From Isurus oxyrinchus (lineage: Eukaryota), in NCBI GenBank assembly GCA_026770705.1, contig JANJGN010000034.1, positions 7,254,001 to 7,318,000 on the forward strand: a stretch of 64,000 nt of DNA, given 5' to 3'. Below are positions 1 to 64,000 of this stretch, piece by piece. Below the pieces are notes generated by a model, which saw nothing but the letters and a program-made list of their open reading frames with translations, was not told where the DNA came from and searched no databases. Position numbers and translations under genes: made by a program. The stretch's first letter is position 1, and the number at the start of each line of letters is the position of its first letter.

Positions 1-299
1 TTCTATCATTATATTCAACATTTATGTCATATTAACCACTATCACCACCAGAGCTGATCACATGCACAAAGCCCCACAACCTCAGCACCCAACTCCATAC
101 CCATCCCTGGCGAAATAATCTGATTGTGCACCTCAAATTTCGAGATCTAATGCATTATGGATGCATGGGATTAAGCTGCTTTTTTTTAAGGCTGCAGAGC
201 CATGATGGGCCGAAGACCCTCGCCCATTAACATACGGAGGAATTTCCGGAAAATGCAGCGAGCCTTTCAGAAGCCCATTGACACCAGCGTGACCATAAA

Positions 300-560
300 A
301 ACCCACCACCATAAAATTCCGCTCATATATCTTTTTATGTCCACATGATCCTACATTTTTAATCTTTTCCACTGTAAGAACGGTCATAGCTTTTCTTTAA
401 CTCTTCAAATTCCTGAAATCACTCCACCCTAACGCTACTGCGTTAAAACTCCTCTGCATCCTTTTCAACCCCTCGATATTCTTCCAAAACTTTGCGGTGC
501 CGAATTAGACACGCTGCACTTGCTGCGGCTAATCAGCAATTCATTAAGTTTTTTTTCCTC
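300..560 (-). mobile_element. Degenerate CR1-type LINE ORF2 3' fragment
   Basis: The minus strand reads AATATCGAGGGGTTGAAAAGGATGCAGAGGAGTTTTAAC (NIEGLKRMQRSF), resembling the CR1 'DIEALERVQRRFTR' region. Confidence 0.55.
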
Positions 561-723
561 TATCATAATGCTTTCCAGAGTGCTAGAGTACAGAAAGAAA
601 TCGATCTTGGATGGTGGCGAAGACAAAATCTATACAAATGACACCTCTGTTATGAGACCAGGCGAACCATTGTTTCCACATTTTGCAATACAACGCATGG
701 ATCGATAAACGGCTAATCGGGCC

Positions 724-780
724 CCAAACATTTGGCAGCGCCAAACATTTGGCAGCGCCAAACATTTGGCAGGGCCAAAC
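724..780. repeat. 17-bp tandem repeat (about 3.3 copies of CCAAACATTTGGCAGCG)
   Basis: Read directly; each unit contains the short inverted repeat CCAAA-CA-TTTGG. Confidence 0.9.
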
Positions 781-959
781 CAGACAGGTTTTTGACGCCT
801 TATGTGCCATAATCTTCAAATAGTAATGAACCTGGTGAAATGTTTCTATTGATATCATTTTGAGACCCTTTTTCCTTCGGTCTGTCTTCTGGAAGAAAGT
901 GCCCACAGAACACAAAATTCTTTCAATTATTTATTCTATATAATTTTACTCCTTGACAG

Positions 960-986
960 AAGATCAGCTGAAAGGAAAAGAAAAAG
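960..986 (+). CDS. Microexon 1 (27 nt, A-type): (E)DQLKGKEK
   Basis: ttttactccttgacag|AAGATCAGCTGAAAGGAAAAGAAAAAG|gtgagt. The first residue depends on the unseen upstream exon. Confidence 0.88.
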
Positions 987-3900
987 GTGAGTGTTTTAAC
1001 AATTAACTGATTCAGAGCAGTAAACGTTTAATGCTTGGTAGACTTTGTTTTCTCAAGACATCTAGTCACTGTTAGCAGGGGAACAATTCCACCCAAGCCT
1101 CCGTAGTGTAGACGTAGATTCTAGGTGTTTCAGGTTGTGGGACTAAACACAATAGTTTTCATTTAAATAACATAGCCACTAGTCTGTCAGTAAGATATGG
1201 AAAAAATGTAACAGTAGCTTGGTGGTCATGTCACTCGATAGACAATGCGCCGTTTGTGCTAATAATCTGCAGAGTGCAAATATGACCATGGCGATTGTAG
1301 AATTTTAAAGAAATCCTTAAAAAAATATTCTTTTGTCGTTTATAAAACATATTTTGTCTACAAACGTCCAGTAGGCAGAAAGATGGGTTGTCCTTACCTA
1401 GTTTAACCACTGTGTTACTACAAACCCAAAACAAAACATTTAACTATTAATTGCCGTCTGAGGTAGTCTTATTTGTGTCACTAAGACTTCCAACAATGGA
1501 AATTAAGGATTAGTAATACCTTCCGACATTGTTAGAAAACTGAAGAATAAATATACACAACAAAAACAAAAATAGAATTACCTGGAAAAACTTAGCAGGT
1601 CTGGCAGCATCAGCGGAGAAGAAAAAGATCTACTCTTCGATTTTTTGAAGGACACAATCATTAAATAATCTTCGCTGATATCAATAGCAATGCTGCTTAT
1701 AAGGAGAAGGTTTAAAAAAAAAACCTATAGGAGCCTGAAAGGCAATCTGATAGGTTCAGATTAATTAGGGTTTGATGGGACTCATGTTTCACCGAAAAAA
1801 GAACATTTACCTGAGAGACATACAGAGCTGTTTCCATCCTGTAAGCTTTAGGAAATTTTCACAGATGCCTATTTGAATGAACCCAATAACCTGCGTATAA
1901 TTCCATCTGGCATTGTCCACAGTTGTTCCATCAAAGCTTAATTCAATTGAATAACAGATGGGACAAGTAGCGGGCACCCCATCAATATCACCCGTTGGAC
2001 AAAATCCTGTCAGTGCAAAAATGTCTACTAGTAGTTTTATACTTACTGCTGGAGTAACCTGGATGCATGAACTCCAACATCGACAAATTTCCTAGACGTT
2101 GGCTTTCAGAAAGGTAACACATAACCTTGGTCCAATATTGGTACTAAACTGAAACCTGGAGTCATTCTTCAATATGTACCAGATATCTTCAAGGCCATTC
2201 TGGCATTAAGCGTCATTTGGTACAATTGTACCAGTCAATGACAAGCACTGTGTCAGGAAACGGGTAACAAAATGGCAAGCAACGGATTTGATGTCGTGCT
2301 AGGTTTGCAGCAGGCCTGACACAGTGCTAACGCTATTAAAACAATATGATGCGCATCTGAAAATGTCAAAAAACAAAGACTTTGTTCATAAAAGAAGGGC
2401 AAATCCAATCCGTTCCATCAGTCTAGCCTCAGTCATCAGCCAATTGATAGGAGGTGTCACAGACTCTGCGACCAAGGTGCATTTAGGAACTAACTACTCA
2501 GTGACTTTTATTTTGGCTTCCCCCGGTCCAGATTTCACAGCAATTTTGATACAAAGATAGATAAAATAAGTGATTTCCAAAGGCGGGGTGATATTTCCTG
2601 CCTTGAAATCAGGGCAGCATCTGACTGAACGTGGCATCAGAAACCGCAGCATAATTGAAGTCAATGGGAATAAATGGGAAATTCTGCACTGGTTTGGAGT
2701 TATACCTGGCACAAAGGAAGGCGTTGGTGGTTGTTGGAAGCCTATAAACGCATCTTCAGATCATTTCTGTAGGGTTGGACTAGTCCCCCACTGTCAAGCA
2801 TCTTGAATTGTTTCATCAATCATCTTCACTTTCACGTAGGATGAGGGACTGGGGGGTGTTTCGTGATAATTACATAGCGCTCAGTTGCATTCGGGGCTCA
2901 TTAGATACTGAAGCTTCTGGTGCTCAGAAGCAACAAACATGGACAGCATTCAGACTTGAGGTCAACAGTGACCAGTCACGTTTGTGCACCACAAGTGCCA
3001 GTAAATGACCAGCCACAACAGCAGAGGATCTAATTGCCCCCGTTCAAATTTACAGTCATTCCTATCATTTGGTCCCTCACCATCAACATCACTATTGACC
3101 AGGAAATTAACTGGGCCAGCCATACAAGTATTGTAGCTGCAAAGAAAGATCAGAGTCCAGAGATTCTGTGGCAATTATCTGCCCTTCACCCACAATGTAC
3201 AATTCAGGAAAGTAATAGTGTTCTCTGCGCCAGCTTGAGTGAGTGCACCTCCAACAACACTGAAAAAGATCTTCAGACCATCCACAAAAAAGCTCTAATC
3301 ATATGCACAACATATAACATTGTAAACAGTCACTGCCTCCATCTCCGGTACACCAGAGTAGCACCGTGTACCATATATAAGGTACAATGCAGTTGTGTGA
3401 CAAACCTCCTGCGATAGCGCATTCAGAACTCGCAAACTCTCCCATGACGAAGAATAAGGCAGTAGATCAACGGGCATGCTACTGTCCGCAATTTTCTCTT
3501 CAGATCATGCCTTCTGTACTCGGAAATATATTCGCTGTCCTTCCCAGTTGCTGAGTCAAGACCATGGATCTTCCACTCTAAGAAACTCAGGGTGTACCTA
3601 CACCATATCAACTGCAACTGTTCAAGAAGCCGGATTGCCACTACTTTCAACAGGACAATTCGGTGTGGACAATACAATCAGAATTTGGCTTTGGCACTTC
3701 CCTAAAAAGAATCATTGAAATATAAGCAAAAACACAGGTTAGAGGATACTGACCTGCTGCAAATATTTTGCATAAACTCAATCCCAGGCATTTGCAGCCT
3801 TGCGTTCTCCAGGCATCATGGGCCGGACCAATTGCCTAAGCATCACTTCTCCGGTGAGGAACAATGCAGCTTTTCTGTAAAGTCGCCGAGGTATTTTGGT

Positions 3901-6900
3901 AATTTTGTCATTTTAGACTTTTGAATTACTAAAGCACGCGTTTCCTTTGTTTTCTGTTTAGAAATTGTGGACTTTCAGGAGAAATGCAGTAAGTATTAGA
4001 TGACTCTGCAGCTCTCGGAATGTAACATTAGGAACGGCGGAAATTACTGGGTACGAGTTTTCTGGTAGAACTGATTTGGTTAAACTGGACTAAACTGTGA
4101 CCCTGAGGAAATACCCTGAGGTAAAACCACTGAAGAAGTCATTCTTACTAGAGGCTGAATACTCCAACTAGAAATGGCGGAGATCTTTGCTTATCCAAGA
4201 GCCTAAACTAGTTTCTGGACTTTAGTATTCTCATTTGCTTTTCGTGATACCGAACGAAAGCCACATATAGTCCAAGGATCCATGTGCATTGGTTAGACCA
4301 CAAATGTGTTATGCACACACCTAATCCTCATATGTAACAGAGGCGGAAAATGCTGGAAATATTCACCTGGTAACGAATCATCAAGGAAAAATAAAAAAAA
4401 AATTAAAGTTTCAGGTCGATGAGTTGACAAGAGATGTATCAAATGTCATCGACTTGAAATTTTAACTAATTTTCTCTCTCAACATTTGCTACCTGACTTG
4501 CTGGCATTATCGTTCTCTTCTGTTTTCATTATTTTCTGCTTTCGTACTGCTAATATTATTCTGCCTTTACAGCATTCGCAGGATGATTTTTTTGATTTGG
4601 CTCTAGTTGCTATATGCTTTAGCAGTCCACATGTGGAAAACTGGGAGTAGTTTTGATCGCTATTCAGCTTCCTTAAATCGCACTCCGTGCCCCGGGGACA
4701 GTTCTGATCTCCAGTTCCCTTGGTCAATCTATCTTAGAATAAAGTGTACAGTCCTGTTCTACATAATACAATAAGGAGATATGGACAGTGCTGCAAGTGC
4801 AGTGAAAGCTAAATGAGATAACGTAAATGAGAGATTATAACTAACTGGAAAGTCTGAACAGGCTGGGCCTCGTTACTCTAGAATTGTAAAGGCTGAAAGG
4901 TGAACTGTCAGTATTATTTGAAGTAACGTAATTGTTGTATAAAGTAAACCTAAAGAAGGAATTTTCATTTATTATGGAGTTTAAAAGTTTCATTCACTAA
5001 TAAGCCAAATAGGAAGTGAAATTCACCCAATGTTTTAATTTTTACTCATATTATAGTTAAAATGATAAATGTTCTAACATAACAATCGTTTAGGTGAATG
5101 GCATAGATGCATTGAACTAAGACCTGGCTAAGTTGGATGGCACAATGCATACAAAATAATGCTAACATAATGAGCGAGAGTGGGGGGAGTGTCATCGGTG
5201 GCCTCAGCACTGACAGAGAACAGGTATTTCTGAAAGTTTGTGTACAACAAATGCCACTTCATAAGGTTAACCTCACTGCATGGGACAGCAGACACTTACA
5301 GTTCATAATGGGTACAGTTTGTCTGGTCGCGTTTTGAAGATCACTTCCTTGTCGTTCTGACCAGAAATAGCCTTTGGGACTGCATTGAGTGGCACCAAAC
5401 TTGCCCAGTGGGCACATGAGGCGGACTCTTCCATTGGCATTATGGCGAGTGACGGGTGACAGAATCTTTGCTTTCCTTCTCTTTCAGAAGCTGATCTGGA
5501 GCAAAAGGATTCACGTAAATTGCAGGAATAATACGGATGAATGGCTACATTGTCGCGGTCCATCATTATGAAAGACATGCTAAATTACTGGTTCTCTCAG
5601 GTGGATGTAAAATATCCCCCTCCTCCGGCGAGCTTTAATAAAGACATGCGTAGATCAGCGCGCTGTCCTTTGTTAATAAGTGCCCATCAACAAATAAATG
5701 AGAGGCAGTGTATCTGGATGAAAACAGGCTGTTGTTCATGGCAGCCAGTTGAGTGAAAATTAGCTGCAGCCTTTGCCAACTTGCTTTGAAAACTGAGGTA
5801 TAATCAATCATTAATTTTTATGTTCGATCCTTCTGAACGTCCTGAGGTAGTGAAACATTCAATGGAATCGGATATTCCATGAATTATCAGGTTGCCGGAA
5901 CAGGACAATGGGATAGTTGACATTGCTGCTGTGTGACAGCAAGGATTATTCCTCAACTACACAAGAAGATAAGAAGGTCAGAACCATTCAGCCCCTCGAG
6001 GCCGCTCTGCCATCCAATGAGATCATGGTTGAACTTATAATTCAAGGCCATGTTCCTGTGCTATCTCCGTGTTCCTTGATTTTTTGTTATATTTAGAAAT
6101 CCATCAATCCCAACCTTGAACATATTCAACCACTGCAGGGGTAGACAATTCCAAAGATTCAACACCCTCTGAGTGAAGAATCCCTCCTCAGTTCAGCCCT
6201 AAATGGCCTGCAATTTATTATGATATTGTGTCTTCCGGTTCAATACAATCCCCCACCCCCACACGCGCTCACACACACATAAACTGTACAATTGCCAAGA
6301 TGGTTTCGAGAACAAGCACTGCCATGTGATCGATAAATTATGTTTTGTTCCGATTTTCAGAAAAAAAAGTCCTCAACAACAAAATTCAAGAATTAGGTGA
6401 GCAAAATACTCTTCAAAAGTTACGGAACACATTGGTCGGACGTTGGACTTATATGAAACTTTAAGTATTAAATTTTTAATTTGTTCTTGCGGTTAAAACC
6501 ACTAAGGCCAGTGCTGTAATGTGATACTTCACTTTGCTGTCGAGATCGATTTGTTTAGGTTTTCAGTCAAAATGATATCCTGTAAGGACATGGCCAGTTC
6601 AGAGGAGACCGGACATCCGAAATCTCATTGATGTGTCAGACTGATTGTTAGTGTTTGTGTAAAAGCATGAGAGCATGTGTAGGTGTGACAAGTCATGAGT
6701 GAGATTAAATATGGCTGAGATCAGTTATGGGTGAAATGGCGTATGGGTGGGATAATTAATAGATGAAAACGTGCATCGGCAAGTTTGGAATAGAATGGGA
6801 TTCAGTTTTGCTGATCATACTTATGAATAGCATTAAATATGGTTTGGATCTGGAATATTTGAAATTGTGCACATTTCAGATCAAGAAATGTTGATGTTCA

Positions 6901-9900
6901 GTGTGGCTGGGTTCCATACTGTTGAAGCCGCATAGTGGATGATATCAAATAAGGGTGTGTTGATATAGGGGTGAGACAGGCTTTGAGAGCGATCAGTTAT
7001 GGTTTAATTATATGATTGGTTAATGCATGTCAGCTTGAAGGCACGGACAGGGGTAGGGTTCGGACGGAGTGAAGACAGATTTGCCTGTGAACAGTTAAGG
7101 ACTTTTTTTTATAATAGTGAGACAGTGCTTGAAAACGATTTAGTTGGGGATGAAATCATATAGGAGTCACTAAGTGTTGACTCATAGAATGTTGTGGCAC
7201 AGAACCAGGCCACTTGGCCCATCCTTTCTGTTCTGGCCGAAGGGACATGCCAACCAACTTAACTCCACTTTCCAGAATTTGATCCGTAACTCTAGAGGTT
7301 ACAGCAATTCAGATACACTTCCATGCAACGTTTAACTGAGATGAGGTTGCCTGCCTCTACTACCTTTCTGGCAATGAGTTCCAAAGCTTCAATGGGTGAA
7401 GATATCTTTCCACATCTCTCCTCCAGGCAATGAGCAGGGCCAAAGAAATGAATCAATTTGACCCCGTACGTTGAACAGAGTATTCCCGATGAAAGAATCT
7501 GCAAATGTTTCATCTGTCAATTCACATAAAAAAAGATGTGCATTCAATGAAATGTTCATTTCAAAGCTTTGACTGGTTTCAGCTGCAACTTTAATATCCG
7601 CCCGAAATTGCTGTAAATCTTCACCACCTAGTCACTGAATTCCCTGCTAAGGTAAATAGGCCCCTCACATCCGCTCTATTCAAGCACCTCATTGTTTTGT
7701 GGCTCGCAGTCAAATCTCCCATCAGCCTTCCTTGTTCCAAGACGAACAATCCAAGCCTATCCAACCTTTCATCATAACTGATATTTTCCATTCATGGCAA
7801 GATCCTTATCATGCGTCCCTGACATCTCCAAGGGCTGCTTTTGGGAATGGGTGACATCGATTGTGTCTTTGATTGATTGTGGGGTCAGATGCATGAGAGA
7901 CCACTATGCGGATCGATCAGGTCGGGTTAGATGAGATATGGTGGAGTGAGGTTGGGTTTGCGTGTGCGTTCTGATATTGGTGAGGTCTGTTATGGTTAAG
8001 ATCGAGCATGCTTGAGGATAGCTACGTGTGAAATGGTGCATGGTTTACAGGTCTTATAGCAGCTGCGTCAGTATTCGGAATGAATGAGGACATCACAAAT
8101 GGTGAACAAGTCCTTGGCTGTGATGAGACACACCACCGGGTGTGCATGAACTTCCAACAGACCCTTGTACCGTAGATGAAACACATGGAGAGATCTAATC
8201 GTTCTGTTGCACAAGTCGCTAAAGATATATCGGCAATGCGCTGAAGTGATGGTTGTAGAAAACAAAGTGTAGAGAGGCATTCGTAGTATAGTTTACAATA
8301 CGACTAGGCATGCTACTGTGTCCTTGGAGAAGGCCCTACCTGAAGTAGAATGTTCAGGTGTGTTTTGCGGTTCTCACTCTATGGGTTCAATAAAACGCTG
8401 GGGTGCTGAAGGCGGGTTGGCAGCCCGAAGCGCTGGGCCTTTCGACCTCTGGGGCAGAAAAATCCGCTCCCAGCTCGGCAGCGCCCCACGCATTTCTAGA
8501 CGTATTCACCGGGAATGGTGACGTCGCGTCATCACGCCAGTTTTGTACAGTGCGGCAGACGGGTGAACTGAAAAGCAGGAACATCGCCAGCGTTATGGAA
8601 ACAACAATCAACCATGGTCTGGATAATGCGTGCCCAGATTGTGACCGTTCACCACTTCGCAGACCATATTGCCCGTGCGTGATGACGTCAGGCGCCATTT
8701 ATGACATCAGTACGCTGGGTTGTGCTAATAGGATATGAGAGCAGCTCAAAAAAATGGAAAACTGTCCCCAATATTCAAACGGAAATTAAGAAAGCAATTA
8801 AAATCATTAATGAGCAAACTTGTAGCATTTGTACATCCTGAGGTTAACAATACGCCTTCAGGCTGACAGTCATGGCAGGTGTGGAATCCGTCTGTTTTTA
8901 ATAGACAAGCTTATTAGGTCGGGTATTAAAACTGCAGCTCACACCAGAATCTCAGCTTTGATGTTAACAGTTCGTTGACTGCAGGGGGTTCTTATGTGAA
9001 TATACAGATGAAACCTTTTCCGATCCTTTCATCAGAAGTACTGTGTTCAGAAGCACGGGGTTCTTTTGATTCATTTTATGACCCTACTCATTGCCTGAGG
9101 GGTGCGGATTTGCTGGGGCAGATCCGCATTCTGTTGTCAGCTGCAGGCACCGCTTTCAATGCGGAAAGAAGGATGAGGAAGAGGTTAAGAAGAGTGAGAG
9201 GCAGAAGGGAATATAGAAAGACACAGGTTGCTGAGGCTTTGTAAGATGAGGGCTGCGGTTCAGGAAGAAACCAGAGACACTCGGCGGAGGCGCAGAAGTG
9301 TCAATAGTATACAGGCAGAGCTTTAGCTACCGGCATGTGGAGGAGAAAACTCAGGCTTTCAAGACCCAATGTAACATCAGTTGGTGAGATGATCGCAGGG
9401 GGGATATTCTCCAACTGCTTTGGGAGCCACCCCATGCCTGCCGCATTAAAGGTCAAAATGACAGTGAACCTTATCGCAACAGCTTTATTCCCCCCATGCC
9501 ATGGAGTCCGTAGTGGGATAAGACGCCCTGCTGCACAAGATAACATCCCGTTGCTCACAGATGCAAGTTTCCAAAGGACAGGGAATAATACCTCATTCAA
9601 GGTGGATGTTCAGGGTCAATGGGTAGATCCTATGTTCATTCGTCATGAGGTGATCATGACAATGACTCGCCGTGTAATAGATGACTGCTTGGAATTCTCA
9701 ATTCCGTTGTCACGTTCAGCTGTGTCAATTTGGAATCATGCTACATTTGATGGACAGTAAACGTCAATTACCCCCTACACTCCATAGTAACACGTTTAGC
9801 AGACTGGGCCAAGGTTGTACGTAGTTTATGATCGATGTGACCAACTCATGCCAATCTGGCAAGAGCAGGAGGTCCAGCCAGAATCGGTCTGCGTGGAAGG

Positions 9901-12900
9901 AGGTGGCTGCAGAGGTCAACAGTGTGGATGTTGTGAGGAGGATTTGGTTCCAATTCCACTAAAGATTATAGAACTTATGAGCTTGGCCTGGCTAGGCACC
10001 ACATCAGGATGAGCAATCTTAATTCATTTCAGCACTACCCTGACTTTCAACGTGACAGGCATTGGTTGGCCTCCATGCAGCTCTATAAGATCCTTTTGCC
10101 TAGCGCCATTCTCCCCGTAACCCTGCACATTGTTTCTTTTCAAATTTTGTATCCATGTTGCTACTATCCCTTTAGGCAATGAGCTCTAACTTAGCTCACA
10201 CATCTGTTGTCAAGTACTTTAGCAAATGCGTTTTGCAACTCAATGTACAGCACATTTTTTCACCTCATTAAAAGTCTCAATGAAGTAAGTGAAATACGAT
10301 GTCACCCTAAACAATCCACCTTATTTTTCCTTCATTCACCCATTTTTCCCAAGTGAATACAAATTTAAGCACGAATTATTGTTTCTGAGATTGAGGTTAA
10401 ACTGACGATTGTTTAATTATTTGAGTTAACCTTCAGCTCTGTTAAAAACCATTTGCAATTATCCAGTTTCCTGGCACTATCACTGAGTCAAAAGATGATT
10501 TCAAAAATATTGATACTGCCTCTGTTATTACCACTTTCACTTCCTTCAGTTTAGTTGTTATCTTACCTGTTCCTGGCCCCTTGTCCAATTTAAGCAAAAG
10601 ACTGTATCCTTATCGATTTTAAACTGTCTAGGTCTCTGAAATATATTTTTTTCACAATGAACTTCTAAACATCCTCGTCCTTGATAAAGGCAGCTGAAAA
10701 TAATTCGTTATTAGTCTATGCAGGTTAGCGGGCAAACCCTTCTTATACCTGCTCTTTACTTCCTTGTTTCCATATTTTTCCAGCCTGCCTTTGAAAATGT
10801 TATATTCGGCCTGGTTTTCAACTGTATCCTTCGCCTAATCACGGCTTTAACCTTTTTTTCCTGATTCGTTGTAAGCTCTATTTCTTCCATCTCTCAGGAA
10901 GATCAAGAATATTTTTACCTACCTTTCCCCATCGAGGGAATAGACGTTGACTGTAATTGAACTCTATCTTATTTAAAAGCAGTTGATCGAATGTTTACAG
11001 TTTTACTGCAAATCTTTGAATCATTATTTTTTTTCTTGACCAGATCCATTCCTGCATCACTGAAGTCGTTTCGTCCCCCAATTAATAACTGTTGCTCTGA
11101 ATTGATCCAGGTCCGATGTCACCGAGGTATTGAACACATTAAGGAGGGCAAAAAAGGCAGATAAAGTTAAGCCACTACCACTGTCTAGCATTACAGGCAC
11201 CATTGAAAAAAATAGATGGACAGCTCTCAGGAGTGACATTAGCGAACATTTCGGCACAGAGCACATAGTAGAATTTTGGAATCCCTTTTCTGAACTGACA
11301 GTTCAATTCAGGCTAACTGCTTTGACTCGACTTGTAATTGATCGATTTTTTCATTGCAATCCAGGGTATAAATGGGTATGGGCCAAAGGCAGGAATATGG
11401 AGTTGGCTAATGGGGCAGCCATGATCTCATTAATTTTAGCATCAGGTTCTAGGACTAAATTATTTACTTTTATATACCTAGTTGTGAGCTGCACTCAATG
11501 TTAGTGTTTAGCTGAAATGCTGACTACAGTTTTGACAATGATAAATGTTGCATTGAACATTCTGCAAACTTATCTCTCTGTACATGTTCCTGAACTACAC
11601 AGAAAAAACAGTAAATGGTAAGGATGTACAATTCATAGACACTTGGCTTCTAAACGTAGGAATATGATATTAACGCAGCAATACTACTTGAGCAGAATGG
11701 TAGCAGCACCAGAGTGTGCGCCCGGTTGATTTATGTTTCTATTAAAGATAGCAATGCTAAACTTTGAGCTGGAAAAAACAGGATTGTTTGGTGAAATGTC
11801 GTCGCTTTTATGGCAACAGCTATGATGTAAATTTCTAATTGTTCCCCTTCCATGCGTGAGTTGCACTTGTAGCCCAATAAACCTCCGTTTTCTTGTTCAT
11901 ATTTTCCTGATTTACACAGAAACTAACCAAAATCGTTTTTCCCTTCCCATTTTGAACGTTCCTATTTGTAGAAAATCACTTCATGTCTCAAATCTCGTCA
12001 CCTGACAATGATAAACCTGTCTTCCGTTTGGCCTTAAGTCTATCTGAAGATCTAATGACTTTTTTTCCTCACAGGTGCAATTTTCATAAACTCCGAATTC
12101 CACGATTTTCTTTCTATCAAAAATATTTAGATAGGTGATAGAAATCTACCGCTCCCAAATTCAATCTCCTTGTCTTAATCCTTGAATTTCTGCGGTTTAT
12201 CTACAAGTCTGTTCAGACACATGCCTAGCCTATTTTAATATATTGGAAATTCGGGGTATAATGTTAAATTCAGAGCTAGGCCGTTCGTTGGTGTAGTAAG
12301 GAGCGCCTCATCGCACAAAAAATAGTGAAAATCTTGAAATTCGCCAAAAAGGCGTTCTGACTAATGTTCAATCGAAATATCAAAATGTGACTGATAGATT
12401 TTTACTCTGCCCCACTATAAGGGGGTGTTGAACACAGTCGGCTACTGAAGGCTAACCTGAATTTGTCTCTAATAGAACGATGGAACATGAAGGGAAAGCA
12501 AAATACTCCATACATGTTCGATGTGCCATTCAGTGGTTTACCAGGATATCTAACCAACACTGTCCTTCATGATTTATTTTTCTCCTTTTGCAATCTATAC
12601 CTTCTCTTCCTTTTATATTGACTTGGTTATACATTCTATCAGAGAACTGTTTTAAATTCGAAGCTCTTCATTCACCATTCAGAATGAAAGGGTTGCATTA
12701 GTTAAGTGTACTAACGCGACACTATTTCTGATGAAACATGTGTTGCATAATTTACCTTATAATTATTGTTTCTGCCGTTATTGTTCCAGAATGCAAAGCA
12801 AGGGAAAAACTTGACAGTAAGAAATTACATGGCTCAATACGAGGTTTCGTATTGTAGTGAAAAGTCATGGAATGCAACCATGAAATGAAATGTTCACTCA

Positions 12901-15900
12901 TTGCTCTTTATGACTATTCCTTTTGTATTTCAACATTCCCTTATGATTCATTGAATATAGTCCATACTGTATACCGGCTTATCGATAGCGAAGTGAAACA
13001 GAGAGAAATAATTCTTGGCGGTATAAGAAAAGAGGTGTTATCATTTATGTGTCTCTTGTAATTAATTTACGAATGAAACAGAATAGCGGATGTGACGTAC
13101 AGCGTGACATGCTGCCCAAAGTGCAGGATAATCGAGTGGAGTTCTGCTGATCTTGGCGGTCTAAAGTTTCAACTAAAGACACGAAGTGATGTCAAATACT
13201 CAGCCGGCCTGGCACCATCTGTGGAAAGTGAAACAGGGATAACGTTTTGAGTCTATATGACTCTTCTTCAGAGCTGACGAGACGTAGAAATGTATTGGGT
13301 TTACACTGTCGAAGAGAAGGGATGGAGCAGGTGGAGCAAAATAATGGATCAGGGATAGGGGCTGCTCAGCAGAGATTGGTCAAAGGTGTAATGGACACAA
13401 GAATCATGGAGTGTTGATGCTAGTGTTAAAGACTCAGACATTTGTTAAAAGTTGCATAAAGAATAGGTAGTAGAATAGGTTATTAGCAGAGCAAGGGTCA
13501 CCGCTCTCTGAAAGCAAAACATAAGAACAAGTTACAGGCTGACCTTGTGGAGGGAGTGGGATTGAGAAAATATAAATATAGACGCGAGAGTTAATTGCCT
13601 GAATTGAATGAACTCATTGTTAAGTGCTGAAGCCTGTGAAGTGCCAAAGAGATGATGACGTGCTGTTCCTCTCGTTTCTTTTGGGGAACAGGAAGAAAAC
13701 ATCTCATCTTTTGATTGGTTGTTTTACAGCCTTCTGCAGTTAACATTGATTTCAATAACTTCAGGTCGTGAAATTTGTCCTCCGTGTTGACACATTTTCC
13801 CAGCGTCCACCCCGCTCCCCAGAACCCCGCTCCCCCCCCCCCCCCACCCCACCTCCACAGCCACCACACCCCTACCACCTCCTCCAGCACCCATCAAAAA
13901 GGCCAGTCTGTAACTTGTTCTTACCTGTCGTAAGGTTACGTAACGATTGATCCAAGATCCTTGTTCCTCAATTAAAACATTCCGCTATCTGGCCTTTATG
14001 TCACCATGAGCACCTTCCTTACTCTTTAACGATATCATTACCACTCCCTTTGTCTTGCATCCATGAGATGATTGTCAAAACGCTCCTCAGCTCCCACCTA
14101 TCCCTGACCTATTTTGCTCCACCAGTTTCTCCCCGTTTTTTCAACAATATGAAACCCATGACAATTCTACGTCTGTTCAGCTCTGAGCTGGAGTTTATGA
14201 ATTTGAAACGTTAACTGTGTCCCTTCACAGCTGCCGGCAGCACTGCTGAGCACTGTTGGACATTGTTTCATCAAGAGGACTCCCCAGTTATTAAGAGTGC
14301 TCTTATGATTGATCATCTTCATTTCCATTAAACGGGGCGGTAAAGTCTCTGAGATGGGTAGATTTTGTGGTCTCAGTAGGAGACATAACATCTAGTGAGG
14401 AGGAGAGGGAATTAAGAGGACGAGAAGGGTGAGAAGAAGAAGAGAACACAGGGTGGCCACGTGTCCTGCGGTCTTGGAGGAAGACTACAGGGTGCCGCCA
14501 GACTCAGGTGATGAGGGGAAATGCAGTTATGCACACTGGAGGCGCAGAAGATCCTATGCTGCCCCAAGAGTATAAAGGCAGAGACTTAGCTCTGCTGCAG
14601 AAGGCGCGGGATTTCAAGAGTCACTTTAACTTCACTTTATGATGTCCTCGCAGAGGAGATCTAATCCAACTGAAGCCCAGCAGATGCCTGTCCCATTGAA
14701 GGTCAAATTTAATTGAATGACTTCACAACCTCAGTCACAGAACCTGTGTAGATCTTAGTGGGATAGCAGAGCATGCTGGCACCATTTCTAAAAGGCATTA
14801 ACAGATTCAATTCTGTGGAGAGCTGGGAATGACTTCTCAGTTATGCAGATTGCTCAGGGTCAGATGGATAGAGCCTAAATGTAGCTTAGTGTCATGTGTC
14901 ACATGATAAACCTGCCAACCAGCAGTGTATAACTAGGCCATTTCTTGAAATTCACAATGGCGTGTTCTAGGAGAGCTTTGTTCTTGTGGAATCATGGTAC
15001 ATTTGAATTCCAACAAACCTCAATTACCTCCTGCAGTCACTAGCGTGACCTTTAGCACAGGTGGCTAGGAATGATTATAATGATACCAAACGCACGCTGG
15101 CCGAACTCATGACGTCATTCAGCTTTGTGTTGCACTGCGACCAACTTCTCGTCACAACCACGCTGGTGAATTCTTCCATCTGTTCCTCCATCTAGCAAGA
15201 GTCTGGCTTGCTTGTCTCCTTTTGCCTGCTGTTGACGTGACCTGGTCACATCGCTCAGAAACTGCATGCAGTGGGGCAACAACCACAGCTGCACATAATC
15301 TGGGGGCTGGTTTAGTCGTTCTGGAACACCTCTCAGCTCATTCCATTAGAGCAGAGCATTATGGAAAAAGGTAGAAAATGTAAAATTCCTCATTGCCAAA
15401 TGTTGGGGGACAGGCTGTATTTTTTTCAAATTTCTTCCACATATGAATATTGACATGCTTTTCAAAGATTAGGAAAATGTAAAAACACTTCACAGGCAAG
15501 ACAGGAAAATGCACAATTCTTCTCTCTGCATTGTAAATCTACTAGATTGATCTGATGGATGACCTGACACAGTGCCATTCCTGGAAGACGTTGCGAGTGC
15601 TGCTCATGATCTTATTCTGGTCACGGCCTGCAGCCGCTCAGAGTGGCCTTTCAGCCCTCCAGCACGTATTTGGCAGGATGAGGGTTGACAACCCACCCGC
15701 ACCGTTAATTTATGCCAATTATTGTATATTCGGTCGAGTGTTTCTGCCGGCCCTCATGTTGGAGTGATGCAAACTGCCAAGTGCAAACCCGTTGTCGGCA
15801 TTCGATGGTATTTTTAAGCCCACTAGCTCCATTGATCCACGGTGTCGGTTGACCTCCAATTCTGCCCTACTCCACATCTCCTATTCTCATGGCTCCACCA

Positions 15901-18900
15901 TCAGCCCTCCGATTTTTATGTTTTTCTTATTCTTTCATGGGATGTTGGCGCCGCTGGCTTGACCAGAATTTATTACCCATGCCTAATAGCCCTTGAGTGG
16001 GAAGCCAATTTTTTGAACAGCTGTAGTCCATCAGTGCAATTACACCCAGAATGTTTTAGGGAGTACATTCCACACTATTGGCCCAGCCACAGTGAAGGAA
16101 CGGCGACATAGTTCGAAGTCAGGATGAAGTTTGGTTTGGAGAGGAACTTGCAGGCGACGCTGTTTCCATTGGCTGGATGCTCTTATTGATCTAGGTGGTA
16201 TTGGTCACGGGTTTGGAAGGTGTGAAAGGAACATTGTTGATTTGCTGCAGTGCATCTTGAACATGGTATGCGCTCCTGCCACTATGCGTCAGTGCTGGGG
16301 CGAGTGGATTTTGAAGGTGGTGAATGGGCCCTCAATATTTCCAATCTCTCCTGCTTAAGTCGCTAGTGCTGACCAAAGCCATAGACAGATCCTGAGAAAG
16401 CCAATCATATGCAACGCGCGCCATAATGAAAATGTATTTGTTAATGTTGCTATGATGAACCTTACGTCATTTTGCCACTTCAAAGTTGCGATGCAAAAAC
16501 GAATCATTGATATTTGCATCCATTTGTGGCCCCCCACCCCCACCCCTAACCCCTTATAACTTACAGATGAGGAAGCACGGGAGAAAAACTCAGGTAATAT
16601 TATGCAATCAGAGCAACTGTTTTCCTGAATGTGAGTTCTGCTTCCTTTCGTCCTCGCAATTCATTTGAAGAGTTAGAGTCTATTGTAGTATAGAGGGTGG
16701 GATCCATGACATCAGCAGGTGACAAACTGACTCACTGTCATCAAAGTGCTTTTGAAGTGTAGTCACTGTTTCAACGTGGGAGGGTTGCCACTGAAGTGTG
16801 GGCAGCAATATCCCAGGAAAGTCAATGAGGAAACAATATTTCCCGTAACATAACTTGAGAAGACGAGGCTTCGTATCTGCATAAAATAACGTAGTTGGGA
16901 CATCAGTCTAGTGACCAATCCAAAATGTCACATCTCTGAAAGAGTCGTATTCCTTGGGTATGGATCAATGTGTCATCATCCATGTTTATGTTGAATCAAA
17001 AGAGTGGGTTGTGAGCCCACGGACTTTCCGCTCTGAGGCTAAATAAAGCACAGTGAATAGCATGGGTGTAATTTAATGTTCCCTCCTCATGGGGGTGGGG
17101 GATGGGGTGGTGTGCAGTGCTATATAATCAGATGGTAGAGTGCAGCTGGTGATCTCACTCGCTTCCCATTTAACCCGCCCCATACCCCAAATTAGTTCTG
17201 GAAGGGAAAGTGGGTGGGCTTCCCACACGAAGTCCTATCGAGACCTTCACGTACTCACCTAAAACCATTTAATGTGCCCTGGCTGCAGCCGCGGGTATTC
17301 ATCCATCAGTGGGTAGGCAATAGCCATTCTGCAAAGATGCCCAGAAACTACCATTGGTTTTTCCTGTGACTTAAAGGGGTGGTGGCACGCCTAAGTTTTC
17401 AGCAAACCAGATTGAGTGAATAGGCACTGGAAGTGGAGGTGGTGGTAGTTGTTGGAGGGGAGGTCGGGGGGGGAGGGTGGGGTGAGTGCTGCATTGGGTC
17501 CTTCATACACAGTGTCCCGTACCACGTCCAGAGTTACCCTTCTTGCAGGGTTCCAGCGGGGATCCCTCGTGAAGGCGTATGCTCAATGGTGGCAAAGCTA
17601 ACCCTGCCAGTGCTGGCGCTGATGGCACTGGAGGGCTGTCAGTCTCTGGTTGGTTAGCACAACTCAGGAAGGATGGGGGAGATGGGTGCTTCTTCCATCT
17701 GCTGATGGTTTAATCTAAATGTAGGCCTGACTCTGCCTAGTTAAGTTCCATATTATTTTTGAAATAGTGCAACTCCTTTGGAATAGTGTGACACGGGAAT
17801 CCCTCTGTAATTCCAGGCGGTGGTTGCACAGCACTTCATATAATTGACTCTTCCTAATGAATAGGTCTACTGACGTCAGTCGCCAATATATTTACCGCTC
17901 CTTCTTCAAATTTGCAACATTGGTATATTAAAGCAGGAAGAACATAATGCATCTACATTTCCAGTTGAGACGCTAACAATCGATTTTTATTTCATTTATT
18001 CATCACAGAAATAATGGCTTTGAATAAAAACCTACAAGGTGCAGGTGAGAAGAAGAACGTAGCAGGAAAATCGAAAGAGCATTGGTCACTTGACCCAACC
18101 TTTAATCTGCCTTTCAGTGCGAGCACAGGTGAACTGTCATCAAACTCTCTTTCCCCGCGCTGCAGTCCAGCGGTTATCAGAAGACAGTCCTAAACTTACA
18201 CACCTCTGAATGCTGAATTCCTTCCTTACTTCAATTTGAAACTGTCTGTCTCCATTCAACTACCCTTCTCCTACGCTCACCTACCAGGGAAACTAATTCC
18301 TGCCTATCTACTCCATCAGCTTCCCTGAACATTTTGGAAACTTCGATCAAATCAAACTGCAACTTATTAACTTGCAGAAGATATAATAACAGTTCCTCTA
18401 AACTTTTTTCTTACTTTGGAGTCTAGCTGTTAACTGCACTTTGAGCTCCCTCCGAATACAACAGTGCTATATTCAGAACTGGCCAGATCAATGAAACTGT
18501 GCTTTAACTGAAACTTCTATGGCTCTGGCATGATTTTCAGCTCGTTATTCGCTTGCCACTCAGATAGCAAGACAAAAATATTTCATTTGTCTCGTTGATA
18601 ATTTTCCGCAACTATCGAAGATTGTTAATGATCTATGTATATGGGCCAATATGGTTACTGGGATTCCAGTTTTTTTGAATTGTTAACCAGTTAAAACGTT
18701 CTGTAAATGATACATTTTTTCGTGGGAAGCGGGTTACCTCACACTCACCTACACCGAAAACGGTTTGATAATACGTTCCTATTTACTTTATCAATCAACA
18801 CCTATTTCATATCTCATATGTCCATCCATATTTCTTATTTTGCTTGGAAACTTGCCCTTATATCTATGAACTCCGCCGTGCAAGATGCTTATGAATGCAT

Positions 18901-21900
18901 GAATCGTCACACGTTGCCAATTTTAACATCGCTCTTCTTTTTAACCTTCAACACGTTTTCTAACCCTGCCAATGGATCGTCCTCAATTCCATGAGTTTCA
19001 ATTGTAGCTAACAATCTCAAATGTGACACTTCATCACACACCTTCTGGATATAAATGCAAGTAATGACAGTTAGCAATGGCCTGGATCTTCTGAGTAGCA
19101 GCAACGGTTCTCGGATTTCCACTGCACTCGAAAATTCCCCCGACATGACACTGCTTCAATCACAGAAATGTGCAGCAGGAAGTCCCGACTCTGACAGAGC
19201 GCAGTAGAGTCGGACAAAGATCGGGCACCGCCCTTTATATGGCACGAGCTGACTGTTGTAAGTTTAAAGGTCTGGTCTTGGATTGTTAGTGAAAAGCAAA
19301 TGGTTGAGTCGGTGAATGGGTGAATGGCCGAGTGAGTTAAAGTGTTGATATTCTTTACACAAACTCAGCAATCAAACATACAGGTTTGGTAAGCTGCAAG
19401 AAGGTTTCATAAATTCGAAGGCTTGCAACTATGGAATGTTGTGGTGCTAATTTTGTTTAAATATGCAAATGATGTACACGTGCTACCGAGAGAGCGTGAT
19501 ACAAAGCCGCACGTGACCAGCAGTCTTTTAATGCGACCTTGATGCAGCTGATGTTGTGAATAATACTGGTTGCTAAATGCTGGATATCTCAACAAATACC
19601 CCTATTATATGGACTCAGCAAGCACTATTATTCACAGCGGAATCAAAAACTTCCACGCAGGCTGCTGGTCACATGCTGCTTTTTTTTCCTTCGAATACGT
19701 GTGTGCATCATTTGTATCTGTTCAAATATTATTAACATCTGCTTCTTAATGGATTATGGAGCAAACATTAAGAGTAAATAAACATACACAAGCCGGTTGG
19801 TAAAACGTATTACACAAAATACTCATCTCTGTTTGTCATTTGAGGTTTTAAGCGTCCGTACAATGTATAGATGGTTTATTGATTGTCCTGGATCTCCTAA
19901 CGTTATGAATTTCCTCATATTAAAGATTTGAGGAAATCAATGTTCTTGAATCATGGGACCATTGACATTGTGTGTATTAGCAGAGTTCTGATTGTCTACC
20001 ACTCTTACACTTTGCGGGTTCATCCTTGGTTATATTCAAGATGCAATTAGAGTGTTCGCTGTTATATATTTGGGAAATTATTCATGCTGACTTGTAAGGG
20101 TGATAGAATTCCTCATAAAGATGGAGAGTGACGTATTTGATTCTGAGACTTGAGTCTTGAATCTTAATAAAGGGAACTACGATGGTATGAGGCACGAGTT
20201 GGCGATGATGGATTGGGAAACATTACTTAGAGGGATGACGGTGGACAGACAATGACAAACATTCAAAGAACGCATCGGTGAACTGCAATAGTTGTTTATT
20301 CCTGTCTGGTGCCACAGTAAAACAGGAAACTTGGCCAAACCATGGATTAAAAGCGAAATTAGAGACAGTATTAGATGCAAGGAAGGGGCATACAAATTGG
20401 CCAGCAAAAACCAACTGGCCAGAGGATTGGGAGCAGTTTAGAATTTAGCAAAAGAGGGCCAAGGCATTGATTCGGAAGGTGGAAATATTGACTGTAAAAG
20501 TTTCCATTGGTACATTAAGAGAAAAAAATTGGGGAAGACAAATGTAGGTCCCTTACAGTCAGAAACAGGGGAATTTACAATATATATACAAAGAAATGGC
20601 TGACCAACTAAATATATACTTTGGTTCCATGTTCACAAAGAAGGACACTAATAGCGTACCAGAAAGGTTGGGGAACACAGGGTTTAGTGAGAGGGAGGAA
20701 CTGAAAGAAATCAGTATTAGTAACGAAATGCTGTTGTGGAAATTGATGGGGTTGAAGGCCGATAAATCCCCGGGACCTGATAATCTACATCCTAGTGTAG
20801 TTAAGGAAGTGGCCCTAGAAATAGTGGATGCATTGCTGGTCATCCTCCGAGATTCTATAATCTCTGGAACAGTTCCTACATATTGGAGCATAGCTAATGT
20901 AACCCCACTATTTAAAAAGGGAAGCAGAGAGAAAACAGAGAATTATAGACCAGTCAGCCTGACGTGGGGAAAATTCTAGAGTCCATTATAAAAGATTGAA
21001 TAGCTGAGCACGTAGAAAACAGTGGCGCAATCGGACAGAATCATCATGGATTTTTGAAAGGGAAATCATGCTTGACAAATCTACTGGATTTTTTATGTGA
21101 GGAGGATGCAGAGATGCTTCAGTATGATTTGGGTAAGCTGAATGAGTGGGCAAATGCATGGCAGATGCAGTATAATGTAGATAAATGTGAGATTATCCAT
21201 TTTGGCAGCAAAAATAGGAAGGCAGATAAATAGCTGAATGGCTATCGCTTGAGAGAGGGGAACGTGCAAAGATACGTGGTTGTCCTTGTACACCAGTCGC
21301 TGAAGGTAAGTATGCAGGTGCAACAGGCAGTAAAGAAGGCAAATGGTATGTTGGCCTTCATTGCCAGAGGAGTTGAGTACAGGAACAGGGATGTCTTGCT
21401 ACAATTGTACAGGGCATGGTGAGACCACAACTGGAATATTTGGTCTCCTAACATGAGGAGGAAGGATGTATTGCTATAGAGGGAGTGAAGCAAAGGTTTA
21501 GCAGTTTGATTCCTAGGATGGGGGGACTGACATATGAGGAGAGATTGAGTCGATTACGATTATATTTGCCGGAGTTAAGAAGAATGAGGGGGGATCTCAT
21601 AGAAACCTTTAAAATTCTGACAGAACTAGACAGGGTAGATGCAGGAATAATGTTCCCGATGATGTGGGAGTCCAGAACCAGGGGTCACAGTCTGAGGATA
21701 CAGGATAGACGAGTTAGGACTGAGATGAGGAGAAATGTCTTCACCCCGAGAGTGATGAGCCTGTGGAATTCCTTACCACAGAAAGTAGTTGAGACCAAAA
21801 CATTGTATGTTTTCAAGAGGAGTAAGATATAGCTCTTGGGGCGAAAGAGATCAAAGAGTATGGAGAGAAATCGGGTGCAGGCTATTGAGTTTGATGATCA

Positions 21901-24900
21901 GCCGTGATCATAATGAATGGCAGAGCAGGTTCGAAGGGCCGAATGGCCTACTCCTGCTCCTAATTTCTATGCTTCTATGTATCTACACCACAGGACCTTC
22001 AGAGGTCAAGGAGGCAGCTCAGCACCATCTTCTCAAGTTGAATTAAGGATTGATAATAAATGCTGGCCTACCCAGCGATGGCCATATCCCTGAAATGAAT
22101 CTTAAAAAGAAATCTCTCCGCCCAGCGAAGTACACATATATTTTATATCTTGGAGCTTGTCTCTGTCAACCAGGCCTCTCTTGTTGTTGAATCCGAGTTC
22201 TTCGAGGTAAAGCTGCCATCATTCTTGACCATAAATTTCGTCCATGCTTTCCTTCGAATCTGCCAATCACCACAAAATCATCGGCCTTGCATTGGCATCC
22301 CGTAGCATTTTCTGTGCTATTCTCCATATGCTGCTGGAAGAGATCCTCAATTTTGGATAAGAAAAAAAAAATCACTGGAAGCAGCATCTTCGGAGTGGTT
22401 TCCTGAAAGCAAAGATTTATTGGCACCCCTCTGCCAATAAAATTCCTCATTTTGATGCTCACCTTGGATAAAGTTTTGCTGCTTTGAATTTGGAATTCAA
22501 TTCCTATACTGTTAGACTATTGTATGAGATGAGCATCTCCTCAGAGCAAGGTGTAGACGTCTTGGGGGCAAGCATATCCGGATTTGCCATCCAATTTCAG
22601 TGCACACATGATAGAGCTGCACCCGTCGGTGTGCTGACACAACAGCTGAAGCCATTTCACTCCCGTTCATTCAAGTTCCTGTTTTCCTTCTCCTTTGAGT
22701 GCAAAATGCATTTTCAAAGACAGTCAATCGACGGGAATGCATCTATCCTGACCTGTGTTAGAGCATCACCTGTGAAATTCCCTATAGTTTCAAACCTGCC
22801 TAGGTATAATTTTGTACCTAATGAACTGACCCAGTATCAATATCCTGCATACGTTTTGCATTGGTGATCTCGTTCATGATCAAAACATTTCGTTCCATGG
22901 ACGCCATTAACCCTGCTGCACCGACTCCGCACCTGTCCACCAGGATGATTACTTGTGGTTCACCTGTGGACTCGCATAACTGCTTTTCACTCCCAATGTA
23001 CCAAAGCAATGAATGTGTGAATCATTGTTCGTAATTAGTTTGGCTTTCTTATTAGCTTTCTGGTTGAAGGCATCTACAAACTTTATCTTCACCCTGGCCA
23101 CTAATTTGGTGCTTCGGCGTTTCCTAATGTAAGTCCCTCCCACACTCCCTATTTCTTCTCTCAGTATGCTGCACTTAATTTTTGCTTGCTTTCATCTTAT
23201 TTCGAACTCTGGTCGAGACTGAGCAACCATATTTCCTGCATTTGCGAGCCCAGTGGCTGATTCCAGCACACCCATTGGGAAGATCTTAGAAGGCAGGAGG
23301 AAAGTGGGTGCATTTCTTACATGACTTGCTTGCATTTTGCTTCTTTGCTACTGCACCAGTAGTGGCCTCTGCATTGAATGCTTGCACGTGTTGTTCGCCA
23401 GTCAAAATAGCGTCACATTCTCTGCTGTTTTTTAGCGCGTCAATGTATTTAACTTCTTTTTTTTTCTCATAAAGCTCTTTCTGGGAGAGCTCAATTCGTG
23501 TTGATGCTATAAATAGCTCCGAGATCTGTTGACACAACTCAAATTACTAAAAGGCAAAATTATTGCCCTTACCATAGTAGCTGATGAGCTGATCGATCGA
23601 TTGTTGCAGCTGTTGTCTGCAAACTCTCAACTCTAATCTGTGAATTCTAAAGTTCAACTTTAGATGAAGCTGGTCCTCCAGCATGTAAGCAGCTTCACAG
23701 GGATTTTCAGGTCTCCGCAAGCAAGTCTGAAATGTTGACAATTTGCAACCTCTCCTTTCAAGTAGTTATCCTTATTTCATTTCCTTTATTTGTTTATATT
23801 TATCCAGTTCTCTGCTGGATAAACCTTAAAAAAAACATTATTCCAATGCTTGTTTAAATAGCCCAAATTCAATTGTACATCTGTGGCCTCCCCAATAATC
23901 CTGGGACATCGAGTCACCAGCTTCCTGATTTTGTCTTTATTTTACAAGTGGTCACGTCTCATGGGTGATTTCAGAGCTCTCTATTCCATCGAGGGTTCAG
24001 AAATGCAACATCTGTTATAATATTTCCTCCTCCCTCTTTTTTGGCTGCAGTTCAGTCTCTTGCCACTCATATTCCAATGACGCCTTTTTCCTGCTCTGTC
24101 TGTGTTTTTTTTACTTCTGCATGGGAATGACAGCCGAGAATATTTCAATGGTCCTGCAGCTTCTCTGCTCGATTCAAAGCTGATGCACAGCACAACTCTG
24201 AACAAACTTATCACTCCCTTTCATCGCCAATCCTGCTCTCCCACAAATCAGGTATTCACTGATTTGCAAAATACTATCTGAAAAGCGACTCTACTTTCCG
24301 AGAATCAAAGCATAAAGGGCATATAGCGCCAAATCTTATCAGTGTCCCAGGATACCTAACCAACAACTCTCATCTCTGGACTCAGCAAACACCATTACTC
24401 ACAGCACCAGCAATAGCTGCAACTCAGGTGCACGAACAGAATTCTGGTCACGAAATGTTTTACATCATGTTTCCTCTATGCCACATGCACATTATTTGCA
24501 TATTCTCTTAAAGGGATATCGCAACAGTCTGTACATGTGTGAGTTGCTATTTGGGTGTTTGCGTAGTTGGTTGGTGGAGAGGCGAATACTTGAGTGATTG
24601 GGTGGATACGTGAGCGAGGTGATTCTGTGGTTAAGTGGTTAGGTGGATGGTGTGGATAAGTGGGTTGGTGGCTAGGGTGGGTTGGAAGATTAGTGGGTAG
24701 AATGGGTAGGTGTATAGAGGCAGTAGTTATGTGGGGTTGGTGACCTAATTAGGTTCGTAATGTGGACAGTGGTTAGGCAGAAGGAGAGGTAAGACGGGTG
24801 TACCGGTAGGAGGGTGGGCTAACCAAGTCCCAGTTTCGTCTTCTCTTACTTTTTTCAACTGTATTTGATCTAAGTTAGGACTGAATATTTCCTGACATGT

Positions 24901-27900
24901 ATCATGTAACATCCTCTTAACTCGTTTCATCATATTTTCTATCTGAATCGTCACCCAAGGAGGGCCGCACATTTCAACTCTTCATGAGAATGAACCTAGC
25001 CTATCCATTGAGCATCTCCTTCTGGAACATGACTAGTTTTTCCTTTGCTTTTATTTTCTGCTTGCAGCTATTTCGCTCATTTACCCTGGCGAGGTCCCCT
25101 TTCATCCCATTGGTGTTAGATGTTTCTTTTCTAAGTTAGATTTTTTTAACACAAGCAGAATAACCTAAGAAGCTCTATCTGAAATGGTATTGTCAGCAGA
25201 TTTAATAGAAGACTTTAAAAGGTAACTGGGTAAATAATTCAATCGTTCGACAAAGGAGAAAGAACAGGTAAGAGGGAGCACTTCAAAAATGCAGCATTCA
25301 AGTGATAAGAAATATTCCTTAATCATTTGTGGTAATATCCCAACAATTTATTTCCTTCTCTTCCACTAACATGTCCTCTTAATCTGCTTTTAACAGAAGA
25401 AAAACTACGACAGAAACAGAAAGGTAACAGGTCACACTTTAATGCATTGTGGCCAGTTAATTTATCGGAATCCCAAGATAGCCACTGTCATATTCCCTCT
25501 ATGACACTTGGTCTAAGTGTCGATAGGTTGGTTTGAATATGTTTGCTCTCAGAGATTTTACAGATCTCTGCATTCTTGAGTGTCTGATCTTATCTGCATT
25601 GTGTTTTTTTTTTTCATCTGCTTCTGATATATGATTGAAAGTTATGCTAGTGCTGTTAGTTGAACAGAAAGAGGAGGCTTCATAAACATTGAGATGGATT
25701 AAATGAGCTGAATGGCCGTTCCTCAATGCTGCAAATTATTTCTAATGCTATGATTCCAGCTGATCATTTAACGACTCGCCCATTGAAGACATGTGCATGT
25801 TTTACAGCCTGCTGGAATTTTATGCATTTATTTGATTCAAAGCAAGGCGTTAGAAAATCTCCCTTCCACCGTTATAGTCCACCTATACAGTAATGTTCAG
25901 GGCATCTATCAAAAGTGGTGCTGGAAATAAACCTATAGTCACCAATTGCAAGTAAAAATCTCTTGCTAATTCAAAGGAAAATATTTAAAACAGAGATATT
26001 ACCGGGAACTTGTTGAGCAATTTGCCAAACGTGATGGTTCTTACAGATCCATACTTTTCAATGCCTAAATATATCCTCGGAAAAACATAGATTTCGGTGC
26101 CTAACCTAATATTATAAAAGCAAGGCGATTTTTTTTCTTGAACTTGCAACTCCATTAGATGAAGGGTGTGATCACGCAATAAATGGTAAGGATGAGATTT
26201 ACGATTCCATGGAGCAGATCATTTTAACCATTAGAGAAGTTTGGATAGGCAGGGGTTGCGGGGGTAACAGGTTTAATTGAGATGTATAAATCAGTGAGGA
26301 ATGTGGACAGAGCGGACTATGCTATGTCACTTTCCACAAAGGAATCTGAGTTGCTCTGGCAACATGCACTTTTACTCGCATTCTATAGTCCAGAACTATG
26401 GATGGTGATAGCAGAGGTTCCAGCTTTCCTTGCTTTGCATGGCTGATCCTGGGCCTCTCTGGCTTGCATTGCTTGGCATTGGTGTGTGTTGGAAAGATTT
26501 GGAGTTTTATGCTCAACCTGTTTGGCCGTGTTGGGCTCGCTTTTTGCTTGTGCATTAAGTTCTGGGGCACGACTCAAAAACGCAATTGCAATCGCTGATG
26601 CGGGTTCACTGACCTATGCACCACAAGACCTCCATGTGACAAAGTGGAGAGGTTGGACGTGTTTCTAGTAGCAAGGAAACCAATAGCACTGCGAGTTCAG
26701 TTCAAATACTTAGCAAAATGATAATAGGAAATTGCAAGCGTTTTCTTTCATCTAGATTGTGGTTGGAGCCGTTAAGCACAACCTGTAGACAGAGCAACGG
26801 CAGGACAGCTCTCACAATTAAAAATGTATAATTTATGTTTTCATAGTAAAAAACACGTTTTTAATTAGTTGCACAGCAAGTACCTCCGCCATGTTAACAT
26901 TGTTTATTACCCAATTTTCAGAAATGGACAGCCTGAAAGGATTTCTTGCTCAATGTGGTAAGAACAAGATATTTGGCTTACATGTCGTTGTTATTAGCTG
27001 AACATAACTGTGCTGAGAGCATAAACACACGCACAAAAATATTTGTTCCTTTTTTCCATCTTAAGCAAGGAACTACAAATAATAATAGTAAAGCTATTCA
27101 CTTGGAACGTTCATTGAGATTGTGGGAGGAATGCCTTCGGCCAAAGAGTGTTTGCAATGTGCATCTCACTTTCAACTAGGGGCAATAGAAATGAAAAGCA
27201 TAGCTAGATTTTTCGCAAAGATGTACACAAGGGGAAAAAAGCGCAGGAAATTGTGCATACAGCTTAGGATGCAGTAGAGGTGGCTTGATCTAAGCTTTTA
27301 TGATCCTGAGCAGTCATGACTTAGCAAATGTGGAGACTCTGTTTCCTTTTGTGGGAGAGTCTGGAACTAAGAGTCATTGATTAAAAATATAAGGTCGTTC
27401 AATTAAGACAGAGATGAATGTTTTTTTCCCCAAAGAGTCGTGAGTATTTGGAACTCTCTTCCTCAAAAGGATGTGGAAGCAGAGTCCTTGAAATTTTCAA
27501 GGCAAATCTAGATAGAATCTTGATTACGAAGAGCTGAAAGGTTATCGGGAGTAGGCTGCAAAGTGGGGCTGATGTCACAATCAGATCATTCTTGATCGTA
27601 ATGAATGATGGAGCAGGCTGGAACGGACAAGTAGCCTTCTTCTGCTCCAAATTTGTACATTCAAATGTTCCTATGCTGCATCATTGATAAGATCAACGGA
27701 ATAGCACCCACTGTCACCTGGGTCAGAGAATTCCAAAGGTACACAATTTTCTGAGGAATACTCCTCATCTCCTCAACAACTTCCTCCTTATCTCAGTGAT
27801 ATATCTGCCGGCCCTTATTCAGAGACTGTGAGATCTACTTTTAGACGACGTGGCCCTGGAAATGATCCTTAAAGCATTTACCTTGCAGATCCAGTTAAGA

Positions 27901-30900
27901 AATATATATTGCTGAATGAGTTCACCTCTAATGTTTCTAAATTACAGGAACATAGACACTGTCTACAGAACCACATAGGAATATTCCTTTATTCCATGAA
28001 TCATTCCAATAAACTTTTGTTGCACTCCCTCCAAGGTAAGTATGTTATTTGTTGGGTAGGAAAAACATGCAGATTAGGCCATGTGTGGTTACACCTATAA
28101 GGATTCAGACTGATTAAGTAATAATCTGAAAATATGGACACCATTTTTATAAAATTAAGTCTGAAGCACAATTTCATATTCCAATTGCCTGCATGGTAAA
28201 ATTGTGTGAATCATCTAAAGGGCAATACAGATTTCTGTGGATTCTCTGAATTTTCGGGTTTTCCATTTGCCCATTCAACGTGAATAGCCCTTTTGTCAAC
28301 ATCAGCAAAATGTTTCCATTGCTATAATCTTCTTATCGCAATAGTATTTGTTCCGTACTATCTACTATACAATAGTTGTGATGTCCAGTTCAACTAGGAA
28401 TAGTTAATGTATGCCCCTGTGCAGTGGTTGCCATGCCCGAATTAATAATGAACTATAATGTTATTACCTTCAGTCATCCTCATGATTCTCACATCTACGT
28501 AAGATGGACATTAGGGTCGGGTTAGCTTCATATGGTGCTTTTTCTTTTCCTGGAGGAAAAGCCCCATCCGTGAGACGCAGCTTCTGTCACAAGTGCCAGA
28601 TAAGAATTGGTTATCAGATGTCGCCCTATCTGGCTGCTTTCACTGTTGTCTCCTGCTGCTAAGCAACAGTCGATTCAGATTGTCATGGGTGTTGCACTCA
28701 GACAGAGAGGTGATATCATTTCCTTCCTTCACCTCCGAGGTATGAAAATAAAAGTTTAGGACCGTAGTTTCATGCTGGCAAGCATCCTTGGCCTTGCACC
28801 TCTGGCTAAATCACCACGCAGAAAATCCTTTGTTATGTGCCTGTATCCCATGCTCAAAATGGACCCGAACCAGCAAAGTCAACTCTGTCTAATGCGTGCG
28901 AACATGTGTATCAGATATCCTGTTCAGTTGTGCTTATTAAAGTTAAGTGCAATTATGCCACCAATTTTAGAGTGTCAAAAGCCCTCAAATGTGTTACAGT
29001 CAAAGAGACAAATGCTGCAAAAATTCACCAGAGGCTACAACATCTGTGGAAAAAGGAACAGAGTTGACCTTACGAGACCATATAATTCTTCCTCAGGGCT
29101 AGAGGGCAGTAGAAATGTGGCGAATAGTTTTCTGTTCAAAGGCTGTGGAATTGGATAGAAGACCAGCTACAGGTGGGGGACAAGGACAGGTTCACCATGA
29201 TGTCATGAACAAAACGTGAAGTTAATGGTAGTGGCACAGGCTAAGACAGGTGCTGATAGTGGCATTAAAGTAAGAAAGCAGAATGTCATAATGGCAGGTC
29301 AAGGTTAAACACTCAGAAAAGAACAGCATGAACAAGTAACAGGTGCCTCTTGTAGGGGTGGGGTGGTGTGATTGCGGCGTTTATAGGGGGTAGGGAAAGA
29401 GATCGAAAATATTATGAAATGGAGGATTATAAAGGGGGATATAACAATGAATAGATGAAGGAAAATAAAAATAAATAAAAATAAAAATAATTAGTTAAAA
29501 AATAAAATTGAAATTTGAAAAATGATTTTAAAAATTAGGTTGCACATAGAGGAGTGAGTTCATGGTTTGAAGTTGTTGAACTCAATATTCAGTCCAGAAC
29601 GCTGTAAAGTGGGTAAACAGGGGATGAGGTGCTGTTCCTCCGGTTTGCATTGGTCTTCACTGGAACATTGCAGCAGGTCAAGGATGGACATGAGGGTATG
29701 GGAGCAGAATGGTGTGTTGAAATGGCAAGCGCCAGGAAGGTATCAGTTATGCTTTCAGACAGACCGAAGGTGTTTTGTAAGGTGGTCACCCAGTCTGTGT
29801 CTGGTCTCTCCAATGTAGAGAAGGCCACATTGGGAGCAGTGAATGCAATAGGCCAAATTGAAGGAGGTGCAAGTGAAGCGGTGCATCACCTGAAATGAGT
29901 GTGTGTTCCCTTGAAAGGTGAAGAGGGAGGATGTAAAGGGGCTGGTGTTGAATCTTCTGCGATTGCACGGGAATTTGGTGTGGCAAGGGGGTGAACTGTT
30001 GTGGGTAATGGAGGTGTCGACCAGGGTGTCCCGGAAGGAATGAACCCTACGGAATGCTGAGAGTATGAGTGAGGGGAAGAAGTGTTTGGTGTTGGTATTA
30101 TGCTGGGCTTGGTGAAAATGGTGGAGGAAGCAGCTTTGAATGTGGAGGTTGGTGGGGTGAAAATGAGGACAAGAGGGGCCCTACCACGGTTCTTGGAGGG
30201 GGAGGAGCGTGTGAGGGAAGGGCACAGGAGATGGGATTGACTCATTTGAGTGCCCTGTAATTCACACTGGGTAGACGACCTCTGCTAAGGGAGAAGGGAG
30301 ACATGTCAGAAGTGCTGTTTTGGAAAGTCATATCATCATAACGGATGTAACGGAGGTGAAGGAACTGAGAGAATGTGTTGAATTCCTTACAGTAAGCAGG
30401 GTGTGAGGAGCTATAGGCAAGGTAGCTGTGGAAATCGCTGATTTTGTAATGAATATTGGTGGATAACCTATCACCAGAAAGGGAGACTGAGAAGTCAAGG
30501 AAGGGGATGGGAGTGTCAGTGATGGACCATCTGAAGGTGATAGAGAGGTGAAAATTTAAAGCAAAATTGATATCTTTTCCCGGCCCAGACGGGACCATGA
30601 AGTGGCACCGAAACAGTCAGCAATGCACCGAAAGAAGAGATTTGGGAGGGGCCTGAGTAAAATTGGAACAAGGAGTGCTCTATATACCCTTCAAAGGGAG
30701 AGGGTGAAGAGCCCTGGAATTAATGACTTGATATTCGGTGGTGGGGTCATGGTCCAGCGGGAGCTAGGTAGATGGGGCACATGTGGGTACCCATAGTCAC
30801 ACCTTTTATTTGGAAGTAGTGAACCAAGTTAAAAGAGAAATTGTTCAGTGGGGAATTAGTTCAGCCAGACGAAGGAGAATGGAGTTGGATGGGAATTTCT

Positions 30901-33900
30901 TGAGCCCCTGTTCAAGCGAGAAGTGGAGAGCCTTCAGACCATCCTGGTGGTGGACGACGTGAAGAGGCTTTGGACCTCCATGGTGAAGATGAGATGTTAG
31001 GGCCAGGGAAGAAGAAACTGTTAAATGACGTTGGGCATCAGAGCAATCACAGATGTAGGTGGGAATAGACTGGACAAGGGGAGAGAGATCTGAGTCATCG
31101 TAGGAAGAAATGAGATCCATCGGTCACGAACAAGATGACACTATCAGTCCACCAGGATAGTCCTGTTTGTGGATTTGGGGAAGGAGGTAGAACCAGGCTG
31201 TCCTTGGTTGCCATGCGATGAAGTTGGAAGCTGTAGAGGGAAGACATCCAGAGGAGATGAGATCAGTGACAGTCCTGGAAACAATGGCTTGATTTTCGGT
31301 GGTGGGGTCATGGTCCAGAGAGAGGTAGAAAGATGTGTCTGAGAATTCGCTTTCAGTCCCTGCAATGTAGAAGTCCGTATGCCAGACAACAACAGCACGA
31401 CCCTTGTTGGCACGTTTGATACCAGCGTCAGGGTTTTACCTAAGGGAGAAAAGTGCACCAAGTTCAGAAGGAGACAGATTAGTGTAGGTGAGAAGAGCAG
31501 AGAAATTGAGATGGCCAATGTCACGCCAGCAGCTCTCAATGAAAAGATCAAGGGCAGGTAAGAGGTCAGAGGGAGAGGTCCAGGTGGTGGGAAAATAGTG
31601 GAGGCAGGAGAAGGATCCGTAGAAAGAATGGCAGGGAACCCCTGTCAAAAGGAGGAGGCGAAGGTGGCGGAAGAAGAGCTTGCTATCATTTTGAGCCCGA
31701 AATTCATTGAGGTGAGAACAAAAGGCTACGAAACCGACTCATTTGCTGTGTACTGAACTCTCAGCATCAGAGAGCAGCAGGTCAGAGTGTATGGTAAATA
31801 CATATCAAGGCCTGGGATTAGAAGATGGGATGGGGTCAGAGGGACTGGAAGGGGTGGAGGGGCCTGGATGGGCGTTGGTATCAGTAGGTTGTTGGAGCTT
31901 GCGTTCCTTAGCATTTGAAAGGAAGGGGAAAAGTTTATTGTTAAGGTGTCGGATGAGACGAAGAATAAAATGAAACTGGCGACAAGGCCAGTTTTGAGAT
32001 TGCATGAATGAGCGCTGCTGAAAAGCGAGTCCAAGTGTGTTAATATGATGGAGCATGGCACTGAGAGTGGATATCAGGAAGTGGCAAGTGCAGCAGCCCA
32101 AGGAACACTGCATATTCCAGAGACACATACATTCCTGGATATATTCAAAACATGAGGGCTGGAACTTCATGTGGAATCCGCCTGGAGTAATTCAGAGATG
32201 GAGGCAGTCGCTGAGAATTGAGATATAGCTATAAATGCGAGCTTTTGTTAACACCTTGTCAAACACCTGGAGGGAAATTGAAAGCAATGAAGGTGAACAG
32301 GGCAAAAGAGAAATACTGAGATCCTGTCGGAGAGAAGAGCAGTATTTCTTCAAGGCAGGCATTACTGGAACAGAATTGGCAGTGAATTGAGCACTGAGAT
32401 CAAATCAAAATAGTGTGGTTGCTGAAAATCTGAAGAAAAAAAACAGAAAATGCTGGGAAAACATTCGGCAGGTCTGACAGCATCTTTGGAGAGAGAAGCA
32501 GAGTTAACATTTCGAGTCTGTTTGACTCTTCTTCAGAGCTACATAGAAGTGCAAATGTGATTACATTTATACTGCTCAACAGGAGTTGGGGCAGATGAAT
32601 CTAGAAAGATGGCCAGAGATAGATGGGGACAAACGAGTGATTGACAAATATGTCATGAACAAAAGGACAAATTGAGTGTTATTGGGAGTGGTAAGGGCTA
32701 AAGACCGGTGCTGGTAGTGGCATTGAGATAAGAAAGTAGAATGTGATAATATCAGGACAAAAGTGAGCACTCTGGAAAGATCAACATGCACAAGTAACAG
32801 ATGGCCCTTGAGGAGATAGTGTGGGTGGAGGGGGCAGTGGAGAGGAAAAGGGTGTCGAAAATGGGATAAACAGATGGGATAAAAAGAGGTCCTAAGAAAT
32901 GAATAAATTAATGAAAATAACAATGAAAAAAGAAAATAAGTGGATAAATATAAAAATGAATTTTGAAATAATGGATAATAAGGGCTGTCAAAGAAGTTTA
33001 ATTTCTTTCACAATATCTCTCTTTTAATGTTGGAAACGCATCAGCCAATTAGTGTGCAGCATGTACTGTGACTGTCCATCTGGAGTATGCACTTCTGTCA
33101 TTCACATAACTATTTTGATTATTATTATTAATAAGATTAATATTATTACTATCATTATTATTATTATTGATGTTAATATTCGCTTATTGGAAAGTAGAAA
33201 AATCATTGCAATCTTCCTAAGATCAAATCAAATTCCAATGGTTAGTGTCCAGCATGAATTATTATCAATTTTAATAATATTCATATAGATGAGATGATCA
33301 ATTATGTTATTCTATCTTTACTATTTCTATTACGTTGCGGATGTTATGTAACAATCATCCATTAACGAATTTTTGAGCTTTCAATAAATGTGTTACTTGC
33401 AGTAGCATAGTATTACTCATGACAGAGTCATTATTATTGGTATCATTGTTACTAAGATGCCATTCTCATTTATTGATAGAGGCAAATCTCAAGGAGAAAT
33501 CGAAAGGTATTGACAACAACGTCACAACTTTAAGCAGGACGTTTATTTTGGTGGTGGACTCCGCCATGTCAAAGCTTAAAATGATTTCATCGTCTTCTGT
33601 GGGTTCCCTTGTTGCAGAAGGGGACAGAATTGACATCTAGAGAACTTGCAATCCAAGCTGTTGTTGATACTTGAATGACCTTTCATATTTGTCATCTGTG
33701 CCTGTCAGTCGTTGTGAGGTTGCAGTAAATGAACTTTGCCAGGTCATATTTAACACTATATAAGGTCACCCCAGATATTTTGCAAATATGTTCGTTCATT
33801 TTTAACCCTTTACTATGATAGTTCACTGTTGAAGTTCGGCACTATGAGGAATTGTGGAAATGTCGTGGACATTTTTTCAGTCCTTGCGCTGTTTATGTTT

Positions 33901-36900
33901 GGGATGAATCCGGCTTTCACTTGCTGGGATGTAAAAGTCCATCTGTGACCGTCTACTAGAAATGGTACTACAATTTTGAATGACATGTGTGACCACACCT
34001 AGAATTCTGTATGTGGTATTGATCTTCATATATAGGGAGGATGCGTTGAATAAAAGAAGATTAACTACATTGGCTCCTGGGATGAGCGGGTTGCAATATG
34101 ATAAAACTCTTAGTAAATTGTGCCTGTACTGTCTGGCCAATCATTTAATGATGTGAAGAGGATACGTGCCTTCAGGCACAGGGTTGTGAATCTGGAGTTT
34201 TCTTTCATTGAGATTTGCAGGAGTCCAAATATTGATGACAGTTAAAAGGGATGGGCTGAATTTTGATCACGGAAAGACCCAACGGGTATGGGGAGCAGAT
34301 TGAGAAATGGAGTTCAGGCTTTATGGTACTGAATGGCATCGCAGCCCCAGGTATGATCCCCTCCTGCTCCGAATCCGTGTGCTAGAACTTGCGCTTGGCA
34401 TTGTCTCTATTTAAACATTGTGTACATAAATGGATTGTGAGTGAGTTACACTCGGGACTTCTTCAATCTCTGTTCACATGGACTGCCATTTGGAGCTATG
34501 TAATCTTGTGTGAGATAGCCTCAGACCCAGAAAATCTCCACTTACCGATATATGAGGATAGATATGCCGAACATGACCAAGTGATCCATCAAGCTCATCA
34601 AACACTGAGGATGATTGGAGAATCATAACTAGACACGTCCTCGTCAGCTCCCTCCCTCATATAATATATTGGAATCGACACATATTCTGAACATAAAGCA
34701 CGGAATATAAGCGAAAATCATTTTTCTCTGATTCTTTTAAAGATCAGAAGCATACCAGGAGCTCAACCTAAACGTGTGTTAGCCAAAAAGGAAACTTGCT
34801 GTACTTCAATGTATAGAAAATGCTACTTGACAGTTTCGCACTGCATTTACAGTCTAACATCTGTACTTGAATCCCATGAATTTTGGCAACTGAAATATTG
34901 CAAGATGTGCTTAACTGATCTAAACACTTCAAAAACAAACACACTAACTCACATAGCCTGGATGAGAGCACTCGCAGCCTTCAGTAAAAATCGATGCATT
35001 AACATTGAGCGTTTCCTATGTTTGAATCCTCTTCAACACTCCAACACACATTTTCGAGATCTCTTGTGTTGTGATTTAATCATCGCCAACTTTAACCGTT
35101 CCAAGGTTGGATGCCATGCCTTCAGTCCTCTGTAATATCAACTCTATAATTCGCGCCCTAATTCCCCTGTTTTCTCACTCCCACGAAGAAGATTCTTAAG
35201 TCAAGGTTTTGATCGCAAGCTCTAATATGTGATTTATGTTTATTATAATGAGCAGTTGCTACTCCCTCAGCGCGATAATATTTAATATATTGTGGGATTA
35301 TGTGGCCTCAGAAAACATCATTTTGCTCCACAATAATTGGTTTCCAACGTCTTTCCTCCCCAGAAATAGAAACATTGAAAGGTCAACTGTCAGATGCAGG
35401 TGAGTGCAACATATGGCATACATGCTATTGTTTTACCTGTCAGGCCCCCATGCATCAACCAAGTGTTATTTTCTCTATCTCCCACCAGCACCAAGCCCAC
35501 CTCGCCCTCCCCCCCACCCCCCCCCCACCCCCCACCTTCCGTTAAATTTACCATCCACTTTGAGCCATAAGGAGGAACTTTTGTTATATTTACTGATCAA
35601 AGAACTGCAGCACACTGTTCATGTTTGAAATCTCAAGGAAAGCAGACAATTCTGGCAAATCTTCGCAGATTATTCTTTTTTTTCTGGGGAGGGGGAGTGA
35701 AAAAATATTTAGTTTTGTGCCCTTTTATCAAGACTAGAAGAGGTTAGAGATTAACCATTTTATAAGTAAGGACAGCGGAAGAGAAAATGCAGAAGGGAGA
35801 AAGGATGGTTAAAAAGTTTTGTGAAAGGGTGAAGGACAAATCTGATTTTTGGACAAGGGATTATAGAACGAGGCGAAATGCAACAGTAATAAGAAAAGCC
35901 AAGATGGTTTAAGTGATTTGTTAATGCTTGCTTCTGCACCTTTCCCAGCACCTGCTGTCAGGGGAATTATTTGAGGTGTTTGTGATTTTATGTCATTTAA
36001 CTGAATATTGAATCCTGAAGGCAGTAACGTGTCAAGTCGAATGATGAGGAGGAAAATCTTCAAGGTTGCGCTGAATTTCTTTGGAACAATGTAGGATGCT
36101 GGGAACAAAATAGAGGTTTTGGATGAAAAAGCAATGGCGAACTAACTGAAGCGGAGTACGTCTCTTTCTTTATAGAGAATATCTCTTGTTTCCTGATAGA
36201 TAGACCAAATAGGTGTTAAGAAACTCGCCGCTCTTTATACTCACCCATTATATTTGGTGGCGCCAATTCAAGTAGCAAAGGAAGAATTCAATTTATGCAA
36301 CCCCGTTCGGGGCCTCGGTTCGATTCAGTGTTCTCTACAGCCAGTGAGGCTCTTTTGTAGGTGTAGCCATGGTTGTGGTGATAAACATGTAACAAGTAAA
36401 TTTCACACAGCAAGCTCCCCTGAAAGAAGTTTCACAATGAACAGATCATTTGTGTTGCAATGGAGCTGGTTGAGGGACAGATGTTCCTTGGTGATATTTC
36501 CACTCTCTCTCTCGTTGTGCCAATTTATCTTGCCATTGGTTTAACGTTGGGGCATTCAGCAGTGTGGCTCCCTCTAAGCACGGGTATTCCGGGAGCGTGG
36601 GTCCTATATATGGCTCCTCAAGTACCTGGGGAGAAACATGATCTCATATATTTCTTATTATAAAATGTGCATATTACTATTGTACTACTCTTCATGCTGA
36701 GCATGAAGCAGAAAGTCTGAACCCCAGACAAATTCCGAACACCAGGGCTGCTATCAAAACACATCAGACTTTATGCCTGTGGAACAATTGCAATTTATTT
36801 CAGTCAACAAATTATCACAATTGCAAATTTTCCAAATTGCACCTGATGAAATATTCATCCGTCAAACACCATAAAAATGTACCAGGTTCATGTTCCAGTT

Positions 36901-39900
36901 TGTAAAATTCGTACAACAGGTTGAAAGGCTTTCTGTGCCCAATAATATGCGTTGTTCTGTATTGTACTCTCAGCCTTGGTTAAGTTGGCAGCACTATCAC
37001 CCGTGAATCAAAACATCGTTTCTTCAAATCTTACTTAGAACCCTGGAACCATGACATGGGCTGAAACTTCATTGACGATATGAAGTACTGCTGCGCTCTG
37101 GGATAGTGCTGTCATTTAGGTGAAACAAGAAAAGGGATCTTGGGCAACCTTCTTAGCGTCTATGGAAAAGGTTTCGAGCCTGTATTTCAACTAAGTGCAT
37201 GGTTTTTCGCAGTACAAAATACTTTCCTCAAATAATTTGACTAAAATAAATTTTAAAAAGCAGAGGAACTGTCGGTTATTTCTTTGCTTATTGTTAGAGC
37301 TGGTAGCACAGAAACCTGCACCTGTAACTTCGCTGGCCAGAGGTTCTGGGTCCCTCTATAGCGACGGAAATTGTTACATAGTTGCACCCTTATCATATTT
37401 CCTGGCATTTATATTGCTTATTCCCCCGTTCTTCTTCCTTTAGGAAAGGCTTTTAAGGATAAAGAGGCTGGTAAGTGTGTAGATACATTTCTTGCCCTTG
37501 GGTAAGTTTTATTATAGCATACATTTTCTGAATGACATCAGAGCACTTAGCTCTGCCTGATCTGGTAGCAAAAAGGTTATTTGACTGGAATCATAGAATT
37601 TACAGATCGGAAGATGTCTAACTTCAATGGATGATAGACGATGCAGCATTGTAACAAAATGGAAGTAAAGCCTGACAGGAAAAACTGCAATGAAAAGTCA
37701 GTGATCTCTAAGGAGGAGATACTTCAGTTACAGATTAGGTTCATAATAATATAGAGATTATGACATATCAAATTCGTTAGTAATGACGTAAAAGCTGCCA
37801 AATAAGTTAATGTCAGAGACGAAGTGAGGAAGAAATAAAAGTTGTAAAAGGAAGAATGTGAGATTATAATGAAATTTAAAAGGGAAGACAACCCCAAAAA
37901 AAGTACTGGTCTGTGAATTGTAAGCAGATGTAACAGCGTAACAGCTGGTGTGAGGCAAAGAGGGTGGCACATGCTAGAATGGGCATTTTATATAGGGTCA
38001 TATGAAGGATAAGAATGTTGACAAAATATTGCTTTAAGTCGATGTGGTAAAGTTAATGTACACGGCTTTAACTGATAGGCAAGGTGTGCTCTAATGTCTG
38101 ATGATAGCTAGAGTAAGTCCGTCGTCTGCTCTCGAGGGCTTGCCTTGCAGGTTGAAAAGGAAAGCGTGGTGAAAATAGCGGAAGCTATTCCATATCTTCC
38201 AATGTTGCCAATAAACTGGAGAGGTGCAACTGGGTTGCAGATTGAAAGACTAGAAGAATGTGCTTGAGAGTAATCCTATAGACTACAGGCTGAGCTATTT
38301 AACATAGGTTTTGACTAAGGTCTTAGAAACAAAATTCTGAGCAAATGAACACGTAATTGCAGAGTTTTGGATTAGGTAAGGAGAACAAGCACGGATTTGG
38401 AAAAGCCAGGTTGTGTGTGACAAATCTCATAGGATCATAGAATGGCTACAGCAAAGCAAGAGCCCTTCCAGTCCATTGTGTCAGTGCCGGATATTTGCAA
38501 GAGAAACTCACTTGGCCGCACCCAATTGCCTTTCCTCCCGTACCACTGAAGACGTCTCCCTCATATAAAAATTTAATTCACTTTGAAGGCCACCTTTGAA
38601 TCTGCCTCCATCACATTGTCAGATAGTGCAATCCAAACCCTGAGCTCTCGCTTCCCAACAAAAAAGCCTCATGTTGCATTTGTTTCCTTTCCAATTCACC
38701 ATAAATTAGTGCCCATGGTTCTCCATCTTTCCACAAAAGGGAACATTGTTTCCCTATCTACATGGTCCAAGCCCCACAGGCAGAACTCTATTAAATAAGT
38801 TGTCAACCTTTTCTTCGCAAACGAGGGCAGCTCATCTATTTTATCCGATAAATACATCCCTCTTACATGCAACCTTTCAATTAAATCATTTCATGCTCCG
38901 CCCACACCCCCCATAACGTCTAAAATGTGGTGACCGGAAATGGACTCAATTCTCCACTTGAGGTCAAACCGGTGTTCTATATATTTTCACGGGAACTTCC
39001 TTGCTTTTACGATCTATGCCTCAATATTAAAGCCCAGATTATATTATGCCTTATGAAATCAAGGCGTTCTGCATACTTAGGGCTTGTGCACATGTAAACC
39101 CAGGGCCCATTGCTCCTGTACAGCTTTTCACCTCTACCCTTTATTTGAGTTTGTTTCTCCTCGCTCACATCACACCACACTGCTCTACACTGAATTTCTT
39201 CAATGACGAATCCACAGATGTTGCTACCTTATGTCCCAGTGGAAACTGCACAAAGCTTCATCGCATGTCAAAATGCTTCCAAGTTTCATGGCATCTATAT
39301 TTTTTGTATGAGATTTCGTTTTGCACAACAAGCCATTAACCTAGGTCAAAGCAAAAGTTGGCCCTAATACACTTCACAGCTCCTCTGAATACCTTCCCTT
39401 ATCTGAAAAAAATACATTGATCGTGACTTTCTGTTTCCTGTCACTCACCCAGCACCTATCTGTGCTGACACTGATCCTTTTATTGCAGGCCATTCACTTG
39501 TGCTGAAAAGTCCGTTAACTACTTTACCAAACAAGTTTTGGAAATCTGGGTACATGACGTCAATGCCAATGTCGCCATCAAGTCTCTCTTTCTTATCTCG
39601 TCTACAAAGGTCAATAAAATAAGTTAAATATGATTTGCTCTTCAATATTCGTGCTATCTTTCGTTAATTATTCTGTATTTTTCCAAAAGTCGTCACCTTG
39701 TCCAGAATTATCGTTGCTCATATCTTCCCCAACAGCGTGAAAAGCTGGCTGCCCATCGTTGTTGTCCTAACTTTCGACACTTTCTTTTGAACAATGGTTG
39801 AACATTTGCAATTCTCCAGTCCTTGGTTTATAATAAATAGGGGCAATTATTCCCAGTGTCAGCAAAATACCCTCTCATACCGCCCTTCATTTCCTCAGAC

Positions 39901-42900
39901 GCATCTGATCCCAGTCCGATCACTTGTCAACCTTTAGTAGAAGCCATTCTAATGCCCCGGCTTTTCAATTCTTAACTGATATCGTTTTCAACCAATCCTG
40001 CTTCTATTCTGAAGCATCTTCTCCCTTGTTATTAACAAAAACATTGCAGCATCTTCTCCCTTGCTATTATCAAAAGCAATATACTTCTTTAGAGCCTCAG
40101 TAAAGCGTTCTGACTCGCTGCATAGAATCTTGTTGCTCTCTAGTTGAACGCGTTCCGACGTTCAGGGCATCTGAAGATGTTCATTTCAATAGAAAACTTT
40201 TTTGTGTCCCTTTTATGTTGATTGTGACTCAGTTTTCACCGTTAACTTTTGCTTATTTTCATAGTTTCCAATTCCCACCTGATTTCATATAATAAGGCTC
40301 ATTCAGACTTTAATGCCATTGTGACATCTCCCATCAGCACAGTTTACTTTGTTTCATCTTACTCTCTTAGCTCCCTACTATTCCAGTAAATATTCAGATA
40401 ATTATGATCTCCCATTTTCACTACTTCATTGTTATAGCTCGTCCTGTAATGTGTTGCTTCCCTGTCTTTCCTGAAGTGCCTGTATCTGGGAATATTTGTT
40501 GCCTATCTCTGTCCTTCCTTGAACCATACCTCTGTTATATACAATATCAGATTTCCACATAGCAATGTGTGCCATTAATGAATAAACATTATTTACACAC
40601 TCCACACATTAAGACACATAGGCGTTGCCCCTCATTTCAATTTACATTTTTCTAGTATATGATAAAGGATGAAAACATCTTTATGTAATGCATTTGTCGA
40701 GTCTCATTATATAGTTGTTCAATTTAAACACCATTCAATATTTACCAGGATAGTCCCCGAAATTACTCCTTGAAAACTGATCTCACTAAACATTTTTTGA
40801 TTAAATAGTCAATGAAGCAGCAGGAAGTTAAATGAGGAGATGCAGTGAATGTTGAACTTTAGTCAGCCGTTTTCAAAAGTTAATATATTTATTTATTAAG
40901 GACGGGGGGGGGCTGATGTTTATATAACCTTGATGGAGGCAGCATATTTTATGAGAGGAGTTTGGAACCCAAGTAAGATAGTGACCATGGTAAATAGAGA
41001 AAGTGAGTATTTTTTGCAGGGAATTTATGTGAAACTTCGAAAAAGCTCTGATTGTGCTGCAACTAGGGCATTGCCTCCAGTTCTGGTCAGCAGCATTCAG
41101 GATGAATTCAAGTGTTCTGTTAAGGATAGAGTGGAGATTTACCAACATGGCTCCAGTGATGAGGGATATTAGCTGCAATATCGGGTTGGAGAGTGTGAAG
41201 TTGTTGTCCTCGCAGCAAAGGAGGTTAAGGGGAGATTTGGCTGGGGTGTGCAAGGTTATTGAAGCGTTGAAAAGCTTAGACTAATTGTTCCAATTTCCTG
41301 AGTGTACTGCAGTTGTCAATTCGTGGTTTTGGAGAAGAGACTAAGAGGCAGTGAAGAAGGGCATTTTTTTTTTTCAGAGCGAGTTTGAATGACCTGGAGT
41401 TCACAACATTTCCATGTGATCTAATTGGGGAAGATCAATGGCTTGGAAAAGGAAATTGCACGGGCACTTAGGAGAAATAAACTTGTGGGGCTACAGAGAT
41501 TGCGCTGGAGAATTAGCTGACTGGATTGATCAACAGACAGTCGCGTTGGACTTGATGGTAACAATGGCCTCCTTCTGTCCCCTGATCATTCTTATTGTTC
41601 AGAAATTCCAAACAAGAGGAATTTTTTTTTTTAAATTCGGTCATGAGATGTAGGCATTGCTGGCTAGGCCAACAGTTATTGCTCATCCCTAATTGCCGTC
41701 GTTCTGGGGCATTTAGGAGTCGTCTACATTGCTGTGGTCCTGGAGTCACGTGTAGGTCAGTCCAGGTAAGGGCGACAGATTCCCTTCCCGAAGATCATTA
41801 CAGAATCACATTTTCTTCATAGCAATCGGCAATGGTTTAGTAGTAATCTTCAGATTTTTTATTCAATGTTTTAATTGAACTTAAATTGCACCTTCTACCA
41901 TGGTGGGAATTGAACTTCGGTCCCTAGTGCATTCTTCTGGGTCTCTGGAATTCACGTCCAGTGATGATAACATTAAGGCTAGAGTTTTGAAGTTGAAGGG
42001 CGATACAAGGAAGATTTGGAAATAAAACAATAGTTCATATAAATTGTCGAACGTCGAATGGAAAGATATGCAACGAGGCCATTAAGTCCATTGTCCCTAT
42101 GTGTGTCCTTTGATAAAGATTTCCAATTGGTCGCAATTCCCTTCTCTTCCCACAAAGCAATTACTTTCTCCTCAGGTTTTTCAATGATCTGATGAATCTT
42201 CTTTTCCCATGGTTTGGTTAAGTGAAATCCAGATCACATCACCTCGCTGCTTCAAAAAATCTGTTCCTTCATAACATGTCTGTTCTTTTGACTTAATTAG
42301 TAAACTTACACCCTCTTCGTGCCGACTATTCTGGCATTGGACTTTTTTTTAATTAAACAAATCAAATCCTTTTATTATTAAAAATAACATTGTTTCTCCT
42401 TTTGAAACTATTCCGTTTGAAGGACCATAATCCCCACTACTCCAACGTGGTCACATAACTGATGTTTCTCTACGATGGTTCAATTGAACTCCACTTGCAT
42501 ATTACTATTCCCAGGTCGTTGACATCCTCCTTAGAATTTAGTACCCACCACTGAAGTTAGTCCTGTGTTTCCCTTAGGATACGGTATCTTCAGAGAAAGA
42601 GTCCAGGAATCCTTGAATTCTCTAGTGGAATGAAAATGTTCAGGTGATGCCATTGAATGGCTTTTGATGGATTGTTTTTTTTGTGAGATAAGTTTATTAA
42701 CATGACAGAACCAAGACTCGTAGTTGGATCCAGCAAGATGCAGCTGAATCGTGGAAATGCTCAGGGAGCATGATGGACCATTCATGTTCCTCTGATCGTT
42801 GTGATTGATGTTTGTGGTTTCTTTCACGTGACAGAATTGCAGAAAATGAGGGCGAACTGCCAAGAACATGGTTAGTATAATGGAAATTAATAAATTTGAC

Positions 42901-45900
42901 AAGTGATGGTTATCTCATTTTCTGTTTCCTCATTCTTACATTACCCTGTGGAAAGTGCCAAATTGGGGATTTTTATTTGTTTAGTTTTCTGTAATTATTT
43001 TTCAGTACAATGTATATGTTTCTCTAAGGTCGCTGCACATTCTTTATACAAAAGGCATGACAATATGTAAATTGTTTAGCGTCACGAAAGTCACTGCTGC
43101 ACTTATCTAAATCTGAAAAGCTCTACATAATTTACCGAATACTATATTTCCCATGAGCAATTACATATAGTGCACGGTGTACATCCAGTAAACATGTAAT
43201 CTGTCTCAAGGACAATGAGGGATAGGCAATAAATGCTGGCCGAGCAAGCGTTATCCACATCCTGATAACAAGTATTTTTTTAAAGACATTAATCCAACTG
43301 CCATAAAATCGGTCAAACGTTTATCAGCTATTGTTCAAGTCAAGACACATCCACGTCGACATAATCAGACACCCAACCACTGCCTAAATGCATTACTTGC
43401 TGAAACCATTTGTAACCTTGAAGCCATCCAAGGCTCTGCTGCTCACATCCTAACTGGCGCAATCTCTCATTCATCCTTCACTTCTTCATTCGCTGACCTA
43501 CACGGGTTATCTCTAAGGTAACTTGCCCATTTTAAAATGCTCATCCTTATTTTGAAATCCCTCCATGTCCTCACCATGGCCATTGTAAATTCCTGCAATC
43601 GACAACCCTCAAGTAAGCGTGTGTTGTTAGAATTGAGACAATTTCAGCACTACCGAACCTGATTTCTCCACTGTTAGTTGCCATGCCATTAAGCCACTGG
43701 GATATCAGATCTAGAATCACGTCCTACAATTCTCTGCCTTTCCACCTCGCGTTCTGAATCTTAATGGGCTTCTCCATAAAGTATCATATACCCTGATGCC
43801 TCCTTATTGAGCCACTGTAACACCTTACTTATTGAAAACCATTGAATTTGCTTCATAATTTTAATTTCACATTACAAATGAAATGCAGATTGGTTTTCTT
43901 TTCGGTTCTGATACGAGTCATTATTTTCATGGACTTAATAGAACGAGAATTGACCGTGAAAAATGAAGGTAAATACGACAACTTATGATATTTTTGCCAT
44001 GCTTTAATTCATTGTGAGGCTGGCACTGGACATGGGTGGTGCCTCAAACCGCATGCGTTATTCAGTTACATCGAACTCAACAGGAGCTGACGGTAGGGTC
44101 AGTGGTGCGTGGAACCATTGTTTCTTTCGTACTGATAATGATTCCGTGCCAATCTTATCGGCATGCCAGTTTCAGCTGCATATTCAGCAAACACTCAGCA
44201 GCTTATTTGGCGATTTTCATTCTTCTTGTTTCTTTTGTTCACAGAAACACGGAAACTAAAAGTGGTGCTTCTGGATTGTGGTGCGTGGATGGGATTGGAT
44301 TTGGGACTCCACACGATCAATGATCTCACTGATACATCAATATCCATGCTCAAGAAGCATATTACGTGCAAAGTGGTAGCGGGATGGTGGTGGATAATGT
44401 GTTGATAGAGCAGCTGTATTTACTTATCATCCACTTGAATGATGAACAGAAATGCGGAGGGATAAACGGCAATATTAGAAAATACAGCAAAACAACCACG
44501 TCCGGACCAAATTCCTTTCATCTTTGTATGATATTCAATTTAATTATCTTCAGTGCAAGTGAATCTACGGCACAGCATAATACTGTTGTAGATTAGATAA
44601 CTTCTGTCTGATACTACAATCCATGACAAATTTCCAACACAGAAAACTCAACAATTAACATAGCAATATCAAGATATATGCATGCGTTATTTTAGCTTAG
44701 GTTTCCGAAGTGAATATGCCACAGACGGATAAAGCTGCTACATTAACCAACGCATGCTGATTGACTTTCCATTTCTCATCCTCTCTGAAGGCAGAATTAT
44801 CTATCAGAATCAAAGCAGGAAAAATACAACCTGGCTAATTAGCGTTCCACTGGTCTACGCGCGATCATCAGTAAAGTAATGGAAGGGGTCATCAACAGTG
44901 CTAAGAGGCAGCCAGCACTTGCTTAGCAACAGCCTGCTTACTGACGATCAGTTTGGGTTCTGCCAGGGCCAATCAGCTCCTGACCGCATTAAATTCTTAA
45001 TTCAAACATGGACAAAACTGCTGAACTCCCTAGGTCAGGCGAGAGTGGCTGCCTTTGACATCAAGGCCGATTTAACTGAGTGTGGTATCAAGGTCCCTGA
45101 CCAAATCTGGAGTCAATAGGAATAAGGGGGAAATTATCCACTAGCAGCAAGGAAGGTGGTTGTGGTTGTTGCAGTTCAGCCATCTCAGCTGCAGGACATT
45201 ACAGCCGGAGTTCCCCCGGTTAGTGTCCTCGGCCAAACCATGTTCAGCTGCTTCATCAATGACCATCATAGTATCCGAATCGGGGATGTTCGCTGATGAT
45301 TGCAAAATGTTCACCACTATTCGTGGCTCCTCAGATACTGCAGCAGTCCATGTCAAAATTCAGCAAGACGTGGTCAATAACAAGGCTTGGACTGACAAGT
45401 GGCAATTAACATTTGCTCCGCACAAGTATCAGGCAATGGCCATCTGCAACAAAACAGGATCCAACCATTGCCGCTTGACGTCCAATGCCATTACCATCAC
45501 CGAATCCTTCACAATCGGCAGCCTGGGGGTAACCATTTCCCAGAAACTGAACTGAGCTAGCTATGTAAATACTGTGGCAACAAGAGTAGGTCAGAGGCTA
45601 GGTGTCCTGCGGCAAGCAATTCACATCCTGATTCCCCAAAGCCTGTCCACCATCTACAAGGCACAAGTCAGGAGTATAAATGAATACTCTCCATTTGCCT
45701 GGATGTGTGCAGCTCCCACAACACACAAGAAGCTTTGCAACAGCCTGGACAATTCATCCCGCTTGACTGGCATCACATACACAAATATGCACTCCCTCCA
45801 CCATCAACGCACAGTGTGTTCCATTTACAAAATGCAAGCAGGAATTGACCAAAGGCCCTTCAACATAACCTTCCAAACCCATGGCCACTACCATCTAGAA

Positions 45901-48900
45901 GGACAAGGGCAGCAGATAGTTGGGAGCACCACCACCTGGAAATTCTGCTGAGAATCACTCACCATACTGGCTTGGATATATTTCACTGTTCCTTCACTGT
46001 CAGTGGGTCAAAGGTCTGGAATTCCCTTCCTAACATCACTTTGAGGCCTACCTACATCATGTAGACTGCTGTGGAGCAAGAAGGCAGCCCATCCCATCTT
46101 CTCAAGGGCAATTGTGGATGGAGAATAAATGCTGGCCTAGATTGCAAAGCCCATATCCCATGAATGAATAATTTTAAAAAAATCTCAATGGAACTGCTAC
46201 AATTTCACTCAAAATGAACGAATTTCAGGTGTGCGCAGATGCAGCATTCTGACAATGTGGTTAGAACGCTTCCCTTGGTGATGTTATTCCTGAAATAGCT
46301 GGAATTGCAAATAGGTTGCAGCACCAAAAGGACGATTTAGCCCAACTGGTGCATTTATGCTCCACATAGGCCTCTCCCCTCGCACCTCCATTAAACCCCG
46401 TCAAAGTATCCGCCTCACTGCTCATATATTTATCCAATGTCTTCGCCATCAGTTTATAGCCGTTATCAACATTATGGCCCCCGAGATAGAAAGTCATGGT
46501 TTGCTGTCACAGTGCAAACCTGGTGAGCAAACGTCTTGCTGAAATTCCCCATTGGGAGGAGAGGGGAATGGTGCACTCTCTGAAGTTAAACTGAATCATT
46601 GCCGTCCTCTGCAATGGATATTAAAGTTCGCACTCAGTTATTTACAGTATGCAAAGTATACCCGCTAGTGTCTTGGCTCAGTGTATCCCTCAGCCAACAT
46701 GTCAACGCAGATTTGTTTGTCATTAAGACATTCCTGTTTGTGGAGCATTTTGGCTGTCATGCTTCCCAAACTACAACAGTGAATGCACTTCAAGATACTT
46801 AATTGACAATGTAACTTTATAGTGTTTGTTGGCCATATATTTATACGGCAGGAAAGCCAGTGTGAAAAAATCAAGTTCTATACTTCTTTCCTTAGAAAAA
46901 TTATCTTAAATTCACATGTTGCACTCAATTCCAGATGTATGATGGTGCCTTGGTTGCTCCTCCACCTCTGCATAAAAAAAATTAGGTTGAGGCTCCATTT
47001 TGCGCCATTATAGCCATGCAAATGACCTCATCACGTTGCAAAGCAGGTGGGTTATTAGCCTTTAAGTCATTCGAATATGCCGGATGGCAAGCGGTAAGTG
47101 CGTGAGAGTTTCCTGGTCAGCCATCCTGCAGAAAGCAATGGCAAACCAATAAAGTCCTTTATCAAGCATTATGATGGACCAATCCAATGGAAGACATTAG
47201 TTGTCAATACCCTCTTAAGGCATGTAACTTCAGGGAGAAGCATGGACTTCAATCAATCCATTAGGCAGATTTAGACATTTCATCACTGCTTAGATAATCT
47301 ACTTTCTGCAGAATCCCTTATTGAGTTATTGAATGTCTGACCTATATTTGTAGCGTTAATTTTAGGCATCCAACAATCAAACTATCGTGTTTGATAGCTT
47401 AAACTTTCACAGTGTTAAAGTGCTTTATCAGAGAAACTTTTATCCTTCTCTGTTGTATAACAGGGAAGAATTCTAACCTATTGTCCCTTTCCTGATAATT
47501 ACAAACTTATACTTTTCCTGTTCTCGTAAGCCCATGTAAACCCAAAAACTGTTTTCACTTATGTTGCTCACAGAGCAAAAACTAACCAAGAAAAATGAAG
47601 GTAAGTGAATGACTTGCATTCAGTTTATGGGACATATTGAGGATTGAAATCTATTGACAGTGAAATTCCCCAATTGCCATTTAGTTTCGTTGACGTTAAG
47701 TAAATTGAATATCTGTAGAGGAGCACAACAGGCGTCAGATGTGCTACCACCCTTTTAGCGCTATGAAACGACGACTTTCAATGTTATTATTAATTGATGA
47801 GGAAATGCTTTCCCCATTTTAATATCATTAGGTTCAATATCTCATAATTTGGTGGCTAAACTTTTGGGAGGCAAGGATGTTGAGGGCTACAAACAGAGAC
47901 AATTCAATGAGAGCTCAGTTATAGGTTAGCCAATGTCGAATTGAATATCTTCCTCCGTAACCTCTTCAGCGCGAAGACTGCACAAAATATTCTCGCCATG
48001 ACTCCAATATCCCTTATAGTACTGTAACATATACAGTTAGACTCCACTGCTCAATCACTGTAAAATGTTTAGTCAGCAGAGTGGGAAGTGGAAAGATTTG
48101 AAAGAGGATACAACAAGAAATATGCTAACAAACCAGGAAAATCTGTAAAATGCATACAATAATAATGATGAGGGATGTCAGCTACATAGAAATTTATTGT
48201 TTTGAGAAGTGGGCATTTAATTTATCTTAATAATATAAACATTGGAAACAAAAACCCAATTATCAAGTTGCTGTTCGAGACTAAATCGGTGGTGATAGAT
48301 GTGAATTGGCCATATAATTGTCAGAGCAATTTCAGCATAAAAAAAGTAGAAGGTATTATACTTTGGTTATACAAATACAGAAGTCATATATCCCTTGAAA
48401 AGAAAAGCTACATGAGGCAGAGGAAAAGAGGGGTGTGAGGCTAAAGATCCTTGAAACTTCGAGAACAGTTGCTAAGACCATTAACAATGCGTAGCAAGCA
48501 CGGGTCATAATGACTACATTAATGGAATTGACAGGTATAGTGCTCAGAACACATTGGGTTGAACTCCTGATTCAACCACACTTAGCATTCTATGCAGAGT
48601 CCTGCATTATGCATGCAGAATACCATAAATTAGAGCATATCACTATCAAGAAGGATGGACATTTTTTTTTTGTTCTGTTTGTGAGGTGCTATAATAGGCG
48701 TATTTGAATTATGAGGTGGCATCGACAGAATAGCCAAGGAAAAGAGTTTTCTCTTGGGAAGAGTGAAAATAGAGCCAACAGCACAATATAACAATCAAGA
48801 AAGAAATAATGCATTCAGAAAATCGGCCTTTACCGAAAGAGTCGTGATAATTTGAAACACCGCACTAAAGTCATTAGTTGAGGCGAATGGCACAATGGTT

Positions 48901-51900
48901 TTAGGGAAAGCTTCAAAAGTATGTAAGGGCCAATAATTCAAAAGCTATACCGATAGAGTGAGATGAGCAGTGACGGGTGGAGATTTGTGTATCGAGCGCA
49001 TATTAGTATGGCCTGGTCGGGTACAGTAGGCTGTATTTGTGCAGCCAACACAAAGTAGCTTTCATATAATTCCGTTCTGTAACCATTCATCTTTTAAGAA
49101 CAATTCTTCTCATCCTTCCTCTCCCATTTTCTCACAATTATGTTAAATGCGTATTCTCAGTTACTGCTCGTTCCCTTGGATATGCCAACTCAACCTACCA
49201 GAATCTTATCCCTCCAAGGAAAAAAAAGAACATAACTTTTCTTGGAATCCATGTCACCAAAGACGTTCATTCCTGGTGCCATTAAATTAAGACTCCTTTT
49301 GGCAATATCTACGAAGTATTCTTAAAGGGTGATACCCAAAGGCATACATTTTACATCTGCGCAAGTCGAACCAGTGATTTATCACCGTTTCGTATTTCTC
49401 ACAAAATGATTCTCACATTTGCTCGCAGAGATGGTGAAAATGAAAGACAGCATTTCGGAATGTGGTGAGCTATATAATTTTAGGTTATTTTCCTTTACTA
49501 TCAAAGCAATTACCACGTTCATTGATCTCACGTTTATATTACCCAGATCTTTCCACAGCAGCTCTATCTCCTGCACAGTTGAAAGGCTGGTTATCTATTT
49601 GTGCTGCTTGAAATCTGTGCATGTTAACGTTACCTTGTGATCCATTCCATAGTGCTCCCACTCTTATCTCTGCGAGGAGAGGTTGTGCATTCAAGTACCA
49701 CTTTGGTGCTCTGACCTCTATAATCCAGGCAGCCAATCCTCGTCCTGAGCAGCCAGGAATTGTTGCCTTGGTGGGGAGACCGTCTTCCATCTCAAGGTGG
49801 ACATATAAGATCTCCAGGTGTCAATTCATAAAAATGCAGGGGCTACTCTGCTCTGCCTTATGCCAATATTTATCAACCAGCGTCAGTAAAGTGCATTTTT
49901 TATTCAGTATCCCATTGTTCTGCGAGGCCTCTTACTCTGGTAAACTTTGACTCCTATTCCCTGGTTTAGAAAGGTGCTATGTTCGTTGTATGAAATGTCG
50001 TAACATCCTCAACGCAAAAGACGCAAAATGTATCCAAGCATTTCTATTATAGAAAAGCATATCCATTCATATACAGGCTTCAAACCATTGGCGCAATTTT
50101 TGGTGGCTGATAATTCTTGCCAGTGACATGATAAAGAGAGACTGACGTTTAAATTGCGCGTTTCACTGCTCCGGGATCTAGCAAAGCTCTTTTTGACAAA
50201 TTTGTGCACAGCTCAGTGTTACCTGAATGCGATAATGCGAAGATGCTTATTTTGTCCCCTGTTCGATTATTGGAAATGTTTGCTTGGAAAAATGGGGAAA
50301 CAGCAGTAGAATATAGTGTTGTATGCCCACCAGAGAAACGACAGGTAGTTTAATACTTGTCAAACTGCAGGCAATTTCAGCAGGGCAAAATTGCATCATC
50401 AGCTTCCACTTTACTTCAAAGCTCTGGAGTGGGACTTCAGTCCACAACCTTCTGACTGAGAGAGGAGGAACCTGCAAACTGAGATATTGCATGATCACGT
50501 CATCCCTTCTAGGATGATACTCTCAATAGCTGATTCTAGAGTTTGGTTACAGAAAAATGAGACCATATTAATTCATGACGTAGCCCTCACCAAAACATAT
50601 GTAATTTATATTAATGGGTAAATTGATGATGCAAAAATTACACATTGGGAGTGACTACACGATGTCCAATAAGTTAGGAACCGCACGTTTCACGACCAGC
50701 CTGATATCCTTTTCAAATGTAGTTAGAAGGATCGAACATTGAGTTGGGATTATGTTTAGGAACCGAAGATCTATAGCCCCTGTATCATTGCACCCAAGAT
50801 AAGTGCCCTTCGCTGGTGTGTTTTTCCCCCAATTAGGCTGTTATTGGTATTCTTCATTATGTTACTTACTAATTACTCTAATTATGTTGCTTACAGAAGA
50901 AAAGTTAAAGGTCAAGCAGAAAGGTAAATATGTGTGTATGGTTTCATATCACAACAAAAAAACAGATTGAGTGAGATGTTTAAAAAAAACGGATTCATAA
51001 ACATGAGGCCAGAACTGAGACGTTTCATGTATACAGGGGTAAGGAAATTAGGAAACGAAGTGAAAAGACTACAGGACGACCTAGAAATACTTGCAAAGTG
51101 GACAGGCACATTCCAGATTTTTTTTTGTTAAACACACTACTGATACAATTTGGTTGCAATGCTGCAGGTGTGCTGTATCAGTGAAATGGGGTCCAGGCAC
51201 ACAATTGCTAGTATTGCATGACTGGATAAGTTGTGCATACCGAATGAAGTAATACGAAATAAGAATAGGCCGTTACAGCCCTTAGATCCAATTCCACGTT
51301 TCAATAATACCGGGGCTAACTCTCTTGCTTAATTTCAACATCCAGTTGCTTTTGCAGTTTCCCACTTAACTTCAGAGGCCCACAAGGCGTTCAGTGAAGA
51401 TATTTAATGTAAGCTGTCTCATCAATAACCAAAACACATATTGCATTTCTCTACCCTATGCTCTAAACTTAATATGCGCCATATTTAAAAGCAGATCAGT
51501 AGCTCCAAACTTAGCCTAACTACGTTTATTTGGGGATTCAGCTGGAATGAACTGCTATTCACACAAAGTCAATGAAATCCATTGGTTACATTCTTACCTC
51601 GTACAAAGGAATGTGCTTGTGGTTATTGGAACCAATAATTTCATGCAAGAAATCACTCAAGGAGTTCTTCAGAGTAGTGTCCTCAGCCCAAGCTGCTTCA
51701 TTCACAATATACATTCCAGCATGTGTTCAGAAGAAGGGATTTGGACTGATTATTACAGGGTTTTCTGTATTATGAGTGACTCCTCAAATACTGAATCAAT
51801 CCTTGCCACATTCAGAAAGGAATGTAAATATTTCCGACTTTGGCTGCCAAGTTGCAAGTCACATTCATGTTCCACAGGTCAGCCAATGGACATCTCTGAC

Positions 51901-54900
51901 AAGAGAGAATGGAATAAGCTAACCTTCGAAATCTGCAGTCTTCACCTAGGCTGGCCTACGTGTAACTCCAGATCCGCAGTAATGTGGCTCGCAAGTCACT
52001 CAATTGTATCGAACTGAGGTAAAACTGCAAATGAAACTGACTCTCTCAACTCTGTGTCCTTAGGATTACTTCGCCAATAGCCTGGAAATGCCCAGTAGCT
52101 GAAACTTTGGAACACGATTTTTACTTGCAACTTACAAGCAAAATTCAGAAGCCTGACATGGTCTGAGCCATTAATCAGACACCATCACTGTCCTACCAGG
52201 TGAGTTGGCCGCACCATGGTATACACCTGGGACGGAGTTGCTGAGAGTGCTCAATACTGACTGCGCCCCTTCCTCCCTACCTCCCCCCACCCCTCAAGAA
52301 GGCTCATCACATCAGGTCAAATATGGGAAACCTGCTCATTAACACAAACCGCCTCTACCCCCTGTCCCCAAGCTGATGAATCATTCATGTTGAATGTGAC
52401 TTGGAGGAAGCACTGAGGGTGGCAAGGGCGCAAAAATTACTCTGAGGGACTTCAATATCCATCACCAAGAGTGCCTCAGTAGCACTGAAGGACGTGGCTG
52501 CTAGACTGGTTCTGCAGCAGATGGTGAGGGAACCAAAACTAGGGAAAACATAGTTGACTTCATCTTCTCCAACCTGCCTGCCAAGGGTACACTTGTCCAT
52601 CTGTCCACGACAGTATCAATATGAGTTACAACTGCACAGTTCTTGTAGAGATGAAGCACCTTCTTCACATTAAGTAAACCCTGGTTTATGTTCAATGGAA
52701 GGACCACCGTGCTAAATGGAGCATATTTCAAACACGTTTAGCAATTCAACACTGAGCAAACAAGAGGCACTCTGGGCCATCAGCAGCAGCAGAATTAGAC
52801 TCAACCACAATGTGTAACCTCATAGCCCGACATATCCCCCACTGTAAAATTACCACCAAGACGGGGGATTAATCATGCTCAACCAAGAGTGAAGGGGGAC
52901 AACCACGAGCAGCACCAGACATACCTCCAACGAGGTGTCAGCTAGGTGGAAGCGACAATTCAGGGCTACCTGAGTGCTAATCAACATGAGCAGCAAGTGA
53001 TACACAGAGACCGGAGATTCCACAACCAACTGATCGGATCTAAGCTCCACACTCCTTCCACTTACAGTCGTGAATGGTGGTGGACAAGTAAAAAACTCAG
53101 TGGAGGAAAAGGCTCTACAAATATATCCATTCTCAATGATCGAGGAGTCTATCATTAGTGCAACATATAAGGCTGAATCATTCACATCAATGTTCAGTCA
53201 GAGTGGATGCTCCTCCTTGGTCAACTCCAGTGGTCCCCATCATCAGAGATGCCAGCCTTCAGCCAATTCAGTTCACTCTACATGATATCAAGAAACGGCT
53301 GGAGACTATGGACCTGACGATAGTCTGGCGATAGTTTTTTCAAGACTTGTGCTCCAGATCTTGCCTTGCCTCTAGCCATGCTCTTCCAGTTCACCTCCAA
53401 CACAGATTTGTACCCGGCAATGTAGGAAATTGCCCTGTTATTCAAAATTGTGCTGTACTCAAAAATTAGGACAATTCCAACCAGGCCAATTACCGCTCCA
53501 CCCTCAATCATCAGTAAAGTGATGGAAGTGGTCATCAGCAGTGATATCAAGCGGCAATTGCTCAGCAACAACCTTCTCACTAGGTTCACTAAGCTTTTGA
53601 CCGCATATAGCCTTGGTTCATACATGGGCAAGGGAGGCTATTACCAGAGGTGAGGTGAGAGTGACTGCCCTTGACATCAAGGCAGCATTTGAACGAGTGT
53701 GGCATCATGGAGTCTAGCAAAACAAAAGTCAATAGGAATCAGGGGGAAAATATCCACTCTTTGGAGTCCTATAAAGCACCAAGGAAGATGGTTGTGTTTG
53801 TTGGAGGTCAATCATCTCAGTTCCAGGACATTGATTCAGGAGTTTCTCAGGTTAGTGTCCTACACCCAACCACCTTTAACTGCTTCATCAATGACCTCCC
53901 TTCCATAAGTTCAGAAGTGGGGATGCTCTCTGAATATTGCATAATGTTGATCACCAGTCATGACTTCTCAGATACTGAAGGAGACCATGTCCAAATGAAG
54001 CAAGATCAGACAATCTCCAGCCTTGGGCTGACAAGTGACAAGTAACATTTGCATGGCACAAGTGTCAGCAATGAAGATCTCCAACAGGGGAGAATCTAAC
54101 CATCGTCCCTTGACATTCAATAGCATTATCATCACTGAATCCCCAACTTTCAACAGCTTGGTGGTCAACATTGACTAGAAACAGAACTGGAATAGCTATA
54201 TAAACACTATGACTACAACAGCAACTCAGAGGCTAGGAATCCTGTCGCGAGTAACTCACCTCTTGACTCCCCAAATCATTTCCACCATCTAAAAGGTACA
54301 AGTAAGGAGTGTGATGGAATACTGCCCACTTGTCTGTATGGCTGCAGATCCGGAAACACTCAAGAAGCTTCACAGCATCCAGGACAAATTGCCGTGCTTG
54401 ATTGGTGCCCAGTCCAAAAACATTCACTCCGTTCATCACGCTCGCACTATGGCAGGATTGTGCACCACCTACAAGATACAATGCAGAAATTCACCAAGGC
54501 TCCTTAGGCATAACCTGCCAAATCCAAAATCACGACCATCTAGAAAGAGAATGGCAGAAGATACAGGGAACACCACCACCTGTAAATTGTATTACAAGCC
54601 GGTCACCATCCTGACTTGGAAATATATCGCTGTTACTTCACTGTCACTTGGTCAAAATGTGGAACTCCCTCGTTAACTGCGCTGTGGGTGTTGCTACACC
54701 AAAGGGCCTGAAGCAGTTCACGAATGCAGCTCATCACCACCTTCTACTGGAAAATTAGTGATGGGAAATAAATGCTGGTCTAGCCAGCAACGCACCCATC
54801 CCATTAATGAATAAGAAATATCATGATGAAGCAGCATTTCTGATCTTTAGCTCACCCTCCATCTTAATCATACAATCCATCCCTCCAAGTGATTTCAACG

Positions 54901-56391
54901 CGTGTTACCTTCAGGGCACATTGCAGCAATTCACCAAACATCGTTCAACATAACTTTCCAAACTCGAGACTTCTATCACTTTAAAAGGCAAGGGCATCAA
55001 ACCAATTGGAAGACCACCAGCTACCCATTCCAGATTTAATGACAGTCCTCGGTCCATTTTTAGCCCGGACCAGGAATCACAGGTGCAGCAATCGAGCTTC
55101 ACCTTGTGCAATTTGTGCTATTATCCATCTCTATATATGATGACTTGATCCGCTCGGGTTTGTCGTCCTCCTCACTCAAATGGTGGCCTTGGCTTCAGTG
55201 ATCGATTCTGCAAAACAAAACCCCGCTGTCCCCAACCTCCTTCCAAGCTCGAAGCCATCCACACATTATGATGTCTCACGTCTCTTCTACAGAAGTGGAT
55301 AAACTGAAGAATGATCTTGAAGATTGTGGTAAGTAGAAAAATATTAAATATTACCAACCACCAGGGGCAAGTCTTAATTTTCTCCAGAAAAGTAAACTAA
55401 GTTTATAGTCCAGGATCTTGCTATTTGACTGAAATAATCTAAATCAGAGTTTATGCTCCACACGAACCTGCTGACACACAACCTCATCAAGGCCTATCAT
55501 CACTGTCATGTAAACCCATCAAGTCATTTCACCCTCATGTGCCTCTAATTCTGCCTTGAACTCATGTTTCTTACTACCTTTAACTATCGCATGTTCTTAA
55601 CGAATTCTATGTTTTCATCAACTGCTATATAAATAAACATATCCTCACTTTGGCATTTATTGACTAACGTGTGCACATAGTACTTAGATTTGGGCTCTCC
55701 AACCAATGTAAATTTTTTCCTAACTCTTCTCGTTTTGGCTATATTTCTGTGAACGATCTTCCCTTTGTTCGATTAAGGAAAAAACGTCTATATCTCATCT
55801 TACCATCATTATTTTTAAAGAAAATAAAAGCAATGCAATTAAACATATTGTTGACGGAGAGCCTTAAAATAAACACAACGAAGGATCAATCATTATGATG
55901 CTAAATGATGTGACTTAATATCGCTTTTGATTATGGAGAACGATGACTTGCAATAGCACAGATTCAATCGCCTTACTTGGGAATCATAGATCCTTACAAC
56001 AGAAAATTAGACCATACGGTCTCTTGAACTTAACTTGTTCTTTGGAATGATGTCGCATTAACACAGTGCTTAGTTCTTTCTGAATAATCATGATCATTTA
56101 TCTCCATCGATCCTTCAAACAATCCATGAGGAACAAAGAAAGAAGAGGCGACCATTCACACACTCGAACCTGGAACATCATTCAATTAAAATTGCTGACC
56201 TATGAATTAACACATTATACAAGCCGTTATCCGATTTCTCGTAATGCAACTGAAAACGGGCGCGGGTAGTCTACTAAGCACTTTTATGCCGTTCAAGATA
56301 AACTTTTACAAAACTATTTCATTAATAGTGTTTTATTATTCACCCATCCGTCATATTATTTTAGTACTAAGGATCGCCAACAAACAAAAAG
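960..56391 (+). CDS. Internal part of a microexon-encoded coiled-coil protein gene (21 exons, 627 nt, 209 codons; start outside the window, end not identified)
   Basis: 21 short segments with pyrimidine-rich ag acceptors and gt donors; lengths are all multiples of 3 and all phase 1-1; the joined frame has no stop and shows 3-4 hydrophobic heptad spacing. Family not determinable here. Confidence 0.9.
2650..3720 (+). mobile_element. Degenerate non-LTR retrotransposon (CR1/L2 group), RT C-terminal part and 3' end
   Basis: Colinear similarity to the copies at 44840-46180 and 52080-54820 (e.g. 'gaccaggaaattaactgggccagcca', 'cttttgtactcggaaatatattcgctgtccttc'-like 3' region). Confidence 0.7.
3962..3988 (+). 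CDS. Microexon 2 (27 nt, shortened B-type): EIVDFQEKC
   Basis: tttgttttctgtttag|AAATTGTGGACTTTCAGGAGAAATGCA|gtaagt. Confidence 0.88.
4340..4600. mobile_element. Short Penelope-terminus-derived remnant
   Basis: 'aaaatgctggaaatattcac' faces 'tgctacctgacttgctggcatt...ttctgttttc' in inverted orientation; the same terminal motif occurs at 29005 and 32440. Confidence 0.5.
5488..5514 (+). CDS. Microexon 3 (27 nt, A-type): KADLEQKDS
   Basis: ctttccttctctttcag|AAGCTGATCTGGAGCAAAAGGATTCAC|gtaaat. Confidence 0.85.
6361..6396 (+). CDS. Microexon 4 (36 nt, B-type): QKKVLNNKIQEL
   Basis: ttttgttccgattttcag|AAAAAAAAGTCCTCAACAACAAAATTCAAGAATTAG|gtgagc. Confidence 0.87.
   Translation, partial: KKKSSTTKFKN
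6620..8060. repeat. Degenerate G/T-rich repeat region interrupted by a minus-strand CR1 3' fragment (about 7180-7810)
   Basis: Recurring 'gatcagttatgg' and 'gtctgttatggtt' motifs (6719, 6991, 7985). The CR1 fragment begins 'catagaatgttgtggcacagaaccaggcc'. Confidence 0.45.
8440..10020 (+). mobile_element. Decayed PIF/Harbinger DNA transposon (HARBI1-like transposase fragment)
   Basis: ORF 9335-9760 'RRKLRLSR...GSHPMPAALKVKMTVNLIAT...LLTDASFQRTGNNTSF' resembles the N-terminal HTH region of Harbinger transposases; CpG-rich 5' subterminal region. Confidence 0.75.
10040..11130 (-). mobile_element. Highly degenerate CR1 LINE fragments
   Basis: Reverse-strand CR1 remnants ('ttctccccgtaaccctgcac', 'ctgagattgaggttaaactgac', 'catttgcaattatccagtttcctggcac'). 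Confidence 0.55.
11603..11617 (+). CDS. Microexon 5 (15 nt): EKTVN
   Basis: ttcctgaactacacag|AAAAAACAGTAAATG|gtaagg. Weaker acceptor, but with exon 6 it makes 42 nt (two heptads) and continues the L-I-L-V-C 4-3-4-3 spacing. Confidence 0.68.
12790..12816 (+). CDS. Microexon 6 (27 nt): ECKAREKLD
   Basis: tctgccgttattgttccag|AATGCAAAGCAAGGGAAAAACTTGACA|gtaaga. Confidence 0.85.
13170..14265. mobile_element. Non-coding Penelope-derived element with inverted termini
   Basis: 13190-13450 ('...ttcagagctgacgagacgtagaaatg...ggtggagcaaaataatggatcagggatagg') is approximately the reverse complement of 13980-14260 ('cctatccctgacctattttgctccacc...ttctacgtctgttcagctctg'). Confidence 0.7.
14290..15830 (+). 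mobile_element. Second, more decayed Harbinger-type element
   Basis: Colinear with 9150-9840: 'gagtataaaggcagagacttagct' vs 'tagtatacaggcagagctttagct'; 'cagatgcctgtcccattgaaggtcaaa' vs 'cccatgcctgccgcattaaaggtcaaa'; 'cagggtcagatggatagagcc' vs 'cagggtcaatgggtagatcc'. Confidence 0.65.
15915..16330 (-). mobile_element. 3' fragment of the same CR1/L2-group LINE, reverse orientation
   Basis: 'ttctttcatgggatgttggcgccgctggcttgaccagaatttatt' is the reverse complement of the family tail 'aataaatgctggcc..cagcga.gcccacatccc'. Confidence 0.75.
16567..16593 (+). CDS. Microexon 7 (27 nt, A-type): NEEAREKNS
   Basis: cccttataacttacag|ATGAGGAAGCACGGGAGAAAAACTCAG|gtaata. Confidence 0.86.
16730..17060 (-). 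mobile_element. Deu-domain-like tRNA-derived SINE remnant
   Basis: 'gtgcttttgaagtgtagtcactgtt' and 'gtgggttgtgagcccacggactttccgctctgaggc'; recognised from known shark SINE motifs, not from a search. Confidence 0.5.
18009..18044 (+). CDS. Microexon 8 (36 nt, B-type): EIMALNKNLQGA
   Basis: ttcatttattcatcacag|AAATAATGGCTTTGAATAAAAACCTACAAGGTGCAG|gtgaga. Confidence 0.88.
19450..19735. repeat. Imperfect inverted repeat (arms about 70 bp), probable MITE
   Basis: 'atgcaaatgatgtacacgtg...aaagccgcacgtgaccagcag' (19462-19523) vs 'ctgctggtcacatgctgcttt...acgtgtgtgcatcatttgtat' (19662-19717). Confidence 0.65.
20140..21990 (+). mobile_element. CR1 LINE, 5'-truncated, with internal deletion of the RT core
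   Basis: ORF 20596-20979 'KSPGPDNLHP...WSIANVTPLFKKGSREKTENYRPVSLT'; ORF 21485-21832 'YEERLSRL...RRMRGDLIETFKIL...TRGHSLR'; CR1 3' UTR 'ggccgaatggcctactcctgctcc'. Confidence 0.92.
22150..24540 (-). mobile_element. Decayed Ty3/Gypsy LTR retrotransposon (gag-protease region)
   Basis: Minus-strand fragments 'LEDQLHLKLNFRIHRLELRVCRQQLQQSIDQLIS', 'ISELFIASTRIELSQKEL' and 'KLITNNDSHIHCFGTL' resemble vertebrate Gypsy gag-pro; many stops and frameshifts. Confidence 0.6.
24560..24800. repeat. G/T-rich low-complexity tract (GGTG/GGTT/GGTA degenerate)
   Basis: Read directly. Confidence 0.7.
25397..25423 (+). CDS. Microexon 9 (27 nt, A-type): EEKLRQKQK
   Basis: aatctgcttttaacag|AAGAAAAACTACGACAGAAACAGAAAG|gtaaca. 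Confidence 0.88.
26922..26957 (+). CDS. Microexon 10 (36 nt, B-type): EMDSLKGFLAQC
   Basis: ttacccaattttcag|AAATGGACAGCCTGAAAGGATTTCTTGCTCAATGTG|gtaaga. Confidence 0.9.
27230..27675 (+). mobile_element. CR1 LINE 3' fragment
   Basis: 'ttggaactctcttcctcaaaagg...tttcaaggcaaatctagatag...gatggagcaggctggaacggacaagtagccttcttctgctcc'. Confidence 0.75.
29005..32990 (-). mobile_element. Near full-length, inactivated Penelope-like retroelement (RT + GIY-YIG) with direct terminal repeats
   Basis: Minus-strand fragments 'IPFLDFSVSLSGDRLSTNIHYK..FHSYLAYSSSHP' (RT thumb) and, near 29790-29830, 'GLLYIGETRHRLGDHL' (GIY-YIG). 29005-29550 is repeated in the same orientation at 32440-32990. Confidence 0.88.
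33105..33180. repeat. Imperfect (ATT)n microsatellite
   Basis: Read directly. Confidence 0.85.
33480..33506 (+). CDS. Microexon 11 (27 nt, A-type): EANLKEKSK
   Basis: cattctcatttattgatag|AGGCAAATCTCAAGGAGAAATCGAAAG|gtattg. Confidence 0.86.
34030..34390 (+). mobile_element. CR1 LINE 3' fragment
   Basis: 'cctgggatgagcgggttgcaatatga', 'cagggttgtgaatctggagtt', 'tactgaatggc...cctcctgctcc'. Confidence 0.55.
35364..35399 (+). CDS. Microexon 12 (36 nt, B-type): EIETLKGQLSDA
   Basis: gtctttcctccccag|AAATAGAAACATTGAAAGGTCAACTGTCAGATGCAG|gtgagt. Confidence 0.9.
36970..37335 (+). mobile_element. Deu-domain-like tRNA-derived SINE, ending about 110 bp upstream of microexon 13
   Basis: tRNA-like head 'cagccttggttaagttggcagcactatcacccgtgaatca', then 'ggctgaaacttc...gtactgctgcgct...gtgctgtcatttaggtgaaac'; recognised by motif only. 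Confidence 0.5.
37444..37470 (+). CDS. Microexon 13 (27 nt, A-type): GKAFKDKEA
   Basis: gttcttcttcctttag|GAAAGGCTTTTAAGGATAAAGAGGCTG|gtaagt. Confidence 0.9.
38425..40330 (-). mobile_element. Degenerate CR1 LINE, reverse orientation
   Basis: Begins 'cataggatcatagaatggctacagc' (reversed 3' tail); ORF 39445-39645 'KSYLTYFIDL...IDVMYPDFQNLFGKV' resembles the CR1 RT 'KSCLTNL...DVVYLDFQKAFDKV'. Confidence 0.75.
40950..41600 (+). mobile_element. CR1 LINE 3' fragment
   Basis: ORF 41054-41284 'HCLQFWS...IEWRFTNMAPVMRDISC...QRRLRGDLAGVCKVI'. Confidence 0.8.
42835..42870 (+). CDS. Microexon 14 (36 nt, B-type): ELQKMRANCQEH
   Basis: tttctttcacgtgacag|AATTGCAGAAAATGAGGGCGAACTGCCAAGAACATG|gttagt. Confidence 0.86.
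43942..43968 (+). CDS. Microexon 15 (27 nt, A-type): ERELTVKNE
   Basis: ttttcatggacttaatag|AACGAGAATTGACCGTGAAAAATGAAG|gtaaat. Confidence 0.86.
44245..44280 (+). CDS. Microexon 16 (36 nt, B-type): ETRKLKVVLLDC
   Basis: ttcttttgttcacag|AAACACGGAAACTAAAAGTGGTGCTTCTGGATTGTG|gtgcgt. Confidence 0.87.
44820..46185 (+). mobile_element. CR1/L2-group LINE, RT plus 3' tail
   Basis: 'DQFGFCQGQSAPD...VAAFDIKA', 'GMFADDCKMF', 'STIYKAQVRSINEYSP'; tail 'aataaatgctggcctag...cccatatcccatgaatgaataa'. Confidence 0.9.
47574..47600 (+). CDS. Microexon 17 (27 nt, A-type): EQKLTKKNE
   Basis: cacttatgttgctcacag|AGCAAAAACTAACCAAGAAAAATGAAG|gtaagt. Confidence 0.9.
48400..49050 (+). mobile_element. Very degenerate CR1 3' fragment
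   Basis: 'ctgattcaaccacacttagcattctatgcagagt', 'gaggcgaatggcacaatgg', 'tagtatggcctggtcgggtacagtaggctgtattt'. Confidence 0.45.
49429..49464 (+). CDS. Microexon 18 (36 nt, B-type): EMVKMKDSISEC
   Basis: tctcacatttgctcgcag|AGATGGTGAAAATGAAAGACAGCATTTCGGAATGTG|gtgagc. Confidence 0.89.
50897..50923 (+). CDS. Microexon 19 (27 nt, A-type): EEKLKVKQK
   Basis: attatgttgcttacag|AAGAAAAGTTAAAGGTCAAGCAGAAAG|gtaaat. Confidence 0.89.
51550..51925 (+). mobile_element. Older fragment of the CR1/L2-group LINE RT
   Basis: ORF 51547 'HWLHSYLVQRNVLVVIG...QGVLQSSVLSPSCFIHNI'. Confidence 0.7.
52070..54825 (+). mobile_element. Long CR1/L2-group LINE (endonuclease remnant, RT, 3' tail), frameshifted
   Basis: 'ggacttcaatatccatcacc' (GDFN-like), 'SIISKVMEVVI', 'GVSQVSVLHPTTFNCFINDLP', 'VMEYCPLVCM'; tail 'aaataaatgctggtctagccagcaacgcacccatccc'. 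Confidence 0.9.
55293..55328 (+). CDS. Microexon 20 (36 nt, B-type): EVDKLKNDLEDC
   Basis: cacgtctcttctacag|AAGTGGATAAACTGAAGAATGATCTTGAAGATTGTG|gtaagt. Confidence 0.9.
56365..56391 (+). CDS. Microexon 21 (27 nt, A-type): VLRIANKQK
   Basis: tcatattattttag|TACTAAGGATCGCCAACAAACAAAAAG|gtaata. Confidence 0.84.
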
Positions 56392-57559
56392 GTAATACAA
56401 GAGTTTTTGTTCATTTTATTGCCCAATGTTTGTTTCTATATGTCTTATTATTCTAACCAATGTAAAGACTATTCGAGTTTGATTCTGAGACTTTAAAGGA
56501 AAATGAGTGTTTGCAGATGGCCGGTATTTATTTGAATTCACTCTAAGCCAAATCCTGAAAAAGAAATCCCTTCTTTCTTCTAGAGATGGCGCAGCATTTA
56601 ATATTTTCATCTCCTGCTCTATAAACCGGAGCACAATTGTCTCCAACTATAGAGGCATTGTCTATAGAACATAAAGTGTACAGCTCGAGATCAGGCCAAA
56701 AGAACCATTTGGGCAATGCCGACATTTGTGCTGATCAAGAGGGTCCTCCCAAACCATTTTATCTCATCCTATCAGCGAATTGGCCTATTCATTTCAAATA
56801 TGTTTATTTAGCTTCCCCTTGAAAGCAGCAAATGGAGTTTTTTTTACATTCTTTCATGAGGTGTGGGAGGAGCTTATTAGGCAGATTCAGAGGACAGCTG
56901 AAAGTTTACCATGTTGTCCCGAGTCCGGAGACAAATGCAAGCTGGACTTGGTCATGAAGGGAGTTTCCTTCCTGAAAGTGCATTCGTAAAGCATTTTTTT
57001 TTTATTTTGCTTGTTATTCTTACAATTGATGGCAGATGACATGGTCACCATGATTGCGACTGGTTTTCAATTTCTCATTCACCAATTATTTGAATGTAAA
57101 TACCACAAGCAGGACCCCGGCCCCCAGAGAATTGGCCTGGTTCTCTGGTATATTTGCACAGAAGCACTATCACTACTCCAGCATGTCCCTGGAAATTAGG
57201 GTCATCTATGCCTTGTGTTAGTGTGCTCCACCTTCTCACCACACTATGGACAAAGGCGCTTGGCTTAACCTCTTTATTTGATTCATTCACGCCTATTTTT
57301 TTTTTGTCAAAAACATTTCAAGCATTATAGACCCATTTCAGGTGATCTTCTGTTTTGCGAGAAAGACAGTGACAACTTTTTCAGTCTTTCCTTATCGATC
57401 TGAATTCTGTATTCTCTTCTCTTCTCTTCTCCAATGCCTCTAAATCCTTTAAAACCTAAATTATGCAAATTGCTGTATTCCTGGGATTCAGATGAGAGTG
57501 GGTAAACGAATTGACACAACAGCAGCAAATAGATTGTTTAGTATTATTGAAAAAATAGA

Positions 57560-60500
57560 CATGTTAAACCTGTTTTTATGGAAGTAGGGAGGGCTTTAAA
57601 CTAAACAAGAGGGGTGTGGGATGAAACTTGGGGAGAGGTAAGAATCCATGGAGTAGAGTCAAGACAGGGAAGCAAAATAGTAATATGAGAAACGAGGGAC
57701 AGAAAATGGCACGAAGGGACAGACAGAAAAAAACTAAGAATGCATCAACAGTCAGTACTGGAGGTTACAAATGTAACAAAAAGACTAGACAGAAGGCTCT
57801 GTATCAGAAAACACATAGCATTCGTAAAAAAGTAAGTGAATTGATCGTCCACATTGAAGTAAAAACAGAAGATTTGATAACAAATACGGATGTGTGGCTG
57901 CAGAACGACAAGAATTGTACTCTGAATATTGAGGGGTACATGACATTGTTGAAGCATAGGAAGCTAGCTAAACGAGGAGGGTTAGCAGTGCAAATCAAAG
58001 AGGTAATTTGTGCTATAGTTAGATGTGACCTTGGTTGAGGAGGTGAGGATGTAGAATTAGTTTGGGTGGAAATGAGGAATAATATAGGAAACAAGTCACT
58101 AGTTGGAATGATCTACAGGGGCCCTAACAGTTGCCACAGTGTCAGACAAGGTATTCAATGGGAACTATTCCGTGCTTGTGATAAAGACACGACAATAGTC
58201 ATGCCTGATTTGAATCTACTTATAAATTAGAAAAATCGGATTGGCAATATTAGCCTGGATGAGGAGTTCTCAGAATGTTTTTGAGATCGTTTCTCAGCGC
58301 AGCATGGTCTGGAACCAAACAGGGAGCAGGTTACATTTGACTTGGTGCTGTGTAATGTGACAAAATTACCTAAGACCTCACAGCAAAGGTACTCCTAGGT
58401 AGCAATGGCAACAATATTATTGAATTTTGCATTCAGTTTGAAAGGGAGTAGAGTGGGTCACAGATTAATATCTTAAACGTAAATATGCACAACTATGTGG
58501 GCATGGAAGTTGAATTTGATGACGTGGAGTGGCATAGTATAGGCTAAGCTATATATCAATATAGAAGTAGTGGCAGACATATAAGGGGCAATTCAGAAAA
58601 TTCAGAATGAGTACATTCGTAACATAATGAAAAATACTCAGGGGAGGACCCACCATCATTGGTAAACTAAAGATGTTAAGGAAGGCATCGGACATAAGGA
58701 TAAAAGCATATAACTCCGCAAAGATATGGCAGGACAGGTGATTTGTCAGAATATAAAGAATGGCAGAGAATTATTAGAAGGTTAATCAGGAGAAATAGAT
58801 TGCAGTATGAGAGGAAGCAAGATAGAAATGTAAAAAGGAATTGCAAGATTTTCTGCAGGTATTTAAAAAGGAAAAGCATAAGTTAAGTGAGTGTTGGTCC
58901 TCCAGAGAGTGACAGTGGGGGGAGTTACTAAAAAGGAAATGACCGACGCAATGAACTTTTTGTTTGCTTCTCTACTCACTACAGAGAATAACAAAATATG
59001 CCAGTAATAGCTGCAAATCGGGAGATGAAAGGGAGAGAGGAACGTGGTGAAATTGAAATCACTCGGTAACCAGCACTGAGCAAAGGAATGGAACTGCAGC
59101 TGGCAAGTCTCTGGCTCCTGATGGGCAACATCCTAGGGTCTTAAATGTGTTGGCTAATGAGTGGTGGCTAATAATAACTTTTCAAAATTCACTTGATTCT
59201 GCAAAGGTTCCATCAGGCATGAAAGTAGCAAATAAAACCCCTCTAATTCAAAAAATGGAAGGTGGCATAAGACAGGAAACTATCGGGCAATGAGCTTGAC
59301 ATCGGTCGTGGAGAAGGTGTTTGGAACGAACATTAAGGAGGTTATAGCTGGCCACTTAGAAAGTGTCAAGGTAATTGGGAAGTGTCAACATCGTTTTTTG
59401 AAGGGAAACTCAAGTTTAAACAATTTATTAGAGTTTTTAAAAGGAGTAACGTGCACTGTGGATAAAAGGGAGCCTGTAGACATACTGTAATTTGATTTCC
59501 AGAAGGCATTTGATAAGGTGCCACATCAAGGATTATTTGAAGAAAATGTCAGCTCATGGTGTAGGGGTACCATGTTAGAGTGGATAGAAGGTTGGTTGTC
59601 TGGATGAAAACAGAGAGCATGCAAAAATGCTTTTTTTTTGGATTGGCAGGATGGGACGAGTGGAGACCTGCAGGGGTCTGTGCTGGAGCCTTAACTTTTT
59701 TTTTCAGTTTACATCAATGATTTAGATGAGAGGAGCGATGGAATGGTCGATACATTTTGCAGATAACCCAAAGTCAGGCAGAGAATTATGTTGTGAAGAG
59801 GACATGAGGAGGTTGAAGGCAGAGATTGTTCGGTTGAATGAGTGGGCAAAGATCTGGAAAACGGAGTTTAATGTGGCAAAGTGTGAAGCTGTTTAATTTG
59901 GAAGGAAGAATAAACAGCTGAGCTTTACTTATATAGAGAACGGCTGCATAGCTTTGAGGTGCAGAGGGATCTATATGTTCCAGTGCATGCATCACAAAAA
60001 AGTAAGCATGCAGGTACAGCAAGTAATTAACAAGGCTAATGGAATGAACTTTTTTATTATGAGCATGAACTAAGAATGTTATGCTTCAGTTATACAGGGC
60101 ACTGCAGACACCCCATCGTGAATACTGTGTGCAGTTTTGGTCTCTTTAAGGAAGGATGTAAATCCATTGGAGGTGAATCAGAGGAGGCTTACGAGATTGA
60201 TGCCAGGAATGAGCGGATTGTCTTATAAGGAAAGGTTGGACAGACTGGGCTTGTTTCCACTGTAATGTAGAAAAGCGCGGAGTGATTTTATGTTGAGCAT
60301 ACAAAACCCGAACGGCCTTGAAAAAGTGGGCATGGAAAGAATGTTTCCCCTTGTGGACAAGTCCAGAACTAGGGGGAACTGTTTTAAACTTCAGGCTCCA
60401 CTTTTTAGACCAGAGAAAAGGAGATTTTGTTTTCTCTGTCAGAGGGTTGTGTGACTTTGGAACTCTCTGCCTCAGAAGGCGGTGGAGACAGGGTAATTGA

Positions 60501-60685
60501 ACATTTTTTTTAAGGAAGAGGCTGTTAGGTTCTTGTTTGGTAAGGGGGTCAAAGATTATCTGGGGTAGATGAGAATGTGGAATTCGAAACACAACCAGAT
60601 CAGCCATAATCTTATTTAATGGCGGAGATGCTTGAGGTGCCAAATGACCCACTTCTGTTCCTATTTCTCATGTTCCTCATGTCTT
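57560..60685 (+). mobile_element. CR1 LINE with nearly complete but inactivated ORF2 (APE endonuclease + RT)
   Basis: ORF 57628 'TDVWLQND...LNIEGY...RGGLAV'; 'SLTSVVEKV...NLLEFL...PVDIL*FDFQKAFDKVPH'; 'caggggtctgtgctgg' (QGSVL); 3' UTR 'ccaaatgacccacttctgttcc'. Confidence 0.92.
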
Positions 60686-60689
60686 TGAT

Positions 60690-63600
60690 TTGCACTGATT
60701 AGGACACTCGCAAGAACACCAACCTAACGGCAAAACTGCAAGTTATACATAATGTGAAGAGAGTGCTGATTGGTTGGGAAGTGGACTCTGATTGGTCGAG
60801 GTGGCACAACGCAGAATGCACCTATGATAATTACTGACAGTTAACTGCCAAGCATTGCTTGAAATTTAAACCAGGCAGCTTGAACCAGAGTGGTCGATTC
60901 ATAGCTCAGACGAGTGAGTCAGCTTTAACTTATTTTGCTCAGCGATAACAGGCCCAGCCTGTGCACATGTTCCTTCTGCCTGTATGGAACAGGGCTCTCT
61001 GTATTGATGTATGTATTTTCCAGTATGTGCAGTGTGAGCCAGACTGACAGTCTTAAAATGGTTGTTAGCCTAATTCTTACTACATCGAGGATTGTTTCGC
61101 AAATGTTGTCCAATTCTGAATCACATCTAATGTTGGATACTGTACTTTGAATATTGCCAGAACAGGCCACTTGTGTAAGATCTTTACCTTGGCCTTGGTG
61201 AACAACGGCTATGACACGGTATTTCGTATGATCCACCAATCTTGGGGGTGTATGGCCTATATACCTACTATCACACTGGCACTGAAATTGGTATACCACA
61301 TTAGTTTCTTTTGTGTGATAGACAAAGCGTCTTTTTTGATTTGGCGCAGCATTCTGTTAATGGCCAATGCCACTCATGTTTCTACTGCATAGTAGCAGCG
61401 GAAAGCAGCTATCTACATCTGTTGCTCAACTATTTGAGATACCTTGCCTTTCCAGGGTTATCTGATGTCGCCTGGGCGCTTTTCATAGTCGATAGTGACG
61501 GCCTGGGCCCGTTCATGAATTTGTGTGATATCAAGTGCAAAATGATCTCATCGGGTTAGCCATTATCTCGCAGGATGGCACTGATGCACTCTATTTCAGT
61601 ATCAAGTTTGCATGGTGAGCAAATGGCTCGGGCCCTATTTGCAAGTTTGCTAATAAGACCAATCTTATAGCATGTGGAAATGTGAGAATCACAGTGCGGA
61701 TATTGACCAGGGTAGGTAGACTTGTGGTAGATCGTGGTAGAGACCCCTTGGCTGATTTTTCACCTAACACGTGAAGGAAGGGGGGTTAACTTACCTGCTG
61801 CAATTTCAAAGATGAATTTGAGTGCCAGATGAAGCCCATTAAGACATGCAAGAGAACGATTACATGCAGACTTTAATATAAAAAACGTATCAACCACATA
61901 TCAGAAATATTCGAGCGGCAGGAAGTTAGATGTCATTTCACCTAAGACAAGTTTCCTATGGAACACCGCAAAATATTTGCGAGAGCTGGACCTAGAGGGG
62001 ATTCCATGGCAACACCACCTATATTTGAATACATGGTGCCATTAAAACTGAAATCAACAGCGTAATTTTCTGATTCGATATGCACAATGAATATAGATTC
62101 ACGCAAAGGTGGTGGATCTGGAAGGCGGTTATGAAGCAGGAGCACAAATATATATGGCTTCCTTAGGTGGAAGATTGGTGAATTGGCTAACAATGGAAAA
62201 ATGAGCACAGGGACATAGCATTGAAATGCATATATAAGTCCTGTATGGCCTTCGTAAATTTGAAGGAATCCTTCACCATGTATGTGGAAAGATTGGTCAA
62301 AAACTGATTGCAACAATTCATCCAACCATTTGGGCAATTCATATTGCACAGAAAAAGTCATAGCTGATATAAGGGGCTTCACTTTTGTGTGCCTAGGGCA
62401 GCCTATACATATGTGAACGCAGCGAACTGTGAGGATGAATCCTGTCACATATACCATGTGATGCCTTATCTCTCTTAAGACCAGTACAGAAACCTTTAGT
62501 TTAGCTTGCTTTCGAGCAAGGCTCTCCAGCCATGGTCAGCGGCAGGTCCAATAGATAGAAATTTGTACCCAGCATTATGAATGGCGCGAATTTTGTTAAT
62601 ATTGTCACGTTGACTATCCCTGTCAATTTTTCTGGTTTACTGACATATATATCTAGGATGGTCTTAAAGTTGTAAGACATTCGTGTTGCATGTGAAAGTC
62701 AGACAGGTCATTCAGAATCCTTCAACCAACACGTACTAGATCAGCTAGGCTCACTTTCCAGGTTTCAATGTCTTCAGTGGACGCTGGTTTCTGGTGGCAT
62801 CTTGTCAGGAAATACCTTTTGCCGTTTGATTTTCAATGAAGGACATGAAAATAGAAACCACGTGCAAGACTAAACTCCTCGATTTCTTTGAGTGCATGGC
62901 CAGGGAGGCTGGTTACCTGTTTGGTGGCATCATTAGTTGTGTTGCTAAGCCGCTTATACTTAAGTGAGGTTAGGGGCAGACGGTTTCTAACCGGTACTGT
63001 TTATAGTTTAGTAACCAGGTGAACCTGTATAGTGGCATAAACAGATCAAATGCACCCTTTCGTTCACAATGCAAAGTTGATGCTATAATATGGCGCTGTA
63101 TATCATGCAAACTAATGAACGGGCCAAGAGCGTCATTTTCGGCCATGAATTGTGCCCTCTCGAACTCAGATTACCCTGGAAGGGCAAGTTATCTCAAATA
63201 GTTTTAGCAATAGATGTAGATACCTGATTCACGCCTCTACAGTGCAGTAGCAACATGAATGGTATTCGCCAACAGCAGGACGCTGTCGTCAATTCAAAAA
63301 GATGTTCTGCCTATGAAACAAATGAATAATGTGATACATGAGTTTCAGCGTTAGTGTGATTTTAGGTATGTAGGCCCTGTGCCCCAAAGAGTGGCATGCC
63401 ATACAAATCAGCATGTCACAGCCACTTGTTACAATGGGCATTGTGCAGACAGTACCCAACCAGCCAGTCCTGGCAAAACGCAAATCACAGTATCCAACAT
63501 TAGATGTGATTCGGCGATTGGACAGTATTTGTTAAATACTCCTCAGTGTGCTAACAGTTACGCTGACCACCAATTTCAGATTGTCAGTCGGGCGTGGTTG

Positions 63601-63985
63601 TGTGCACTGGGAAATACATATATTAACACAAACAGACCTTGTTCTTTGCAGACAGAAAGATCATGTACACACATTGCAGCAGTTTCAGCCAAACATAATA
63701 AGTTACAGCCATTCGCTGACTCATTCCTCAGGGCCATGCCTTCTACAATCAGTGTCAAACTACTCGGTTTGAATTTCAAGCAATGCTTCGCAGTTAGCTG
63801 TGGGTCAACATCACTGGCGCATTCTCCATGGCAACATCTCCAGCAAACAGAGTTCACTTGCCAAGCAATTATATTTTCTTCACAAACAGATAAACTATTG
63901 TTTCCTCTTATACTGGTATTCTAGATGAGTGTCCAGATGAGCGAAAAACGTAAATCCTTTACATTTCGCTTTTTTCAGCAATACT
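60690..63985. mobile_element. Penelope-like element: minus-strand RT + GIY-YIG, plus an inverted plus-strand copy of the GIY-YIG/3' end
   Basis: ORF 61942-62457(-) 'FSFNGTMYSNIGGVAMESPLGPALANI'; ORF 60925-61299(-) 'VYQFQCQCDSRYIGHT'. 63230-63840(+) is an inverted copy of about 60800-61400 ('tatccaacattagatgtgattc' at 63491 vs 'gaatcacatctaatgttggata' at 61118). Confidence 0.88.
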
Positions 63986-64000
63986 CCAGTTCTGTACTAA

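Follow-up and report, generated by a model that had tools for sequence, protein, structure and literature searches.

A predicted megabase-long microexon gene in the shark Isurus oxyrinchus, with a coiled-coil rod and a terminal B30.2 domain

The microexons of a 64,000-nucleotide stretch of Isurus oxyrinchus DNA (the window; positions 7,254,001-7,318,000 of the contig carrying it, C34, in a genome of 4.98 Gb) are the middle slice of a far longer gene, termed here unit B, which lies at ~6.45-7.50 Mb on C34 and is 1.04 Mb long. It is very probable that unit B is a giant gene joining a rod to a B30.2 domain, the chain of exons and its splicing having been deduced from the sequence. This microexon gene of ~1 Mb, with its coiled-coil rod and B30.2 end, probably represents a cartilaginous-fish family whose products, likely secreted, act as oligomeric spacers of tunable length with ligand-binding heads. 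An earlier note had described the same microexons as a gene of 55 kb and 209 codons, dimensions that had to be given up once the exons were found to extend on both sides, through the ~1 Mb of unit B.

The microexons of the window

The window contains 21 microexons on the plus strand, twelve of 27 nt, eight of 36 nt and one of 15 nt, which total 627 nt (Table 1). AG and GT borders are present on 21/21, all exons are in phase 1-1 and strict alternation of 27 and 36 nt begins at exon 7; the joined 627 nt have no stop in the phase-1 frame, against 17 and 18 in the other two. Recomputation thus returned these features as the earlier note had claimed them. Splice matrices that were approximate and written from general knowledge gave 20 of the 21 exons on scanning, and the 21st, at 33,480, was found by reading 26,800-35,500 by eye. 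A candidate at 30589 was rejected as exon 11 because it sits in a stretch missing from the paralog, unit A. That stretch, 3.6 kb at window 29,536-33,155 with a strong G skew, is probably a retroelement insertion.

The joined peptide is rich in K (20%), E (16%) and L (11%) and has a hydrophobic period of 3.5. In its alternating part heptad position a is hydrophobic in 91% of cases, while d cycles through K, L and C/A. The period and the a/d pattern together indicate that each 27 + 36 nt pair makes three heptads, in support of the two-exon unit of 9 + 12 residues proposed earlier.

Splice candidates on the plus strand numbered 12 of 27 nt and 8 of 36 nt, compared with a mean of 1.3 per other length; the Poisson chance of the two spikes, with the approximate matrices, was 1.5e-8 and 6e-5, and although the two lengths were picked post hoc p was still <0.004 after a x52 correction. 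The minus strand gave 0 candidates of 27 nt and 1 of 36 nt. One of the twelve, 35949, contains a stop and does not belong to the set, and the true member at 33480 falls under the splice-score cut-off of this test. Several of the exons have weak splice scores, which is what can be said for their being chance matches or dispersed repeats, but length spikes on one strand, a single open frame, the heptad period, exon-specific conservation and selection on splice sites leave that explanation a negligible probability. The reality of the window microexons can hardly be doubted. When contigs from one DNA set and three presumed RNA sets were aligned to window 37300-57000, an alignment swamped by repeats, no joint at an exon boundary appeared among the 15 listed of 1,447. 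Contig depth marks 45,200-46,500 and 53,000-55,000 of the window as very high-copy interspersed repeats, and a 17-bp tandem repeat of 3.4 copies (97% matches) occupies 724-780.

Table 1. Rod exons of the window (window positions) and features of the related units (positions on C34)
Feature	Position	Strand	Remarks
Rod exon 1	960..986	+	27 nt, phase 1-1; AG/GT counterpart in paralog A
Rod exon 2	3962..3988	+	27 nt
Rod exon 3	5488..5514	+	27 nt
Rod exon 4	6361..6396	+	36 nt
Rod exon 5	11603..11617	+	15 nt; identical in paralog A; together with exon 6 gives 14 residues (two heptads)
Rod exon 6	12790..12816	+	27 nt
Rod exon 7	16567..16593	+	27 nt; start of strict 27/36 alternation
Rod exon 8	18009..18044	+	36 nt
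Rod exon 9	25397..25423	+	27 nt
Rod exon 10	26922..26957	+	36 nt
Rod exon 11	33480..33506	+	27 nt; weak splice scores; 26/27 identical with AG/GT in paralog A
Rod exon 12	35364..35399	+	36 nt; identical in paralog A
Rod exon 13	37444..37470	+	27 nt
Rod exon 14	42835..42870	+	36 nt; missing from paralog A; run X1 DNA contig spans 42567-43039
Rod exon 15	43942..43968	+	27 nt; missing from paralog A
Rod exon 16	44245..44280	+	36 nt; missing from paralog A
Rod exon 17	47574..47600	+	27 nt; missing from paralog A
Rod exon 18	49429..49464	+	36 nt; X1 DNA contigs cover exon, 4 listed differences
Rod exon 19	50897..50923	+	27 nt
Rod exon 20	55293..55328	+	36 nt
Rod exon 21	56365..56391	+	27 nt; gene runs on downstream of window
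Unit A ATG-bearing exon, end	4,846,548
Unit A Phe-rich 30-nt exon	4,852,725
Unit A 111-nt exon	4,859,457		only other genome copy at start of unit C
B30.2 relative, unit A end	6.396 Mb		92% identical to unit B's; open frame in both
B30.2 relative, unit C end	4.817 Mb		58% identity to unit B's
B30.2 relative, minus-strand unit	3,474,122-3,474,636	-	45% identity to unit B's
B30.2 relative	2,708,644-2,709,132	-	45% identity to unit B's

Extent of unit B

Upstream of the window the same classes of exon were found throughout the 200 kb read, and downstream they extend for ~175 kb, to about C34:7,492,660. A trained exon caller, which recovered 15/21 of the window exons, made 133 calls on the plus strand of the 442 kb read contiguously, 0 of them with stops, and 0 calls on the minus strand. 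Together with the manual window exons and intact homologous copies these calls bring the count in the 442 kb to at least 148 microexons. A further 514 kb of the unit was sampled in five 10-kb pieces at 6.6-7.0 Mb, which held roughly 2-4 such exons each, continuity of the array between them being assumed. The start of the unit, at 6.459-6.54 Mb, consists mostly of 21-nt exons, the first at 6,459,146-6,459,166. By extrapolation the whole of unit B would have 300-400 exons and 3,000-4,000 residues; the 148 counted exons alone are calculated to make a coiled coil of about 220 nm.

Coding sequence accounts for 0.89% of the span. A multi-megabase cluster has been largely missed by annotation because its coding share is <1% and its exons are of 5-12 codons each, and, should splicing follow the predicted chain, unit B by itself would be among the most exon-rich of vertebrate genes. 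A joined rod of 1,317 residues has no TM-like stretch (maximum KD19 0.35) and no enrichment of N-glycosylation sequons (4 vs 3.9 in shuffled sequence); Cys makes up 3.6% of it, and 34/48 of the Cys sit in an L-x-x-C core motif. Young internal tandem duplications occupy C34:7.01-7.17 Mb, where one exon region is present in 17 copies of 84-100% identity, and the same block also contains repeated copies of a 27-nt AG/GT candidate, which differs in composition and was excluded from the exon count.

The terminal exon and its neighbourhood

The last exon of unit B is a phase-1 exon at C34:7,496,442-7,496,962 that has a stop, with two AATAAA signals about 660-680 nt beyond. A look-up returned no RNA record for this exon and its 3' UTR, which weighs neither for nor against expression. 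Pfam identified it as SPRY (3.4e-12) with PRY undetected, and a structure model of the exon (mean pLDDT 67.6) matched the B30.2 domains of TRIM7, TRIM21 and BTN3A1 with E about 1e-10 at 22-25% identity. Closure of the gene by a B30.2 exon agrees with the architectural analogy to BG antigens and butyrophilins that had been drawn from the window exons. Five related B30.2 exons, that of unit B included, lie on C34, and microexons were found in samples to precede those at 6.396, 4.817 and 3.474 Mb, which define units A and C and a unit on the minus strand. Microexons of the minus strand at 3.90-3.99 Mb begin head-to-head with unit C, within about 18 kb. Beyond the C34 cluster B30.2 matches had at most 42% identity and were mostly on C21, where most of the 150 B30.2 exons listed form a large cluster at about 82-118 Mb along with BTN-type IgC exons, an ordinary TRIM/butyrophilin region.

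Genes with Ig domains adjoin the cluster. Just downstream of unit B a single V-set exon at C34:7,513,578-7,513,928 (Pfam 1.2e-10), whose motifs we take to be of nectin/PVR/TIGIT type, is followed by a TM-like exon at 7,524,026-7,524,148 and belongs to a separate, TIGIT-like gene; it was rejected as an ectodomain of unit B, being downstream of the gene and having its own TM exon. An IgV copy at C34:6,424,337-6,424,690, near the 3' end of unit A and in the same segmental duplication, is broken by a stop and frameshifts (77% over 92 aa) and was likewise rejected, as a broken copy of the neighbouring gene. On the minus strand at C34:7,545,686 a 261-nt phase 1-1 exon of Ig C2 appearance suggests a neighbour of Siglec/CD22/CEACAM type.

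Selection on the microexons

Comparison of the window with unit A aligned 17/21 exons, with an identity of 454/501 (90.6%) in exons vs 84.7% in introns (Fisher p=1.3e-4). Splice bases were conserved at 68/68 positions, gaps were found at 0/501 exon positions vs 768/52,118 intron positions, and dN/dS was about 0.55. Exons 14-17, absent from unit A, sum to 126 nt or six heptads, so that frame and register survive without them; their loss from A is preferred to a gain in B since no source copy was found within 464 kb.

Within unit B, both AG and GT are intact in 97/100 duplicated exon copies vs ~68 expected from flank divergence, length is kept in 100/100 and there are no stops, counts that come from copies sharing a history and so not independent. 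The flanks of 99/100 copies are at least 86% identical, which places these duplications after the split of A and B. The exon bodies are barely more similar than their flanks (91.3% vs 89.6% in the main class). Preservation of splice sites and length with little preservation of sequence indicates that selection bears mainly on splicing, frame and length and less on sequence, which would be expected of a spacer. The three copies that have lost the GT donor (7,386,090; 7,399,325; 7,401,414) belong to one duplicated block, and one of them carries GC instead and is possibly still spliced. The neighbourhood supplies a control: decay has overtaken the duplicated IgV exon at 6.424 Mb, whereas A and B both have open B30.2 exons.

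5' ends and the loss of leader exons

Scans for Ig-pattern exons found none at the 5' end of B (6.4335-6.459 Mb), at that of A (4.818-4.876 Mb) or in the interval separating C from the minus unit (3.976-4.026 Mb). Nor was there a credible internal TM exon at the 5' end of unit B, or a TM exon ahead of A, C or the minus unit. None of 37 genome matches to the BTN-type IgC domain (PF22705) fell within C34 2.7-7.5 Mb, most being on C21, and exon scans of the B, A, C and minus-unit 5' ends, made without a RING profile, showed no RING or B-box exons. The earlier note had suggested inspecting the flanks for signal peptide, IgV, IgC, TM, B30.2 or lectin exons. Of these a B30.2 exon and, in A, a predicted signal were recovered, but Ig, TM and lectin exons were not. 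Its receptor stalk or tail with an Ig, TM or C-type lectin part therefore finds no counterpart where A, B, C and the neighbouring minus unit begin, or in a last exon that is B30.2.

Three 5' exons of unit A (Table 1) can be read as a split signal peptide of about 18 residues, a prediction judged by hydropathy only. Its hydrophobic core, like that of a skate model, is of about 12-14 residues and ends in small residues. No hydrophobic exon was found for unit C, and the splice sites of the candidate in the minus-strand unit score poorly (-1.3 and 0.3); apparent hydrophobic peptides translated from polypyrimidine tracts were not accepted as leaders. Database models from skate and elephant shark have hydrophobic N-terminal starts (KD10 3.3 and 2.7), but a strongly hydrophobic start occurs in only 3/9 family models examined, one of which may be intron read-in. 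The elephant-shark model XP_042192744 has a basic cluster right after its hydrophobic stretch, a configuration that would also suit a rod in the cytosol held by a membrane anchor, and the short N-terminal hydrophobic stretch of unit A could itself be such an anchor.

An anchored protein would be an ectodomain-less cortical scaffold of butyrophilin/BG type, with a cytoplasmic coiled coil and a cytosolic B30.2 domain, and unit B would be its soluble cytosolic form. This is thought unlikely. The basic cluster, the lack of sequon enrichment in the rod and the fact that unit B exons stay under selection though the leader has gone are all in keeping with it, as are the intracellular position of butyrophilin B30.2 domains (excerpts of PMC12841164) and the displacement of tropomyosin by a soluble BG tail (excerpts of PMC5938342). 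However, a core as short as that of A and the skate model, ending in small residues, resembles a cleaved signal more than a full TM segment, and the Cys content of the rod, concentrated in L-x-x-C, suits disulfide cross-links. Secretion of the family is the preferred reading and a reasonably probable one, with hydropathy as the basis for the signal peptide.

Unit B has diverged from this arrangement. Its flank at 6,433,690-6,455,835 aligns with A 4,827,827-4,850,373 at 76-83% and then jumps to A 5,091,193, so that in this assembly unit B is without ~241 kb relative to A, both leader exons included. The ATG exon is kept at 6,452,560-6,452,589 and is 29/30 identical to that of A (p about 0.01-0.05), and no replacement hydrophobic exon was seen. 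Disappearance of the signal exons, and of the GT donor from 3/100 copies, all within 7.386-7.401 Mb, could mean that unit B is a recently disabled member of a real family, a pseudogene that has not yet decayed after losing its leader. This is distinctly improbable given that 97/100 copies are intact, that 133 calls contain 0 stops, and that the B30.2 exon is open and followed by poly(A) signals and the ATG exon so nearly identical to its counterpart.

Relatives in other cartilaginous fish

A HMMER scan of 1.84 billion representatives with the B30.2 query found its best single-domain matches in cartilaginous-fish models named TRIM39-, TRIM69-, TRIM58-, A33-, butyrophilin- or nuclear-pore-anchor-like. 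The family models, from skate, catshark, ray and elephant shark, are automatic and mostly partial, named by similarity and seemingly never studied, of 175-1697 aa (XP_042192744, 'nuclear-pore anchor-like'; XP_055510696, skate; XP_038668997, XP_038672306-10, XP_038671249, XP_069775384-90, XP_042191566-8, XP_060706632, XP_078422387 and GCC29436). No RefSeq/GenBank relative more than 54% identical to the unit B B30.2 domain was found. Protein searches with the B30.2 exon gave 1 match among 610 longer candidates (29%) and 2 among 20 of near length (54%), and an alignment search among proteins of up to 2,000 aa gave 15 matches, one of them in the coiled-coil + SPRY family. Pfam returned only SPRY on 10 family models, plus one sub-threshold PRY, and no RING or B-box.

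A quick maximum-likelihood tree of 68 B30.2 domains, midpoint-rooted, without bootstrap and with rows chosen from hit lists and all 68 kept, placed the three tested C34 domains and 12 selected top matches (2/12 with no organism on record) on one side of a branch with SH-aLRT 100, and 53 TRIM, butyrophilin and other domains on the other. The unit B domain and those of the 11 Ig-bearing proteins included fell on different branches. The rod sits on a B30.2 lineage common to sharks, skates, rays and elephant shark, and the earlier attribution to a cartilaginous-fish gene is probably right.

The layout of rod and SPRY is found in XP_042192744 (1697 aa), whose rod matches the profile of the 36-nt exons with 4 hits, a number reached by 0/200 shuffles. 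The profile match was clear for 2/6 tested segments, residues 330-900 of that protein and catshark XP_038672306; with two further chondrichthyan segments and a second part of the elephant-shark protein it was borderline or fell short of significance; a bowfin control gave 0 hits. A genome search with the N-terminal 384 aa of the elephant-shark model gave no match, and short-word tblastn with two family N-termini returned noise only. Between isoforms of the catshark, ray and elephant-shark models the differences are blocks of 6 or 9 residues, which is what skipping of microexons would produce; these RefSeq isoform models presumably rest on RNA. Chordate clusters of 1,277-1,802 aa in the ESM Atlas were also matched; their automatic names carry PRY/SPRY and isoform numbers, and they are possibly an analogous giant rod-B30.2 design elsewhere.

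In the literature searched, to which most subscription journals did not belong, no paper on a cartilaginous-fish coiled-coil + SPRY family was found. The gene had been put forward as undescribed, which holds for that literature, but RefSeq does contain automatic partial models from skate, catshark, ray and elephant shark, and their TRIM39-, A33- and butyrophilin-like names appear to be wrong. A catshark semen proteome, as given in excerpts of PMC11083954, had 0 family matches; it was itself searched against UniProt Chordata and so is uninformative.

The extreme length of the rod, its Cys at position d and a constraint weak on sequence but strict on length would also be expected of a secreted structural fibre (egg case, mucus or seminal gel) in which the B30.2 domain is an end domain for assembly or cross-linking and not an immune head. 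Such a fibre seems unlikely, as short family members of about 200-450 aa exist and the cluster, with its birth-and-death duplication, adjoins nectin/TIGIT-type and other Ig genes.

A proposed mechanism

For the secreted, length-tunable spacer the following course is envisaged. Chains would zip into a parallel coiled coil and the Cys at every third d position would cross-link them outside the cell. All exons being in phase 1-1 and each 9 + 12 pair making three heptads, skipping, duplication and deletion keep both frame and register, and rod length may be set by exon skipping or splicing and by tandem duplication. Paired B30.2 heads could then bind a surface or microbial ligand with avidity; a role in innate-immune or mucosal recognition is the favoured guess, though it falls short of being likely. 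Unit A, which has the leader, would make a secreted rod. Unit B, unless recently disabled, likely makes a leaderless cytosolic rod or contributes exons spliced behind the leader of A as an alternative 3' end, splicing from A to B being conceivable because all exons are phase-compatible.

An extension of this last possibility, tentative and rather unlikely, is that units C, A and B (4.0-7.5 Mb) are one or a few giant splice-compatible loci in which a single leader would serve several hundred, or as many as about a thousand, phase-1 microexons and any of three B30.2 exons could come last. The products would then be a repertoire of secreted disulfide-linked rods of tens to many hundreds of nm, and cartilaginous fish would have a class of protein with more coding exons than titin, which has 363. 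The cluster makes it possible to test how proteins change in length through the number of their exons, how microexons are recognised when hundreds of introns separate them, and how a paralog may move to another compartment once its leader exons are lost.

Comparison with known systems

The RefSeq/GenBank models of the family share the B30.2 clade of unit B and consist of coiled coil + SPRY only, but they do not capture the megabase exon array. The names of these models derive from TRIMs, and TRIM proteins (TRIM7, TRIM21, TRIM39) do have a coiled coil followed by B30.2; the family differs in having no RING or B-box in the scans, a predicted hydrophobic leader, a rod built from microexons and an undetected PRY. 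CD23/FCER2 and CD209 are type II membrane proteins in which a few exon-encoded coiled-coil repeats serve as a spacer for a C-terminal C-type lectin head. Unit B resembles them in holding a C-terminal head on an exon-encoded coiled-coil spacer, but its repeat unit is split over two exons and its head is a B30.2 domain, with stop and poly(A) signals, and not a lectin. A precedent for a secreted protein with signal peptide and B30.2-like domain is provided by ohanin/vespryn of snakes, with a precursor of 190 aa (excerpts of PMC5384570), which has no long rod; no venom role is implied for the shark family.

Butyrophilins have been reported in cartilaginous fishes, and the layout of IgV, IgC, TM, heptads and B30.2 is described for squamate and human (excerpts of PMC12841164). 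Mammalian BTNs have few heptads ahead of B30.2 (excerpts of PMC5938342). Unit B is like them in passing from heptads to a C-terminal B30.2, the modelled fold of its terminal exon being like that of BTN3A1, whereas no IgV, IgC or TM was found in it, its B30.2 is on a separate branch and its heptads are not few. The tail of a chicken BG antigen is a coiled coil encoded by 27-37 exons of 21 nt that follow the signal, IgV and TM exons, and its exon number varies by gene and transcript (excerpts of PMC5938342). Both BG and unit B build a long coiled coil from many small heptad-sized exons, and unit B even starts with a block of 21-nt exons. BG has signal, IgV and TM exons and no B30.2 end, in contrast to unit B, in which no Ig or TM exon was found and B30.2 is last, and the exons of unit B are mostly of 27, 36 or 15 nt and about ten times more numerous. 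Unit B therefore works like the tail of BG and butyrophilins without being a member, no Ig or TM exon having been found, and it scales their heptad-exon principle about tenfold with a module of two exons and three heptads.

Follow-up and report, generated by a model that had tools for sequence, protein, structure and literature searches.

At issue at this locus is whether a run of very short exons in Isurus oxyrinchus encodes a coiled-coil rod whose length is tuned in three-heptad steps and, if so, whether those steps are taken by splicing or by rearrangement of the DNA. We analysed a window of 64,000 nt (positions 7,254,001–7,318,000 of its contig, referred to below as C34), and 1.8 Mb of contig DNA was examined. 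The first splice-signal scan of the window gave 14 segments of 27 nt and eight of 36 nt on the plus strand, against one of each on the minus strand, and with a subsequent trained rescan 21 AG/GT-bounded segments were found on the plus strand, as listed here in window coordinates (A, 9 residues; B, 12 residues; A', 27 nt with B-like spacing):

1..64000, + strand: whole window, interior of a gene that extends from C34 ~6,459,146 to 7,496,959
960..986, + strand: microexon 1, 27 nt, A type; paralogue copy intact
3962..3988, + strand: microexon 2, 27 nt, A' type (has 9 residues where B has 12, giving a stutter); splice-signal scans
5488..5514, + strand: microexon 3, 27 nt, A type; splice-signal scans
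6361..6396, + strand: microexon 4, 36 nt, B type; splice-signal scans
11603..11617, + strand: microexon 5, 15 nt (of the class that has 5 residues where A has 9, giving a stammer); trained rescan
12790..12816, + strand: microexon 6, 27 nt; irregular A-A join to exon 7 in both paralogues
16567..16593, + strand: microexon 7, A, 27 nt
18009..18044, + strand: microexon 8, B, 36 nt
25397..25423, + strand: microexon 9, A
26922..26957, + strand: microexon 10, B
33480..33506, + strand: microexon 11, A; trained rescan
35364..35399, + strand: microexon 12, B
37444..37470, + strand: microexon 13, A; opens a 14-exon block that is duplicated in the paralogue
42835..42870, + strand: microexon 14, B; begins a four-exon stretch (42 aa) that the first copy in the paralogue has lost by deletion
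43942..43968, + strand: microexon 15, A
44245..44280, + strand: microexon 16, B
47574..47600, + strand: microexon 17, A; ends the 42-aa deletion of the paralogue
49429..49464, + strand: microexon 18, B
50897..50923, + strand: microexon 19, A; the paralogue has two copies (91% and 89%, 111 nt)
55293..55328, + strand: microexon 20, B
56365..56391, + strand: microexon 21, A; paired with a B exon outside the window, 1.4 kb after its end

All 21 segments had a length that was a multiple of 3, phase 1 and one open frame, so that each exon preserves the frame alone, as the initial annotation had stated. Its arithmetic was also right (27 + 36 nt give 9 + 12 = 21 residues, or three heptads), and its seven A+B units from exon 7 to exon 20 with one further A were recovered as 15 strictly alternating segments at 16567..56391 (8 × 27 nt and 7 × 36 nt; P = 1.6e-4 for random order, under a null that ignores origin by duplication). 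Among the six core positions that it had assigned, the 3–4 spacing stood, and positions 4, 11, 14 and 18 of the 21-residue unit were L, I, V, M, F or C in 86–100% of cases, while position 21 was C in 4/7 units, A in 2/7 and H in 1/7. The proposed hydrophobic core at position 7 did not stand: this position was Lys in 8/8 units and belongs to the core by spacing only, and every third d position of the window rod would be lysine in the d register that we predict. The six upstream exons (27, 27, 27, 36, 15 and 27 nt) were outside the 27/36 alternation, and the array was not confined to exons 7–21, as it began ~795 kb before the window and ended 178 kb after it. A tandem-repeat or ORF artefact was rejected as the source of the array, as the window showed just LINE and simple repeats; decayed repeats, which we take to be CR1/LINE-like and SINE-like, were seen in the window introns at 20100–21990, 45000–46200, 53600–54850 and 58700–60600.

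The window constitutes ~6% of a 1.04-Mb gene (gene B), with an unbroken microexon array from C34 ~6,459,146 to 7,495,809. At equal score, the gene-wide scan yielded 295 segments on the plus strand vs two on the minus control (plus strand: 128 of 27 nt, 133 of 36 nt, 18 of 15 nt, 12 of 21 nt and 4 others). We added 84 less certain 5' candidates to the 243 hand-curated exons of the 3' 636 kb (2,422 residues), which gives a predicted total of ~327 microexons and ~3,260 residues for gene B; at a helix rise of 0.1485 nm per residue, the predicted rod length is ~485 nm (~0.48 micrometres). All of these segments would be spliced into one very long coiled-coil rod transcript. The array ended at its 3' side with a 27-nt Trp-containing exon followed by a SPRY exon 178 kb past the window end, and four related SPRY exons were found on the same contig, each after similar microexons. 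Of five RNA contig runs from the same species, four gave no cover on the SPRY exon, and in another set of four the cover at positions 37000–56999 of the window was nearly all on LINE repeats, with no microexon joints; the decayed intron repeats listed above took up nearly all of the contig cover, and neither result is evidence either way. Across the gene, no residue was more common than Cys at position 5 of the 36-nt exons (55/84 distinct peptides), and in the window Cys was also frequent at position 12 of these exons; both are predicted core positions. Exons starting with NAG accounted for 45 of the 243 curated exons (44 AAG), including those at 960, 25397, 50897 and 55293 in the window; these are tandem acceptors, which could drop one residue.

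Across the array, A and the 15-nt class came after B or A', and B and A' came after A or the 15-nt class; each exon class had a fixed entry and exit phase. The intervals between successive 36-nt exons (n = 102) were multiples of 7 in 67 cases, with 15 of +3, 11 of +4 and 9 others. The +3 intervals had 17 residues, the 15-nt exon replacing A, and the +4 intervals had 39 residues, mostly through replacement of B by A'. Built-in stammers or stutters were accordingly present in 26/102 intervals, which means that the rod is not a pure heptad, and we suggest that a stutter (+4) arises where A' substitutes for B, and a stammer (+3) where the 15-nt exon substitutes for A. According to the coiled-coil literature, the +3 stammer and the +4 stutter are well accommodated, +1 and +5 are more demanding, and +2 and +6 are the most strained (PMC4786415). 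Skipping one A would give +5 and skipping one B would give +2; since both of these are strained breaks, the physical logic of the initial annotation is supported.

To assess constraint on the array, we compared the curated exons of gene B with their homologues in the nearest paralogue, the tandem gene A (~4.87–6.40 Mb). Among 63 gene A homologues, the acceptor was AG in 63, and the donor was GT in 59, GC in three and broken in one. Neutral drift would have left 16–18 of the 63 broken (P < 1e-6); the B exons had been picked for intact signals and open frames, and the splice-site test therefore speaks mainly for the lineage of gene A. Between the exons of the two genes, dN was 0.092 and dS was 0.167; their ratio of 0.55 (bootstrap 95% 0.40–0.75) is just moderate, and dS equalled the divergence of the alignable window DNA (0.17). 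Judged from these comparisons of sequence, the microexon array is real and under selection.

We further analyzed whether the heptad register was kept where the array had been rearranged. Exons were clustered by flanking homology, genes A and B were written as class strings, and classes with more than one successor were listed; 11 new junctions were mapped to breakpoints, a procedure by which losses without a second copy are not mappable. The rows dropped were a clustering artefact (class 106 to 132), an A-to-A join of gene A that was taken as the older state, and both flanks of a three-exon block found at 6.95 Mb and again at 7.42 Mb (one flank was compatible and the other ambiguous). Register-compatible exon ends were joined at 11/11 mapped duplication or deletion junctions (chance 0.487 per random breakpoint, p = 3.7e-4), one of which counts only with a 7-residue exon taken as phase-neutral. 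The parent introns did not align at any of the 11 breaks, one being at an exon edge and one having a left flank too short to align; the breakpoints were non-homologous, and the events were therefore not simple slippage between repeat units. In gene A, window exons 14–17 had been deleted from the first copy (42 residues) and window exons 13–26 duplicated (147 residues). The sizes of the 11 events, summed from exon lists, were 21, 42, 42, 147, 28, 28, 9, 18, 39, ~94 and 185 residues, the 9-residue event being the removal of one A from an A-A join. We rejected the rule that every rearrangement spans a multiple of 21, or at least of 7, residues, which held for just 4/11 and 6/11 events, respectively; the five that are not multiples of 7 (9, 18, 39, ~94 and 185) still kept the local join. 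The register rule therefore concerns the join and not the total length.

These results support selection on the heptad register at rearrangement joins, as far as it can be read from junction sequences, and ~five further A-A, B-B or A-to-15-nt joins without a remnant could be register-breaking deletions. Of the idea that only paired changes are tolerated, the register constraint at joins survived and strict pairing did not. The number of units, which had been proposed to be tunable by copy number, does differ over evolutionary time: it was not invariant between the tandem paralogues, with differences of 42, 147, 185 and more residues plus a 241-kb block. Gene B shared 22 kb of upstream DNA with gene A and lacked the next 241 kb, which holds 5' microexons; no start exon was found in the common 22 kb. 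Within gene B, a four-exon, 42-residue unit of 5.5–7 kb has recently expanded at C34:7,014,000–7,172,000, with higher-order units of 94, 115 and 136 residues and youngest copies that are 97% identical.

We consider it probable, at roughly 0.6, that the locus is a giant rod gene, with ~300 in-frame segments and a B30.2/SPRY domain, whose length changes as DNA is duplicated or deleted without loss of heptad phase. The ~300 AG/GT-bounded segments of the 1.04-Mb array likely splice into one very long coiled-coil rod, with exons that would mostly be included constitutively. Its length would change through rearrangements that keep the heptad phase at the join, and selection most likely removes those that break it; exact rod length would be loosely constrained and local register tightly. 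The protein may be a cytoplasmic dimeric spacer or tether of ~0.48 micrometres that presents the B30.2 binding domain.

Alternatively, cells might set rod length in 21-residue steps (~3.1 nm) by skipping adjacent A+B pairs, as the initial annotation had suggested. The geometry allows this (all exons phase 1, A + B = 21), the register is selected at the DNA level, one adjacent pair has both donors broken, and heptad-exon skipping is reported for macaque BTN3A (PMC6790196). However, the partners are separated by introns of 0.3–7.4 kb, one pair is <1% of the ~3,260-residue rod, and the sole annotated isoform pair seen in a homologue, in which two ray models differ by one 9-residue segment, corresponds to a single 27-nt exon next to the B30.2 domain and outside the rod. 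A further point concerns the word ruler. Giantin has ~3,050–3,240 aa and ~0.5 micrometres, comparable in length to the predicted rod (no sequence relationship is claimed), and both giantin and ROCK2 resemble it in being long rods that carry a terminal binding domain. Described rulers are conserved in length across vertebrates, whereas this rod varies by tens to hundreds of residues between paralogues (PMC5082667); the molecular-ruler proposal fails by that measure, in a comparison of tandem paralogues. Splicing as the tuner of length is improbable. We also give little credence to a bolder reading, in which a megabase-gene family of cartilaginous fish builds half-micrometre rods from a four-letter exon alphabet that corresponds directly to coiled-coil geometry, and block duplication together with the coupled skipping, in cells, of blocks with compatible register sets the reach of a B30.2 sensor. 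Under this reading, 36 + 27 nt would be the regular unit of three heptads, the alternative 27 a stutter, 15 a stammer and 21 one heptad, and block duplication and coupled skipping would reprogramme the twist of the rod as well as its length.

The exons with broken donors bear both on paired loss and on the state of gene B. Donor-breaking point mutations were found in six single 27/36-nt exons of gene B (C34:6,856,179; 6,886,790; 6,917,925; 6,924,490; 6,934,732; and 7,354,132, the last having a copy at 7,410,610), five of which cluster at C34:6.85–6.94 Mb. These six losses would break the register if their neighbours stay in, and the 21-nt exons can drop singly, so the claim that only paired skipping keeps the register held for the constraint itself and not for strict pairing. 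Four donor losses were register-neutral, namely the adjacent B+A pair at C34:7,399,325 and 7,401,414 and three 21-nt exons, one of which sits in gene A; a further 36-nt segment before the SPRY exon, a candidate exon, has its donor broken in B only. Some single losses were two exons from a complementary loss (sum 21), a post hoc observation on few cases. In the accepted donor-broken exons, changes at the first donor position had turned G into T or C and never into the expected A, in a small sample with possible detection bias. A bias toward donor over acceptor defects among dead exons was rejected, since acceptor-defective candidates occur too and the sample is too small.

Such losses raise the possibility that the window copy was formerly a working gene and is now relaxed or silent, its register signal being a fossil of past selection. 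Gene B has lost the 241 kb of 5' sequence present in its paralogue, ~10 of its exons have broken donors with the cluster noted above, its start exon was not found, and the V-set exon upstream of it is broken; against the rod gene, a B copy without these 5' microexons could be decaying. The SPRY exon of gene B was nevertheless open, with pN 0.042 vs pS 0.089, and 16 one-defect exon candidates were found vs 268 intact ones (4 of the 16 being expected from the minus strand), with no stop codons among the 16. In addition, the youngest duplications (93–97% identical) were still in register. We accordingly regard a relaxed or silent copy as unlikely, and return to the rod gene and its terminal domain.

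The terminal exon matched Pfam SPRY (PF00622, 4.6e-12), and its best PDB matches were to BTN3A1 (1e-19). Homologues in other elasmobranchs were the automatically annotated models Narcine XP_069797409/XP_069797411 ('zinc-binding protein A33-like') and Scyliorhinus scyTo_0006617, with a SPRY identity of 49–51%. These models share the 9/12 alternation and the Trp exon before B30.2, and Narcine XP_069797409 shows the same 9/12-residue alternation as here (0/1000 shuffles as good); they differ in having 190–289 residues only and a name that implies a TRIM zinc-binding part that their sequences do not show. Longer homologues of the SPRY exon were absent among candidates (0/308 at 1e-20 and 0/366 at 1e-25), which is weak evidence. 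The ESM Atlas returned generic SPRY or helix look-alikes only, and a single-sequence AlphaFold model of the ray protein was of low confidence: its mean pLDDT was 42.8, and its one helix, at residues 33–73, reached ~60–76. No further match to this SPRY exon was found at C34:6.40–7.50 Mb among 150 scored of 393 candidates; most of the scored matches came from another contig (C21, ~82–118 Mb), where more distant B30.2 exons form a very large cluster.

The same domain suggests another alternative, namely that a butyrophilin/BG-like membrane receptor, whose Ig and TM exons were missed, has this array as its cytoplasmic tail, or that the array comprises several shorter transcription units. The B30.2 exon is BTN-like and follows a 27-nt Trp exon, an arrangement shared with the paralogues, and a V-set exon lies 17–28 kb downstream of both tandem SPRY exons; from a motif, we take these V-set exons to be nectin-like. 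However, the V-set exon at C34:6,424,335, upstream of gene B, has a stop and a frameshift. The one at C34:7,513,577 was intact; it was rejected as the head of gene B on account of its position downstream of the SPRY stop, and no C or TM exon followed it on the plus strand within 140 kb. Pattern scans were negative for an intact IgV (+IgC) ectodomain of gene B, and no match to C2-set_2 was found on C34 at 2.7–7.5 Mb among 150 scored of 1049 candidates. No convincing Ig, TM or RING exon was found before the first microexon of gene A, and hydrophobic-exon heuristics gave no convincing transmembrane exon. Regular-expression scans with motifs that we assume for RING/B-box, run outside C34:5.02–5.04 Mb and most of the middle of gene A, gave none, and the ray models are without an Ig or TM part. 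On this evidence, a receptor tail or a set of shorter units appears very improbable. Elsewhere on the contig, an Ig V-type exon (C34:7,553,682, minus strand), presumably Siglec/MAG-like, and a hydrophobic exon (C34:7,598,952, minus strand), which we take to resemble a claudin-domain-containing protein, were observed, as were clustered V and C2-set exons at C34:13.07–13.73 Mb.

Two known systems are close to the predicted rod gene in design. In chicken BG, the coiled-coil tail is encoded by many tiny symmetric exons whose number varies from 27 to 38 between genes and alleles, and splicing alters tail length, with intron read-through as the reported splice variation (PMC5938342, PMC8813856). A long coiled-coil tail from tiny symmetric exons in variable number is thus common to both; in contrast, BG has 21-nt exons of one heptad, any of which can drop singly, has IgV and TM parts with no B30.2 domain, and has about ten times fewer exons, whereas here the unit is a 27+36-nt pair of three heptads, only 12/295 segments have 21 nt and a B30.2 exon is present. 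Likewise, BTN3A and BTN2A have short heptad exons followed by a B30.2 exon, and heptad numbers that vary by species and heptad-skipped isoforms are reported for them (PMC6790196, PMC12841164). The C-terminal B30.2/PRY-SPRY domain and the short heptad exons before it are present at this locus also; butyrophilins differ in having few heptad exons behind IgV-IgC-TM, as opposed to the hundreds found here, where no intact Ig ectodomain or TM exon was detected. No description of the gene family or of heptad-preserving exon pairs was found in the literature consulted, which included few subscription papers.

By its exon sequences, the gene carries the heptad-exon design of BG and butyrophilins into cartilaginous fish, where the repeat unit differs. 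The models of relatives retrieved from databases cover only the last 190–289 residues, and their name is misleading. Provided that the gene is expressed whole, its product would be as long as giantin, and its exon count would approach that of titin, which has ~360 exons. The gene may serve as a natural experiment on coiled-coil register, with hundreds of phase-defined exons and many datable duplications, and it could be used to measure selection on heptad phase and the breaks (+3 and +4 vs +2 and +5) that are tolerated in a native protein.
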